Positions 1 to 64,000 of a DNA stretch of 64,000 bases are shown here, piece after piece. The notes beneath the pieces are model-generated. The model ran no database searches, had not been told where the DNA came from, and saw only the letters and a list, made by a program, of their open reading frames with translations. Positions within the stretch are counted from its first letter, which is position 1, and every line of letters starts with the position of its first letter. The stretch spans positions 1 through 64,000 of the forward strand of contig RBNJ01000004.1 in the NCBI GenBank assembly GCA_003990765.1, in the 5' to 3' direction. The position numbers and the translations under genes were made by a program. This DNA comes from Jimgerdemannia flammicorona. Taxonomy: Eukaryota.

Positions 1-1269
1 GCAGCTTGGAAATTATACTCAGGGCCCCTCCTCTCTCGGATGTTTTGTCTACGTGCGTAAGATAGTCCTGAACAGCGAGGTTCAGTACGTGGGCCTGGCA
101 TCGCACATGGCAGCTTTCTGCACTGAAGGCCATGTTTTCCTGTTTGAGGCTGGCTGCTAAACCTTGGAAAAATGTTGAGTTGTTTGTGGCATTGTCCATC
201 GTAATGGCCAAAATCTGTACTTGAAATATTTGGTTGACAAATTTATGTGAAAATAAGTAACCAATAAAATCTGGTTTGGTTTAGGACCTCCCTCAAAACG
301 CCGACCTGACAGCAAGCCCCCCTTTTTTACCTTGGTGGTGATCCCAAGCTCCCAGATACAACTAATAAAAGCATCTGTGATGTTTTCTCCAGAATGAGGG
401 CCAGCAAGTTTGACGAAGTCAAGGGTGAGAGATTTAAGCTGCCAATCGAGGTCAATCCAATGACCGGTAATGCCCAGAAACGAAATTGCATTGGGGGATG
501 TCCATGTGTCAATCGTAAATGAAATTTTGCCTGCCAAATTCTGCTCATTGAATGTGAGGTTAAATTGGTGAGCTCTTTTGTATAATTCAGCTTGCAAAGG
601 TCACAGTGCTGCCCTTATTTTACCTGAAGTGTCTGGCGAAGATTGTCGTACTCCTTCCTATAGGCCTCCAGGACATCTTTGCAAATAGTATCGGCACTTG
701 GCAAATATAAATCGTGCTTAAGGAGACCAAAGATGCTATGCAATTGATCACTCTCAATGGTTGTGAATGGCTGGTCTGTGCACACAATCCAGCGAATGAG
801 CCGATTTTGAAATTCTGCCAAAGAGTATGGCTAAAATTTTTGATTAAATGGCATTGTTGGTACAGAAATGGTCAGGCAATCGGATAAACGTACCCACCAC
901 AGCTTGGATGTTGATTTTATTTGTCTCCGTGTTCTTTTTGATTTTGTCAGAGTGCTTGTCTTTTATGTGTCGATTCATGTTCGAAGTCATACCCCCAAGC
1001 ATTTTGAACTTCTGGCTGGTGCAGTTCATGGGGGTGGATGAAACAATATCATGTGTGTGTCAAACAATATCATGTGTGTCAAAACAAGGTGTCAATAGGT
1101 GCGTCTTAATTTTTTACCTGCAATAATTACAAACAACATCATCTCCTATCTTAGTACAATGTTGCCAGATTTCGGAGTGAGGATTGTGTTGAAGGTGTGG
1201 AACTATCAGGGATGTTTGACTTGAAGCATCATCGGTACTGTGAACTGTTGAAGACTGATCTGTCGACAT
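1..1269 (-). CDS. hAT transposase with BED zinc finger (spliced, 3'-partial)
   Basis: Putative ATG at 1269. Exon SEIWQHCTKIGDDVVCNYC, GT-AG intron 1016-1117, then QKFKMLGGMTSNMNRHIKDKH form a BED finger. Later exons give RWIVCTDQPFTTIE..LPSADTI, ISFTIDTWTSPNAISFLGITGHWID (first catalytic Asp), GPHSGENI, ITMDNA and CHVRCQAHVLNLAVQD. Start codon and some junctions are inferred. Confidence 0.85.
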
Positions 1270-1367
1270 GTGTGTTTGCATGTTTGCATGTGCATGTGTA
1301 TGCGTGTGTGTGTATGTGTGTGTGTATGTTATGTTGTGAATGCGTCCGGCATATGAGTCATGTGGAG

Positions 1368-1800
1368 GATTTGGATTGAAGGATTCGGTTGAAGGATTCG
1401 GATGAGGATTCGGATTGAAGGATTCGAATTGGAGGATTCGAATTGGAGGATTCGAATTGGAGGATTCAAATTGAGTGATTCAGATTGAGTAATTCAGATT
1501 GAGTAATTCGGATTGAGTGATTCGGATTGAGTGATTCAGATTGAGTGGTTCGGATTGGAGTGGTTCGGATGGGTGATTCGGATGGGTGATTCGGATGGGG
1601 CGATTCGGATGGGGCGATTCGGATTGAGTGATTCGGATTGAGTGATTCGGATTGGGGTGGTTCGGATGGGTGATTCGGATGGGGCGATTTGGATGGGGCG
1701 ATTCAGATTAAATCCGAGTGGATCCAGATGGCTTCAGATTTGAGATTCGAATCAAACTGTCATGTGACGAATCGAATCCGGATTTGATTCGAATTGACTC
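1368..1800. repeat. Subterminal tandem array of about 12-13 bp units (GATTCGGATTGA/GATTCGAATTGG variants) of the hAT element
   Basis: Dozens of adjacent degenerate GATTC-core units with no unique spacers, lying between the TIR and the transposase start. Confidence 0.85.
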
Positions 1801-2059
1801 ATTCGGAGCACTAATTATAATAAATTTTTTGGAAATTTAGAGAAGTAAAAAAAATCTGTAGATATTTTGTATATTTGGTAACTGATTTTTATATTATATT
1901 ATAGTTTTTGAATATTTTATAGAAGTTTGATAAATATAGTATTCTTTTTTTGAGTTTTTTTTCTGCCAAAGAATTGTTCTTTTTGGTGAACTTATTAATT
2001 TGTACTAGTTGACTCTTAATTTAGTTTAGAAGAATTTACTGAGATTTTAGCTCTTGAAG

Positions 2060-2317
2060 CAAATTTGAGCTAGTTTGATTTGGGTTCAAATTAACCCAAA
2101 CTTAATATATAATGAATTTAAATTTGAACTGATTCAAATTCATCACATGATAAATTTAAACTGATTTGAATTTATCACATAATGAATTTAAACTGATTTG
2201 AATTCATCATATGATAAATTTGGATTAGTTCAAATTTATTATATAATGAATTTGAATTAGCTCAAATCAGACATATAGTTGGCAAATTTGAATTTCTCTA
2301 ACTCAATTGGAGTACTA
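2060..2317. mobile_element. Degraded hAT-like terminus with subterminal repeats
   Basis: Ends CTCAATTGGAGTACTA (reverse complement TAGTACTCC, like the hAT TIR). Preceded by about five degenerate copies of roughly GAATTTAAACTGATTYRAATTCATCACATGAT. Strongly AT-shifted. Confidence 0.55.
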
Positions 2318-3080
2318 CTTCTCAGATTATATATTACTATATTATAATAACTTAAATATAAAAAATTATTAAAAATACCAAAATAAATAATATATAAATT
2401 TATATATTATAATAATAAATTAAGAAATATAAATATAAAATACTTAAATATACTTTTTATTTTAAAGTAAAATATTTCTTAAAGTATATAACTTAATAGA
2501 TAGAAATTCTGTATATAGTTTTTTTATTATTATATAACATAGCATGTATATATGAAAGAAAGGAAGAATAGAGTTACATAAAGCAATATGACAATAAGTT
2601 CACATATACATTAGTCATTGATAGCCAATAAAAACATAACCATCATACATCCAATGGTATGCATCCAATGGTAGAGCGGTAGAGCCCGCATCCTCAGACG
2701 GCCCCAGCACTATAGTCCACAATCATGGGCATTCTGCTATTTGAAGAGCTCTCATCAATTTAGTGCAGTATCGCGTGCAGTCCAAAACAACACGACAAGG
2801 CGTGTGCCATCCCCAAAAACAAAACTTCCACGCTACAGATTAAAAAAAAAAAAAAAAAAAAGCATTGCGGAATATCTGCCCTGCTTCTAAAACTGCACCG
2901 TTGTATTACATCAAGTCACCCCAATGACAAATGCAATAAAAAGTTTTTCAAGACCTTTAAACGCCTTCCTTTTCCTCAGATGTCCCACCAATCACAACCA
3001 CCCTATCCGTTACCCTACGCACGCCGCATCGAACCGAGTTCACCACACACACTCCCCTCGATCCAAACGCCCCGCCTCAC

Positions 3081-4154
3081 CTAGGCCGGCGCGGTGACCT
3101 GCCCGCCCTGGGAAATCTTGTCCTGCATGACGCTGACGAGGGCTGCGCAAAAGAAAGAAGTTTGGTACGGTGTAATTAGGGACATTTTGGGTGGATTGCC
3201 ACGCTCGCTCATCCTTCAAAATCCGATCGATCGGATACAAAGAGATTCTCCCATCTCACCTCGCAGGTTATTCTGCTTGCCCGAGATGGCTTGCTGTAGC
3301 TTATCCACGTTGCCTTTGACGTATTCGATCTTGGCCTTGTAGAACTTGATCGCATCCTTGGTAGACTGGGTAAGGGGCGCAGAAATGTAATGTTGGTGTT
3401 AGGTTTCCCTATCCCACCCACAATCTTCTCCACCTCCCACATCCACTCTCCCCTCACCAATGAAACAAATACACGAAATAAAACATTCATCTCTGCATAC
3501 CTTCTCGACGTAGTAGCCCGTGCCGATGTCTACAATCACATTATCGACGTCCGCAAGCTGCCCTGGGACATAGAGGTTCAACGCGGTCAAGGATGCAAAA
3601 TGCTTTTTGTAGCGCTGAAATTCGTCGATGCTCCATATCCAAGATCCCACTGGATGCGTCGCCGATTAGCGCGTGACCGGCGCCTGACAATTACATTCAA
3701 GAAGCAGAACATAATCATACGCCCAATTATTTCCAAAGTAGGACGTGTTGAAGGATATAGATGATGTCAGAGGGACGAGGATGGTTTTGTCTGTGGTTAG
3801 TTTTGGAGGCCACGTGCGTCAAGGGATGATTAATATTGGATTGGTCAAGTCGCTTTCGAACAAAGCGATTTTTTGGAGCTCACCAGCATTCTTGGGCGTA
3901 AGGTTGTCGACGCTGTCAAGGCAGTCGGCGAACTTGGCCTGGGCCTGCTTCAGCTGGCCGTAAGAGCTGGTCAGGTGGGAGAATTCCTGGGCGGTGGGAA
4001 GAGTCGACGTGTATTGTCAGATTCACGAAATGTCCGTCCCGACCAAATAACAAACGACGACGTTTGAGCTCGTATAATGTACCTCTTCGAGCTGTTGCTT
4101 GACCTGCTGCAGCTGAGGCAACTCAAGGTCAGAGAGTTCGATCTGTCCAGCCAT
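3081..4154 (-). CDS. PFDN5: Prefoldin subunit 5 (alpha-type prefoldin, GIM5/PFDN5 ortholog), 6 exons, 149 aa
   Basis: Exons 4154-4083, 3986-3884, 3790-3759, 3575-3501, 3365-3260 and 3142-3081 sum to 450 nt in frame. They translate as [110 protein letters not shown]...[32 protein letters not shown] and [11 protein letters not shown] are prefoldin-5 signatures. Confidence 0.95.
3576..3758 (-). other. U12-type (minor spliceosome) AT-AC intron, intron 3 of the prefoldin 5 gene
   Basis: 5' splice site |ATATCCTT (3758-3751). Branch point TCCTTGAC lies about 10 nt upstream of the 3' end, which is ...GTTGAAC|. Removal joins TSS|LYVP in phase 0. Confidence 0.92.
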
Positions 4155-4415
4155 GGCTATGATGTGAGTGTGGAGTGTTTGTTTTCGGACAGAGGGCGGG
4201 CCTGAAATAGGCAAGCCACCAGCAGGTAATCGTCGTCATGCTTGGCAGGCTGGTGGTTCGATTTAGAACATAACCCTTGAAATAAAAATTCTCGCCCCCG
4301 TTCCTTTAACAGACAACCAAAGTCAAATACATAAATAAATACTCCTCAACTCAACCTCATAAGACATACACAAAGACACCACACCCACCACTCTTAAACT
4401 TCCCTCCCAATCCAC
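4155..4415. promoter_or_regulatory. Short divergent (bidirectional) promoter region
   Basis: Only 261 bp separate two head-to-head start codons. AT-rich ATAAATAAAT at about 4331 and an A/C-rich leader precede ATG 4416. Confidence 0.5.
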
Positions 4416-5111
4416 ATGGACCACATTCAGCGCCGAGCCTCCCGCGGCCTCGACCGCCTACAACGCGAAATCAACCGCCTGGACCGCACGTTAGACCGAT
4501 CCTCCGACCATCCACATTCGCATTCGCATTCGCATTTTCGCATACGTGACAACACAGGTCTCCGCACCGCGATCATCTCCGCTGTGGACACCGCCGCCTC
4601 GCGCATAACCGCCACGATTCAGCAACCACACTACAACACCCAACAGCAGCCCGTCATCTACGTCGAGAGGCCTCCCAGCCACCCAGGCCCTGCGTACATA
4701 CCGACGGCGCCGAACTTCGTGAATGCTCAGCAAAACCCAGGACACTACTATCAATACCCGCCGCCCGCCGCGCCGCCCATGATGCCCCTACAGCAGATGG
4801 TATCCCCACCACCGATGCACGGGCAAACGGAGTCTAACTTGCTGCTGCAGGCGCCATACTCACCCGCGGATGAGCCGGGGAAGAGGTCGGAGGGGGAGCA
4901 GGAACCGCATATGTATGCCCATGGGTCTGCATACCCGCATCCGCATCCACATCCGCATCCGCATCCGCATCCGCACCCGCACCCGTATGTACCGGCGGGG
5001 GTACCAGTGAGTGAACAGGAAGATGTGCCGCCGCCTCCGTATTCGCGCTATGCGGAGTTTCCGTTGGCGGGCCCACCGGTGGCGCCTGGGGGTGGCGGAA
5101 GGGGAGTATAG
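4416..5111 (+). CDS. Hypothetical Pro/His/Gln-rich, probably disordered protein (231 aa) with HP repeats and a PPPPY (PY) motif
   Basis: Uninterrupted GC-rich, CpG-retaining ORF with a good ATG context (CACATGG). Predicted N-terminal helix, (HP)n tract and C-terminal PPPPYSRY. Confidence 0.7.
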   Translation: MDHIQRRASRGLDRLQREINRLDRTLDRSSDHPHSHSHSHFRIRDNTGLRTAIISAVDTAASRITATIQQPHYNTQQQPVIYVERPPSHPGPAYIPTAPNFVNAQQNPGHYYQYPPPAAPPMMPLQQMVSPPPMHGQTESNLLLQAPYSPADEPGKRSEGEQEPHMYAHGSAYPHPHPHPHPHPHPHPHPYVPAGVPVSEQEDVPPPPYSRYAEFPLAGPPVAPGGGGRGV

Positions 5112-6740
5112 TTGGGCTTGCATGCGGGAAATGGGTCATCCGTATTTTTTTACATTACTATTTGGTGGGGAATATATGTGTACAATACAACAGTGTAATA
5201 TACAATTTTTTTTCATATAGGATAGATAATTGGAGTCATTACGAACGCTTATTAATTTTACATGTTCTTTGCATCATGCAAAGATTCAATAACAGTTTTG
5301 GATTATTTTTTTATTTTTTAGCCTTCTTCATGCATGTACCTATCGCATCCCGAGCCGGAAATAGCCGACCATTTCGTATAGGATATGTGGATGTTGAATT
5401 ACCTCGAACGCTTTATGTATAGTATTACCAGTCGCATTATACAAGATTCAATAGCAACTCTCTGGATTAATATTTTAGTTGTTTCCTTTCCGTGCGCAAA
5501 ACCCCAAAACGGCATTCGAGTAGCGTTAAAAAGTCCGGAGGAAGGTATTATTAATAAGGATGCAGTTCAGAATTCCTCGGTCGTGGGCAGTCGTGACCCA
5601 TTTTTTCTGGAATATTATTGTCCACTTGTTTGTCTTCATTACCACCTCGCTATACGGTATACCAGATCTTGAGATTTCGGTTATTAGTTTAAGTATTGGG
5701 CACATTGCAGAGATTGAAGGGCGTCACTCGCTTGTTTGACCTATATATTATCACCTTGCACGTCCCCCAACTTCCACGTTCGCTCGTTTGTCTGACTTCC
5801 ACCATCGCTTGTTTGTCCCAACTTCTACCATCGCTCACTCTTTCATTCACCATGGCTCTTTCATCCCTGACTTCCACCATCACTATAACAAAATTACATC
5901 CCAACATCACAAAGGATGATGTCATCAAGCTGACATCATTGGATTCATGTTACCAGTAAAGTTATGTGCTAGAAAACTCAAGAATATTAGTGATTTTATA
6001 CTAATTTCAGCCCTCTTCAGCTGATGACATCATAGTAGTTACACTAGTCTCTATACTAGTCTAGTGTATGACTTCACTGACATTACTATAGATATACCTC
6101 AAAAATAAACTAAAGATGCTAAAAATAGCACAAGACTAAATTAGTTTATGACTCTATTGATGTTATAAGCTAAAATAGTCTACAATATTATAAGAACTAG
6201 AGTATATCAAATTAGCTATTGATATTATCAGTCTTCTGATATATATCATAAGCTAGTAGGATCTTTAAGATCAGTGACTTTATGAGCCAAAATAGATTAT
6301 AATAAACTATGAAATCATGATTACTATATATTAAAATAATTTGTTTAATAAACAAATAAAAGGTCAGCAATTAGCTCTAGAAAATAATCAATCAAATAAT
6401 AGTTATATAAACTTATAGATATATACTCTCAAAAAATAACCTAAAATATAAATAAATCATATTCTTTCTTTCTGAATATACATATCTATACAGCCCTTTG
6501 GAAAGCAGTCTTTGATCATCAATATCAATACTACTGGAAATATATTGATCTTGATACTTATAATAAGAGTAGTTTTTAGAAATTACTAATAAAATTACTA
6601 CTAGAATATAGTTAGTCATAAGATACTTCTAAATATTAAGAAACTAGTAAGCTAGTAGACTCTTAGTAAAGAGTAGTATAACTCTATCAAAGGTGATAAA
6701 TAAATATAATATCTCTATATTCAAATAGCATACTTTAATT

Positions 6741-7073
6741 TATACCTATTAATTACTCTGAAAAATACCCTATATTATTAGTAGTATAAAAGAAGTAACT
6801 TCTATAGAAATTAGTAGTCTTGATAACTAATTGATAAGTTAAATTGAGCTAGATCTTATTAATAACTTTAACCTATAAGAGTAATATAATAATGATATTA
6901 TTCTTATATAGCCAAGCATCATTATTATAATATTCTTATAGATTAAAGTCATTTATAAGATCTAGCTCAATTTGACTTATCAATTAGTCATTAAGACTAC
7001 TAATTTCTACAGAAGTTACTTCTTTTATATCACCAATAGTATAGGGTATTTTTCAGAATAATTAATAGGTATA
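6741..7073. mobile_element. Foldback/MITE-like element: 156 bp inverted arms with a 21 bp spacer
   Basis: 6741-6896 is the reverse complement of 6918-7073, with 14 mismatches by manual count (12 transitions). TA at both ends. Confidence 0.85.
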
Positions 7074-7076
7074 GAC

Positions 7077-7375
7077 TAATACTCTCAATAAATCAAATCA
7101 AAGGTTCAATTTGATTTGATTTGAATTGAATCAAAGAATTAATTTAATTTGATCAAAATATAAAAACTTAATGAAAATACATCCAAATTTAATGATTTTT
7201 AGCTTATTAAATTTCTCTATATAAGAGAAATCTAATAGGCTAAAGATCATTAAATTTGGATATATTTTTATTGAGTCATTATATTTCAAAAAATAGAGTT
7301 CAAATTAGATTCTCAATTTAATTTAATTTTTAATTTAATTTGATTTAAATTGATTTAATTTATTTGAGAGCATTA
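7077..7375. mobile_element. Degraded hAT-type MITE related to 38417-38840
   Basis: Ends TAATACTCTCAATAAATCAAATC and TTGAGAGCATTA match the TAGTGCTCTC TIRs after transitions. It has the same internal CATCCAAATT...AATTTGGAT hairpin. No clear TSD. Confidence 0.7.
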
Positions 7376-10300
7376 CTCATTAGTCTATTCTAAGCATCTA
7401 CTTCTTAGGTTCAGATATTTATAAATATTTAGCTATAAGGATTTTCTATATTAGCTAATATGAGACTGATCTTACTAGTATTATTATTATCATCTGAATT
7501 TAAGACTCTAAAAGAGATTTTAACCCCTTTTACATAAGTTTATTACTATTATATAATATAATATATTACATTATAAAATCTCAGTTAAAATCAAGAATAA
7601 TTATCTCATAGTTAATATATGAAAATAATATCAAAAAATAGCATTATTATAACTTAGTAATGATACTATTATAGTGTAACTTTTATATCATTTCTAGTGA
7701 CCTTCTGTCTTATATCTTTTAGCCAATAGTTAGTTAATATCTAAAGACCTTCAAAATATATAAATATCCTCAGAGAAGTAACTCAATAAAGAACAGAATA
7801 TTTAATTTAAAAAAAGAGAACAATTAAGACTTAAAGTCTATAATATATAGATAAATCTCTAAATAATCTTAAATTAAAAGACTATATCTAAAATTAGATA
7901 TTCTGAAGTCTATAAATACTTGAATTCTGAAGAATCTAATATAATTCTCAGAACTAGACTATATCTAAAAAGGATATATTAAAAGACTTAGACTTTAAAG
8001 AATTAAAGTTTATAATTGTCAAATTGATATTTAAGTCTATTAGAAGGAGACTAGATTAATTAGACATATATATAACAGATAGTATTTAGACATTAAGACA
8101 GCTTACTTCCTCAAGCTATAGATATCTAATATAACTTTAAGTTATTGAAATGAAGAATTATTAACTTAAAGAATATAATTACTATAATAGTAAAGATATA
8201 CTATTATAATTAATAGTAGTGAAATCTATAAGCTAATCTGGTATAAGATAAATAAAGAATTGTTAAACAGCCTATAAGCTATTATTAAATATATTCTTTA
8301 GAAAGTGACTAGATACCCTGAACTCTCAAATAAGAGGAAAATAGAATATAAAGACTATTGTTGACTAGGAAAGCTAATATAAAGAATAGCATTAAGAACT
8401 TATTGAATATTCTGCTCAAAATTTATATTCAGAACTCTATAAACTACATTCAGTATTAAGACGAGATAAAGATCTTTAGATAAAGTTTTATAGACTTATA
8501 AGATAATATATATATAGAGTAAAAATATCTAAATCAGTTACTTAAGTAATATAATAATTTCTTGAATTAATCTCTATTGAAATAAGAACTACTGTTCTTT
8601 AGTAAATTAATTTTCCTAACTATTACTCTACTAAAAGAAAGAGTCATCTTTACTTTAGATATTTAAGTTATAAGACTAACTATATATAAGAATTATAAAG
8701 ACTAGAAACTTTTGAGATAACTACTTAAGAAATTCTACAAGAAGGATACACAATCTATTTTGATATTCAATAAGAACCAGACATCTCTTCTGTACTTAGT
8801 TCAGAAAGAGACTGAATAGAATATTTATCTACTAGATAATAGATACTAGTAAAAAGATAACCTCTAGAATTAATAAGTCTAAGACCTAATGTAAATTTAC
8901 TAGAAGCTAGAAAATTACTTAAAACCCTTATCTCAGAACTTTATATACCTTTACACTCAGTACCTGTTTCTTACTCAGGACCAAAACTTGATCTAGAAGA
9001 TGGATATTTAGATTCTGAATCTAAACTACCAGTAGAAGATCTTTCTAAAATAGAAAGACTAACAGATACATTATCTAAAAGGAAGAAGAAAGCAATAGAT
9101 CTCTTAGAAGAAAAAGATCTTAAAAGACTTTTTGAAGAAAACTCTAAAGACTTAGATAAAACCTTTAAAGAACTAGAGTTTATACCTAACTCAGTAGCCT
9201 CAATAATGACTACTGATATATTAATAAGACAACTAGTAGCATTAGCTAACCTAGTAGAACAAATAGCAATTATGAATTAACCAGTTAAAATATTATCAAT
9301 TTATACTTTTGGAGGAATATTTATAGATTTATCAGGATTTATAAGTATAGTAGATAATAGATATAAGTACAATAGTTAGAATGATCAAAGAAACTCAGAT
9401 ATTACTCTAATAAAGAATATATTATATACTATAGAAGAAGTCTTTACAAAAGTTTAAGCTCAAACTGCTAAAGTAGCTATATATTTTTAAGATTTAGCTA
9501 CTCTCTGATATCATAACTTAAATCCTAAACTTCTTACTTGAGAAGACAGAATTGGAGTAACTAAATAAGATACTACAGAAGACCAACTAGGATATCTATA
9601 TCTCTGAAGTAAGAGGACTTAAATATCTTCTAAAATGATATTTCTTAAGTCTCTTACTTATAGATATAAGAGTATAATTAGAAATTATGAAATGAGAAAA
9701 ATATAGCAAAGAAAACCTAAAAGCCTTTATAGCAAGAATGGAAGTCTTCTTGAATATATTAGGAATTTCTTATAATTCTAATAATAATACCTCTAATAGA
9801 ACTAGAGCAAATTACTTTATTTAAAGAATTTCTTCATAATTAGTCAGAAGAGTCAAGAAAATGAGAATTTCTACAGATTATTCTCATAATCAATAGTACT
9901 TTAGACAAGTAGTATCTAGAGTAAGAATGGTTTTAGTAGTATCTGCTACTATGATCAAATCTAGAGAACAGAATAATATAAGAAACTCTGAGTAAACTTC
10001 AAGTAAATTCTATCAAAACTCTAGAAAAAGGAATTGGAATAAAGAAACTCTAATACTTAAGAAACTCACTTCTTAAAAACTTTCTCTAAAATAAAGAGAC
10101 AGGCTTAGAAAAGAAGATAAATATTTTTATTATAAAAAGATAGAATATATATCTAATATCTATCCAGAGAAAAATAAAAATATTTCTTCAAGATCTTCAA
10201 CTATCTTAGTTATTAATACTATTTCTGAGATCAAAGAAGTTATTAGATTTAAAAAGCTTTATTATAAAGTAATTATTCTTACTAAGGTTTATCTAATAGA

Positions 10301-10402
10301 TATAGAATATAACCCTATAATACTATCTTATAGACAATACTACCAGAAAAATCTCAAGTAATAAAAACTGATATAGCTATATAAATACCTCAAGATACCT
10401 AT
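7376..10402 (+). mobile_element. Very degraded Ty3/Gypsy remnant (F): possible LTR end/PBS at about 7651-7665, pre-gag ORF, gag, zinc knuckle, start of protease
   Basis: TTATA-ACT-TAGTAA at 7647-7660 mimics the TTACA-ACT-TGGTAG junction of family B. LSIYTFGGIFIDLSGFISIVDN (about 9295-9360) resembles B gag LSLPTFNGTVQEVQSFISIVDT. Knuckle remnant at about 10122-10170. Interrupted by A1. Confidence 0.55.
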
Positions 10403-11873
10403 TGTAACAGTGACCCCAGAATGATGACATCAGCACAGGAGACAATCTTTCTTTACAAGCCACCAGATCAGAGTACAAGAAGATCATACGGCATACAAGA
10501 TGAGCAATGATGACCAACTGTGAGTCATTGTGACTACAGCACAAGCATCCTGAAGAATATAAAAGAAGGATCAAGGAACCACAGTAGCAACAACCAATAA
10601 AAACCATCAATCCCAAAATAGCTCAAAGACTTACCACAAACAAAATGCCTGCTGCCCACCAAACCTCAAGATTAAGGAATCATCAAGGTATCTCAGTTGA
10701 GGAAAGGATATTCCAAGACATCAGAAGAGCCATGAGGACCTGCTCAAGAAGGACTCCTAGTGTCAACCTGGGTACTGCAGACCCCTATCACTTCATTCTC
10801 TACCACTACGAAATGGAAACAAGGATCACCATTACCACTGAATGCCTCCAAATGTGGCAGGAATACGAAATAGGAAACCTCCTCTACTGAGAGTTCCCAC
10901 AGGCCAGTTCTCAAGAGCTACAAGATGCCACTCCCATGGATCTATGTGAGGCAAGGACAGCAAAGAAGATACATCAGATATTCAGGCATGCACCATGGTT
11001 GATCCCCAACTTGGAGTATGTTAGAGTCTCAGACTTCAGAGATCTGTCATCCTGCCATATCAATGCACTAGAAGCCAGGGTAGCCACAGAAGCCCAGTCC
11101 ACCATCACCCTCAATAGCAAAGAAGTAGAAGACTTCTGGTACCCTATCCTTCAGGACAACCCAGACCAATTTCTGCAAGGATTGATCTCAGTATTCCAAG
11201 GCCCAAGCATTTGGGTTAGATCTCCCCAAGACCCCACATTTGTCCCCTATTTTGTAGAAGAGAACCTCATAGACTAGAGAGCTCCAGATCTTGACCCCGA
11301 TTTCTCTGCCAAACGTGATGATGTCATCGGCGATGACATCATCCTGCATGACATACCCGAAGCATGTGAAGAACATGAAATGCATGACAACAAAGTACGC
11401 GAGACATGTGGCCTACATGACGAATTCACAGACCTCATCTCCTTCAGTAATGATGATGATGGAGCTCCCATGGTCCTGAACTTCCTGCTCTAAGTTCTTT
11501 GTTATCCTGGATAATGCCAGCACTGGTATTCTCATGTAATACTGGATAATGCCAGCCCTGGAACTTAGTAGTTTTAGTTATTGGAATTTATATTTAGCTT
11601 TATATCTTAGCAACCATTAAATTATATTTTGTATAAATACCTCTCTTATTTCTTCTGAAATAAAGTCAGTCAAGTTCTAGTTTCACTTACATACACTTCC
11701 TTGCAAGCAATCTAAGAGATAACAAGACAGTTAAAGATAAGAAGTTTGAGGACTATAAGACCTTGGGAAGGCACTCCAATAATAACTTGCTTATAATAAC
11801 TTGAGTTAGTCTAAGAGATACATCTTGAAGAGAATCTGGTGTATTTGAAGGACTCAACAACCACTATGTGACA
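10403..11873 (+). repeat. LTR of family A (1471 bp)
   Basis: TG...CA ends. TATAAATA at about 11632 and AATAAA at about 11659. Homologous to 58760-60267. Confidence 0.88.
10645..11493 (+). pseudogene. Accessory ORF inside the family A LTR (283 codons, two in-frame stops)
   Basis: ORFs 10645-10890 and 10936-11277 are in one frame that runs to TAA 11491-11493. The TGA at 10888 is TGG in the A2 copy (59241-59243). The TAG at 11275 is TAG in both copies, so it may be the original stop. Confidence 0.75.
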
Positions 11874-11876
11874 ACT

Positions 11877-11893
11877 TGGTGCCCATTGGCTGG
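11877..11893 (+). other. Primer-binding site of family A (shared with family C); priming tRNA not identified
   Basis: TGGTGCCCATTGGCTGG 3 nt after the LTR end. The same motif occurs at 37614 and 60271. Confidence 0.75.
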
Positions 11894-11993
11894 TGATTCA
11901 AGATAAATCCCTCACTTTCAAGCTGAAAAACGAATAACCCCCACAACAACTACCCTGACTACAAGAGTCATCCCTGCAAGAATTCAAGACAAG

Positions 11994-14203
11994 ATGGAAA
12001 TGCACCCCCCTACATTCTATGGATATACTACTGAAGAGTCAATCCTGACCTTCATTGAAGACTTTGAACAATTTGCCACTGTATGAGCCCTTGGTGTGGA
12101 TGCTCAATTGGCCCTTCTACCAGTCAGCCTCAGAGGACCTGCCAGAGACAAGTTCAATGCAGCCACCATTGCTGATGCTGGTGCAGCCAAACTTGCCAAC
12201 ATGAAGGCCTTCCTCAGAACAACATATTATACTGAAGAGATCAAGCAAGCTCTCAAGGATCAACTCAATACTATCTGCCAGGGACTTAGTAAAGATCCCA
12301 ACTCATTCTATATCCAAATTTGCCACCAGATTGTCTTGGCTGACTATGATGATCGCCTCAAGGAACAAATAGCAGATTCAACCTTCCTCAAAGGAGTTCA
12401 CCCTGAAATTGCCCTAGCAATCTGGTCTACCCCAGCTACACTGACCCTTGATCAGAAAGTGGTCTTTGCACAGAGATATTGGACTGCCAGACACCCTGCT
12501 GAATACTCAATGGAGAAAATAACTGGTATCAAGATGGAGCCATCAAAGCCAACTAGTATCTTACCTACCACAGTTGTAAACAGACAACCAACCCCACCTA
12601 CCCCCAAGACAGCCAAAGCTGACCCAGTGGAAGAACTTGCCAAGCAGTTCACCAAGATGATTGCACATCTTAGTGATGTTGTTAGAGAAGTTCAAAGCAC
12701 CAACAGGAGACCAGTGCAGAGATTTGCAGCTGCTACAGAAGAACACAATAACATCACATGCTTCAGATGTGGAGAAGAAGGCCACTATGCAAAGAATTGC
12801 ATGACCGAAACAAGACGCAAAGCCCAACCAAGCAATGCTAGCAGAACCAGAGAACAAACCAATGCAGTAGTCATTGAGGAGATTGGTGACACTGATGATG
12901 AAGAGTATTATGAAGAGCTCGAATTCTACCCTGCTACTGAAGGTACCAGAACCCAGTCCAAGCCCTATGACAAGAAGAGCAACAGCAAGCCAGTTGGAAG
13001 ACCAAAAAAGACTCCAGCTGTCACTATTCAAAGCAAGACCCAACATGAGGAGATTGATCAAGATATGGAGTTAGACGAGGCCACCCACCAAATCATCGAA
13101 GGTACTACTCTAGTCTCAGGAGAAAGCGAGAGCAAGAAGGAACAGAAGCTGTATAAGACCAAGATCCACCAGTATGACATCTACAAGGACCTCAAGGAAC
13201 AGAAGGTCAATGCCACTTTTGGGCAGCTAGCTGAGATCCCTGCCTTCAGACAGCAGTTGAGAGTAGGACTTGCAACTACTGTCAAGAATCAAGAGTACAA
13301 GATTGTAGAAGCTCACAATGCACAAGAAGAATCTGAGAACTCAGGTGAAGAATCCGAAGACCAGTGCAAGATATCAGCCTATACCCCCTGCCAGATCGAA
13401 GACTGTATCTTTGATGCCATCATTGATACTGGTGCTGGAGGATACCTCATGAGCAAGAAGGCAATTGACCACCTAGGTTGGGATATTGAAGAGTCCACCA
13501 AAATGGTCTATGTCACAGCAGACGGTATACAAGCTACCTCCCTTGGCAAAATCCGAGAAGTCCCCATCAAGATAGGAGGAGCTACCATCTCAGTAGATGT
13601 AATTGTTATAAGCACCACCAACTATGACATCCTCATTAGTAACTAATGGCTTCACAAGGCCAAGGCCATCATTGACCTCAATGCCCAGAAGATGCAGATC
13701 AACTACAGAGGGAGAAAGGTACAAGTTTCTATCAATGTCTACAAAGGAGTCCTGCCAGACATGGAGGAAGGAGATGAAGAAGACACAGAGGTCTTCATGC
13801 ACTTGGTGAACAAGAACAAGAACAAGACACCCAAGCTCACAGATGAGCAGTGGTATAACAAGATCATCGATGGGTATGCCCCTCAAGGAAGATGCCCCCA
13901 TGGTACTAGAATGTACTGCTCCGAACACCTGAATGATTGCTGGTCCTGTATCAGTGAAGTCAGGAAAATCTGCCAACAAAAATATGAGCAAGAAGCTGCC
14001 GAAGCAAAAAGGAAAGCTGAAGAAGATGACCAGCCCCCAGAGCTTCAAGCTGACAGTGATGATGAGGAGGAACAAGAATCAGACATCACCCTCAAGGTCA
14101 AGAAGTTTCACCCTGAAGCCAAGATCCCAGAATACAAGACTGAAGGAGCCATAGAAATGGATCTTGCCAGCATCCAAGATACTACCCTCAAACCACAGAC
14201 CAT
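11994..14203 (+). pseudogene. gag-protease-CPHG module-dUTPase (N-terminal part) of A1
   Basis: Covers ORFs 12096-13646 and 13692-14234, with stops explainable by C>T. CCHC knuckle, DTG protease motif, and KVKKFHPEAKIPEYKTEGAIEMDL (dUTPase motif 1 region). Confidence 0.85.
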
Positions 14204-14716
14204 TCCACTCTTGCCTGGTTATTCCACACTCTGAACCCCAAAGGAATATATACCAGATGGATCTACAGGCTGTAAGAATATAACTGTACTGTCAAGCACT
14301 GCCCAGGTGTAGATAAGATCGTCTTTTAAAATCATTTAGCAGATAAATTAAAGTTTGAAAAAAAATGATTTTTTGAAACATTGTTTTTCTGTTAAAAATA
14401 TATCTCAATTTGTTTAAAAACAATTTTTTTTTTTTTTGTAAAATTTTTACCAAAGGTAGAATTATTATATAAAAAATTATTGGTAAATTTTTTTTTAAAA
14501 GCTATTATGATTTTAAAAGTTATAAACTCTTAAAATCTTGCCTCTAAATATAGGTACAAAACAGTCAAAGAGATAAATAGCTTAGCAGTCATAGTATAGT
14601 TAGATTAGCCTTATACATATGATGTAACTGTGGACTGACTCAGCAATCAGACAATCTCTTAACATGTTAGATTATACTTATATTATGTGACTGCATTCCA
14701 ACTCAGCAAGGCACTA

Positions 14717-17034
14717 TGTAAGTACACAATCTCCAGGCCACCAAAATCGCATATCATCTTCAGAACTAATTTGGAAACCATATATAAGACTACAAAACAA
14801 ATTACTGAAGAGATCATCTGGTTACACAAAATATGTCAGTAAGCATGAGAACCCACCACCAAGATACAAGAATACTAGAAGAAGTACTATAATCATAAGA
14901 CTGACTCTAAACTGCTATAACTAGTTTAGTATACTATACTATTACAAAAAAAAACTAGAAGTACCAAACTTAAATTGAGACAAGAAGAACCCTATCTTAT
15001 CTATCAAAAGGTTCATGAACTGTACTTATCAACTCAAGACCAAGATACCCTGCAACTATATACATAAGATCTCATTACTTAGCAGAAGTAAAATGCATTT
15101 GAATAACTCCATTTGCTCTATCTGTGTTACCTCTATTGGAGAGTAACAGATACTTCATCTGAACTCAAGAAAACCAACATTATTGAAACCAATCTCAAGC
15201 CATCCATATGATAGATATTACTACTAGAAATTGCCTTGAATTACAGAAAATATTATTTCCAAGAGGTTTGAACCCCCAGCTGCAATATTGGGAGCCCTCA
15301 CCCTAGACAAGGATGGTCAGTCCTCACAAATATATCAGAAGACCAAAAAAAAAGAGAACCAAGACCTGTTATCCTTATATGTACAACCACTACCACCAAG
15401 GACAGTCTTAATCTTATAAGAGATAGAAGTGATGATACCTTTGAAACTGATGATATCAGAAGTCAGAAAACTGCTCAGATTTTGCCAGTGATAATGTCAT
15501 CAATAGTGATGTTATCGAAGACTACTCAGATATAAGCTTCCCAGCAAGCATAGTTCTGGTATAGGTGACTACTTTTCAGATATTATCGGGATGGGAGGAG
15601 AGATGGCCATCACAGATAGGAGAAAGAGTGATAATAGTGAACCAGTAAGATACCAGGCTGGGGGTGGTCATCAGGGCTGGGGTGAGTACTGCTTTAGTGG
15701 GGCCTTTTGATTGGTGTGGTGCAGTTAGGTGGTAGGTGTTACTCTTAGCTTCTTTTGGCGGATTGGCGGATTAGGCCTTAGTTATCAGGGGGGGTTGGGG
15801 GGTCTGAGGCTACCCATTTCAGGCATCTTGGCTATACTCAACTGGAACTAAGAGCTGATATGGCAATGTGATTGAGGCCTGCAGGCTTGAGTAGTGGGGT
15901 ATTGGAGGTCTTCTCCCACCTCATGTGTAAGTTCTTTACTCACCTCAACTAGGAGAACCAGGCCCTACCCACCATGTTGTGCTTTGATGAGAGTTTTTCT
16001 TTATCTGTCATTCTCTTTGGGGTGGCAGGGGCTATTCTATTTGGCTCAGGTATGGCCTTATACATATATTGGGTTCTCAGATGTATGCTTTTGATCATTG
16101 GCATATGGTTGGATTTCCCCTGGTAGTAGAGAGAGTATGATATGCAGAATGAGGTGCACGCTGCTATAGACCCTACTGCATCTGATATGGTCAAGCTACT
16201 GGATAATAGCTAGCCTAAGTTAATGGGGGAGCAGTGCTTGATGGGTGGTGGAGGAGGGTTTTGGCCTATATAGTCTAGGTTCTCTTCCAATAAAAATCTG
16301 TGAGACATTGAGTTTATTAAAAAAAAAAGACTACCCAGATAGTATCTAAATCTATAAATAGCTTAGCAGTCATAGTATAGTTAGATTAGCCTTGTATGAT
16401 ATGACTGTAAACTGACTCAGCGGTTAGATGATCTCTTGATATATCAGATCACACTTATACTATGTGACTGCATTCTGACTCAGCAAGGTACTAAGTACTA
16501 TATCCATATCTAGCATAGTTCAGATAGCTCCTCACTAGTATAAATACCCCCTCTCCCAGACCTCAGAATCTCAGACATGAAGACTTGAATAAGCCAAACA
16601 CAACTTCTGAGCACTTCCCCACAATATCCCTTCACACAACTACTCCTAGTATAGCAATATCATGAATAGTGAATAAACCTATTTAATAACCCACAAACCA
16701 CTCTTAAGTAAATCTACTCTCTGTTAGGTCCCACTCCTAACCCTATCATGAAATTTCCTAATTGGGTATTGTCTGCAGTGATATACTAATTCAACTAAGC
16801 TGGTCTTAGTTTCTTAAACTTTCTGAAATATAGAAAATTCTGAACATCCAGAACTAGTCCAAAAAAGGACTTTGGTTGAGACATCAACCTGAACTTGAAA
16901 TCAATAAGTATAGAGGACATACTCCATATGAAATTGATCTGACCTTAAGAAAACAATCTTCCAGAACATCTAGAACTTCCAGAAAACCCTTCCAGAACTA
17001 CATAATGATTACTCTAAAAAGCAACCCTCTTACA
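14717..17034 (+). mobile_element. Solo LTR, family B variant with a replaced U3 cargo
   Basis: Starts TGTAAGTACAC and ends CTCTTACA. Flanked by ACTA (14713-14716 and 17035-17038). About 14790-15480 is unrelated to the ORF found in other B LTRs. Confidence 0.75.
15533..16328 (+). mobile_element. 5'-truncated LINE (3' end with poly(A))
   Basis: G-rich segment with AATAAA at about 16289 and an A-tail to 16328. TSD GACTACYCAGATA at 15520-15532 and 16329-16341. Confidence 0.75.
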
Positions 17035-17579
17035 ACTAAGTGCTATATCTATATCTAGCATAGTCCAGATAGCCTCTCACTAATATAAATACCCCCTCTC
17101 CCAGACCTCAGAATTATAGACTTGAATACTTGAACAATCTGAATACAACTCCTGAGTACTTCCCCACAATATCTCTTCACATAACTACTCTTAGTATAGC
17201 AATATCATAAATAGAGAATAAACCTATTTAATAACCCACAAACTACTCTTAAGTAAATCTGTTCCCTATTAGATCCCACTCCTAACCCTGTTACAAAATT
17301 TCCTAATTGGGTATTGTCTGCAGCAATACACCAATTCAACTAAGCTGGTCTTAGTTTCTCAAACTTCCTGAAATACAGAAAATCCTGAACATCTAGAACT
17401 AGTCTAAAAAAGGACTTGGTTGAGACATCAACCTGATCTTGAAATCAATAAGTGTAGAGGACATACTCTATACAAAATTGATCTTGACCATAAGAAAAGA
17501 ATCTTCCAGAATATCTAGAACTTCCAGAAAACTCTTCCAGAACTACATAATGGTTACTCTAAAAAGCAACCCTCTTACA

Positions 17580-20500
17580 GGAGCTATACCACTTAAGAAA
17601 TACATATACCACATATTGCTACTTGAAATTGAAGTAATTAAGAAGGAACTAGAAGAACTACTTATATGAGGAGCCATCTAGCCAAGCAAATCTCCTTAAG
17701 GCTCACCAGTCTTATTCATCAAGAAGAAGAATAGTATCCTGTAAATATATATAGACTATTATGCACTTAACAAACTCACTGTTAAGAACTACTATCTATT
17801 ACCTTTGATTGATTAAATCTTTGATGCTCTCAAGAATATCAAGTACTTCACTAAGTTAGACCTCATGTCAGGATACCACCAGATCTGAATCAAGCTAGAA
17901 GATATTTCCAAGACTGCATTCATAACCCCCTTTGGACTCTATGAATTCCTGGTCTTAGTATTTGGTCTCACCAATGTACCTACCACATTCTAGACTCTGA
18001 TAAACAAGATATTCAAGAACCAACTATTTATTTTCCTGTTAGTATATCTTGATGACATTCTGATCTTTAGTGTAACTAAAGAAGAACATCTCAAATACAT
18101 TCAAATAGTTCTGAAGATTCTATAAAAACATAAGCTTTATACCAAGCTTAAGAAGTATAAATTCTTTAAGGAATAAGTTGAATATCTTAGCCACATTGTC
18201 TCTACACAAGGAATTCAAGTAGACCTACACAAGATAGAAACAATTAAAGAATAGCTCATTCTGTCAAATCTCACAGAACTCTGATCCTTCCTTGGTCTAG
18301 CTGACTATTACCACTACTTTGTCAGAAACTTCTCTAGTATTGCTGAGCCACTGACTAATCTCATGAGGAAGGCCCTGCACTCAGACCACTATGTACCCTA
18401 TACCTGGGACCTCTTCTGCCAACAAGCCTTTTAAGAACTCAAGAACTGCCTGACCTATGCTTCAGTTCTGCATAATGCAGATTAAGGCCTAAAATTCACA
18501 ATTACTACTAATGTGTTGAATTTTGCTATTGGTGCAGTCCTGTCATAAGATGATGACAAAGGACATTACTCTATTACTTTTGAGTCCTGCAAGCTGGCCC
18601 CAGCTGAACAAAAGCTAGCTACTCATGAGAAGGAACTACTATCAATAATATGTGTACTAGACTATAGTGATACTATCTAGAAGGTGTTGAGTTTGATATT
18701 ATTACTGATCATCAATCTCTCAAGTACATCAACACCCAACCTACTCTATTACATCTACAAGCCAAGTAGAGTCTCAAGCTTTAAACCTTCAACCCAACAA
18801 TCATCTATAAGCCTAGTAAGACACTTATAGTACCAGATGCCTTATCAAGATACCCAGACCTCACCACAATCATGTAAGTCACCTTGGTATCAGAATTCCT
18901 AAACTAAATCAGGTAAGCTTATAAAGAAGACATAGTTGCCACTAGAGTTTTCTTGAATGAGCTCAAGGATACATATACTGTTGAGAACATCTGATCTATT
19001 ATCAAGACCAAGTCTACCTACCTGAAAACATGAACCTATGCTATAAGGTTTTGCAAGAACACCATGACTCCTCTCTTGTCAGTCACCTAGGAATTGAGAA
19101 GACTGTCAAGAACATCCAATACCACTACTATTGGTCAAATATGGTCAAGAAAATCAAGAACTATGTTGCCAGCTATAATCTATGTTAGTATAATAAGTCT
19201 ATCAACCAAGTATCTGCTAGTTTGCTATAACCACTGCCAATTCCTACTAAGAAGTTTGAGTAAGTTACCATGGACTTTGTAACTCAACTATCATGAACTC
19301 AATCTGGTGCTAATGCTATCATCATATTTATTAACCACCTGACCAAGACTATGGTTGCTGAACCAATCACTATCAATGCTATTATACCCGAGATTACAAG
19401 AATCTTCTTCAAGTCTATCTTCTATCACTATAATCTACCATGAGTAATTGTTATTAATCATGACTCCAAGTTCACCAGTCACTTCTGGCAAACTCTCTTC
19501 AAGACTCTAGAAACCCAATTAGCTATGTCTACTATCTTTCACCCACAAACTGATGGACAAACTGAGCACATGAATAGAACTCTAGAACAAATACTTAGAA
19601 ACTATATTTCTTATGAGCAAGATGATTGGGACATCTATCTAACTTATATGGAGTTTGTATATAACAATACTGTCCAATCATCTACTGATCTTTTCCCTTT
19701 CTAGTTACTCTATGGTCAAGATCCCGAGACCCCTGCAAGTCTATTTTCTTTCAAGAAAACTAGTCAAATACAAGTCACAACTACCAAGAACCTTATAGAC
19801 AAAATGGACGAACTACTCAAGATTGCTACTATGAATCTTCAGAAGGCTCAATAGCATTAAACTAAGTATGCTGACAAGAAATACTGTGATATCACTTACA
19901 CTGTTAGAGATCAAGTCCTACTGTCTACCAAGAACCTCAAGATACAATCTCAAGTCAACTACCCTTTGAACAAGTTCCAATCTAAGTATATTAGACCTTT
20001 TGAGATTACCAAACAGATCTCTATATTCTCCTATCATCTCAAGCTACCTGAAATCATAAGAGTATATCTAGTCTTTCATATGTCACACCTCAAGACCTGG
20101 AACTAGTTATCACCCTACCCTGGTCAAATTCCTAAGCCTTCCACCTCTATGATTATCAAAGACCATATTGAGTATAAAGCTGAGAAAATCCTTGACAAAT
20201 AAATCTGCTACTGCTGTTCTAAATACCTAGTCAAGTGGATGGGTTATTCTGAATATAATGCTATCTGAGAACTACTGGTCAACCTCAAGAACTCTCAAGA
20301 TCTAGTCCAAGACTTCAAGGTAAAATATATTGTTCAATTCCTATAGTAACTTCCTTAGATTATTGATGACCTATAGCAATAATCAGTACCTTATATATTG
20401 GAAGTTTACTTTGGGACCCCAGAACTAGCAGAACATTTAATGAACAAGAAGTCTACTGAAATGAAGCTACTAGCTGGGTTTGAACCCCTCTCAGTTAGTT

Positions 20501-21111
20501 AGTCTGATAATAGGCTCTTTACTCTATATAAGGATGGCCAATTCCTGCCAATGTACCAATTCAAGTTTGAGAAATTTTGGTTAAGTATATCTAGTCTAGT
20601 GTTACCTAAGAACTCAAAAAGAATATTGATTCTTAAGGAGAGAGAGATGTAATAATTTCACAGTCATATTTAGTCTTAGTATATTTTCATGTCTTTTAGT
20701 TAGTCTTTTCTTATCATTTCTTGAACATTCTACTATGTTCTGTCACCTTCTACTTGCTTAAAAATCTTCTCTCAGTATCCAGACACTACTAGAACATTCT
20801 TGTCTTTCCTTGATACTAAGTATCTTATCTTAGCAAGTTATGGAATCTTTTGGAACATTGTAGAATAGTATTAGTCAGCTTTGCTGAGAACCTATTTTTT
20901 GGTATTTCTCTTTCTTTTTAAGATCCTTCTGGATATTTCTTTCAGATCATGTATAAATATCCTTATTCTCTATCTAAATAAAGCTCAGAATATTTTCTCC
21001 CAGAAATCCTTCAAGAATACTTAAATCTTTAAGTATCTCTTTGAGCTACTTTAGACCAACTAGAACTTTTAGATTTAGCCACTTTCTCTTAAAGAAATGA
21101 GAACTATTACA
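17580..21111 (+). mobile_element. Chromovirus-type Ty3/Gypsy element D: RT-RNase H-integrase-chromodomain, PPT and 3' LTR
   Basis: RT YLDD at about 18044, FHPQTDGQTE integrase motif, chromodomain KYLVKWMGY (about 20170-20320), PPT AAGGAGAGAGAGA at 20635-20647. Many transition-derived stops. Confidence 0.88.
20648..21111 (+). repeat. 3' LTR of element D (464 bp)
   Basis: TGTAATA...TATTACA inverted ends directly after the PPT; contains TATAAAT and AATAAA. Confidence 0.82.
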
Positions 21112-23307
21112 CAGCTAGACAGAATTGATAGAGAGAGGGAGATAGTTGGTAGGAGTGAGGAGTTGGATAACTAAGAGAAGATTAAGAGACTGGGCTCACT
21201 AATAGATACTGAGCATCTTGGATGAAGAGATTACAGAATTTATACTCATTAAGTAACAGAGCTGAGCTCAAGGATTGATTGGATCTTAATTGCTGAGTGC
21301 TGGAGAGTAGATATCTGGAGTTCTTTGAGACAGTATAGTATCTATAGTCAGATTACTGAGGTTTGTTAGGCTGTGGGAGGTTTGGGAGGAGTGGAGAGGG
21401 GCCTGGACATTGATATCTGAATACTTTATTACTGAAGAAATCTTCTTGTGGAATGCATGGGTAGTGGATATTAGCTTCAGGATTTTGAGCTAGAGGGCAC
21501 AGAGGCTGGAGATTGGGGATCATTGATGGTGTTTGAAATTGAATACCTAGCAGTTCTAGAGAGAGACAGAAAGAGAGAGGGGGGGGGCTCAGAAGAGAAA
21601 ATATCTATGGTGGACTTCCCAAAGATTGGAGAAGCTATTGGAGAAGTGGGTGGAAGTACTGAATAATAGAGAGAAGAGAGATTAGAGGGTTCAGTGGGTT
21701 TAGCTAGAGGTGAAGGAACTGAAGAAGCTGCTTAGATAGAAAAAAGAATTGCAGACTAAGAATATAGTGGCCTAGCTGAGATAGCAGGGCTTAGAGGAGA
21801 GAGAGAAGCCTATGAAGTTTTTATCAAGACTGCTTCAGGTGAGGAGGGCAAGGCAGTGGTGGGAGGGGATATTGGATGAGGTAGAAAAGATAGTGGTTGG
21901 AACTCTAGAGATCTTGGCCCAGTTGAGATCTAGGTAGAGATGATTGTAGAGTGAGGAGAAGGGGGGGGGAAATGTATTGGATATTGAAAGACATCTAGAG
22001 GATTGGTACTTAGACCTAGCAGAGAGCTTAAGTGAACTTAGAGTACCTGTCTGAGGAGAGGAGGTCTGTCAGATATTGGTGATAATGAGCTTTAAGACAG
22101 CTCCAGGAGAGGATAGTCTATCTTGGGATTTCTGAAAGAAGTTGGTAGAAGTGAATGTGGCTCTGGAGGAGATAACATAGATATATAATGAGATTATTAG
22201 CATAGAGATCTGGATTAGAGAGCAGCACTTGGGTCTTATAGCTCTGTTATATAAGAATAAGGAGAGAAGGGAGAATTAGAAGAACTAGAGACCAATTATA
22301 CTTCTAGATATAGATCACAAGTTGGTTATAAAGATTCTGGTGGCTAGATTATAAGGAATAGTATAGCATATATTGGAGACAGAGCAGTAGGGCTTTATTG
22401 GGGATCATTTGATCAGAAATGAGATAGTGTGGATATACAGTATTATTGAAGGAGTCTATACTATCAGAGTTGATGGTTGGCTAGTATTTCTGGACCAAGA
22501 GAAGGGTCCAACAAGTGTAGCTGGAGAGGGTGCTGAAGTGTATGGGGATTCTCCAAGGGTTTAGATATTTTTTATCAGCCTATTGGAGTCAGATAGCTAT
22601 TACAGCAAATAGGTACAGAGGAGAGTCTTTTCCCCTGAGCAGAGGAGTACTGCAGGGAGACCTAATGTCTCCAATCCTTTATGCCCTCTCTCTGGAGCCT
22701 TTATTATATAGGATTAGGTGCAAGGTGGGGGGGGCTGAATATTTTGAGAATTAACTAAAAGGTGGGGACCTTTGCTGATAATATAGTAATAGAGCTAGAC
22801 TTAGTGAAGAATGTAGTAGTACTGAAGGGTGTAGTAGAATAGTATGAGGGATGCTCAGATATTAAACTTAACTAGCATAAATATAAGACTTTGGTATTAG
22901 GTAGAGAAATAATAGAAGAGGATATGATTGGAACAGTTGTCCTAGCAGGAGAGACAGTATAGTATCTAGGGATCTGCTTTTCAGTATATAGTTCTCTATT
23001 ATCTTGAGAATGGTAGAAGTGGTAGCTGGTTGATTAGAACAGCTCTCTTCTAGAATGAAGCAGCCAATATATCTCTCTGGCTGATAGAGTAATAGTATTG
23101 AATAAATATTGGCTATCTAAGTTATAGTATCTGAGATATTACTTGGACTTCTTAGCATAAGCAGTCAAGAGACTGTTAAAGATGGCCAGGTTGTAGATCT
23201 GAGTAGAGTAGCAGAGTTAGATTGGATAGAAGGTATTGATATTGCTGGTAGACCAGAGAGAGCTAAGTCTAGTAGACTTTATCAGGTACCTATACTGCTT
23301 GAGGGCA
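21112..23307 (+). mobile_element. Degraded LINE ORF2 fragment (end of APE endonuclease plus RT), same family as 52056-57927
   Basis: Collinear with the minus-strand LINE ORF2: WILIAECW, FLDQEK, GVLQGDLMSPILYALSLEPL, FADN, LVDF..LYCLR. Confidence 0.85.
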
Positions 23308-25378
23308 TTCCTAGCCAGACTGTTTCTCATCTTGAGAATTCCAACATAATTCTTTAGAATAGTCATCTCCAGACTAGTTATAAGTAGGCTAGTTATCTGA
23401 AGCTCCAATATAGTTTCTCCTACTGTAGTAATATCCATTCTAGCTATATTCTCTAACTTGTATTCTGGTAGAACTGTATCAGAGTAGATCCTTCAAATAT
23501 TAACCTTGATTTCTTCTTCATTATTACTATCTTTCAGAAGGGCTGGCAGTTTGTCATTCTCTTCCTTCTCCTTCTCTTCTCTTGTCTGCTTTTTGAGAGT
23601 CTTCTGTTTTCTTTTTTGGTAGATATTTCTAATACTAATACTACATTGGTAGTAGTCATTGATGTGCTCACTATAGTATATCTTGATTCCATAGGAGCAG
23701 ACTCCTTATAGTACATATCCTTCTACAATCTTCTTGCACCAGTCTTCTTTACTGATCCATCTGACTTTCTTTTTCTTTTTCTGAGTAGTCACTATATAGG
23801 CTTCTTCTTACTCACTTTTTTCTTCCTCTATCTCAGGCAGTACCCCTTTATTGACATTAATGGGAATTTACATCTTCTGGATATTTAGATTGATTATTGC
23901 CTTAGCTTTATGAAGTCACTGGTTGCTGATAAGAATGTTATAGTTAGTGGTATTGGTCATGATCACATCTACTAGAATAGTTACTTTTCCAAACTTGATA
24001 GAAATATCTTGGATCTTTTCTAGAGGTGTGGCTCTTGTGCTATCTGCTGTAACAAATACCAATTTAGTTACTTCTTCAACTTTCCAATCTAGGTAGTCTG
24101 CTGCTTTCTTACTGAGGAGATATCTTCCTACTCCTATGTCAATGATAGCTTCAAAGATTCTATCATCAATCTAATAGATTGTATAGACAGAGGTCTTGCA
24201 AATGTCTTTGCTTTTTTCTTCTGAGTCTTCTTAAATATTATTGGCCTTAGTTATCTTTCAACCTTACTCCTTAGTTGTCTCAGTAAGTCTATATCTCATT
24301 TGCTGTCTGAATATGAGTATTTCTATCAGCTGGCCAAAGATTTCATTGATCTTTTGTTGACTGAGATCTTTGAAGATATCATACTTAAAGGTCTTGGTTT
24401 TATAAAGCTTCTTCTTCTTTTCTCCTTTACTAGCTAGAGTGGTTCCTCAAATAATATCTTGAATAGTCTATTTTAGCTCTATATCTTGATCTATTTCTTC
24501 ACCTTGACTTTCCATAGCAGTCTCTATCTGTTTTTTCACAGGGTTCTTCTTAAGTCTTTCTGGTAGTCTCTTATAGAGTTGCTTGCAGATATCTTTCTTA
24601 ATAGTCTCAACAGAGTAGGCTTCTCATTCTTTTCATCTAATTCTCCAATCTCTTCAAAGGTGATGATATTGACCTGTTTCTTATTTCAAGTAATATTGCT
24701 TGACTGGATCTTATGCTTGGTTTCACTCATACATTCATATCAGTAGTGGCCTTCTTCTCCACATATATAGCAGATGTCTCTTTTCTTATCTGAGATAGTA
24801 GCAAACTTCTAAACTGAGCAGCAATTTCTTTCTCTAATTTCTTTTATCATATCTTCTAGGTAGGCTGTCATTTTAGTGAACTTCTTGACAAGTTTCATTA
24901 TAGGGTCACTATTCCTCTACTGCTCAGTAGCTCTTGGCTGAGGTTTGTTTCAATTGATTACTATAATAGAGATCACACTAGTTGCCTTGGGTGCTTTGAT
25001 TCTAACTCTAGTAACTCTTTCTATTATATAGTCTTGTAGGTGTCTGGCTGTCCAATATTACTGGGTATAGGTGACTTTTTGTGATAGATTCAGAACTATT
25101 AATGATAAGCAGATAGCTAGAGCTACCTCTGGATAAACTCTTTTTATAAAGGTTACCTCAGCTACTTGGTCTCAGATCATGGTAGTATAATCTGTAAAGA
25201 TTATCTAATATCAGATTCTAGTATTGAATATATTTGAATCCTCACTCATTCCTTGGTAAGTTATATTGAGCTAATCCTTTAGGGTTTGCTTAATCTTATC
25301 TGTATAGTAGGTAGCTTGGAGCCAGGTCTTCTGTACTACTAGTACTACATTGTCATCATTTCTCATATAGATTGTAGC
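23308..25378 (-). mobile_element. Ty3/Gypsy fragment E (A/C-like): gag, knuckle, protease, CPHG module, dUTPase start
   Basis: Minus-strand translation gives CYICGEEGHY, FEAIIDIGVG, KIVEGYVL.GVCSYGIKIYYSEH and IKVNI...NIARMDI. Cut at 25378 by the B1 insertion. Confidence 0.82.
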
Positions 25379-27431
25379 TGTAAGTATACAATCTCTAAGC
25401 CACTGAAATTACATATCACTCTCTAAACAAATCTGGAAATTATATGTAAAATCATGAAGCTGAGTCAAACTGAAGTTACAGAGTACAAAGTTGAGTCAAC
25501 TTGAAGTCACAGAATACAAGATTTATACAAATAGAACCTTACTAATAAGGACTAAATATATATATACTGAGTACTCAGATATATTAAAATAGAGAACTAC
25601 AATAAATAAAATAAATAACTATAACTCTTAAACAATATATATAACCATGACCACTGAGATCTATAACTATATCTATGCTGACATTTGGAATACTATTGTC
25701 AACTGAGCTAAACTCTCTCTGTCTCTCATAAATATCCATAGTCTGGTACCCCTCTACTTTAGGAAAGCCTGATAGAATGCCCTGAACATACTTAGTAAGG
25801 CCCACCAAATTGGACAAATCTCAAGCTACTACCAGATTGGCTGCCTCTTAGAAGACATGGTTGAACACTACTATAATACAGATATTATTCAGATATCTCA
25901 ATACCAGAAACTCATTGCCTGCAAATACTAAGAACTCTTTTGTGAGTATAGTATCTTTATTCCCTATCTCTAAGTTACTACTGCTAAAATGGTTTCTACT
26001 CTATCCTATGGCCAAATTGATGATATGGTATAAAAACTCAACCACAAGTATATTGAGTATATTCAAACTACAGACAAAATCTTTCTATATCTCAATGACC
26101 ACATCCTACAAATGTTCCAAGTTGGATATACCATAAAGGATGTCTATAATATAATTTAGTTTGATAATAATAAAGCAGAAGATAATAATCTCTTTATGCT
26201 GATATGATCTTTGTCAAGGATTCTTGCCAATCTTGATCACTCTACCAATCTTATTAATAAACTTATAATAGTTCATAACCACCTATGAGACCTAATGAGA
26301 TAATGACCACTAATATGAGTACCAACCTACATTCATCTCCAACTACTTTAACTACAATGAAGAGACTGGAGAATATAATCTATATCTCCAAATAACTCTT
26401 GAGATCAAACTGACCACCCTATCTCCCAAGTATGAACAAAATGAGCAATAGCTACTAGTATACTATAACTCTGCAACTCATAGTACCATAATCTACAGAA
26501 GGTACACAGATAGTAAATCTGATAAAAGTGAAGACAATATACCTCTCCTTCACCCACCAACTCCTTACTCAGTATATAAAATAGATAATGCTATCCTGTA
26601 GGATAGTGATAAGGTTCTAATATATTATTATCTGAGTGAATAGGGAGAAGTAATCTGAGAACTACTCTTCCTAGATGACTACTTCATCAGAGATGATATT
26701 ATTGATAGTGATGTTATCAAAGACTACTCAGATAGTATTTAAATTTATAGATAGCCTAGCAGTTATTAGTATAGTTAGATTAGTCTTATATGATGTAACT
26801 GAAAACTAACTCAGCAGTTAGATGATCTCTTGATATATCAGTTTACACTTATATTATATAACTGTATTTTGACTCAGCAAGGTACTAAAGTGCTATATTT
26901 ATATTCAGTATAGTCTAGATAGCCTCTTATTAGTATAAATACCCCCTCTCCCAGACCTCAGAATCTCAGACTTGAACAGACAAAAACAATTCAAATACAA
27001 CTCCTGAATACTTTTCTACAATATCTCTTTATATAACTACTCCTAGTATAGTAATATTATGAATAGCAAATAAATCTATTTAATAATCTACAAATCACTC
27101 TTAAGTAAATCTACACCCTATTAGGTCTCACTCCTAACTATATTATGAAATTTCCTAATTAAGTATTGTCTGTAGCAATATGCCAATTCAACTAAGCTGG
27201 TCTTAGTTTTTTGAATTTTCTGAAATACAGAAAATCCTAAACATCCAGAATAAGTCTGAAAAAGGACTTTAGTTGAGATATTAACTCAATCTTAAAATCA
27301 ATAAGTATAGAGGATATACTCTATATGAAATTAATCTTAACCTAAAGAAAACAGTCTTTCAGAATATCTAGAACTTCCAGAAAACTCTTCCAGAACTATA
27401 TAATAGTACTTTTATAAGTAACTCTTTTACA
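25379..27431 (+). repeat. 5' LTR of B1 (about 2.05 kb) containing accessory ORF remnant 25647-26742
   Basis: TGTAAG...TTTTACA; homologous to 34358-36420 and 49988-52020. Confidence 0.88.
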
Positions 27432-27499
27432 ACTTAGTAGCAGTAATTTACAATCCAATTCTGCTTCAAAATACTTTTTCACCCTATTATAAACTTTTA

Positions 27500-30400
27500 T
27501 GAGAATTCCTATAGGTTGGTATAGAGCTTAACCTCTGAACTAGAATTTATCCTGAAGCATCTGATAATCTGGAGAGAATTTAATCTGATATATAAGGACA
27601 ATTTAATGTAGGATAGACTTCATCCACAAAAATAAGTACTCTAGTTAAATTAGCAAATAGGCAAAACTCTATATACTGAACTCCTTACTCTATACCTTGC
27701 AAGTCAAGATAAAGAAGGTCTTATAGAAACCTTCTTTACTCTTCTCAATAAGAGTTTTATTAGCTCTACAAATCTGAGTAATCTAGGATAATCAGCAACT
27801 AACTTCCTAGTCTTAGTCTCTTATAAAGCCTGAGTCTCTATAGCCAAGTAGCTCAACTCTACTAACTTTCACCATACCAGGACCAAGACTGCCTTATACT
27901 ACTACTTCTAAAATTACAAGGCCCACTATATTCTTAAAGAAAAAGTCAGAGAAACTCCCCATCTACAATCTGATCCCAAATCAGAAGTAGGCTTAGCTAC
28001 AGCTCTATCTGAATCCAAAACTAATACTGAATCAGATCAAACTCTTAAATTAAGTCCATCTGAAATCTGATATATAACTGATACTATCTACTTTAACACT
28101 GAGTAAATCCAATTATATGGGAACCAAACTGAAGAAGAGGAGAAGTATCTTAGTAAATTTGATCCTAGATATACTACCAAAAGAGACACACCTCTCTCAG
28201 GACAAAATATACCTATATAGCAACAGACTACTATCTATCAAGCTCTTACTCCAGATCTACAATAGTTACTCCAGCAACTTATACAGACTCAAAGAACATT
28301 ATCACACTCTGCACTAGTATCTCAAGTTATACCAGTAATACTACTATCAGTAGTTTAACTGCCTTCAGTAAACAATATAGTAAACTAATAGATTCTAGAC
28401 CTTATAGCCTAGGTAGCCATAATGGTAGCAACCATTACTACCTTAGCTAAACAGACCTGACCAATAAAAAATCTGAGCCTACCTACCTTCAATAGTACTA
28501 CACAAGAAGTCCAAAACTTTATTAGTATAGTTGATATCAATTTCAAAGCCAACCAATGGACCAACAAGCAAGTTGCTGACTGTCTTCTGATAAATAATTA
28601 AGACCATACTCTGGAACAACTCTTTGCTACTACTATAGTCTATATCCATTGAGTTGTTGTATTTTTCTAAGAATCTGCCAAAGAATGGTAGTAAACTCTT
28701 CCTGAAAAATCTCTTACATAAGACACCCAATCTGTAGTTATTGCTCAAAATGCAGCAAATAATGCCCTAGGATATGGAAATCATCCTACAGTCCCTGAAC
28801 TCAAATAACTCATAATTGCTCAATATCACAGTAAAATCATAATTGCTGAATCTTAAGTTAAACTCCACAATCTCAAATTTGATATATATAGCAAGGAGAA
28901 ATTCAAAATCTTCTATACAAAACTCAAGTCACTTATGAATACTATTGGTCTAGGATATATTACCAATGACAAAGCATGAAATGGTATAAGAGCAGATCAT
29001 TTATTTGATATACTACCTGAATGGCTTATAAGAAAGATTCAAGAACAAGAATGCCCAGTTGGTGGTAATTACCAATAATAGTGCCTAGCAAGAATCAAGA
29101 CTATGGTCAAGTGAATTCTGACAGCTAGACCAATTCTACCTCAAAGACAATTCAACAACAAAGAAAAAACTTAGATCAAGAAAGAAGAACTCAAGTATAA
29201 AGCATCTCAAGTACTCTCTACATCTATCTCTTGGATACCCCAAAATCATGAACCAACTCAGTCAAGTATCTTTGAAAAACTCACTAAAGGAGAAAGAAAT
29301 AAACTTTGAAGAAGTGGAGTATGTCTCTATTGCCAAAAGACAGGATATATAGCTAGTGTCTGCCCAAATCAAAAACCCCAAACAGCAATATGAGCAACTA
29401 TTACTACTCTATATTACCTCAATAATCTGACTACTAAAATACTAGACTTTGTCAGATTAAGGCAAACTGCCAAGGCCCCAACTAAAGAAAGTCAAAAAAT
29501 CAGCTAAATATGACTTATATATAACTGAAAAAGCTACAGTTTCTAACCAAGAAGTTAAGCAAGTCTATACAGAAATCAGTATTCAAATTCCTGAAGGACA
29601 TATTGGGAGAATATACTGCTATAACAGCCTAGCATTGAAAGGACTCTCAGTAGAAGGAGGAGTCATTGATGAAGATTACACAGGCAAAATCATTGTTCTC
29701 ATCTGAAACAATAGTTGGACATCCTTCAAGATCCCCATTGGTTTCTGTATCACCCAGATCCTATTCAAGAAAATTGAATCAATTCTAACAGTTAAGGAAG
29801 TCCCAGAACTACTGTCTATCATCAGAGGATCAAAAGGATTTAGCTCATCAAACAAGGTCTTAGTTCAGCCCACTATGAATAAGGAAGAACAATTCTATAA
29901 GAAAATTGAAGATGAATTTATACCAAGTGGCTGATACCTCCATGGTATTAGAATGTACTCTTCCTGAATGATTGACAATTACTTCTCTTGTGTCAACAAA
30001 CTAGTCCAAAGGAGAACTAATAGAAGAAAAGCTCCTATAACTGAAATCACTACTATTGGATCAGACTCACTACTTACAATATAAGCTTTTATCAATAGAG
30101 CACCTATCAAGATCATGATAAACAGTAGTATCTCAGGTAACTTCATCAATAAAAAAACAGCCAACAGACTTAAGTAGTTGCCACAGCTGATAGAACCTCA
30201 CATATTATTAACAAGAAAGTCTCTAACCTGCTCTTCTGAAATGGTGACTATCAAGTATATATTATACTTCAGATTATATCACTTCTTAATAATGAAATCA
30301 TTCTTGGGACTTTATGATTAAAACAAGAAAACCCTATAATTGATTGGGTAAACCACTCCCTAACCATCAAGAAAGGACACCACAACTTCAAACTGCAAGG

Positions 30401-33400
30401 TAAAAAAGACCCACTCAGTTCTAATAACTCTGGACCAAAGATTACCCATATCAATAAGCTACAACTTAAGAAATTGGCAAAGAAATGCTCTCTCTTTGCT
30501 ATCTCTATCCACCCATCCAAAAGAGAATCTAAAAACCTCAAATAAGACTTTTCTAAAGTTGACAGCCATGTCAGACTACTACTTTAGAAATTCTGAGACA
30601 TATTCCTAAAGAAACTTCTAAAAGACCTATTACTTAAATAAGCAGTAGACTATATCATCAAGACTATTCCAGATACTAAGTCTGCCTTTAAGTCAATCTA
30701 TCACATATCTCTTAGAGAAATTGATATACTTAAGAAAGAGATTGATGAACTTTTAAAACAAGAATTCATTAGACTCAGTATAGCACCAGTTCTCTTTATT
30801 GTCAAGAAAAAAAGAGATCTATAAATATGTATTGATTACCATAACCTCAATGAACAAACTATTAAGAACTATTGCCCACTACCTAGAACTGATGAAATAT
30901 TTGATAGACTTACCAACCCACAATTTATAAGCTCTTTTGACCTGTAAAATGACTATTGGCAAATTGTTATAAAGGAAGAAGACATCTACAAGACAGTCTT
31001 CTGAACTCACTATGGATATTTTGAGTTCTTGATTATACTCTTTGGCTTAACTAATGCTCCTGCAATCTTCCAGATACTGATGAATACCATCTTGTATCTG
31101 TATCTGGAAAAATTTATTATTGTCTATATTGACAACATCCTAGTTTTCAGCAAAACCCTAGAGGAACATCTTGAATATCTTGAACTAGTACTATTGAAAC
31201 TTTGAGAAAACTGACTCTTTACAAAACTTAGCAAATGTGAATTCCTTCTGAAGGAAATTCAATTCCTTAGATATATTATTATACCCAATAGAATCAAAGT
31301 AGACTCTAGAAAAATCTCTGCAATTAAGAAATAGCTCAGATCCAAGAAGCTGAAGCCTCTGGTTATTCCAAGGACTAGCAAACTATTACTAGCAATTTGT
31401 TACAAACTTTACCAAGATTACTACCACTCTTATCTAAATGACCAAGTATAATAAGAAGGAAGAATAGCCCTAGACTACAAAATAAGAAAAGAACTTTAAC
31501 AATCTTGTAAATTAGTGATCTAAATAAGATACAGCCTTTCAAGTACTGAAAGATATCTTAATAATCACTCCAGTACTTCAAGTGGCAAATTCTGTCCTAT
31601 CTTATGAAGTTACTACTGATACCTCTGACCTAGCTCTTGGAGTAGTACTCATACAAAAAGGATACCCTGTGGCCTACCACTCAGTAAGTTCAATGATGTT
31701 AAAATTAACTATGCAATTCATGAGAAGGAAATGCTAGTCATTATAGATACTCTGATCAAATAGTAACTATATCTAGAAGGAGTATACTTCACCATATTGA
31801 CTAACTATAAATTATTAATCAACATTAAGACCCAGGCCACTCTTTCTCAAAAGTAAGCCAGATGAATAAAAGTACTCACCAACTTTGACTATGAAATTCA
31901 ATATCACCTTAGTAAGGAAAATATTATTGCAGATGCAATCTCTAGACTATCAATTGAAGAAGTTATCTAAACTCTTACCTTGGTTACTAACTCTATTATG
32001 GAACAAATTATCACAGTATGTACTGATGATAAAGAAGCTCAAGTACTTTATAAAATTCTGAATAATAGTGATATTGATAAGCACTTCTAGTATCATTAAT
32101 ATCAACTAAAGGATAATACCATCTACTATAAGGACAGATTGTGTATTCCAAACAATTGAGACCTCTAAAAGACTATTCTATTTAAATATCATGATACTCC
32201 TACAGCTGAATATCTAGGATTTGACAAATATTATAAAGTTATTTTCTGAAACTTCTATTGGTCCTATATAGCTGATCAGCTAAAGACCTATATCACTTCC
32301 TGTAATATCTGTCAATACAATAAGTTCTCAACACTAGTAATATCTGGCCTACTCCACTCCATTCCAGTACTATCTGCTAATTGAGAACAAATCTCTATAA
32401 ACTTTATTGTATAACTATCCTGAATCAAGAATGAGAAAGATGCAATTATTGTCTTTATAGACTATCTCAGTAAACAAGCCCACTTTATCTCAACTACTAT
32501 TACTATAACAGCACTAGACATAGTCATACTCTTGTTTGATAACATCTTCTACTATTATGATCTTCTAAAGATCATTATTAGTGACCAAGATCCAAAGTTT
32601 ACTAACTACTTTTAGAAAGCTCTATATATATACCTTGAAACAAAACTTGTACAATCTACAGCCTTTTACTTTGAAACTAATGGCCAAACTGAAAGAATGA
32701 ACCAAACTCTAGAACAAATACTAAGGAACTATATTTTCTATAGATAAGATTATTGATATAAATATCTTACTATAGTTGAGTTTGCCTACAACAATAGTAA
32801 GCAAGTCTTTCTTGAAATAATTCTATTCTTTACTAATATAGGACAAAACCTGAACACCTCTCTGACACTTATCAGAACTACCAATGAACTCTCTACTATT
32901 AAAGCTATCAAAGAATTCTTACTCTGAATATATAATTTAAGCCAGATTGCAATTGAGAATTTATCTCAAGCTCAAGAATAACAGTTACAGTATATTAACT
33001 AGCACTGCTGAGAAGAAACTTTTGATATCAGAGAAAAAGTTCTATTAGATATCTGAGAATACCAAGTTGATAATCTCAAGTACAGACCATCTATAAAGCT
33101 AAACAGTAAATTCATTAGACCATTTAAAGTTATTGTACAAGTATCTCTAACTTTCTACAAATTGGCACTATTAGATACTATTAAGATTCACTTAGTCTTC
33201 AATGTCTAATGTCTCAAGTAATATAATGAAAATAATGACAAGCTATTTCTAAACCAAACCACAAAACTATCTATACCTATCATTATTAATAACTAAGAAG
33301 AATACAAAGTTGAACAAATCCTCAACAAATATAGCTACAAGAATCATTCAGAATACTTTGTTAAATAGAAAGGTTATCCAATCTATGATGTGATATAGGA

Positions 33401-33464
33401 ACCCAAGACTAACCTTCAGAATGCTACTGACTTAGTTCAAGAATATGATTCTTTAAATAACTAA
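27500..33464 (+). pseudogene. B1 polyprotein remnant: gag-knuckle-dUTPase-CPHG module-protease-RT-RNase H-integrase-chromodomain
   Basis: Knuckle CLYCQKTGYIASVC at about 29322. dUTPase at about 29440-29850 (GGVIDEDYTGKI, RGSKGFSSS). Protease MINSSISGNFI, RT YIDN, chromodomain YFVK*KGY. Boundaries approximate. Confidence 0.85.
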
Positions 33465-34357
33465 AACTGAACACTCTAGTACCTACTAGTTCTATACTAT
33501 ATATTACCCCTTTTGAATATTAAGTACTCTCATAATTATCATGAATGAAATCAAGAACTCAGCAAGTTAAGACAAAAGAATACCAACTCTCTAGAAAAAT
33601 AGCAAAACTGAAAGCCAGTCTATTCTCTCTATATTACTGGTAGGAAATAAGATATAGACATTTAAGAAGATTTCTTAGAGAAAATTCTCCAGCAGTGAAT
33701 GATATCAGAATTACTTCTGGTACAGCATCAAACACATGATCCTTTAATATATAAATTCAATATATTAGACAACTATACTATGAGCATGTCACTTTCTGAG
33801 AAAAATAGATGTTACTAGACTTTTGACTATCTAAATAGAGTAACAATGCTAGACTAAAATTAGAAGACCTTAATGAGGATATCAAAAGCTAAGAAGGAGA
33901 GAGTTGTAAGCACACAATTTTCAAGCCACCAAAATTACATATCACCCTCTGAACAAATCTGAAAATCATATATAAGATCATGAAACTGAGTCAAACCAAA
34001 GTTATAGAGCATAAAGCTAAGTCAACTTGAAGTCATGGGATATAAGATTTATATAAATAGAACCTTACCAATCAGGACCAAATGCATATATACTGAGCAC
34101 TCAGATATATTGAAATAAAGAACTATAATAAATAAAACAAACAACCACAACTCATAGAATGCTATTATCAACTAAGCTATACCTTCTTTATCTCTTATGA
34201 ATATCTATAGCCTGGCACCCCTCTACTTCATAAAAGCCTGATAGAATACCCTGAATATACTTAGTGAGACCTATTAAATCAGACAAATCTCAAGCTACTA
34301 CCAGATCAGCTGCTTTCTAGAAGATATGGTTGAACACTACCATGATATAGATATTAC

Positions 34358-36420
34358 TGTAAGCACACAACCCCCAAGCCACTGAAATCACACATGACCC
34401 TCTGAACAAGCCACCAAAATCACATGTGACCTCTGAACAAATCTGGAAATCACCTGCTCGATCATGAAGCTGAGTCAAACTGAAGTCACAGTGCACAAAG
34501 CTGAGTCAATATGAAGTCACAGAATACAAGATTTATATAAACAGAATCTTACCAATCAGGACCAAATACATATATACTGAGTATGAAGACATGTCGAAAC
34601 AGAGAACCAAAACAAACAACAACCACAACTTTCAAACATACAAATATGACCACTGAGATCTACAACTACATCCGCGCTGACATTTGGAATGCCATTGTCA
34701 ACCAAGCTACACCCCCTCTGCCCCTCATGAATATCCATAGCCTAGTACCCCTCTACTTCGTGGAAGCCTGATGGAATACCCTGAATATGCTTAACAAGGC
34801 CCACTGGATCAGACAAATCTCAAGCTACTACCAGATTAGCCGCCTCCTGGAAGACATGGTCAAACACCACTATAATACAGATATTATCCAGATATCTCAA
34901 CACCAGAAGCTCATCACCCACAAACACAGAGAACTCTTTTATGAGTATAGCACCTTTATTCCCTGCCTCTGAGTTACTACCAGCAAAATGGTTGCTACCC
35001 TATTCTATGGCCAAATTGACAACATGATACAAGAACTCAACCACAAGTATCTAGAATATATCCAGACTACAGACAGAACCTTCCCGCACCCTGATGACCA
35101 TATCTTGCAAATACCTCAAGTTGGATATATCATGAAGGACGTCTACAATATAATCTGATTTGACAAAGATGAAGCAGAAGACAATGATCCCTCTGACACC
35201 AATATGACCTCAAGCCAAGGATCTCTACCAACCCTGATCACACTGCCAACCTTGCTGATGAACTTACAACAGTTTATAACTACATATGAGACTTATTGGG
35301 ACAATGACCACTGGTATGAATATCAATCTGCATTTACCTCTGATTACTTTAACTATAATGAAGAGACTGGAGAACACAACCTATACCTTCAGACAACCCT
35401 CAAGACCAAACCAACCACTCCACCACCTGAGTATGAGTGACATGAACCACAGCTGCCAGCTTACTACAACCCTGCGACTCATAGTGCTGTAACCTATAGA
35501 AGATATGTAGATAGTGAAACTGATAAAAGCAAAGATGATGCACCACTTCTTTGCCCACAACACCTTATCCAGCATATGAGACAGATGATGCTATCCTGTG
35601 GGATGGTGATGAAGTTCCAATATATTACTACCTCAGCCAACAAGGAGAAGTAATCTGTGAACTACTCTTCCTGGATGACTACTTCATCAGAGATGATGTT
35701 ATTGATAGTGATGTCATCGAAGACTACCCAGATAGTATCTAAACCTATAAATAGCTTAGCAGTCATAGAATAGTTAGATTAGCCTTGTATGACATAACTG
35801 CAAACTGACTCAGTAGTCAGATGATCTCTTGATATGTCAGATCACACTTGTACTATGTGATTGCATTCTAACTCAGCAAAACACTTAGTGCTACATCCAT
35901 ATCTAGCATAGTTCAGATAACCCCTTACTAGTATAAATACCTCCTCCCCCAGACCTCAGAATCTCAGACCTGAACAATCTGAACACAACTCCTGAGCACT
36001 TCTCCACAATATCCCTTCACATAACTACTTCTAGTATAGCAATATTATGAATAGCAAATAAACCTATTTAATAACCCACAAACTACTCTTAAGTAAATCT
36101 GCTCCCTGTTAGATCCCACTCCTAACCCCATCACAAAATTTCCTAATTGGGTATTGTCTGCAGCTATATGCCAATTCAACTAAGCTGGCCTTAGTTTCTT
36201 GAACTTCCTGAAATATGGAAAATTCTGAACATCCAGAACTAGTCTAGAAAAGAACTTTGGTTGAGATATCAACCCAATTTTGAAATCAATAAGTATAGAA
36301 GATATACTCCATATGAAATTGATCTTGACCATAAGAAAATGATCTTCCAGAATATCCAGAACTTCTAGAAAAACCTTCCAGAACTACATAACAGTTACTC
36401 TAAAAAGCAACTCTCTTATA
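34358..36420 (+). repeat. 5' LTR of B2 (2063 bp)
   Basis: TGTAAGCAC...CTCTTATA, TATAAATA at about 35932, AATAAA at about 36057. Confidence 0.9.
34646..35742 (+). pseudogene. Accessory ORF (about 365 codons) inside the U3 of the family B LTR
   Basis: ORF pieces 34583-34771, 34787-34972 and 35204-35440 share one frame, separated by TGA (from CGA) stops. 35551-35742 follows after a 1 nt frameshift. Copies at 25647-26742, 50243-51344 and in the split B1 3' LTR. Confidence 0.78.
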
Positions 36421-36423
36421 ACT

Positions 36424-36435
36424 TGGTAGCAGCAG
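36424..36435 (+). other. Primer-binding site of family B, initiator tRNA-Met-like
   Basis: TGGTAGCAGCAG 3 nt after the LTR end. TGGTAGC is the usual start of an iMet PBS; tRNA identity is inferred. Confidence 0.7.
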
Positions 36436-37709
36436 TTTACAATCCAATTTTGCTTCAAGATGCTTCCTCACCCCACTACAAACCCTTCTGAGAATTCTTA
36501 TAAGTTGGTATAAAGCCCAACCTCTGAACTGGAATTTATTCTGAACCATCTGATAATCTGGAGAGAATTGAACCTGACATACAAGGACAATTTGACCTCT
36601 ACACCTATAACAAGTGGGACAAACTTCACTCAAAGAAAGAAGTACTCCAATTAAATCAGCAAATAGGTGAATCCCTATTCACCAAACTCCTTGCGCTACA
36701 CCCAGTAAGTCAAGATGAAGAAGGTCTTATAGAAGCCTTCTTTACCCTTCTCAATAAGAGTTTTGTCAGCTCCACAAATCTAAGTGACCTAGGACAACCA
36801 GCAGCAGTCTTTCTAGCCTTAGTTCCTCATGAAGCCCAAGTCTCTATAGCCAAGTGGCTCAACTCTACCGACTTTCACCATATCAGGACCAAGATTGCAT
36901 TATACTACTGATTCCAGAACAGCAAGACCTGCCATATTCTTAAAGAAGAAGCAAGAAAAACCCTTTATCAACTATCTGACCCCAAACCAGAAGCAGGCCC
37001 TGCTATAGCCCTACCCAAATCTGAAACCAATACTGAACCAGAACTTGACTTTGAATTGAGTCCATCTGAAATCAGATATATAACTGATTCTGTCTACTTT
37101 GACACTGAGTAAACCCAATTACATAAAGACCAAACCGAAGAGGAGGAGGAGTATCTCAGTGAATTTGATCCCGGATATACCACCAAAGGAGAAGCACCTC
37201 CATCAGGACAGAATATACCTATTGTGATGGTATAACCAGATTTAGAAGAAGGAAATAGGAAACAGACACTTGATTGTACCCAGTCCTAAAGTAGTATAGC
37301 CATATAGTTAGTAGTCCCCAATTTCACTATTTGCTAAATATTTTGCAAAGTGTTAAATGACTCATAATCTAGCCACATAACTCAGTAACCATCTCATAGC
37401 TATAAATAACCCAGTATCTTCAAGTGAATAAAACCTCAGATCAAAAGTGTTAGAAAAAAAGAACAAGTATACTGATAAAGGGACTTTCGGGATTACCTCT
37501 TTAAAACACATTTGGCCTCAAGGAACTACTGACTCTGGGAGTCAAGAAGACAAGAATTCAAGATAAAGAAATCTGATGTACTTGCCCATCTTAGCATCCA
37601 CTACATTACAACTTAGTGCCCATTGGCTGGTGATTCAAGATAAATCCCTCACTTTCAAGCTAAACAATGAATAATCGCAACAAGAACCCACACAACACAA
37701 TCAGACAAA

Positions 37710-40700
37710 ATGGATATGAGACCACCTATATTCCATGGATATATCTCCAACAAATCAATCATCATCTTCATTGATGATTTAGAGCAATATACTGCAGTAA
37801 GGACCTTAAGTGCAGTACAACAAGTAGCCTTACTCCCTGTAAGCCTCAGAGGCCCAGCAAGAACTGCATTCACCACAGCTAATATATAAGGAGCTGATAA
37901 TTCAGTAAGAATTCTGGCTTTTAAGACCTAGCTCCGAGCAACCTACTATACAGATGAAATCAAACAAGTACTCAAGGATCAATTGAATACTATCTGCCAA
38001 GGAATGTCCAAAGACTCAAACACATTTTACACAAGAATCCGATACCAAATAGTTCTCACTGACTATCCAGATGCAGTTCAAGACCAAGTGGCCGAGAATA
38101 CCTTCATGAAGGGCATTCATCAAGAAATTGCCTTAGCTATCTGATCTACCCCAACAGCACTGGACCTAGCATAAAAGGTTATCTATGCCCAAAGATACTG
38201 GACCACTAGACACTCTCAAGACCACACAATGGAAAGAATAACAGGAGTAAAAATCAAACAAGTACTGAGGATCACCAATACAGTTCCAACTACTATAGTC
38301 AACAGAAATACACAACCACAACCACAACTACAAGAGCAGAGAAGAGCTGACCCAATGGAGGAACTGGCCAAGTAGTTCACAGAAATGACTGTATACCTCA
38401 GTGATGTGGTCAAGGATAGTGCTCTCAATGAATCAAATCGAATTGAATTTGGCCCAAACTCAATTTGATTTGATTGAATCAAGGGTCCAATTTGATTTGA
38501 TTTAAATCGAATCAAAGGTCCAATTCAATTCAAAGTTCGATTCAAACTTTAATTTTCAAAATGTAATAACTTGACGAAACCTCATCCAAATTTAACGTAT
38601 TTTAGCTTGTTAGATTCACCATATTAATGTAATTCTAACAAGCTAAAGTACGTTAGATTTGGATGAGTTTACGCTGAGTTATTGTATTTTAAAAATTAGG
38701 GTTCAAATCAGACCCTCAATTCAATTTGACTTTTGATTTGATTTGAATTGATTTGAATTGAAAAATCCCCAATTCGATTTGACTCATTTAACCCTCAATT
38801 CGATTTGATTCGAATTGATTCAACTCATTTGGGAGTACTAGTCAAGGAGTTCAAGAAGAAGCCAGTACAGAAATTTGCAGCTACTTATGACAGATAATCA
38901 GTAACCTGCTACAGGTGTGGAGAAGAAGGCCATTATGCCTCCAATTACATGACAGAAACCAAGCACAAGGCCAATCCAAGTAATGCAACCAGAAACTGTG
39001 AACAGGCAAATACTATCACCTTTGAAGAGATTGGAGAATCTGAAGAGAAAAGGGAGGAATAGGAAGCTTATTCTGCTACTATAAGCAAGAAGGATGTACA
39101 AACCAGTCTCTACAAAAGACCTCTAGGCAGACCTCTTAAGAAGGCTCAGACACCAACAAAATAACCAGAAACAGTCATCAAAAAGGAAAGCCAGCAGACC
39201 GAAGCTGATCAAGATATGGAACTAGAACAAGACACTGAACTGGAGCAAGCAGTAGAAGATATTATTCGAAATACCACCCCATCAAGTGAAGGAAAGAAGG
39301 AACAGAAATTGTGCAAGAGCAAGACCTTCAAGTATGATATCTTCAAGGATCTCAAGGATCAAAAAGTAAATGCAACCTTTGGCCAGCTAGTGGAAATCCC
39401 AACATTCAGACAGCAAATGAGAACAGAGATATCTGATATTGGAAAGGATCAAGGCTACAGAATCATTGAAGCCAACAATGCACAAGAAGATTCTGATGAA
39501 GAAAGTGAAGATAATTGGAAGACATCAGCCTATGCTACCTGCCAGATCAAGGACCGAGTCTTTGAAGCTATCATTGATACAGGAGCAGAAGAATGTCTCA
39601 TCACCAAGAAAGCAGTAGACCACCTAGGCTGGGAGATAGAAGAAGCCACCAAATTGGTGTTTGCCACAGCTAATGGAACATGAGCAACACCTCTGGGAAA
39701 GATCCAGGATATATCCATCAAATTCAGAGAAGCTACTATCCCAGTAGATGTCATTGTCACAAATGCAACCAACTATGATATCCTTATTGACAATCAATGG
39801 CTTCACAAAGCCAAGGCAATAATTGATCTCAGTGTACAGAAGATGCAAATCATCTACCAGGGAAAGAAGATCAGAATTCTCATCAATGTCCACAAAGGAG
39901 TCTGCTCTGAGATGGAGGAAGAGCAAGAAGAAGCCTATATAGTTACTATGAAGAAGAAAAAAGGAAAGCAGTTGACAGAGGAGGAATGGTATAGGAAGAT
40001 CGCAGATGGATATGCCTTACTAGGAAGGTGCCCTCATGGTGAAAGAATATACTATACCCAGCACTTGGATCACTACTACTCCTACATCATCGAGGTGAAA
40101 AAGATTGCCAATAAGCCAAAAAAAAACCAGGAGGAATCAGAAGATGGACTACCAGAGCTATTGGATGACAGTGATGATAAAGAAGATATCACAGTCAAGA
40201 TACGAAGGATCTACCCTGATGCAGTCATACCACAGTACAAATCAGAGAATGCAGCAGGAATGGACCTGTCTACCACAATATATACAACTCTCGAACCACA
40301 AACCACTACTATACTGAGAACAGGAATCGAAGTAACCATCCCACCAAATTATGTCAGAATCCTCAAGACAAGAAGTAGCTTGGCAAAGAGTGAAATATCC
40401 ATAGAAGGAGGAGTCATTAATTCAGACTATATAGGAGAAATTCTCCTCCTTGCCAGGAATCATAATTCAACAATCCCATTTGAAGTAAGAAAGAAGAATA
40501 GGCTAGTGCAAATGCTCATCCTATCTGTCCTTAACCCAAGAATCAAGGAAGTTGCAAATATCAGACAAACTTAGTGAGGAAGAGCTGAATTTGGCTCTAT
40601 AGGAAGAGGAGTCCTTGCAGCAACCAAGATTATAGAATTGGAGCACAAGAAGGAGAAAAGCCAAGACAAACACACTTATGTAATTGGAAAGAACTTTCTC

Positions 40701-43310
40701 CTCAAGAAGGAGTTACAGAACCTCTTACATACATTTGAAGATATACTGGCCACAGATTTTAAGGACATCAAGACCAAGAAACTCTTATACTATCATGACA
40801 TCAATACTGAAGATATGAAACCAATCTATCAAAAAGCTCGCCCCATTCTGCCAGTATACAAGGAATGGCTCAAAACTGAAATCAAGGAAATGGAGGAATC
40901 TGGTATCATCAAGGAAGCCAGCAGTCCTTAGTCTTCACCTATTGTCCTTGTACCAAAGAAAGGAAGCCAACTAGGAGAATTTGCACCAAGACTCTGCACA
41001 GACTATAGAAGACTCAACGAGATTACAGAGAAGGATAGACAACCATTGCTCAATATTGGTGACATTCTTATCATACTGGGGAATAAATCACAATTTTACA
41101 CCACTCTGGATCTGTTCTCAGAATTCTACCAAATTGGCCTTACATCTGAAGCCAGCAAAATATCAGTCTTCATCACTTCTAATGGAATCTATATCTATCT
41201 CTATATGCCCTTTGGAATGTGCAATGCACCAGCAAGCTTCCAGCAAATGATGAATAGCATCTTCAGAGATATTATGGTAAAATGGATGATGGTATATGTA
41301 GATGATGTGATCATCTTCAGCTGAACAGCCAAGGAGCACTTGGAACATATCAAGGAAATCCTCAGAAGGCTTCACAAAAATGGCCTCTATATCAAGCCCA
41401 AGAAATGCAAATTTGGAGAAGAAGAAATTACATACCTCAGATACATCATCAACTGTGAAGGAATACATACAGATCCCACAAAGATCAAAGCAGTAGCAGC
41501 ATACCCAGTACCTACCAGTATCACTGAAGCCTGAGTCTTCATGGGACTAGCATCCTATTACTGGAGATTTATTCGAAGATTCTCCCATATTACCAGCCCT
41601 ATCTATGATCTGTTCAGAAAAGAGGTCAAGTTCTAGTAGACATAACAACAGCAACTAGTCTTCGATGAACTCAAGATCAGACTGACCCAGGCCCCAATCT
41701 TGAGAAGATCTGACTGGACATGAGAATTTATTCTACAGACAGATGCCAGTGCAATGAGACTTGGAGCTGTCCTTGCACAGAAGAAGAATGGCACTGAGTA
41801 TGTAGTAGCCTATCTCAGCCGAGGTACTCATGGAGTGGAGCAGTCCTATGAGTCATACAAGCTAGAATGTCTTACAGTCATCTGGACTGTAGAGAAGTTC
41901 CACTATTACCTGGTGGGAAGACACTTCACCATCCAGACAGACCACTCAGTACTTACCTGGTTGCTCACCACCAGTAAACTCAAAGGAATCTATGCCTGAT
42001 GGATCATAAAGCTGCAAGCATATGATGCCACAATCACTCACTGCCCTGGAAGAACCAATGCCAATACCGACACCCTCTCACAGATACCCCAAAGGACCCC
42101 ACCCCCACAAAATCACCATGAATAGAGAGCTGTACTATGGAATCATCAGTTATCTGGAGCAGTGAAAGATACCCCCATATCTGGAAGAATGGACAAAAAC
42201 AATTATTAATTGGACATGGAAACAATTCAAAACTGATAGAGAAATACTCAAGAAAGAATAACAATTAGTCATCCCTAAGCACTGGAAGAATCAAGTAATG
42301 AAAGAAGTACATGAACAAGGCTATGTAGGAGGAACAAATATATATGACAAAGTAAGAAGAACTATGTGGTGGCCTGGAATGGAAGAAGATATCAGAAAAT
42401 TCGTCAGAACCTGTGACAAATGCCAGAAATAGAAACAAGACCAACAAGATCAAGCCCCCAGATCAGCAGACATCGAACCAGTACTATTTGCCCACATAGC
42501 AATGGATGTAATTGGCCCTCTACCTTTGATATTAACAGGCAACCAATATGTCATCATGATTGTAGACCTATTCACAAAATGGGTAGAAGTCAGACCCCTC
42601 AAAGAAGCCAATGCACAGTCAATTGCCGATTTCTTTCACAGAGAAATCATCTGCCGATTCAAGACCCCAAAACAAGTTACCACAGATAGAGGAACAGAAT
42701 TTGTCAACTAGTTCTATGAGACTCTATACAAGAAGTACAAGATCTAGCACATCAAGACCATGGCTTATTACCTGCAAGGAAACAGATAAGCAGAAAGAAT
42801 CAACAAGACCCTCAAGAACATCATTGCCAAGATCTGTGATGAATATGGAAACTGGGACCACTATCTTCCAATAGCATTATCTACTCTGCAGGATATACAA
42901 TCACAAAGCACCCACTTCACACTGTAAGAAATGCTATTTGGAGAAGAAAGTTCTAGTGGAAGTTTGTCAGCAAATAATGATGCAGTCTGGACGTATGTGG
43001 ACACAGAGATATGGAGATTGCATAAAATTAGGAAAAAGGCAGAGAATTATATAATCAAGGCACAGGTACTATAATGGAGCAATGTGGAAAAGATCTATAA
43101 GCCCCTAGAGATTATTAAGATAGGAGATGAAGTCCTGGTGTACCAGAATATGATAGAAGCTTCTTGGTCATAAAAACTGGAGCCCAAGTGGAAAGGACCT
43201 TACCTGGTGCAAGATATAAAAGGGACCACTTTCTAACTATGAAAGCCCATAGGCACAATAATCTCCAACACCATTTACTGAAACTGACTCAAGAAATATC
43301 ATGGCCAGTA
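37710..43310 (+). pseudogene. C polyprotein remnant: gag-knuckle-protease-CPHG module-dUTPase-RT-RNase H-integrase (no chromodomain seen)
   Basis: CYRCGEEGHY, IIDTGAE, dUTPase at about 40190-40600 (AAGMDL, RSSLAK, GGVINSDYIGEI), RT YVDD, RNase H LQTDAS, integrase MDVIGPL...TDRGTEF. Confidence 0.9.
38417..38840. mobile_element. hAT-type MITE with perfect 8 bp TSD
   Basis: TSD GTCAAGGA at 38409-38416 and 38841-38848. TIRs TAGTGCTC.../...GAGTACTA. Internal inverted repeat at about 38552-38697. Confidence 0.93.
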
Positions 43311-43762
43311 ACAAAAGTACTGCGATTGCACTCAAGATCACTAGCACTGCCCAAAGAGCCATCAAGAGACAATGGCATACCACTGAGCCTCTGACTATAG
43401 AGGAGTCTTATGATAGTATTCAAAGCATTGTACAGACTCATCTCTCTTGGATCTCACACTTCAAAGCCTATCAGCATCAAAATGAATTTCAAGAGTACTT
43501 CAAACTTGGCCAAGTACTCAACCAAGACCCAGAAATGACCAAAGAAAATTGGATCACAGAATGCCAGCTCTCATATTCCCAGATCACCATTACTAAGAGA
43601 ATCTACAAGCTGTTTCAAGAGAATGAACCAGCACTAGTCCACCTGTGAGGAGTGACTCCCTCAGACTTTGACCGAGTCAGACGATACCATTGGGAAACAG
43701 TAATGCAACAAATCACACAATACAAGACCATACAGACCATTGAAGCCTGGGAGTTTGAATAG
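43301..43762 (+). pseudogene. Accessory ORF between integrase and the 3' LTR of element C
   Basis: ATG 43301 overlaps the pol stop (TAA 43308-43310). ORF 43301-43648 continues past a TGA (likely from CGA) as GVTPSDFDRVRRYHWETVM. Confidence 0.72.
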
Positions 43763-44263
43763 ATGCTTCAAGGATGAGATCATCTATTCAGAAGGAAGTT
43801 GTGATGGTATAGCTAGATTTAGAAGAAGGAAATAGGGAACAGATACTTGATTGCACCCAGTCCCAAAGTAGTATAGCCACATAGTTAGCAGTCCCCGATT
43901 TCGCCATTTACTAAATATTTCACAAAGTGCGAGATCGAGCTTCTCGATATAGTATATCATTTTGCAACTGGCAAAATATTTCACAAAGTATTAAATAACT
44001 CATAACCTAGCCACATAACTCAGTAACCAGCTCATAGCTAGCAAACTTATATAAATAACCCAGTATCTTCGAGTAAATAAAACCTCAGATTGAAAGTGTT
44101 AGAAAAAAAAAACAAGTATACCAATAAAGGAACTTTTGGGATTCCCTCTTTAAAACACATTTGGCCTCAAGGAACTATCAACTCTGGGAGTCAAGAAGAC
44201 AAGAATTCAAGTTAAAGAAATCTGACATACTTGCTCATCTTAGCATCTGCTATGTTACACTAT

Positions 44264-47200
44264 ACAGCAACAAACAGCTATCTATCAAGTCCTCACTCCA
44301 GACTCACAACTACTACTCCAGCAACTTATACAGACCCAAAGAACCCCATCACACTCTGCACCAGTACATCAAGTAGTACTAGTAACACCTCTACCAGTAG
44401 TCTAACCACCTCCAGTAAACAATATGGCCAACCAACAGATTCTAGACCTCACAGCCCAGATAGCAATAATGGCAGCAATCATTACTACCCTAGCTGAACA
44501 AACCTGACCTACTAAAAATCTGAGCCTACCTACCTTCAATGGTACTGTCCAAGAAGTCCAAAGCTTTATTAGTATAGTTGACACCAACTTCGAAGCCAAT
44601 CAATGGACCAATGAGTATGTAAGTGGCTGACCATGTTCTGACAAACAATCAAGACCACACTCTGGAACAACTCTTTGCTACTACTACAGCCTATGTCCAC
44701 CAAGTTGTTACATTCTTTCAAGGACCTGCCAAAGAATGGTAGTAAACCATTCCTGAAAACCCCCTCACATAGGACACCCAACCTGCAGTAGTTATACAGA
44801 ATGCAGCAAATAATACCCCAGGATATGGAGCCCATCCTGCAGCTCCTGGACTCAAACAACCCATAATTGCTCAATACCACAGTGAAACCATGATTGCTGA
44901 ATCTCGAGTAAAACTCCGCAACCTCAAATTTGATGTATATGGCAAAGAAGAATTTGAAACCTTCTGTACAAAACTCGAGTCACTTCTGAACACTGTTGGC
45001 CTAGGATATATTGCCAATGATGAAGTATGAAATGGTACAAGAGCAGACCATTTATTTGATGCCCTGCCTGAATGGCTTACTAAAAAAATCCAAGAACAAG
45101 GCCACCCAGTTGGTTGTGATCACCAACAATGGTGTCTAGCAAGAATCAAGGCTATGGTTAAGCAAATCCTAGCAGCAGGACCAATTCTGCCCTGAAGACA
45201 ATTCAATAACAAGGAAAAGACTTGGATCAAGAAAGAAGAACCCAAGCATGAAGCATCCTGAGCTCCCTCTATATTCATCTTTTGGATACTCAGAAATCAT
45301 AAATCCACCCAGCTGAGTACCTTCAAGAAACTCACTGAAGGAGAAAGAAATGAACTTTGAAGAAGCAGAGCATACTTCTATTGCCGAAAGACAGGACACA
45401 TGGCCAGTGCCTGCCCTAACTGAAAACCCTGAACAGCAATATGAGCAACTATGACCACTCTGCACTATCTCAATAACCTGACCACTAGAATACTAGACTT
45501 TGTCAAGTTAAGATAAACTGCAAAGGCCCCAACCAAAGGAAGCCAAAAAGCAGCTAGATATGACCTATATATAGTCAAAGAAGCTACAGTTTCCAACTGA
45601 GAAGTCAAGCAAGTCTATATAGAAATCAGTATCCAAATTCCTGAAGGATATGTTGGAAGAATATGCTGTCACAGCAGCCTAGTATTGAAAGGACTCTCAG
45701 TAGAAGGAGGAGTCATTGACAAGGATTATACATGCAAAATTATTGTCCTCATCTGAAACCATAGTTAGATACCCTTCAAGATCTCCATTAGTTTCTGCAT
45801 TACCCAGATTCTATTCAAAAAAATCGAGTTGACCCTGATAGTCAAAGAAGTCCCTGAACTACTGCCTACCATCTGAGGATCCAAAGGATTTGGCTCATCA
45901 AACAAGGCCCCAGCGCAATCAACTACAAATAAAGAAGAACAATTCTACAAAAAAATCGAAGATAGATATATACCAAGTAGCTGATGCCCCTATGACATTG
46001 AAATGTACTCTTCCTGAATGATTAATAATTGCTTTTCTTATATCAATGAACTGGCTCAAAGAAGAACCAACAGAAGGAAAGCTCCTATAACCAAAATCAC
46101 CACCATTAGATCAGACAAACTGCTTACACTTAAAGCTTTTATCAATCGAGCACCTATTAAGATTATGATAGACAGCAGTGTCTCAGGCAACTTCATCAAT
46201 GAAGAAACAGCCAACAGACTCAAGGTCTTCACCTCACTAGTACAACAAACTCAAGCAGTTGCCACAGCTGATGGAATCTTACATATTATTAGCAAGGAAG
46301 TTCGCAATCTGCCCTTCCGAATTGGTGACTATCAAGTACATGTTACCCTCCAGATCATATCACTCCCTGACAATGAAATCATCCTTGGAAACCTATGGTT
46401 AAAACAAGAGAACCTTATGATCAATTGGGTAAACCATTCTCTGACCATCAAGAAAGGATGCCATAACTTCAAACTACAAGGTGAAAAGGACCCACTTAGT
46501 TCTAGTGACTCTGGACCAAAGATTACTCACATCAACAAGCTACAACTCAAGAAATTAGCCAAGAAATACCCTCTCTTCATTATCTCCATCTGTCCATCCA
46601 AAGGAGAACCAGAGAACTCTGAAGAAGACTTTTCTAAAGTTGACAGCCATGTCAGACCTCTACTCTAGAAATTCTGAAACATATTTCCAAAAAAACTTCC
46701 AAAAGGCCTATCTCCCAAACAAGCAGTAGACCATACCATCAAGACTATCTCAGATGCCAAACCAGCCTTCAAGTCAATCTACCACATGTCTCCGAGAGAA
46801 ATTGATATACTCAAGAAAGAAATCGATGAACTCCTAGAACAAGGATTCATCAGACCTAGTGTATCACCCTATGGTGCACCAGTCCTCTTTGTTGTAAAGA
46901 AAGGAGGAGACCTATGAATGTGTATTGATTACCATGACCTCAACAAACAGACCATCAAGAACTGTTGCCCACTACTGAGAATTGATAAAATATTTGATAG
47001 ACTTACCAACCCACAATTCATGAGCTCTTTTGACCTGTGAAATGGTTACTGGCAAATTGCTATAAAAGAAGAAGACATCTACAAGACAGCCTTCCAAACC
47101 CACTATAGACACTTTGAGTTTCTGGTTATGCCCTTTGGCTTAACTAATGCTCCTGCAACCTTTCAGACACTGATGAACATCATCCTGTACCCATACCTGA

Positions 47201-49559
47201 ACAAATTTGTTGTTGTCTACATTGATGACATTCTAGTCTTCAGCAAAACCCTGGAGGAACATCTTGAACACCTTGAACTAATACTACTGAAACTCTGAGA
47301 AAACTGACTCTTTGCAAAACTCAGCAAGTGTAAATTTCTCCTGAAAGAAATTCAATTCCTTGGACACATTGTCACTCCAAATAGAATCAAAGTGGACCTC
47401 AGCAAAATCTCTGCAATCAAGGATTGGCCCAGACCCAAGAAGCTGAAAGACCTCCAGTCATTCTTGGGATTAGCAAACTATTATAGGCAATTTGTTGCCA
47501 ACTTTGCCAAAATTACTACTACCCTTACTCAAATGACCAAGCACAGCAAGAAAGAAGAACAACCCTGGACCATGAAACAAGAGAAAGACTTCAATAATCT
47601 TGCAAATTGAGGACCTGAGCAAGATACTGCCTTTCAAGCACTAAAGAATGCCCTGATAACCACTCCAGTACTTCAAGTAGCAAACCCTACACTACCATAT
47701 AAGGTTACCACTGATGCCTCTGACCTAGCCCTTGGAGCTGTGCTCATGCAAGAAGGACATTCTGTGGCCTATCATTTCCACAAGTTCAATGATGCCGAAA
47801 TCAACTATGCAATCTATAAGAAGGAAATGCTAGCCATTGTAAACACTCTGATCAAATAGTGACCATATCTAGAAGGAGCATACTTCACTGTATTGACTGA
47901 CCACAGTCATTAGTCAACATCAAGACATAGGCTACCCTTTCTCGAAAGCAAGCCAGATGGATGAAAGTCCTTACCAACTTTGACTATAAAATCCAGTATC
48001 ACCCTGGCAAGGAAAACATTGTTGCCAATGCAATCTCCAGACCACCTATCAAAGAAGTTATCTAAACTCTCACTCTGGTTACCAACTCTATCATGAAACA
48101 AATTATCACAGCATGTGCTAATAATAAGAAAGCTCAAGTACTCTGAGAAATCCTGAATAGTAATAATACTAATAAGTATACCCAGTACAATCAATACCAA
48201 CTTAAGGATAATACTATCTACTATAAGGACAGACTGTATGTCCCAAACAACCAAGATCTCTGAAGGACTATCCTATTTGAATATCATGATGTCCCTATAG
48301 CTGGACATTTAGGATTTGATAAATGCTATGAAGTTATCTACCAAAACTTCTATTGGCCCCATATGGCAGATCAGCTTAAGACCTACATCACTTCCTGTGA
48401 TGCCTGCCAATGGAACAAGTCCTCAACACTAGCAAAATCTGGCTTACTACACTCTATCCCAGTACCATCCACTAATTGGGAACAAATCTCTATGGACTTC
48501 ATTATGCAACTACCCCAAACTAAGAATGGAAAAGATACCATTGTTGTCTTTATGGACTATCTCAGCAAACAAGCCCACTTTGTGCCAATTACTATCACTG
48601 CAATAGCACCAGACATAGCCACACTCTTGTTTGACAACATCTTCTGCTATCATGGTCTTCCTAAGATCATTATTAGTGACTGAGATCTGAAATTCACCAG
48701 CCATTTTTGGAAAGCCCTCCATATGCACCTTGGAACAAAACTTGCACTATTCACAGCCTTTCACCCAGAAACTGATAGCCAAACTGAAAGAATGAACTGA
48801 ACTCTGGAACAAATACTAAGGAACTATGTTTCCTATAGATAAGATGATTGGTATGAACACCTCACTGCAGTTAAATTTACCTACAACAACAGCAAGCAAG
48901 CCTCCCTGAGAATGACTCCATTCTTCGCCAACACTAGACAAAACCCAAACACCCCTCTGACACTCATCCGAACTACTGACGAACCCTCTACAGTTGAAGT
49001 TGTTGAAGAATTCTTGCTCTGAATGTGTAATCTAAGCCAGATCACAATTGAGAATTTATCATGAGCTCAAGAACAACAGTCACAGTATATTAACCAATAC
49101 TACTGAGAAGAAATCTTTGACATTGGAGAAAAAGTTCTACTAGATATCTGAGAATACCGAGTTGACAACCTCAAGCACAAACCATCTATAAAGCTAAACA
49201 GCAAGTTCATTGGACCATTTGAAGTTATTGTATAAGTCTCCCCTACTTCCTACAAATTGGTGCTACCCAATATCATTAAGGTCCACCCAGTCTTTAATGT
49301 CCAATGTCTCAAGTGATACAATGACAATGACAATGAGCTATTCCTCAACTGGACCACCAAACCACCTGTACCTGTCATAATTAATGACCAAGAAGAGTAT
49401 GAAGTTGAACAAATTCTCAACAAATGTGAAAGCAAAAACCACCCTGAGTACCTTATCAAATGGAAAGGTTACCCAATCCATGATGCCACATGGGAACTCA
49501 AGACCAACCTTCAGAATGCTACTGACTTAGTTCAGGAATATGATTCTTTGAACAACTGA
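44264..49559 (+). pseudogene. B2 polyprotein remnant: gag-knuckle-dUTPase-CPHG module-protease-RT-RNase H-integrase-chromodomain (N-terminal extension lies at about 36490-37222)
   Basis: dUTPase at about 45490-45900 (KAPTKGSQKAARYDL, GGVIDKDY, GSKGFGSS). Protease MIDSSVSGNFI, RT YIDD, integrase ISMDFI, chromodomain EYEVEQIL...YLIKWKGYPIHDATWE. Confidence 0.9.
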
Positions 49560-49987
49560 AATCCGAATACTCCGACACCTATCAGTATATACTATATATT
49601 ACCCCCCCAAACATTATAATTATCATAAACAAAATCAAGAACTCAGTAAAATAAGACAAGAACATTAATCTTCTAGAAAAATAGCAAAACTGAAAGCCAG
49701 CCTATTCTCCCCATACCACTGGTGGGAAATGAGGCATAGATATTTAAGAAGATTCTTTAGAGGAAATTCCCCAGCAGTGAATGATGTCAGAATCACTTCT
49801 AGTGTATGGCATCAAACACATGACCCTTTAATATGTGAATCTGATGCATTAGGCAACTGTACTACAAGTGTGTCACTTTCTGAAAAAATGGACTTCACCA
49901 GATTTTTGACCTTTTAATCAGTATAACAACACTAGAACAAAATTAGAAGACTCCAATGAGGACATCAAAAGCTAAGAAGGGGAGAGT

Positions 49988-52020
49988 TGTAAGTACACAA
50001 CTCCTAAGCTACTGAAATCACACATAACCCTCTGAATAAGCCACCGAAATTACACACAACCTCTGAACAAATCTGGAAATCACCTGCTTAATCACGAAGC
50101 TGAGTCAAACTGAAGTCACAGTACACAAAGCTGAGTCAACATGAAGTACCAATTAGGACCAAATACATATATACTGAGTATAAAGATGTGTCAAAACAGA
50201 GAACCAAAACAAACAATAACCACAACTTCCAAATACACAAACATGACCACTGAGATCTACAACCGCATCCGTACTGACATTTGGAATACTATTGTCAACC
50301 GAGCTACACTCTCTCTGCCCCTCATGAATATCCATAGCCTAGCACCCCTCTACTTCATGGAAGCCCAATGGAATGCCCTGAACATGCTTAATGAGGCCCA
50401 CCGGATTGGACAAATCTCAAGCTACTACTAGATCAGCCACCTCCTGGAAGACATGGTCAAACACCACTATGATACAGATATTACCCAGATATCTCAACAC
50501 CAGAAGCTCATCACCCGCAAACACAGAGAACTCTTTTATGAGTACAGCACCTTTATTCCTCACCTCTGAGTTACTATCAGTGAAATGGTTGCTACCCTGT
50601 CTTATGGCCAAATTGATGACATGATATAAGAACTCAACTACAAGTACCTAGAATATGTCCAGACCACAGACAGAACCTTCCTGCACCCTGATGACCATAT
50701 CTTGCAAATGTCTCAAGTCAGATATACATATCATGAAGGATGTCTACGATATAATCTGATTTGATGAATATGAAGCAGAAGACAATAATCCCTCTGATGC
50801 TGACATGATCTCAAGCTAAGGATCTCTACCAACTCTGATCATGCTGCCAATCTTGCTGATGAACTTACAACAATTCATAACTGTATATGAGACTTATTGG
50901 GACAATGATCACTGATATGAATATCAACCCACATTCACTCTAAATTACTTCAACTATAATGAAGAGATCAGAGAACATAACCTGTACCTTCAGACAACCC
51001 TCAAGACTGAACCAACCACTCTACTACCTGAGCATGAGTGACATGAACCACAGCCACCAGCTTACTACAACCCTGTAACTCATAGTACTATAACCTATAA
51101 AAGGTATGTAGATAGTGAAACTGATGAAAGTGAAGACAATGTATCACTCCTTCACCCACTGATACCTTATCCAGTATACAAGACAGATGATGCTATCCTG
51201 TGGGATGGTGATGAAGTTCCAATATATTACTACCTCAGCCAATAAGGAGAAGTAATCCATGAACTACTCTTCCTGGATAACTACTTCATCAGAAATGATA
51301 TCATTGATAATGATGTCATCGAAGACTACCCAGACAGCATCTAAACCTATAAATAGCTTAGCAGTCATAGAATAGTTAGATTAGTCTTGTATGATGTGAC
51401 TGTGAACTGACTCAGCAGTCAGATGATCTTGACATATCAGATCACACTTGTACTATGTGACTGCATTCCGACTCAGCAAGGCACTTAGTGCTATATCCAT
51501 ATCTAACATAGTCCAGATAGCCCCTCACTAATATAAATATCCCCTCTCCCAGACCTCAGAATCTCAGACCTGAATAATCCGAACACAACTCCTGAGCACT
51601 TCTCCACAATATTCTTTCACACAACTACTCCTAGTATAGCAATATCATGAATAGCAAATAAACCTATTTAATAACCCACAAACTACTCTTAAGTAAATCT
51701 GCTCCCTGTTAGGTCTCACTCCTAACCCCATCACAAAATTTCCTAATTGGATATTGTCTGTAGCTATATGTCAATTCAACTAAGCTGGTCTTAGTTTCTT
51801 GAACTTTCTGAAATATGGAAAATCCTGAATATCTAGAACTAGTCTGGAAAAGGACTTTGGTTGAGATATCAACCCAATCTTAAAATCAATAAGCATAGAG
51901 GATGTACTTCATACAAAATTGATCTTGATCATAAGAAAACAGTCTTCCAGAATATTCAGAACTTCCAGAAAAACCTTCCAGAACTATGTAACAGTTATCC
52001 TAAAAAGCAACTCTCTTACA
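49988..52020 (+). repeat. 3' LTR of B2 with accessory ORF remnant 50243-51344
   Basis: Follows the PPT; TGTAAG...CTCTTACA. Confidence 0.9.
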
Positions 52021-52140
52021 ATTACCCAGATATCTCAACATCAGAAACTCATTGCTTTTTTTTTTTTTTTTTTTTTTTATAGTCCCTTGGACTCCGTCTT
52101 TATTATCAATCTATGAATAAGTATACAATAACACCACCCT

Positions 52141-55100
52141 CTACCCTATCCCCATTGGGGGACCCCTCCCCACCTCTCTATGTATAAAGACCACCCTCTC
52201 ACTAATAACTCCAACTCTCCCACCACTCTGACCACAGATTTTCACCACTAAGCAGCGCCTCCGACCCCCCTGCAGCCCCCAACCAAGCCACCAGCCTGTC
52301 AAGGTATCCTCCATAAGGCACTGCCACTGTGATAACCGGCTCCCCAAGCTCTGTCACCTCCCCTCCTCAAATACAAATAGCCAGTGACTGGCCAGCCCAA
52401 CTCAAATAGCCAACGCCCAGCCTAGAGTAATCCACTACTCCCCTACCCCTCCTATCAATCGATCCCTCAGATCCTCCCACCTCCCCCGTACATCATCACC
52501 CCTATGCCTTACCCCCAAGCGGTCCCCAATGGCCCACCAAAAGTCACCCAATACCTCACACTCCTCAAGCCAATGTTCTGGCATCTGTACAAATTCTCCT
52601 TCCTGCCCTACATTATAGTATTCCTCGCAGTCAAAGCAGCCCCCTACAACAAGGTGACCTGAGCAGAAGTTAAGCATCACATTCCTCCTCAGCACCCACC
52701 ACCAGACCACCCAGTACTTCGGCAGCATCCAATTTTTCACCGCAGCACTCCAGGTCCAAACCCCCTGCCAGTCCCACTCCTCACCAATTCCAACTCCTTG
52801 CCAACTACTAGGCCACAGATCCTGGCCTGGTCCCCTTTGGCATTCGATTCCATCACCAATATTGAACTCCAGTAAAGGCATACCTCCCAGAAGAATGCCA
52901 TCCCATCTCCACATTGCCAGGCCCCAAGCCCTCTCCCCCTCATCTCCTTGCCAGCAAATATCAATGCGGTGTGCCCCCTTGGCTATCCCCAATGAGAAGC
53001 CTTTATATTACAGTTGCCCAGTATTCTGAAGCCCAACTAATGAAAGAAGATCACCAGTCAAGCCTCTTAGTGATGTCCGCCTCTCCCACACCTTCTGCAG
53101 CAGGGGAACCCAGCCCCCTCCATGCAACTCCACCGCCCTCCTAAGCCACCATGCCCTCAAGCAGTGTAGTCTTTTAGGGAAGTCCACCAGCTCAAGACCA
53201 CCTCTCGCCACCAGTAGGGATAGTGTCTCCCAACCAATCTGACTCTGTCTGCCAGCCCAAATCCATCCCTTGGCCACCTTCACCAATCACTTTACCACCC
53301 AGGCTGGGAAGTCCAGATAATAAGCCAAATACCACAGTTTTGGCAGCCAGTATACATTCAAAATCGAGATCCTTCCTGCCAGAGAGAAGTGTCTTCCCCC
53401 CCAACTCCACAGGTCCTCCTCCCAAATTCCAATCCTCTGCTCCCACCACAGCCTGGGCAGAACAGACCCATAGATGGACAAAAATATGCCCAAGTACTGC
53501 ACTGCCTCTCCGGTGGGGACAATTGTTCCAATAACCTCTCTGCCCACCAGTCCATTGTCTAGCACTATCGTTTCACACTTGTGCCAATTCAGCTTCACCC
53601 CAGAGTTCTCCTCATACCACTCCACTGTCTTCTTGAGCTCCTCGACATCTGCAGTTACTCCCAAACTAACCACTATGTCATCTGCAAAGGCTCCAACTTT
53701 CCAGCCAATTCCATAGATAGAAAGCCCCACAATCTTCTGCCGAATTCGGTCCATTAGAGGCTCTAAGGAAAGTGTATACAAAATGGAGGACAGTGGGTCC
53801 CCCTGGGGCACTTCTCTACCCAGAGGGAATGCTACCCCTCTATGCCCATTACACACGAGCGCAGCCCTACTCCTTTCCAGTAGGCTGACCATCACTGCCC
53901 GAAATGAGACTGGAACCCCAATCCTATCCAACACTTTTGCCAGCCAGACTTGCTGCACTCGGTCATAAGCCTTCTCCTGGTCTAAGAAGACAAGACACCC
54001 ATCCAGTCCACAGGCTCGAGCACTCTCAATAACACCATGTACCCAGGCTGTGCCATCTCGAATAAGCTGACCCCCTATGAAGCCCCTCTGCTCAACACCC
54101 ACAATTTGCTGGGCCATCTTCTGCAGCCTTGCGACCACCACCTTAGTCACTAACTTTCTGTCCATATCTAGCAACATTATTGGCTGCCAGTTTTTCCAAT
54201 CCTCTTGCCTTCCCTTGTTCTTATAAAGCAGCATCATCAGCCCAAGATCCTGCTCCCCCACCCATCTCCCTGACTGCAATATGGAGTCACATAGTGCTGT
54301 CAACTCTCCCAATATGCCCGGGACTCCAACCATTCGCTTCCAGAAGTCCCAGGGGAGGCCATCCTCCCCAGGCGCCATACCTGAGGCTGTTGCGGCAAGA
54401 ACCTGATGGATCTCGTCCTCTGTTACAGGCATCACCAGGTCACCTAATCCCTCAGCTCATGGAGGGCGCCAATCTTCTAATGTTTGTTCAATGGCTGTAG
54501 CATCTGCCCCACCCTCCTCCTCACTCCATAATCCACTCCATCATGTCTTCAGTATTCCAAGGATATCCTGTACACTATGCACTAGTCTACCCTCTGAGTC
54601 AAGTACCCCTTCCCACCACTGCTGTACCCTTCTCACTCAAAGTGTCCTCATAAGAAACTTGGAAGGCCTCTCCCCTTCCTTTAGCCCCTGCCAACGAAGC
54701 TGCGCCACCAGGCCTTGCACCCTTGACTCTTCCTCTTCCCACAGCACCTGTTGTAGTTCCCCAACCTCTATCTTCACTCTTGTTATTCTCCAATCCTCTT
54801 CTCTCTCTACTACTGTCAGACTCGCCCACTCCTCCAGAAGTCTAGCCAATCTAGTAGAAGCCCAATGCACTCTCTGCCTTCGCTGCCTCCCAGCCACTCT
54901 GCCAGCCTTGCTCCAATACATCCTGGCCATCTCTTTCATCCTCCTCCACTGAACCCCAATTGTGGCCCCTTCCTGCCGCCAATTTACCATCTTCATCTGA
55001 ATGTCATTTGCCCACTCCTTCCACCGGGACTCATCATCCAACAAAGAGGAATTCAGGTGCCAATGTCCAGGCTCATCACTACTTCCCCCAAAACACCCCT

Positions 55101-55797
55101 GTTCCAAAAGGCCCCAGTGGTCTGACCATGGACACCATTCTACCTCTAGCACCTTCCAAACGTCGCGGCCCCAACAGTTGGCTATCAGAATCCAGTTAAT
55201 CCTTGTCCCCAGGCCTCCAGCCCAATGTGTATATACCCTCCTGTCCCCCCAGTATTCCCTACCAGCATCCACCAGCACTCCTAGTCTTTCAACCTCCTCC
55301 CACATCACCAGCCCCCCACTCCTGCTCTCAGCACCCCGTCCTCCATCAGTTCTATCCAGCCATACATCCCAAACCATATTGAAATTGCCTCCAAGTATAT
55401 CCAACCCAGCTTCAGCAAGGATCCCACTCTCCAGGAGCCCTTTCACCCAATCCACATACTCCCCCCACACAGCAGAGCAGTAACAGGAGCCAACTGTAAC
55501 TGGCTCCCAACCTGCACGAATCCACTCACCCCAGACCAGTCTCTCCTCCCAGCTCCTCACATTCTGTATCTCCCCTCTGCCTTTCCGAATCAGAATCCCA
55601 ACCTTGCTGTTCCAAATTGCCATGCCACCCCATTCCTTAGTCCATTCCATCCTATCAGAATCATCCTTGCACCTGACATCCTGCAAGAGGAAGAGATCGG
55701 CCTCCAATCCCTTCAACCAAATAAAAATGTTCCTACATCTAACTGTGCCCCTTAGCCCATTTACATTTAAAGAAAAAATGTTGGTTGTACTGTTCAT
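52141..55797 (-). pseudogene. LINE ORF2: AP endonuclease, reverse transcriptase, C-terminal Cys/His region; a few stops and frameshifts
   Basis: SLNVNGL, LLQD, ILGGNFN and SDH (APE motifs); APGEDGLP, FLDQEKAYDRV, PQGDPLS, AFADD and YLG (RT motifs). Confidence 0.9.
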
Positions 55798-55829
55798 AAT
55801 AAAATATGGTTTGTTTGCAATCAATTCTT

Positions 55830-57843
55830 ACTGCTCTATGCCCATCTCCTCCTGTGCCATGTCCAGATTGTATTCAGCCATCACCTCCTCCTCTTCAGCC
55901 CTCTGAGCCTCCAGTCCAGCCAATAGCTCATTCATCTCCTCATCAGCCTTCTCCTCAAACTCCTCTCTGTACTTGATGCAAGCCTCCTGCCAAAGCTACA
56001 ACCTATGACGCCTGTTCCAACAGTACTCAGCCTTCTCCCCAGCGACAACCGCCAACTCTGCCTCCCTCTCCTTGTCCACCTCATACCCTTCCTCCTTTAG
56101 ATACACCGCAAGAATTTCCGCCTTCAGTGCCATCGCCACTCCTTCCCCCTGCAAAATTCTCGCCCAGTGCTCATCACCCATTCCACACAAGTCCACCTCC
56201 CCCAGCTCTTCTGCCGCCAGGTTGTTTATCATCCAGCACATCCAAAGTAGGTTCCCCACCTCCTTCCCACCAGGGGTCGCTGGCCTCCCTCTGTCCAGCA
56301 TTGTGGTGTCAGCTCCAGCACTCACATCCTCATCCCATACCTCTGGGACATCCTCCCTGGCCGCCACTACCTGGTCCCCATCCAATACCTCCGGAATGCT
56401 GAATTTCACCTGCTGGGTCCCCAGCATCATCACATCCTCCCCAGATTTGTTCCTGGAAGCTGGGCCATGCCTGATAAGAGGAGAAGGGGTGGGGGAGTTC
56501 TCCCAGACTTCCTCCCAAACCTCCAAGGTGCCATCTGCATATGGGTTGCTAATCATCACCTCCTTTGCCTTCCCTGTCATTGCCCCATCATTCCCACTTC
56601 TCTCACCAGCCCAGACACTCGCTCTGGCCCCTTCTGCACCCATCTTCATGCTCGCATTCTTCTGTGGTCCATCCCCCAGTTTAGCCAGCAGATCCTTCTG
56701 CCTCTTCTGCCCCTGAGCCCTTTCCCACTGCACCTTGTCTACTTGAATTCTCTTCCCATCCACTATCTCCAGGTGTGCCGACTCCTCGAAAGTCTTCTAG
56801 GCCTTAGCACACCATTCCACAGCCCCATCCAGCTCCTCCAGTGCTTCCAATAAATCCTCCTCCTCTTCTTCACTTCCTTTCACCCATGTCACCTTGTACA
56901 GGAATGCACCCCAAACCATCGCCGAAGGCCAGTCTCTTGTCTTCTCAGTAGCCTCTTTTCTGACCAGCCGAATCCTCACATCCATGTCCCCAGTCCTGAG
57001 TGTGGTCCCTTCCCAGACCCTGAATCTGATATCTACCACCTTGCCATACTCCGCCATGACATCCTCCACTCTCTTCCTCATCTCCATCGCCATCACCATG
57101 GGGACTCCTTTCACCAGCAGTTGGACCACCCTTGGATCTCATTTCAAACACCTCGCCATCAGAACACACATCTCTCCAACCACCAGCCCAACCCTCAGTG
57201 CCTCCTCCAGTGGTTCAACCTCCTCAAAACCCACCTCAACCCCCTCCAGTCCCTTCAGGAACTTCACCAAAGCCGCTCCAGCCACCTGCTTAGTAATAAG
57301 CCCCAACACTATTTTCACTGTCACTGCTAAGCCCCGGAAACACAGCATGACTGCGAATGCCGAGATTGACTTCTTGAGTAACAGAGCCACCACCAGTCCC
57401 ATTACACCATCTGCCAGGTCCCCAGGCCTTGTGCCCTTCCCACCATTCAGCTCACCATCAGCAGTCCCATCTAGATTTTTTTCCAGATTGCCCATCACAC
57501 CCCCATCAGCAGTCCCCGCCCCAGCCGCTACCCCCTCAGCTCTACCCCTATGGCCCTCCAGAGAGGTACCCCCAAGAGGTTGCTGCCTGGCAGCCTTCAT
57601 CGGTACCTTCTCCCCTCGCAGCCAGCTCTCCAGTCTAGCCCCTTGCTGACCCCCCTTCACCTTCTCTGCAAAGCTCACCCTGCCAGACCCTTGCCCTCCA
57701 GCTCTACCCCCTCCTCCACCATGGCCTCCCACCAGCAGGCCCCTCATACTTTCCCCCAAGCCAGGGCCCCTCCCCACTTGCTGCCATTCAAATGCTCCAG
57801 GGCCACCCTGCCCAGTATGCACCTCCGGATACTCATTGGTCAC
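55830..57843 (-). pseudogene. LINE ORF1 (RRM-like nucleic-acid-binding protein), interrupted
   Basis: ORF pieces 57139-57843, 56797-57129 and 55996-56763. LLVKGVP...EYGKVVDIR...LRTGD is typical of L1/Tx1-like ORF1. Start codon uncertain. Confidence 0.7.
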
Positions 57844-58759
57844 TATAATGTTAGTAGCTTTTCTCCAGAAACTGTGTTAAAAGTGTTGCCAAAGATTGTG
57901 TAACCTGAATGTTACCAGAGAAAGGTGTCAGAAACTCATTGCTTGTAAATACTGAGAACTCTTTTATAAGTATAGTATATCTCTGAGTTACTATTGCTGA
58001 AATATTTGCTACTCTGTTTTATGACCAAGTTGATGACATAGTATAAGAACTCAATCACAAGTATATTAAGTATATTTAAACTATAGACAGAACCTTCTCA
58101 CACCCTGATGACCACACCAATAAATGTCCCAAATTAGATATATTATAAAGGATATCTATAATATAATTTAGTTTGATAATAATGAAGCAAAAGATAATAA
58201 TTTCTCTGATACTGACATGACCTCCAGCCAAGAATCCTTACTAACTCTGATCACTCTGCCAACCTTATTAATAAACTTACAATAGTTCATAACTATCTAT
58301 AAGACCTATTGAGATAATGACCACTGGTATAAGTATTAATCTGCATTCACCCTAACTACTTCAACTATAATGAAAAGACTAGAGAATAAAACCTATATCT
58401 CCAGACAACTCTCAAGATTGAACTGACCACTCTACCTTCTGAATATGAATGAAACAAGCAATAGCTATCAGTATACTACAATCTTGCAACTTATAATGCT
58501 ATAACCTATAGAATATATATAGACAGCAAATCTGATGAAAGTGAAGATAATACACCTCTCCTTTACTCACCAACTCCTTACCCAGTATATGAGACAGATG
58601 ATGCTATCCTGTAGGATAGTGATGAGGTTTCAATATATTATTATCTGAGTAAACAGAGAGAAGTAATCTGAGAACTACTCTTTTGAGATAACTACTTCAT
58701 CAGAGATAATATCATTAATAGTAATATTATCAAAGACTATCTAGACAGTATCTAAATTT

Positions 58760-61700
58760 TATAATGGTGATCTCAGAATAATGACATCATCACAGGAGAT
58801 AGTCTTTCCTTATAATTCACTAGATCAGAATATAAAAAGATCATACAGCATAACTTACCCAGGCTACAAAATAAGTAATAATGACAAACCATGAGTTATT
58901 GTGGTCACAAAACAGATATCTTGAGAAATATAAAAGAAGAATCAAGAAACTGCAATAGCAGTAACTCAAATAAGGCTTACAGAAATAGTTCAAAAGACTT
59001 ACTATAATCAAAATACCTACCCCTCACCAAACCTCAAGGTCTGGGAACCACTAAGACCCCTTAGTCTAGAAAAGTATGTTCTAAGATATCAGAAGAGCCA
59101 TGAAGACCCAGTTCTAGCCTCAATCTGGATACTGGTGACTCTTATCACTATATTCTCTACTGCTATGAAAAATAAGAATCACTATTACTATTGAATATCT
59201 CTAGATATGGTAGAAATATGAAATAGGAAACCTCCTCTGCTGGGAATTCTCTCAGATCAGTCTCCAAGAGATACAAGATACCACTTCTATAGATACACAT
59301 AAAATAAGAATAGCTAAGAAGATTTATTAGATCTTCAGACATATACTATAGTCAATTCCAATCTTAGAGTATACTAGAATCTCAGACTCCAAGGAATTGT
59401 AAGTCCACTATATCAATATACTGGAGGCTATAGTGGCTACAGAAGCCCAGTCTACTATTACTCTTAATAGTGATGAAGTAGAAGAGTTCTGGAATCCTAT
59501 CCTCCAGGACAATCCAGACCAATTTCTACAAGGATTGATCTCAGAATTCCAAGGCTCCAGCATTTAAGTTAGATCTCCCTAAGACCCCATATTTGTTTCT
59601 TATTTTGTAGAAGAAAATTTTATAGATTAGAGAGCCCCCACTGCTACTAAACAAGATGATGTCATCTATAATAACATTATTGATAATAATATCATCTTAC
59701 TAATTGGTAACATATGCAAAATATGTGAAATAGATAAAATGTTTGCCAACCTCATTTCCTTTGAAGACATCCTATCCCCAACCTCTAGCTTTGATAATAG
59801 TAATAAGAATGAAGCCTCTATGGTTCTGAACATTCTGCTTTAAGTTCTTGATAATACTAAAATCTTCTGGTATCTTTTTCTATAACACTAAAATTTACTA
59901 GCAATCTGAACTTGTATAACTATTTGTATAGATACTTGAATTTGTACTTACAACTGAAGTTTTCTATATTCCAGTATTTTATTTAGTTATTAGAATTTAT
60001 ATTTAGGTTTATATCTTAGTAATTATTGAATTATATTTTGTATAAATATCTCTCTTATTTCCTTTGAAATAAAGTCAGTCAAGTTCACTTATACTTAATT
60101 CTATACAAGTAATCTAAAAAATAATAAGACAGTTTTAAAATAAGAAGTTTGAGGACTATAAGACCTTGAGAAGATACTCCAATAAGAACTTGCTTATAAC
60201 AAACTTGTGATTAATCTAAGAGATATACCTTGGAGAGAATCTGATATATTTGAATCACTATGTGATAACTTGATACCCATTGGCTGGTGATTTAAGATGA
60301 ATCTCTTACTTTTAAGCTGAAAAATGAATTATCACCATAATAACTACCCTGACTACAAGAGTCACCCCTGTAAGAATTCAAGATAAGATGGAAATGCATC
60401 TCCCCACATTCTATAGATATACTATTGAAGAGTCAATCCTGATCTTCATTGAAAACTTTGAACAATTTGCCACCATATGAGCCCTCAATATTAATGTACA
60501 ATTGGCCCTTCTACTAGTTAGCCTCAGAGGACCTACCAGAGACAAGTTCAATATAGTCACTATTGCTGATACTAGTACAGCCAAACTTGCCAACATAAAG
60601 ACCTTTCTCAGAACTATATACTATACTGAAGATATCAAGCAAGCTCTCAAGAATCAACTCAAAACTATTTGTCAAGAACTTAGTAAAGACTCCAACTCAT
60701 TCTATACCTAAATCTGCTACCAGATTGTCTTAGCTAGCTATGATGATACTCTTAAGGAATAAATAGCTAATTTAACCTTCTTTAAAGAAATTCACCCTAA
60801 AATTGCCCTCACAATCTGGTCTACCCCAGCTACTCTGACTCTTGACCAGAAAGTGGTCTTTGTATAGAGATATTGAACTATCAGACACCCTGCTGAATAC
60901 TCAATAGAGAAAATAACTGGTATCAAGATAGAGCTACAAAAACTAACCAGTATCATATCTACCATAGTCATAAACAGATAACTATTCCCACCTACCCCCA
61001 AGGTAGCCAAAGCTAACTCAGTGAAGGAACTCACCAAGTAGTTTACCAAGATAACTATATACCTTAGTGATGTTGTTAGAGAAGTCCAAAGTGCCAACAG
61101 GAGACCAGTACAGAGATTTACAGTTGTTATAGAAGAATGCAATATTATATACTTCAAATATAAAGAAGAAGATTACTATACAAAGAGTTGTATAACTAAA
61201 ATAAGATGCAAAGTCCAATCAAGCAATACTACCAGAACTAGAAAATAAATTAATATGGTAGTTATCAAGGAGATTGGTGACACTGATGATGAAGAATACT
61301 ATGAAGAGTCTAAATTCTACCCTATTACTAAAGATACTAGAACCCAGTCCAAGCTCTATGATAAGAAGGGCAATAGTAAGCCAGTTAGAAGACCAAAGAA
61401 GACACCAGCTGTCACTATTTAAAGTAAGACCCAACTCAAGGAAATTGATCAAAACATAGAGTTAGATAAAGCTACCCATCAAATCATTAAAAGTACTACT
61501 CTAGTCTTAGGAGAAAGCAAGAGCAAGAAAGAATAGAAGCTGTATATGATAAAGATTCACTAGTATAATATCTACAAGAATCTCAAAGAACAGAAGGTCA
61601 ATGCTACTTTTGGATAACTAGCTGAAGTCTCTACCTTCAGATAATAGTTAAGAGTAGAACTTACAACCACTATTAAGAACTAAGAGTACAAGATCATAGA

Positions 61701-64000
61701 AGCTCACAATGCACAAGAAGAAACCTGAGAATTTAGGTGAAGAATCTAAAGACCAGCACAAGATATCAGCCTATATCTCATATCAGATTGAAGATTATAT
61801 CTTTGATACTATCATTGATACTAATGCTGGAGAATACCTCATGAGCAAGAAGACAATTGACTACCTAAGCTGGAACATTGAAGAGTCCACCAAAATGGTC
61901 TATATTACAGAAGATAGTATATAAGCTACCCTTCTAGACAAGATCCAAGAAGTCTCCATCAAGATAGAAAGAGCTACCATTCTAGTAGATGTAATTGTTA
62001 TAAGTACCACTAACTATAATATCCTCATTAGCAACTATTGGCTTCATAAGACTAAGGCTGTTATTGACCTCAATGCTTAGAAGATACAGATCAACTATAG
62101 AGAAAGAAAGATATGAGTCTCTATCAAGACATAGAGAAAGGAGATAAAGAGGACACAGAAGTCTTTATACACTCAATATATAAGAACAAAAACAAGATAC
62201 CCAAGCTCACAGATGAGTAGTAGTATAATAAGATCATCAATAACTATACTCCTTAAGGTCAATACTCTCATGGTATCAGGATTTACTACTTTGAATACCT
62301 GAATAACTGCTGGTTCTATATTAGTGAAGTCAGAAAACTCTATTAACAAAAGCATAAGTAAGAAGCTACTGAAGCAAAAAGGAAAGCCAAAGAAGATGAT
62401 CAGCCCCCAGAGCTTTAAGCTAATAGTGATGATGAGGAGGAATAAGAACCAGACATCACTCTCAAGGTTAAGAAGTTTTATTCTGAAGCCAAGATCCCAG
62501 AATACAAGACTAAAGGAGTTATAAGAATAGATCTTACCAGTATTCAAGATACTATTCTTGAACTACAAACCATCACCTACTTGGCACTAGAATTGGAGTC
62601 AAGTTACCAGAAAACCATACCAGAATTATCAAAATCAAGAGCAGTCTGGCCAAAAGTAAAATCTCAGTTGAAGGAGGAGTAATTGACCCTAATTACACTG
62701 GTAAAATCTTCCTCATAGTCAGGAATTACAACTTCACCACTCTATTCAAAGTCAAGAAGTATAACAGAATTGACCAGATGCTGATCCATGAAGTCAAGAA
62801 GCCTAAGATCACTAAAGCCATCAAACTCATCAAGACCAAGAGAGGAGAACAAGACTTTGAATCTACTAGAAGAGGAGCCTATACTGCTACTAAGATTACT
62901 GAACTCAAGCACAAGAAAGACAAGGACCAGAATAAATACATATATACCATTGGAGAAAACTTTCCCCTAGAAAAACAACTTCTTAAGATTCTGTATCAGA
63001 ATAAAGAAGTACTTGTTACAGACTTCAGGAATATCCACAATTAAGAATCCAAGTACTATCATGAAGTTGATACTAATGATACTAAGTCCATCTACCAGAA
63101 AGCCAGACCTATACCACCTGCCTACAGAGAATGACTGCAAGCAGAACTCAAGGAAATAGAAAAAGTTAGTATTGTTAAACAAGCTATTAGCCCCTGGGCT
63201 TTATTCATTATCCTCACTTCAAAGAAAGAAAGTAGTCTGGAGAGTTTGCTTCAAGACTCTGTATTGATTATAGGAAGCTTAATATAATTACCAAGAAGAA
63301 TAGGCAGCTCTTGCCAAATATTTAAGAAATTCTTACCACTCTTGGAAGTGAAGCCAAATACTATACCATCTTGGATCTGTTCTCAGGCTTCTATCAGATT
63401 GGTCTCACTCAAGAGGCCATTGAGAAATTAGCCTTCATCATATCTAATACTACCTATGTCTACCTGTGAATGTCATTTAGAATGTACAATATCCCAGTAA
63501 GTTTTTAGTAAATAATGAACAGAGTTTTTAGTAATGAGATTGGAAAATAGCTCTTTATCTATATTGATGATATGATCATCTTCAGTAATATTATATGAGA
63601 ATATATCAACTATATATAGCTAACTCTCAAGATGCTCAAGGAGTATGACCTCTATATTAAGCCCAAGAAGGGTAAGTTTATAGCTCAGGAAATCACCTAC
63701 CTAGGACATATTATAAACCAGACCAGAATTTATATAGACTCTATGAAGATTGAGACTGTTGCAGCCTATCTAAGATTCAGAACAACTACAGAAGTCCATA
63801 TCTTCCTTGGACTGACCTCCTACTATAGAAGATTCATTAAAGAATACTCTAACATTACAGTATCTATCTACAAGCTACTGAAGAAGGAGACCAAATTTGA
63901 ATAGACCAAGGAATATTAAGAAACCTTCAATAAACTCAAGACTAGATTGATCTAAGCATCTATCCTCAGAAGACCAGATTGAAACCTAGAGTTCATCTAG
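58760..64000 (+). mobile_element. Ty3/Gypsy element A2: 5' LTR 58760-60267, PBS, gag-protease-CPHG module-dUTPase-RT; runs off the window
   Basis: Collinear with A1 but more mutated. Full dUTPase at about 62455-62870 (GGVIDPNYTGKI, RGEQDFEST) and RT YIDD at about 63560. Confidence 0.9.

Follow-up and report, generated by a model that had tools for sequence, protein, structure and literature searches.

We found that three lineages of Ty3/Gypsy retrotransposons in the genome of Jimgerdemannia flammicorona very probably encode, in sense, members of a single unnamed protein family. The analysis covered a window of 64,000 nt (contig RBNJ01000004.1, positions 1-64,000, forward strand). In all three lineages (elements A, B and C) the gene lies, with high confidence, in the same place, always just 3' of pol and 5' of the core promoter of the LTR (TATA/AATAAA).

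An earlier note on this DNA had proposed that three ORFs other than gag and pol share a protein core. These are ORF-A (10645-11493), ORF-B (25647, 34646 and 50243) and ORF-C (43301-43762). The ORFs are where the note put them: the span that it gave, 10645..43762, begins at the ATG of ORF-A and ends at the stop of ORF-C, and every peptide that it quoted is present on the + strand at the place given (QEYEIGN at 10858 and ARTAKKIH at 10951 in ORF-A; QEYFKLG at 43490 and ITITKRIY at 43583 in ORF-C; SYYQIG at 25824, FYEYST at 34937 and 50534, and LITRKHRE at 50507 in ORF-B). The features of the three elements are as follows.

Element A
10403..11873, +: 5' LTR of copy 1 (1471 bp), TGTAAC...GTGACA, then the PBS-like ACTTGGTGCCCATTGGCTGG
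10558..10564, +: TATAAAA, candidate promoter of ORF-A, 87 nt upstream of the ATG
10645..11493, +: ORF-A copy 1, 282 codons and stop; internal stops TGA 10888 and TAG 11275
11632..11664, +: LTR core downstream of ORF-A, TATAAATA at 11632-11639 and AATAAA at 11659-11664
12087-13643: zf-CCHC and protease
59013..59840, +: decayed ORF-A copy 2, in the 5' LTR of element A copy 2 (LTR start 58760)
62562: dUTPase of copy 2

Element B
25379..27431, +: LTR copy 1 (2.05 kb); ORF-B1 25647-26739, with stops and one frameshift
34158..34370, +: ORF-B fragment in a partial extra LTR (33902-34356); tblastn with P0017 E 2.7e-25, HMM 17.0 bits
34358..36420, +: LTR copy 2; ORF-B2 34646-35739, frameshift near 35560
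46018-46665: RVP_2
47041-47295: RVT_1
47611-47856: RT_RNaseH_2
48264-48680: Integrase_H2C2
49317-49556: Chromo domain (E 1.2e-16)
49988..52020, +: LTR copy 3, preceded by the polypurine tract AAGAAGGGGAGAG; ORF-B3 50243-51341, frameshift near 50730
57929..58752, +: 5'-truncated ORF-B in an LTR fragment interrupted by the insertion of A copy 2

Element C
37223-37610: 5' LTR; target-site duplication CTAT
39165: aspartyl protease
39684: dUTPase
40932: RVT_1
41724: RT_RNaseH
42433: rve
43215..43221, +: TATAAAA, candidate for ORF-C, 86 nt upstream of the ATG, in the integrase C-terminal end of the pol frame
43301..43762, +: ORF-C, 153 codons and stop; one internal TGA at an Arg codon
43800..44259, +: 3' LTR, directly preceded by the polypurine tract AGAAGGAAG; core TATA 44048, AATAAA 44076

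Homology of the three ORFs

Intact natural relatives were found for each of the three ORFs, all of them unnamed or "hypothetical protein" records in the JGI, ENA and SRC collections. ORF-A is represented by P0010 (271 aa) and P0009 (90% identical), ORF-C by P0003 (153 aa, 79% identical, coverage 100%), and ORF-B by P0017. P0003 and P0017 have Arg at the stop codons where the earlier note had guessed it. Identity is about 25% between ORF-A and ORF-C and about 12-18% between either of them and ORF-B. No nucleotide similarity connects the ORFs, as had been claimed: self-blastn alignments of A and C fall only in gag-pol and in the LTR end and PBS.

Among the window copies, BLASTP gave weak matches (A-C E 0.048; C-B 0.19; A-B at best 5.1). 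The HMM-HMM comparison that had been suggested as a check, run with hhalign on shallow family profiles, was weak for A-B (P 0.079, probability 0.7%) and C-B (0.13; 0.45%) and somewhat better for A-C (1e-4; 57%); the alignments of all three pairs are in the register proposed earlier. In a tblastn search of the window, P0026 matched both ORF-A (E 2e-5) and ORF-C (E 1e-3). The A-family HMM reached 12.7 bits against P0017 (E 3e-6 at Z=1; 0 of 3000 shuffles), with an alignment covering residues 5-125 of that protein, about 120 residues, in a single register, and the A+C HMM reached 16.7 bits (E 1.6e-7; 0 of 3000 shuffles). An exhaustive HMMER search with the A+C profile returned 13 proteins at E<=1e-3, including five further subfamilies that share the motif. 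A 19-sequence superfamily profile from which B was left out scored 43.2 bits against P0017 (E 1.9e-15; 0 of 2000 shuffles), and it also recognized the decayed window copies ORF-B3 (24.3 bits, E 1.1e-9), ORF-B2 (22.8 bits, 3e-9) and ORF-B1 (18.6 bits, 5.9e-8). B played no role in the construction of this profile, as its extra members were recruited with the A+C profile alone. The second A copy was identified by tblastn with P0010 (55% identity, E 1.6e-80) and by the superfamily HMM (180.8 bits).

Composition was considered as a source of the profile scores; the shuffles argue against such an artefact. It is extremely improbable that B resembles A and C by chance or because helical sequences of low information content converged: the BLASTP and hhalign values for the pairs with B would fit this, as would the scores of decayed copy B2 against the A-only HMM (-2.2 bits; 1732 of 3000 shuffles as good) and of the B profile against P0010 (-2.2 bits; 843 of 3000), but they are opposed by the B-free profile scores, for P0017 and for three window copies alike, and by the length and single register of an alignment in which B was absent from profile building. 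The scores of the A HMM, the A+C HMM and the B-free profile thus bear out the proposal of one protein family common to three Ty3/Gypsy families.

Position and descent of the gene

The placement of the gene is defined by LTR ends, PBS, polypurine tracts and target-site duplication. Element C has the Ty3/Gypsy order gag-PR-RT-RNaseH-IN between its two LTRs. Element B is a chromovirus, as had been stated, with the order PR-RT-RNaseH-IN and a chromodomain at the integrase C-terminus. Element A follows the Ty3/Gypsy domain order as far as it is present, the rest being outside the window or truncated; the RT region downstream in copy 2 was identified by tblastn with a piece of the C RT. The differences reported earlier in polyprotein order and PBS also hold: dUTPase precedes PR in B and follows it in A and C, which have a common PBS, different from that of B.

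Both A copies start at the same base, with unrelated flanks, and homology connects the end of the A LTR and its PBS with their counterparts at the verified 5' LTR of C. Contigs of run X1 depart from the sequence at 10402 before the LTR and at 11874 behind it, the latter in three contigs with different continuations. We did not find a 3' LTR of A in the window; a copy of ORF-A at the 3' end of the element is expected solely from the way LTRs are formed.

The whole ORF lies between the LTR 5' end and the core promoter in A and in B (three LTR copies). The LTRs of A and B begin upstream of the gene, which in these families is therefore LTR-borne and occurs at both element ends. The C LTR begins 37 nt downstream of the stop of ORF-C. 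The "different genomic positions" of the earlier note are therefore overstated: the LTR 5' boundary does differ, but the slot between the pol end and the LTR core is the same in all three families. Beyond ORF-A, the A LTR has no nucleotide similarity to the C LTR except in the last 45 nt or so and the PBS, so the reading of a shifted boundary rests on motif order. The order of the LTR core after ORF-A is repeated in the C LTR and in L002, one of two metagenome loci (L001 and L002) with ORF-A relatives.

Identity in pol is 48-62% between C and A across tblastn segments of PR and RT, and 36-39% between C and B in RT. The similarity of the ORFs, ((A,C),B), parallels that of pol, so vertical descent from a common ancestor suffices, and the mobile accessory gene that had been proposed is not required. 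Horizontal passage of the gene, through recombination of co-packaged RNAs from unrelated retrotransposon families, is an unlikely alternative on this ranking, and the identical relative slot in all three families also argues against it. It would suit the location of the gene in or beside the LTR, a recombination-prone end, and the different placement of dUTPase in B and in A/C, which indicates that these element genomes are modular. There is also a precedent in bdelloid rotifers, where the cited account reports ORF3 types shared between distant retroelements (PMC5408684). Any such transfer would be ancient, because no nucleotide similarity remains between the ORFs.

Selection, domain and candidate promoter

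The earlier note took the conservation at the protein level as a sign of selection, and the substitution patterns agree. Omega was 0.17-0.24 among the window ORF-A, L001 and L002, and 0.34-0.56 for ORF-B1 against ORF-B2 and ORF-B3; differences between ORF-B1 and ORF-B2 at codon positions 1/2/3 were 0.196/0.128/0.296, ranked 3>1>2. The A-family value was about 0.2 for transitions and transversions alike, not near 1. In all probability purifying selection acted on the gene as long as the families were active. Its eight copies or fragments in the window are all decayed now, and 434 of the 471 changes inferred in the B LTRs are transitions, mostly C>T.

Most probably the N-terminal part of the protein, about 130 aa, is an all-helical domain with the signature [YFW]-x-[ILM]-G-x-x-L ... 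A-x-[RK]-[IV]-[HY]-x-[LIV]-F-x-x-x-P-x-A-[LI]-x-H-[LI]; behind it there is usually an acidic tail in which aromatic or aliphatic residues are scattered. The AlphaFold model of P0003 is confident and all-helical (pLDDT 86.5, pTM 0.78). With this model, Foldseek on PDB and the search of BFVD gave no match at E<=1e-3, and VIA-align against 48161 chains gave none at Z>=5 (best Z 4.4; second look best Z 3.0); at these thresholds none of the three gave a helix-turn-helix or other DNA-binding fold for the helical domain. In line with the earlier note, which could match the protein to no named domain, searches of Pfam, PHROGs and NCBIfam were empty at threshold. The five window translations had no family above the curated cut-off (best E 0.067-0.3), and the best rows for the 19 superfamily members were Pfam TBK1_ULD (two members, E 0.016), PHROGs at E 0.044 and NCBIfam at E 0.028. 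On account of the motif a ParB/DUF3102-type helix-turn-helix was also considered; DUF3102 had one non-significant BFVD row (E 2.7, TM 0.43, 120 columns) and no Pfam match.

Net charge is negative in 18 of the 19 aligned members (-1 to -39), and in 16 of them the C-terminal 40 residues carry a net acidic charge. The three members without an acidic end, P0004, P0007 and P0017, are probably truncated. With a net charge of -1 in P0003, the helical domain is not basic, and the C family is nearly without a tail, its terminus being EAWEFE.

The arrangement of TATAAAA and ATG seen in ORF-A is repeated in L001 and L002. TATA-like sites also lie 75 and 112 nt upstream of the ATG in ORF-B2, and 75 and 64 nt upstream in ORF-B3. 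Overall, TATA[AT]A occurs within -41..-120 of the ATG in all six full-length window copies (range 64-112 nt); its chance there is about 0.09 for A and about 0.10 for C, 0.09-0.29 for each copy, and about 1e-3 jointly for three independent families. A second TATA and then AATAAA follow downstream of the ORF. On these motifs there is about an even chance that each gene is its own transcription unit, with the candidate TATA 64-112 nt upstream and the polyadenylation signal of the LTR as its end. If so, every A or B LTR, solo LTRs included, would be a complete gene.

Two observations speak against this reading. In A/T-rich DNA the TATA motif has about 0.1 chance per family, and in C the stretch from the TATA to the start of ORF-C contains an ATG.

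Proposed function and comparable systems

Our best guess, a tentative one, is that the protein is a self-promoted, element-specific transcriptional regulator. It would act in trans on the LTRs of its own family, with the helical domain in recognition and the acidic-hydrophobic tail as activation domain, and its mode of action would resemble that of foamy-virus Tas, a gene with an internal promoter, without kinship to Tas. The confident helical model, the acidic ends in 16 of 19 members and a gene position analogous to that of Tas speak for this; the non-basic helical domain, the absence of a DNA-binding fold match and the almost tail-less C family speak against it.

According to the cited accounts, Tas needs and uses an internal promoter (PMC8670036, PMC13220597), and it is, like the present gene, a small regulatory-type gene at the 3' end, adjoining or overlapping the 3' LTR (PMC8670036, PMC13220597, PMC4929722). 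Also alike are the acidic C-terminal part and a candidate promoter in the preceding coding region, in ORF-C a TATA inside the integrase frame. The differences are the fungal host and an element without env, and here activation and DNA binding are only predicted. We found no sign of kinship to Tas in Pfam matches, nor any retroviral protein in BFVD or PDB rows at E<=1e-3.

An anti-silencing factor or antagonist of host defence is improbable, though it has a precedent. Such a protein would recognize the non-coding DNA or RNA of its own family and shield it against heterochromatin, cytosine methylation, RIP-like mutation or RNAi, as VANC does for the Arabidopsis VANDAL transposons; the cited accounts describe VANC as an anti-silencing factor with sequence specificity, which binds the non-coding regions of its own elements (PMC5735166, PMC10398659). 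Both proteins are transposon-encoded, fast-evolving, family-specific and dispensable for transposition chemistry. In the present family, divergence has been fast (12-25% identity between families) yet under selection, and the transitions in the B LTRs attest to heavy host mutation of the elements. VANC, however, belongs to a DNA transposon class, and the present protein, whose activity is only proposed, has no similarity to it or to any silencing-related domain. Moreover, the window copies are all mutated anyway, and an acidic-hydrophobic tail is more typical of activators.

It is quite unlikely that the protein is a particle or replication cofactor, an acidic helical protein that would bind basic proteins of the element, such as nucleocapsid and integrase, or the RNA and aid packaging, nuclear import or integration instead of transcription. 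The strong acidity of the family (net charge down to -39), long helices that fit protein-protein contacts and a gene adjoining pol are compatible with it, but a structural cofactor is usually made from genomic or spliced RNA and needs neither its own TATA nor residence in the LTR, and Foldseek on PDB and VIA-align found no such fold.

LTR retrotransposons seldom carry extra genes, and those that occur are mostly env-like or enzymatic. The present gene resembles other additional ORFs of these elements: it is encoded in sense alongside gag and pol, lies within the element 3' of pol, and is common to distinct lineages that also carry dUTPase. It differs in that it has neither a family name nor a domain of enzymatic or env-like type and, in two lineages, lies inside the LTR with its own TATA box. 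Retroviral ORFs in or overlapping U3 include MMTV sag and HIV nef, whose coding sequence inside the LTR is likewise duplicated in the provirus. Those are unrelated proteins (a superantigen and a membrane adaptor) made from spliced RNAs, whereas the upstream TATA suggests a separate start for the present gene, which the C family keeps outside the LTR. The brtn gene of a fungal retrotransposon is antisense. As described, it is a separate, element-specific additional gene of Botrytis cinerea Boty/BcGypsy1 (10.1101/2021.04.13.439636); it is alike as an extra gene in a fungal Ty3/Gypsy element. The "add. ORF" of PMC2864245 may belong to the present family.

The present gene encodes a small non-enzymatic protein, selected in at least three element lineages and accompanied by five further subfamilies in environmental data, with a confident predicted fold that has no match in PDB or BFVD, in the slot where complex retroviruses keep their regulators. 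A wider reading, which we consider doubtful, is that fungal Ty3/Gypsy elements carry a retrovirus-style, LTR-resident and self-promoted regulatory gene, with an unmatched helical fold, that switches on or protects its own family. Such a gene would be old enough to span chromovirus and non-chromovirus elements, "complex" regulatory genomes would have arisen independently of retroviruses, and the solo LTRs of A and B would be scattered free-standing regulator genes. Were the protein a trans-acting regulator, it would offer a testable handle on the control of fungal retrotransposon expression or on resistance to genome defence, and solo LTRs would become genes, no longer mere promoters. With the profile (alignment A6), a set of "hypothetical proteins" can be annotated as derived from retrotransposons.

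Accessory ORFs and the elements that carry them

We mapped three Ty3/Gypsy families, here called A, B and C, by self-comparison, Pfam and inspection of element ends. Of 152 stop-to-stop ORFs with at least 75 aa, 109 went into the Pfam scan; the other 43, overlapping or antisense frames, came from regions that the scan covered in any case.

Elements of families A, B and C
10403 to near 14200: element A copy 1, truncated
12087-13643: gag (zf-CCHC) and protease of A copy 1 (Pfam)
25379-52020: tandem B array, LTR-internal-LTR-internal-LTR, with LTRs of 2.05 kb
33902-34356: partial extra B LTR
37223-44259: element C, with LTRs at 37223-37610 and 43800-44259
58760 to past the window edge: element A copy 2
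62562-63041: dUTPase of A copy 2 (Pfam), with the RT region behind it (tblastn)

Element C, inserted in the second internal part of the B array, has a 4-bp target duplication (CTAT) and the polypurine tract AGAAGGAAG. Its gene order is gag-PR-dUTPase-RT-RNaseH-IN, and that of B is gag-dUTPase-PR-RT-RNaseH-IN-chromodomain. Across tblastn segments, the PR, dUTPase and RT of C are 33-62% identical to those of the A copies (48-62% for PR and RT), and C is 36-39% identical to B in RT and 30-33% in dUTPase. Behind the LTR, A and C have the common sequence ACTT(G/A)GTGCCCATTGGCTGG, and B has TGGTAGCAGCAG there; the window contains no tRNA gene that could name the PBS. Judging from pol identities, domain orders and post-LTR sequences, the earlier note thus described the three families correctly. 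A dUTPase occurs in both lineages (29461-29931, 39684-40571 and 62562-63041) at different places: in B it precedes the protease, and in A and C it follows the protease and comes ahead of RT.

Each family has its accessory ORF inside or next to an LTR. ORF-A (10645-11493) lies wholly within the A LTR (10403-11873). The 5’ end of this LTR is fixed by the two A copies, which begin at the same base with unrelated flanking DNA, and its 3’ end by homology to the verified LTR end and PBS of C; no 3’ LTR of A was found within the window. Contigs of a public run (X1, kind not stated) diverge from the window at 10402, and three do so at 11874 with differing continuations, giving independent support for both ends; these contigs leave parts of the window uncovered, among them gag beyond 11975. 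ORF-B begins 266-289 nt from the 5’ end of its LTR in all three B copies; it is about 365 codons long, ends in ...EDYPDSI, and has stops and one frameshift in each copy. ORF-C (43301-43762) lies downstream of the integrase frame, and 37 nt separate its end from the 3’ LTR. Using tblastn and a profile scan, we found eight copies or fragments of the family in the window, and no additional members. Reverse transcription places an LTR copy at either end, so that elements of types A and B have two copies of the gene.

The three families have a common order: pol end, gene, LTR core TATA, AATAAA about 25 nt later, LTR end and PBS. What varies is the start of the LTR, which precedes the gene in A and B and follows it in C. 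On this order of motifs, a shifted LTR boundary would explain the difference in placement. At the nucleotide level, the part of the A LTR after the ORF showed no significant similarity to the C LTR except in the last tens of bases (3’ LTR: score 18, 289 of 300 shuffles as high; 5’ LTR: score 27, 5 of 300), nor did the 5’ part of the A LTR show nucleotide homology to the sequence that precedes ORF-C (89 of 300 shuffles scored as high). The gene could alternatively have been transferred between the families in ancient times. Similarity among the ORFs, however, ranks the pair A and C ahead of B, as pol does, and the simpler history is thus that a common ancestor possessed the gene and passed it down.

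Homology, decay and selection of the accessory proteins

Direct comparisons of the decayed window copies gave weak results. We searched a collection of 5.8 billion proteins for relatives, and found six of C among 8 candidates (one of 153 aa, 79% identical over its full length), seven of A among 98 (one of 271 aa) and two of B among 2775: a 128-aa N-terminal piece and a 247-aa C-terminal piece, 65% identical and without a stop. Because each has intact natural relatives, the three ORFs are real genes; comparison with these relatives identified the stops of the window ORFs as decayed Arg, Trp or Gln codons. Metagenome loci were sought with the A-type alignment, and two of the 225 pattern matches proved to be relatives (39% and 56% protein identity to the query, P0019), on short contigs (1535 and 1345 nt) that extend neither to the PBS nor to pol.

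An HMM of the A family aligned with residues 5-125 of the B-type relative P0017 (E 3e-6 as a single comparison; none of 3000 shuffles as good). Searched exhaustively with HMMER and a profile of A and C, 1.84 billion representatives yielded 13 proteins at E<=1e-3, including five further subfamilies that carry the motif (P0021, P0023, P0024, P0025 and P0026). In a 19-sequence alignment, each family was then scored against a profile of the remainder: C reached 72.4 bits, A 56.4 and B 43.2, with none of 2000 shuffles as good in each case. Of these tests, that of B is the clean one, as the other members had been recruited without any B sequence; P0017 was present when the alignment was made, which may have helped the B score only slightly. 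That A, B and C share one accessory protein family, as the earlier note had proposed, is thus borne out by the B-free profile, which scores P0017 at the 43.2 bits of the B test and the window B copies at 18.6-24.3 bits. Eleven subfamilies have in common the positions [YFW]67, [ILM]69, G70, L73, A98, [RK]100, [HY]102, F105, P109, A111, H114 and [LI]115 (numbered as in P0003, a C-type relative).

The same note had claimed selection at the protein level and feared a bias from C>T decay. We counted nonsynonymous/synonymous ratios separately for transitions and transversions, using codons with a single difference and normalising to opportunity. Among the window ORF-A and the two metagenome loci the ratio was low for both (0.17-0.21 and 0.22-0.24, respectively), which upholds the claim for the A family. 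The transition ratio was 0.34-0.56 between B1 and either B2 or B3 (the three ORF-B copies, in window order), and 0.65-0.88 in the younger pair B2-B3, as expected from decay after insertion. B1 and B2 differ at 0.196, 0.128 and 0.296 of codon positions 1, 2 and 3, and at 0.17-0.21 in the flanking non-coding LTR.

Across the B LTR copies (25379-27431, 34358-36420 and 49988-52020), transitions make up 434 of 471 inferred changes, with C>T rates that depend on the 3’ neighbour (CpA 0.51, CpC 0.41, CpT 0.18, CpG 13 of 14); this pattern is a RIP-like or deamination signature. One aligned Arg codon is a stop in the B copies (TAA at about 25968, TGA at 34967 and 50564) and in C (TGA at 43646), and intact relatives keep Arg at this position. 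The shared stop looks like parallel mutation of a CGA codon rather than a programmed stop.

Structure, expression signals and possible function

AlphaFold modelled the C-type protein confidently from the 19-sequence alignment (pLDDT 86.5, pTM 0.78), with helices only: long ones at 40-75 and 128-152 lie either side of a cluster of short helices bearing the conserved motif. The A protein, modelled with a shallow alignment of A and C, was unusable (pLDDT 39.6). We found no match to the family in Pfam, PHROGs, NCBIfam, PDB sequences, PDB folds or BFVD; the best hit of the superfamily profile among PDB sequences was TatB, at E 0.34. In the ESM Atlas, P0010 (A type) had a best feature score of 0.83 and an Atlas model of pLDDT 0.35, and P0003 scored up to 0.95 with unnamed bacterial or phage clusters only, none an informative family. 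Family members are acidic overall, and in most of them the C-terminus is an acidic stretch interspersed with W, F, L or I (...EAWEFE, ...LLEDFVDI, ...DLISFEDI...LNFLL, ...DDVIDSDVIEDYPDSI). An Atg8-interaction (LIR) motif in these tails was considered by eye and rejected: W/F-x-x-L/I/V occurs in some subfamilies and is absent from C, B and P0024.

In all full-length copies a TATA[AT]A motif occurs between 41 and 120 nt ahead of the ATG: at -87 in A, at -86 in C, where it sits within the integrase reading frame, and at -64 to -90 in B, with an additional one at -112 in B2. By shuffling, the chance of such a motif is 0.09-0.29 per copy and about 1e-3 for all three families taken together. The two A-type metagenome loci retain TATAAAA, the start context ...ACAAACAAA(G)ATGCC and a downstream TATA/AATAAA. 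We infer that the upstream TATA boxes are putative expression signals of the accessory genes.

The accessory protein may, tentatively, be a self-promoted, element-specific transcriptional regulator. Pointing to this are the regulator-like position with a separate TATA, the compact helical domain with its activator-like tail, and the fast family-specific divergence under selection. The helical domain lacks a basic character, and no DNA-binding fold can be recognised in it. Such a regulator would resemble foamy-virus Tas in action, not in family membership, as far as excerpts of PMC8670036 and PMC13220597 describe it. An anti-silencing role, like that of VANC in excerpts of PMC5735166 and PMC10398659, appears unlikely, and a particle or replication cofactor rather improbable.

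Extra ORFs in LTR retrotransposons are of an already known kind, according to excerpts of PMC5408684 and PMC2864245. In the literature searched, with supplements and figures outside the search, we found neither this protein family, nor a fungal LTR that contains a sense ORF equipped with a TATA of its own (an earlier unlabelled depiction is possible), nor the spread of this family across chromovirus and non-chromovirus lineages.

Upstream of the ORF TATA, TGAGTCA, which we take to be a site of AP-1/Gcn4 type, occurs in A at 10521 and twice in B copies (34471/34502 and 50101/50132). In A, the interval from the ORF to the LTR core TATA contains direct repeats 15-16 nt long (11507 and 11542; CTGGATAATGCCAGC), as does the C U3 (43913 and 43974; AAATATTTCACAAAGT). 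These sites and repeats are candidate control elements.

Other contents of the window

Features outside the mapped A, B and C elements
3402-3665, minus strand: short ORF with a Prefoldin subunit match (Pfam, E 6e-7)
19861-20103, plus strand: integrase SH3 piece (Tf2-1 type)
23434-25330, minus strand: A/C-like gag-protease stretch, 66-68% identical to C
52400-57900, minus strand: LINE-like non-LTR retrotransposon, with RVT_1 at 53290-54456 and an Exo_endo_phos endonuclease at 54640-55827

The Prefoldin ORF is probably a host-gene exon at the border of the repeat-rich region. The very A/T-rich stretch at 6000-10400 (GC 22-25%), which has no ORF or domain match, is probably a heavily mutated repeat. 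Further retroelement remains lie at 17600-25380, and self-comparison, Pfam and the profile scan found no accessory-ORF copy with either the SH3 piece or the gag-protease stretch there. The LINE-like element is flanked by B LTR copy 3, which ends at 52020, and by a truncated B LTR fragment at 57929. Its GC content is 51-55%, its GC skew is strong and its open frames are long; decay seems far less advanced in it than in the neighbouring LTR elements.

Follow-up and report, generated by a model that had tools for sequence, protein, structure and literature searches.

An orphan gene under purifying selection inside the long terminal repeat of a Ty3/Gypsy retrotransposon

The window, the whole 64,000-nucleotide stretch of DNA analyzed here, contains retroelements nested in one another and adjoining a few host genes (Table 1). 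The gene described below is borne by a family B element that is a Ty3/Gypsy chromovirus, with the domain order protease, reverse transcriptase (RT), RNase H and integrase, a terminal chromodomain, paired long terminal repeats (LTRs), a primer-binding site (PBS), a polypurine tract (PPT) and a 5-bp target-site duplication (ATTAC, at 34353–57 and 52021–25). Pfam places the protease at 46018–46668, RVT_1 at 47041, RT_RNaseH at 47611 and Integrase_H2C2 at 48264, and the chromodomain (PF00385, E 1.2e-16) occupies 49317–49556 at the C terminus of the integrase. Gag-like and dUTPase-like stretches of the internal region were recognized by eye; the dUTPase was not confirmed by Pfam. A search for the tRNA that primes from the PBS-like site found none. 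The 5′ LTR has the termini TG...TA here, with CA in most copies.

The element sits inside the 3′ LTR of an older family B element. Between its own two LTRs there are 205 transitions and 2 transversions over 2025 sites, which points to a recent insertion followed by heavy C>T/G>A change, and the CpG observed/expected ratio is 0–0.25 in the repeats versus 0.8–1.1 in positions 1–6000. The same old LTR also carries a LINE (52062–57928, minus strand) with endonuclease and RT matches and a poly(A) tail, apparently flanked by a ∼16-bp target duplication. A nested Ty3/Gypsy element at 37220–44259 has LTRs of ∼400 bp, a protease and a Pfam dUTPase at 39684–40574; a second dUTPase lies at 62562–63044.

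Two further frames were noted in the family B internal region. The first, a frame of ∼270 codons at 36423–37240 (loci L013, L038 and L043), starts at the PBS, reaches ∼55 codons back into the LTR end and has 2–6 stops in natural copies; with no clear ATG and no Pfam match, it is a possible extra ORF upstream of gag. The second is an 82-codon stop-free stretch in the ∼420 bp that follow the chromodomain stop and precede the PPT (49560–49975), with no Pfam match and a frame inconsistently kept among copies. Outside the elements, a prefoldin-like host gene with introns was recognized by eye at ∼3250–4155 (minus strand), where CpG content is normal; Pfam gave no match to one of its short exons. 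A His/Pro-rich ORF at 4398–5111 (plus strand) likewise has normal CpG content and no Pfam match, and 1368–1720 is a tandem array of GATTCGGATTG-like units.

Table 1. Features of the family A and family B elements in the window
Feature	Position	Strand	Remarks
Family A LTR gene, 282 codons	10645..11493	+	two premature stops here; LTR ∼10403–11873
Older family B element, 5′ LTR	25379..27431	+	broken gene copy, 25647–26739
Older family B element, 3′ LTR, first piece	33905..34357	+	insertion target; rest at 52021–52061 and 57929–58759
Split gene copy	34158–34357 / 52021–52056 / 57929–58752		
Family B Ty3/Gypsy element bearing the gene	34358–52020	+	
5′ LTR, family B	34358..36420	+	2063 bp; TGTAAG at 34358 to CTTATA at 36420
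TGAGTCA site 1	34471..34477	+	
TGAGTCA site 2	34502..34508	+	
TATA-like TATATAAA of the initial annotation	34534..34541	+	private to the window copy
CCAAT box	34552..34556	+	kept in 81/85 copies
TATATA, candidate TATA for P1, the promoter of the gene itself	34571..34576	+	83/85 copies
LTR gene, 365 codons	34646..35742	+	pseudogene here; ATG 34646, TAA 35740–42
TGACTCA between stop codon and main TATA	35806..35812	+	at least one TGA[CG]TCA in 58/59 copies
Main LTR TATA TATAAATA, candidate P2 for genomic RNA	35932..35939	+	57/59 copies
AATAAA poly(A) signal	36057..36062	+	59/59 copies
PBS-like TGGTAGCAGCAG	36424..36435	+	
Rest of internal region: protease, RT, RNase H, integrase, chromodomain	44260..49559	+	many stops
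Polypurine tract	49974..49987	+	directly before 3′ LTR
3′ LTR, family B	49988..52020	+	2033 bp; second broken gene copy, 50243–51341

The whole of the 365-codon frame is contained in the 2.06-kb 5′ LTR. The initial annotation described this frame as an ORF, but in the window it is interrupted by premature stops at 34769, 34970, 35156 and 35438 and by a one-base frameshift near 35555, and it is missing from the listing of window ORFs of at least 150 aa. The same annotation counted the gene in four family B LTRs. Remnants are indeed present in all four, but every one of them is broken or interrupted. The gene is not an extension of the integrase, because pol stops at ∼49559, well before the PPT.

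A DNA search of the genome (231 Mb) returned 4722 candidates, 40 of which were scored; in a protein search, 34 of 102 scored matches were stop-free, in a set biased towards the open query. Eighty-nine loci, 59 of them picked by protein similarity, gave 85 distinct copies covering the frame. Intact copies, which had been proposed as a check on the open frame, do occur: 26 of these 85 natural copies are fully open. The ATG is present in 85/85 and the TAA stop in 84/85, and the mean number of stops is 1.7 in the gene frame versus 14.6 and 29.7 in the other sense frames. Within the gene, indels are confined to 5 of the 85 copies and none is shared; the LTR 3′ of the stop codon has many shared indels.

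The codon-position bias in non-transition substitutions, on which the earlier reading had been staked, is also present. Shared transversions in the 85 copies concentrate at third positions (8/5/28 at codon positions 1/2/3), compared with 7/9/10 in the non-coding LTR end; 22 are synonymous, against an expectation of 14.7%, and 18 non-synonymous (p = 3.5e-9). In a random sample of 45 copies from the 85, pairwise dN/dS came to 0.14 with transversions and 0.25 with transitions; the transversion value is higher, 0.55, over residues 91–180. Because 59 loci had been chosen by protein similarity, the test was repeated on two sets of copies chosen by other means. The 30 copies chosen by DNA, two of them open, gave shared transversions of 6/2/17. 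A further 29 were selected solely on non-coding LTR DNA, and the 23 of these that span the whole gene gave 4/1/14 (p = 4e-4), with dN/dS of 0.12 for transversions and 0.30 for transitions, an open gene in 3/23 and a single shared indel, of 3 nt. No clean gene-less LTR was found among the 29, the other six being cut by contig or locus ends or interrupted.

At the same CpG sites, the frequency of synonymous change is 0.29–0.30 versus 0.10–0.11 for non-synonymous change, a difference of ∼3-fold, and in the non-coding LTR the directions of CpG change are symmetrical. Most premature stops are at codons containing CpG, and their scatter over haplotypes shows them to be recurrent rather than inherited. 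Taken with the selection signal, this scatter indicates that the amplifying lineages retained the protein and that single insertions decay later. The gene codes for a protein, amplifying lineages have kept it under purifying selection, and individual copies decay after insertion by C>T/G>A change; we regard it as almost certain that the LTR frame is a real, selected gene.

These tests bear directly on whether the frame is instead a non-functional or recently captured host sequence, open merely through the youth of the family. The four broken copies in the window, the lack of a named homolog and a fold model without confidence would suit such an origin. It is, however, refuted by the selection tests, with dN/dS of 0.12–0.14 and third-position bias; moreover, the protein has a 64% identical relative, and protein searches at near and shorter length and in a representative library gave no host-gene match. 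We consider it very improbable.

Two side observations concern the copies themselves. Shared transversions occur in mosaic haplotypes (loci L002 and L004–L089), suggesting frequent recombination among family B copies. In the window, 16327–17034 and 17035–17579 are tandem truncated family B LTR ends without the gene; the first, which is preceded by an A-run, appears to be a remnant and not a variant without the gene.

The gene occurs in 5′, 3′ and solo LTRs: of 85 loci, 18 are 5′ LTRs, 33 are 3′ LTRs and 7 are solo LTRs bearing target-site duplications; 25 are cut by the locus end and 2 are unclassified. As the initial annotation had it, the frame lies upstream of both the main LTR TATA and the AATAAA, which are conserved motifs, and the positions of these motifs would place the gene in U3. 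Upstream of the ATG, the annotation had also pointed to two TGAGTCA sites and a second TATA. Both TGAGTCA sites are kept in 71/85 copies and at least one in 82/85. We take them to be of the AP-1/Gcn4 type; in fungi, Gcn4-type factors bind TGA[CG]TCA. The TATA named at ∼34534 fared differently, as TATAAA is found there in 1/85 copies, the window's own, while most read CTACACAAAC or similar. This TATA-like TATATAAA is a private mutation, not a conserved element. The promoter-like module is nevertheless conserved, with its candidate TATA in the TATATA at 34571, which lies ∼75 nt upstream of the ATG and is separated from it by an A/C-rich leader.

The gene probably has its own predicted promoter upstream of the start of genomic RNA. 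LTR variability, taken per 100-nt stretch, is 0.04–0.07 almost throughout, and the conservation of LTR motifs may merely reflect the youth of the whole LTR. A third TATA-like motif or 3′-end signal, TATAAAT at 35746–35752, stands right after the stop codon in 50/59 copies. In contigs from two presumed-RNA runs, whose library type is unclear, depth lies mainly downstream of the main TATA (locus L038, 2950–3450), with little over the LTR gene and almost none over the internal region. Such contigs reveal neither starts nor levels, and we draw no conclusion from the depth of these runs.

The two sets of motifs could be assigned the other way around, with the upstream promoter as the main one, the gene as the first ORF of a genomic RNA with a very long R, and the TATA at 35932 as secondary. 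The upstream module is conserved as well as the downstream one, and LTRs with two promoters exist, as in barley BARE-1, which offers a precedent. However, RNA from P1 would meet the AATAAA 1.4 kb on, still in the 5′ LTR and before the PBS, and the spacing between TATA and AATAAA (125 nt for family B, ∼27 nt for family A) matches a normal short R. A long R is therefore improbable.

The start codon bears on a different arrangement, in which the gene of the 3′ LTR is expressed in the manner of nef or sag from a spliced RNA begun in the 5′ LTR, possibly yielding an RNA-silencing suppressor or host-modulating protein. Such expression could make use of the stop-to-stop frame, which at 412 codons extends 47 beyond the ATG frame, and the mRNAs of mouse mammary tumor virus (MMTV) sag begin at several promoters, including the 5′ LTR and env, according to the available part of PMC4667437. 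Against this, the ATG is invariant in all 85 copies, has an A at −3 and follows closely on the promoter motifs, whereas an in-frame ATG upstream is present in only 33/85 copies and the region upstream of the ATG lacks third-position bias (4/7/3). We judge a spliced message of this kind to be rather improbable too; both it and the long R are less likely than the regulator and cofactor readings discussed below. A longer start that would give 410 aa was rejected as the general start, since its ATG is the one present in only those 33 copies.

The family B protein has 365 residues, a mass of 42.9 kDa and a pI of 4.3. Its C-terminal half had been described as acidic and Tyr/Pro-rich, and the composition of an open copy agrees: residues 201–365 contain 22% D+E, 11% Y and 10% P, with a net charge of −32. 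With W+F+Y at 16%, this region has the combination of acidic and aromatic residues that marks acidic activators, on composition alone. Residues 1–140 are near neutral; the Tyr/Pro-rich remainder, residues 141–365, has a net charge of −43. A clear basic stretch for DNA binding or nuclear import was not found (K+R is 9% in residues 1–140 and 3% thereafter), nor was any membrane segment, the maximum 19-residue hydropathy being 1.04. The AlphaFold model has a helical N-terminal part, at a pLDDT of 31 and hence weak.

The product of the LTR gene is an orphan, with no family, fold or named homolog found. Pfam gave no match at E ≤ 10, and PDB sequences nothing below E 0.46; in the Atlas, the best scores of 0.81 and 0.87 are at chance level and all matches stay below 0.9. 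A search for proteins of near length yielded 1 match among 817 candidates and one at shorter length 1 among 35, and a representative library gave 3, of which the third (P0003) was rejected as an unrelated repeat protein. The only significant relatives are two unnamed metagenome proteins, 64% and 94% identical, the former aligned over 250 columns and ending at the same terminal residue. Scans of metagenome contigs confirmed 0/74 and 0/339 stretches.

Family A carries a comparable gene in its LTR. The frame is open from ATG to stop in 8/30 copies, and the layout upstream of the ATG is the same as in family B, with TGAGTCA in 26/30 and TATAAAA in 30/30. The selection signal is thin (shared transversions 2/1/1). 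The family A protein has six metagenome relatives at 55–84% identity; its AlphaFold model reaches a pLDDT of 42, and Foldseek with this model returned nothing at E ≤ 0.001 in PDB or BFVD. Between families B and A there is a weak translated match (E 1.0), and in hhalign the two N termini give a collinear alignment of 104 columns with 25% identity (E 0.0094, probability 4%). Smith-Waterman scores were matched in 0, 1, 4 and 319 of 500 shuffles for four partners and HMM scores in 12 of 1000; BLASTP alone is not significant (E 4.1). From these alignments the N termini of the two proteins are probably homologous, with homology not established. A third, more decayed family (loci L120–L132) encodes a protein that has ∼50–65% identity to P0008 and is a relative of the LTR protein of family A, and several of its loci have TGAGTCA and TATA upstream.

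What the protein does for the element can be approached from its charge and its mode of retention. One possibility is a cis-acting cofactor of replication, in particle assembly, reverse transcription or integration, whose acidic tail would mimic nucleic acid or act as a chaperone, working beside the dUTPase and possibly countering host enzymes of repair or deamination. Strong purifying selection in a family of thousands of candidate loci, together with the lack of any gene-less LTR in 29 copies, suggests that the benefit returns to the encoding element; a purely diffusible product acting in trans should let gene-less variants spread, so that a cis-linked role fits this observation better than a free activator does. 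The net charge of −43 over residues 141–365 is also in keeping with a cofactor. The separate promoter-like module and the position in the LTR, however, better suit a separately regulated product than a component of the particle, and Pfam, PDB sequences and AlphaFold supplied no supporting motif or fold. We regard a replication cofactor as unlikely, if far from negligible.

The best overall reading, to which we give a probability of roughly 45%, is a separately transcribed accessory regulator that aids expression of the element or counters its silencing. The gene would encode an accessory protein in a lineage of dUTPase-bearing Ty3/Gypsy chromoviruses, from a position upstream of the main TATA. 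P1 at the start of the LTR, comprising the two TGAGTCA sites, CCAAT and TATATA, would drive an mRNA of ∼1.5 kb ending at the LTR AATAAA, and genomic RNA would start from the second TATA (35932), 3′ of the stop codon of the gene. With TGA[CG]TCA at both promoters, both may answer to one host bZIP factor. The protein would combine a predicted helical N-terminal part (∼1–140) with the acidic, aromatic and proline-rich tail, and would most likely work in the nucleus as a regulator, either increasing transcription of the element or protecting it from methylation-linked silencing by the host. The regulatory or anti-silencing role is ranked first on account of the acidic tail with its aromatic residues, the promoter of the gene's own and how strongly repeats are attacked by mutation; taken by itself, it is a tentative assignment, conceivable but short of even odds. 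Against this reading stand the want of homology that would indicate a function, the lack of a clear basic stretch in the protein and the dead state of most copies.

Since the gene lies wholly inside the LTR, every element has two copies and every solo LTR one. A broader proposition is that a fungal Ty3/Gypsy radiation made the LTR a self-contained gene for a new protein family, equipped with promoter and poly(A) site, which supplies a transactivator or anti-silencing protein and persists across families. In this full form the proposition is doubtful. If it were true, both LTRs and every solo LTR could supply such a protein, the gene would have stayed in the LTR even between families with LTR DNA that can no longer be aligned, and the system would be a retrotransposon counterpart of the accessory genes of complex retroviruses.

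Annotation pipelines treat LTRs as non-coding. With a selected orphan protein of 42 kDa in a high-copy fungal LTR, solo LTRs stay potential genes, and the protein is a marker for aligning LTRs between families. It is also a concrete candidate for an element-encoded regulator or counter-defense in a heavily repeat-mutating genome, and it raises the question of why a gene with thousands of copies is under purifying selection. A literature search of main texts, few of them from subscription journals, found no report of a fungal retrotransposon with an LTR-internal gene.

Among the accessory regulators of mobile elements are lentiviral nef, foamy-virus tas/bel and transposon anti-silencing proteins such as Arabidopsis VANC, with nef and bel overlapping U3. 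These genes begin outside the LTR, or else are DNA-transposon genes, and the LTR protein has no similarity to their products in any search. The analogy with sag and nef drawn in the initial annotation holds for position, but not for sequence, nor is there a hydrophobic membrane segment. The sag product is a type II membrane protein; in contrast, the LTR protein has no sequence homology to it and no membrane segment, and a superantigen role cannot apply.

Additional ORFs are a recognized feature of LTR retrotransposons, and include env-like genes, Grande gene23, RIRE2, Retand and Boty in the available text of PMC7264820, as well as ORF0 of Retrosat2 (PMC3485330, likewise in the part available). 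As described there (PMC7264820), their place is the internal region, either before gag or past pol but short of the 3′ LTR, in sense or antisense; Grande gene23 is driven by a promoter of its own, and its product is nuclear. Like these ORFs, as far as the available text characterizes them, the LTR gene is family-wide, obscure in origin, conserved as other element genes are and without database homologs: the whole gene is present in 23/29 copies, is conserved and has no host homolog, as expected of a family-wide, non-transduced additional ORF. It differs in lying after the PPT and being duplicated with the LTR, whereas none of the additional ORFs in the available part of PMC7264820 is inside an LTR. 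Env-like sense ORFs, in particular, lie between pol and the 3′ LTR and are transmembrane, in contrast to a gene inside the LTR with no transmembrane segment.

The element itself resembles the dUTPase-bearing fungal chromoviruses in its Ty3/Gypsy domain order and in the chromodomain that ends the integrase, to the extent that PMC2774666 is available. The dUTPase link is provided by Pfam dUTPases in neighboring elements of the window, that of family B having been recognized by eye. No LTR-encoded gene is described for these chromoviruses in the available part of PMC2774666.

The closest parallel in layout is MMTV sag, a superantigen gene in U3 of a betaretroviral LTR (PMC4667437, available text). 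In both, a gene occupies a normally non-coding LTR upstream of the main promoter (in U3, judged here from the motifs) and is kept in solo LTRs. Both also show a purifying signal in mostly dead copies, with dN/dS of 0.289 for the mostly dead endogenous sag copies in the available part of PMC4667437 and 0.12–0.14 here. Unlike sag, of which only "the majority" lies in the LTR according to the same partial text, the entire ORF and its candidate promoter are in the LTR, and the bearer is an env-less Ty3/Gypsy retrotransposon whose host is probably a fungus.
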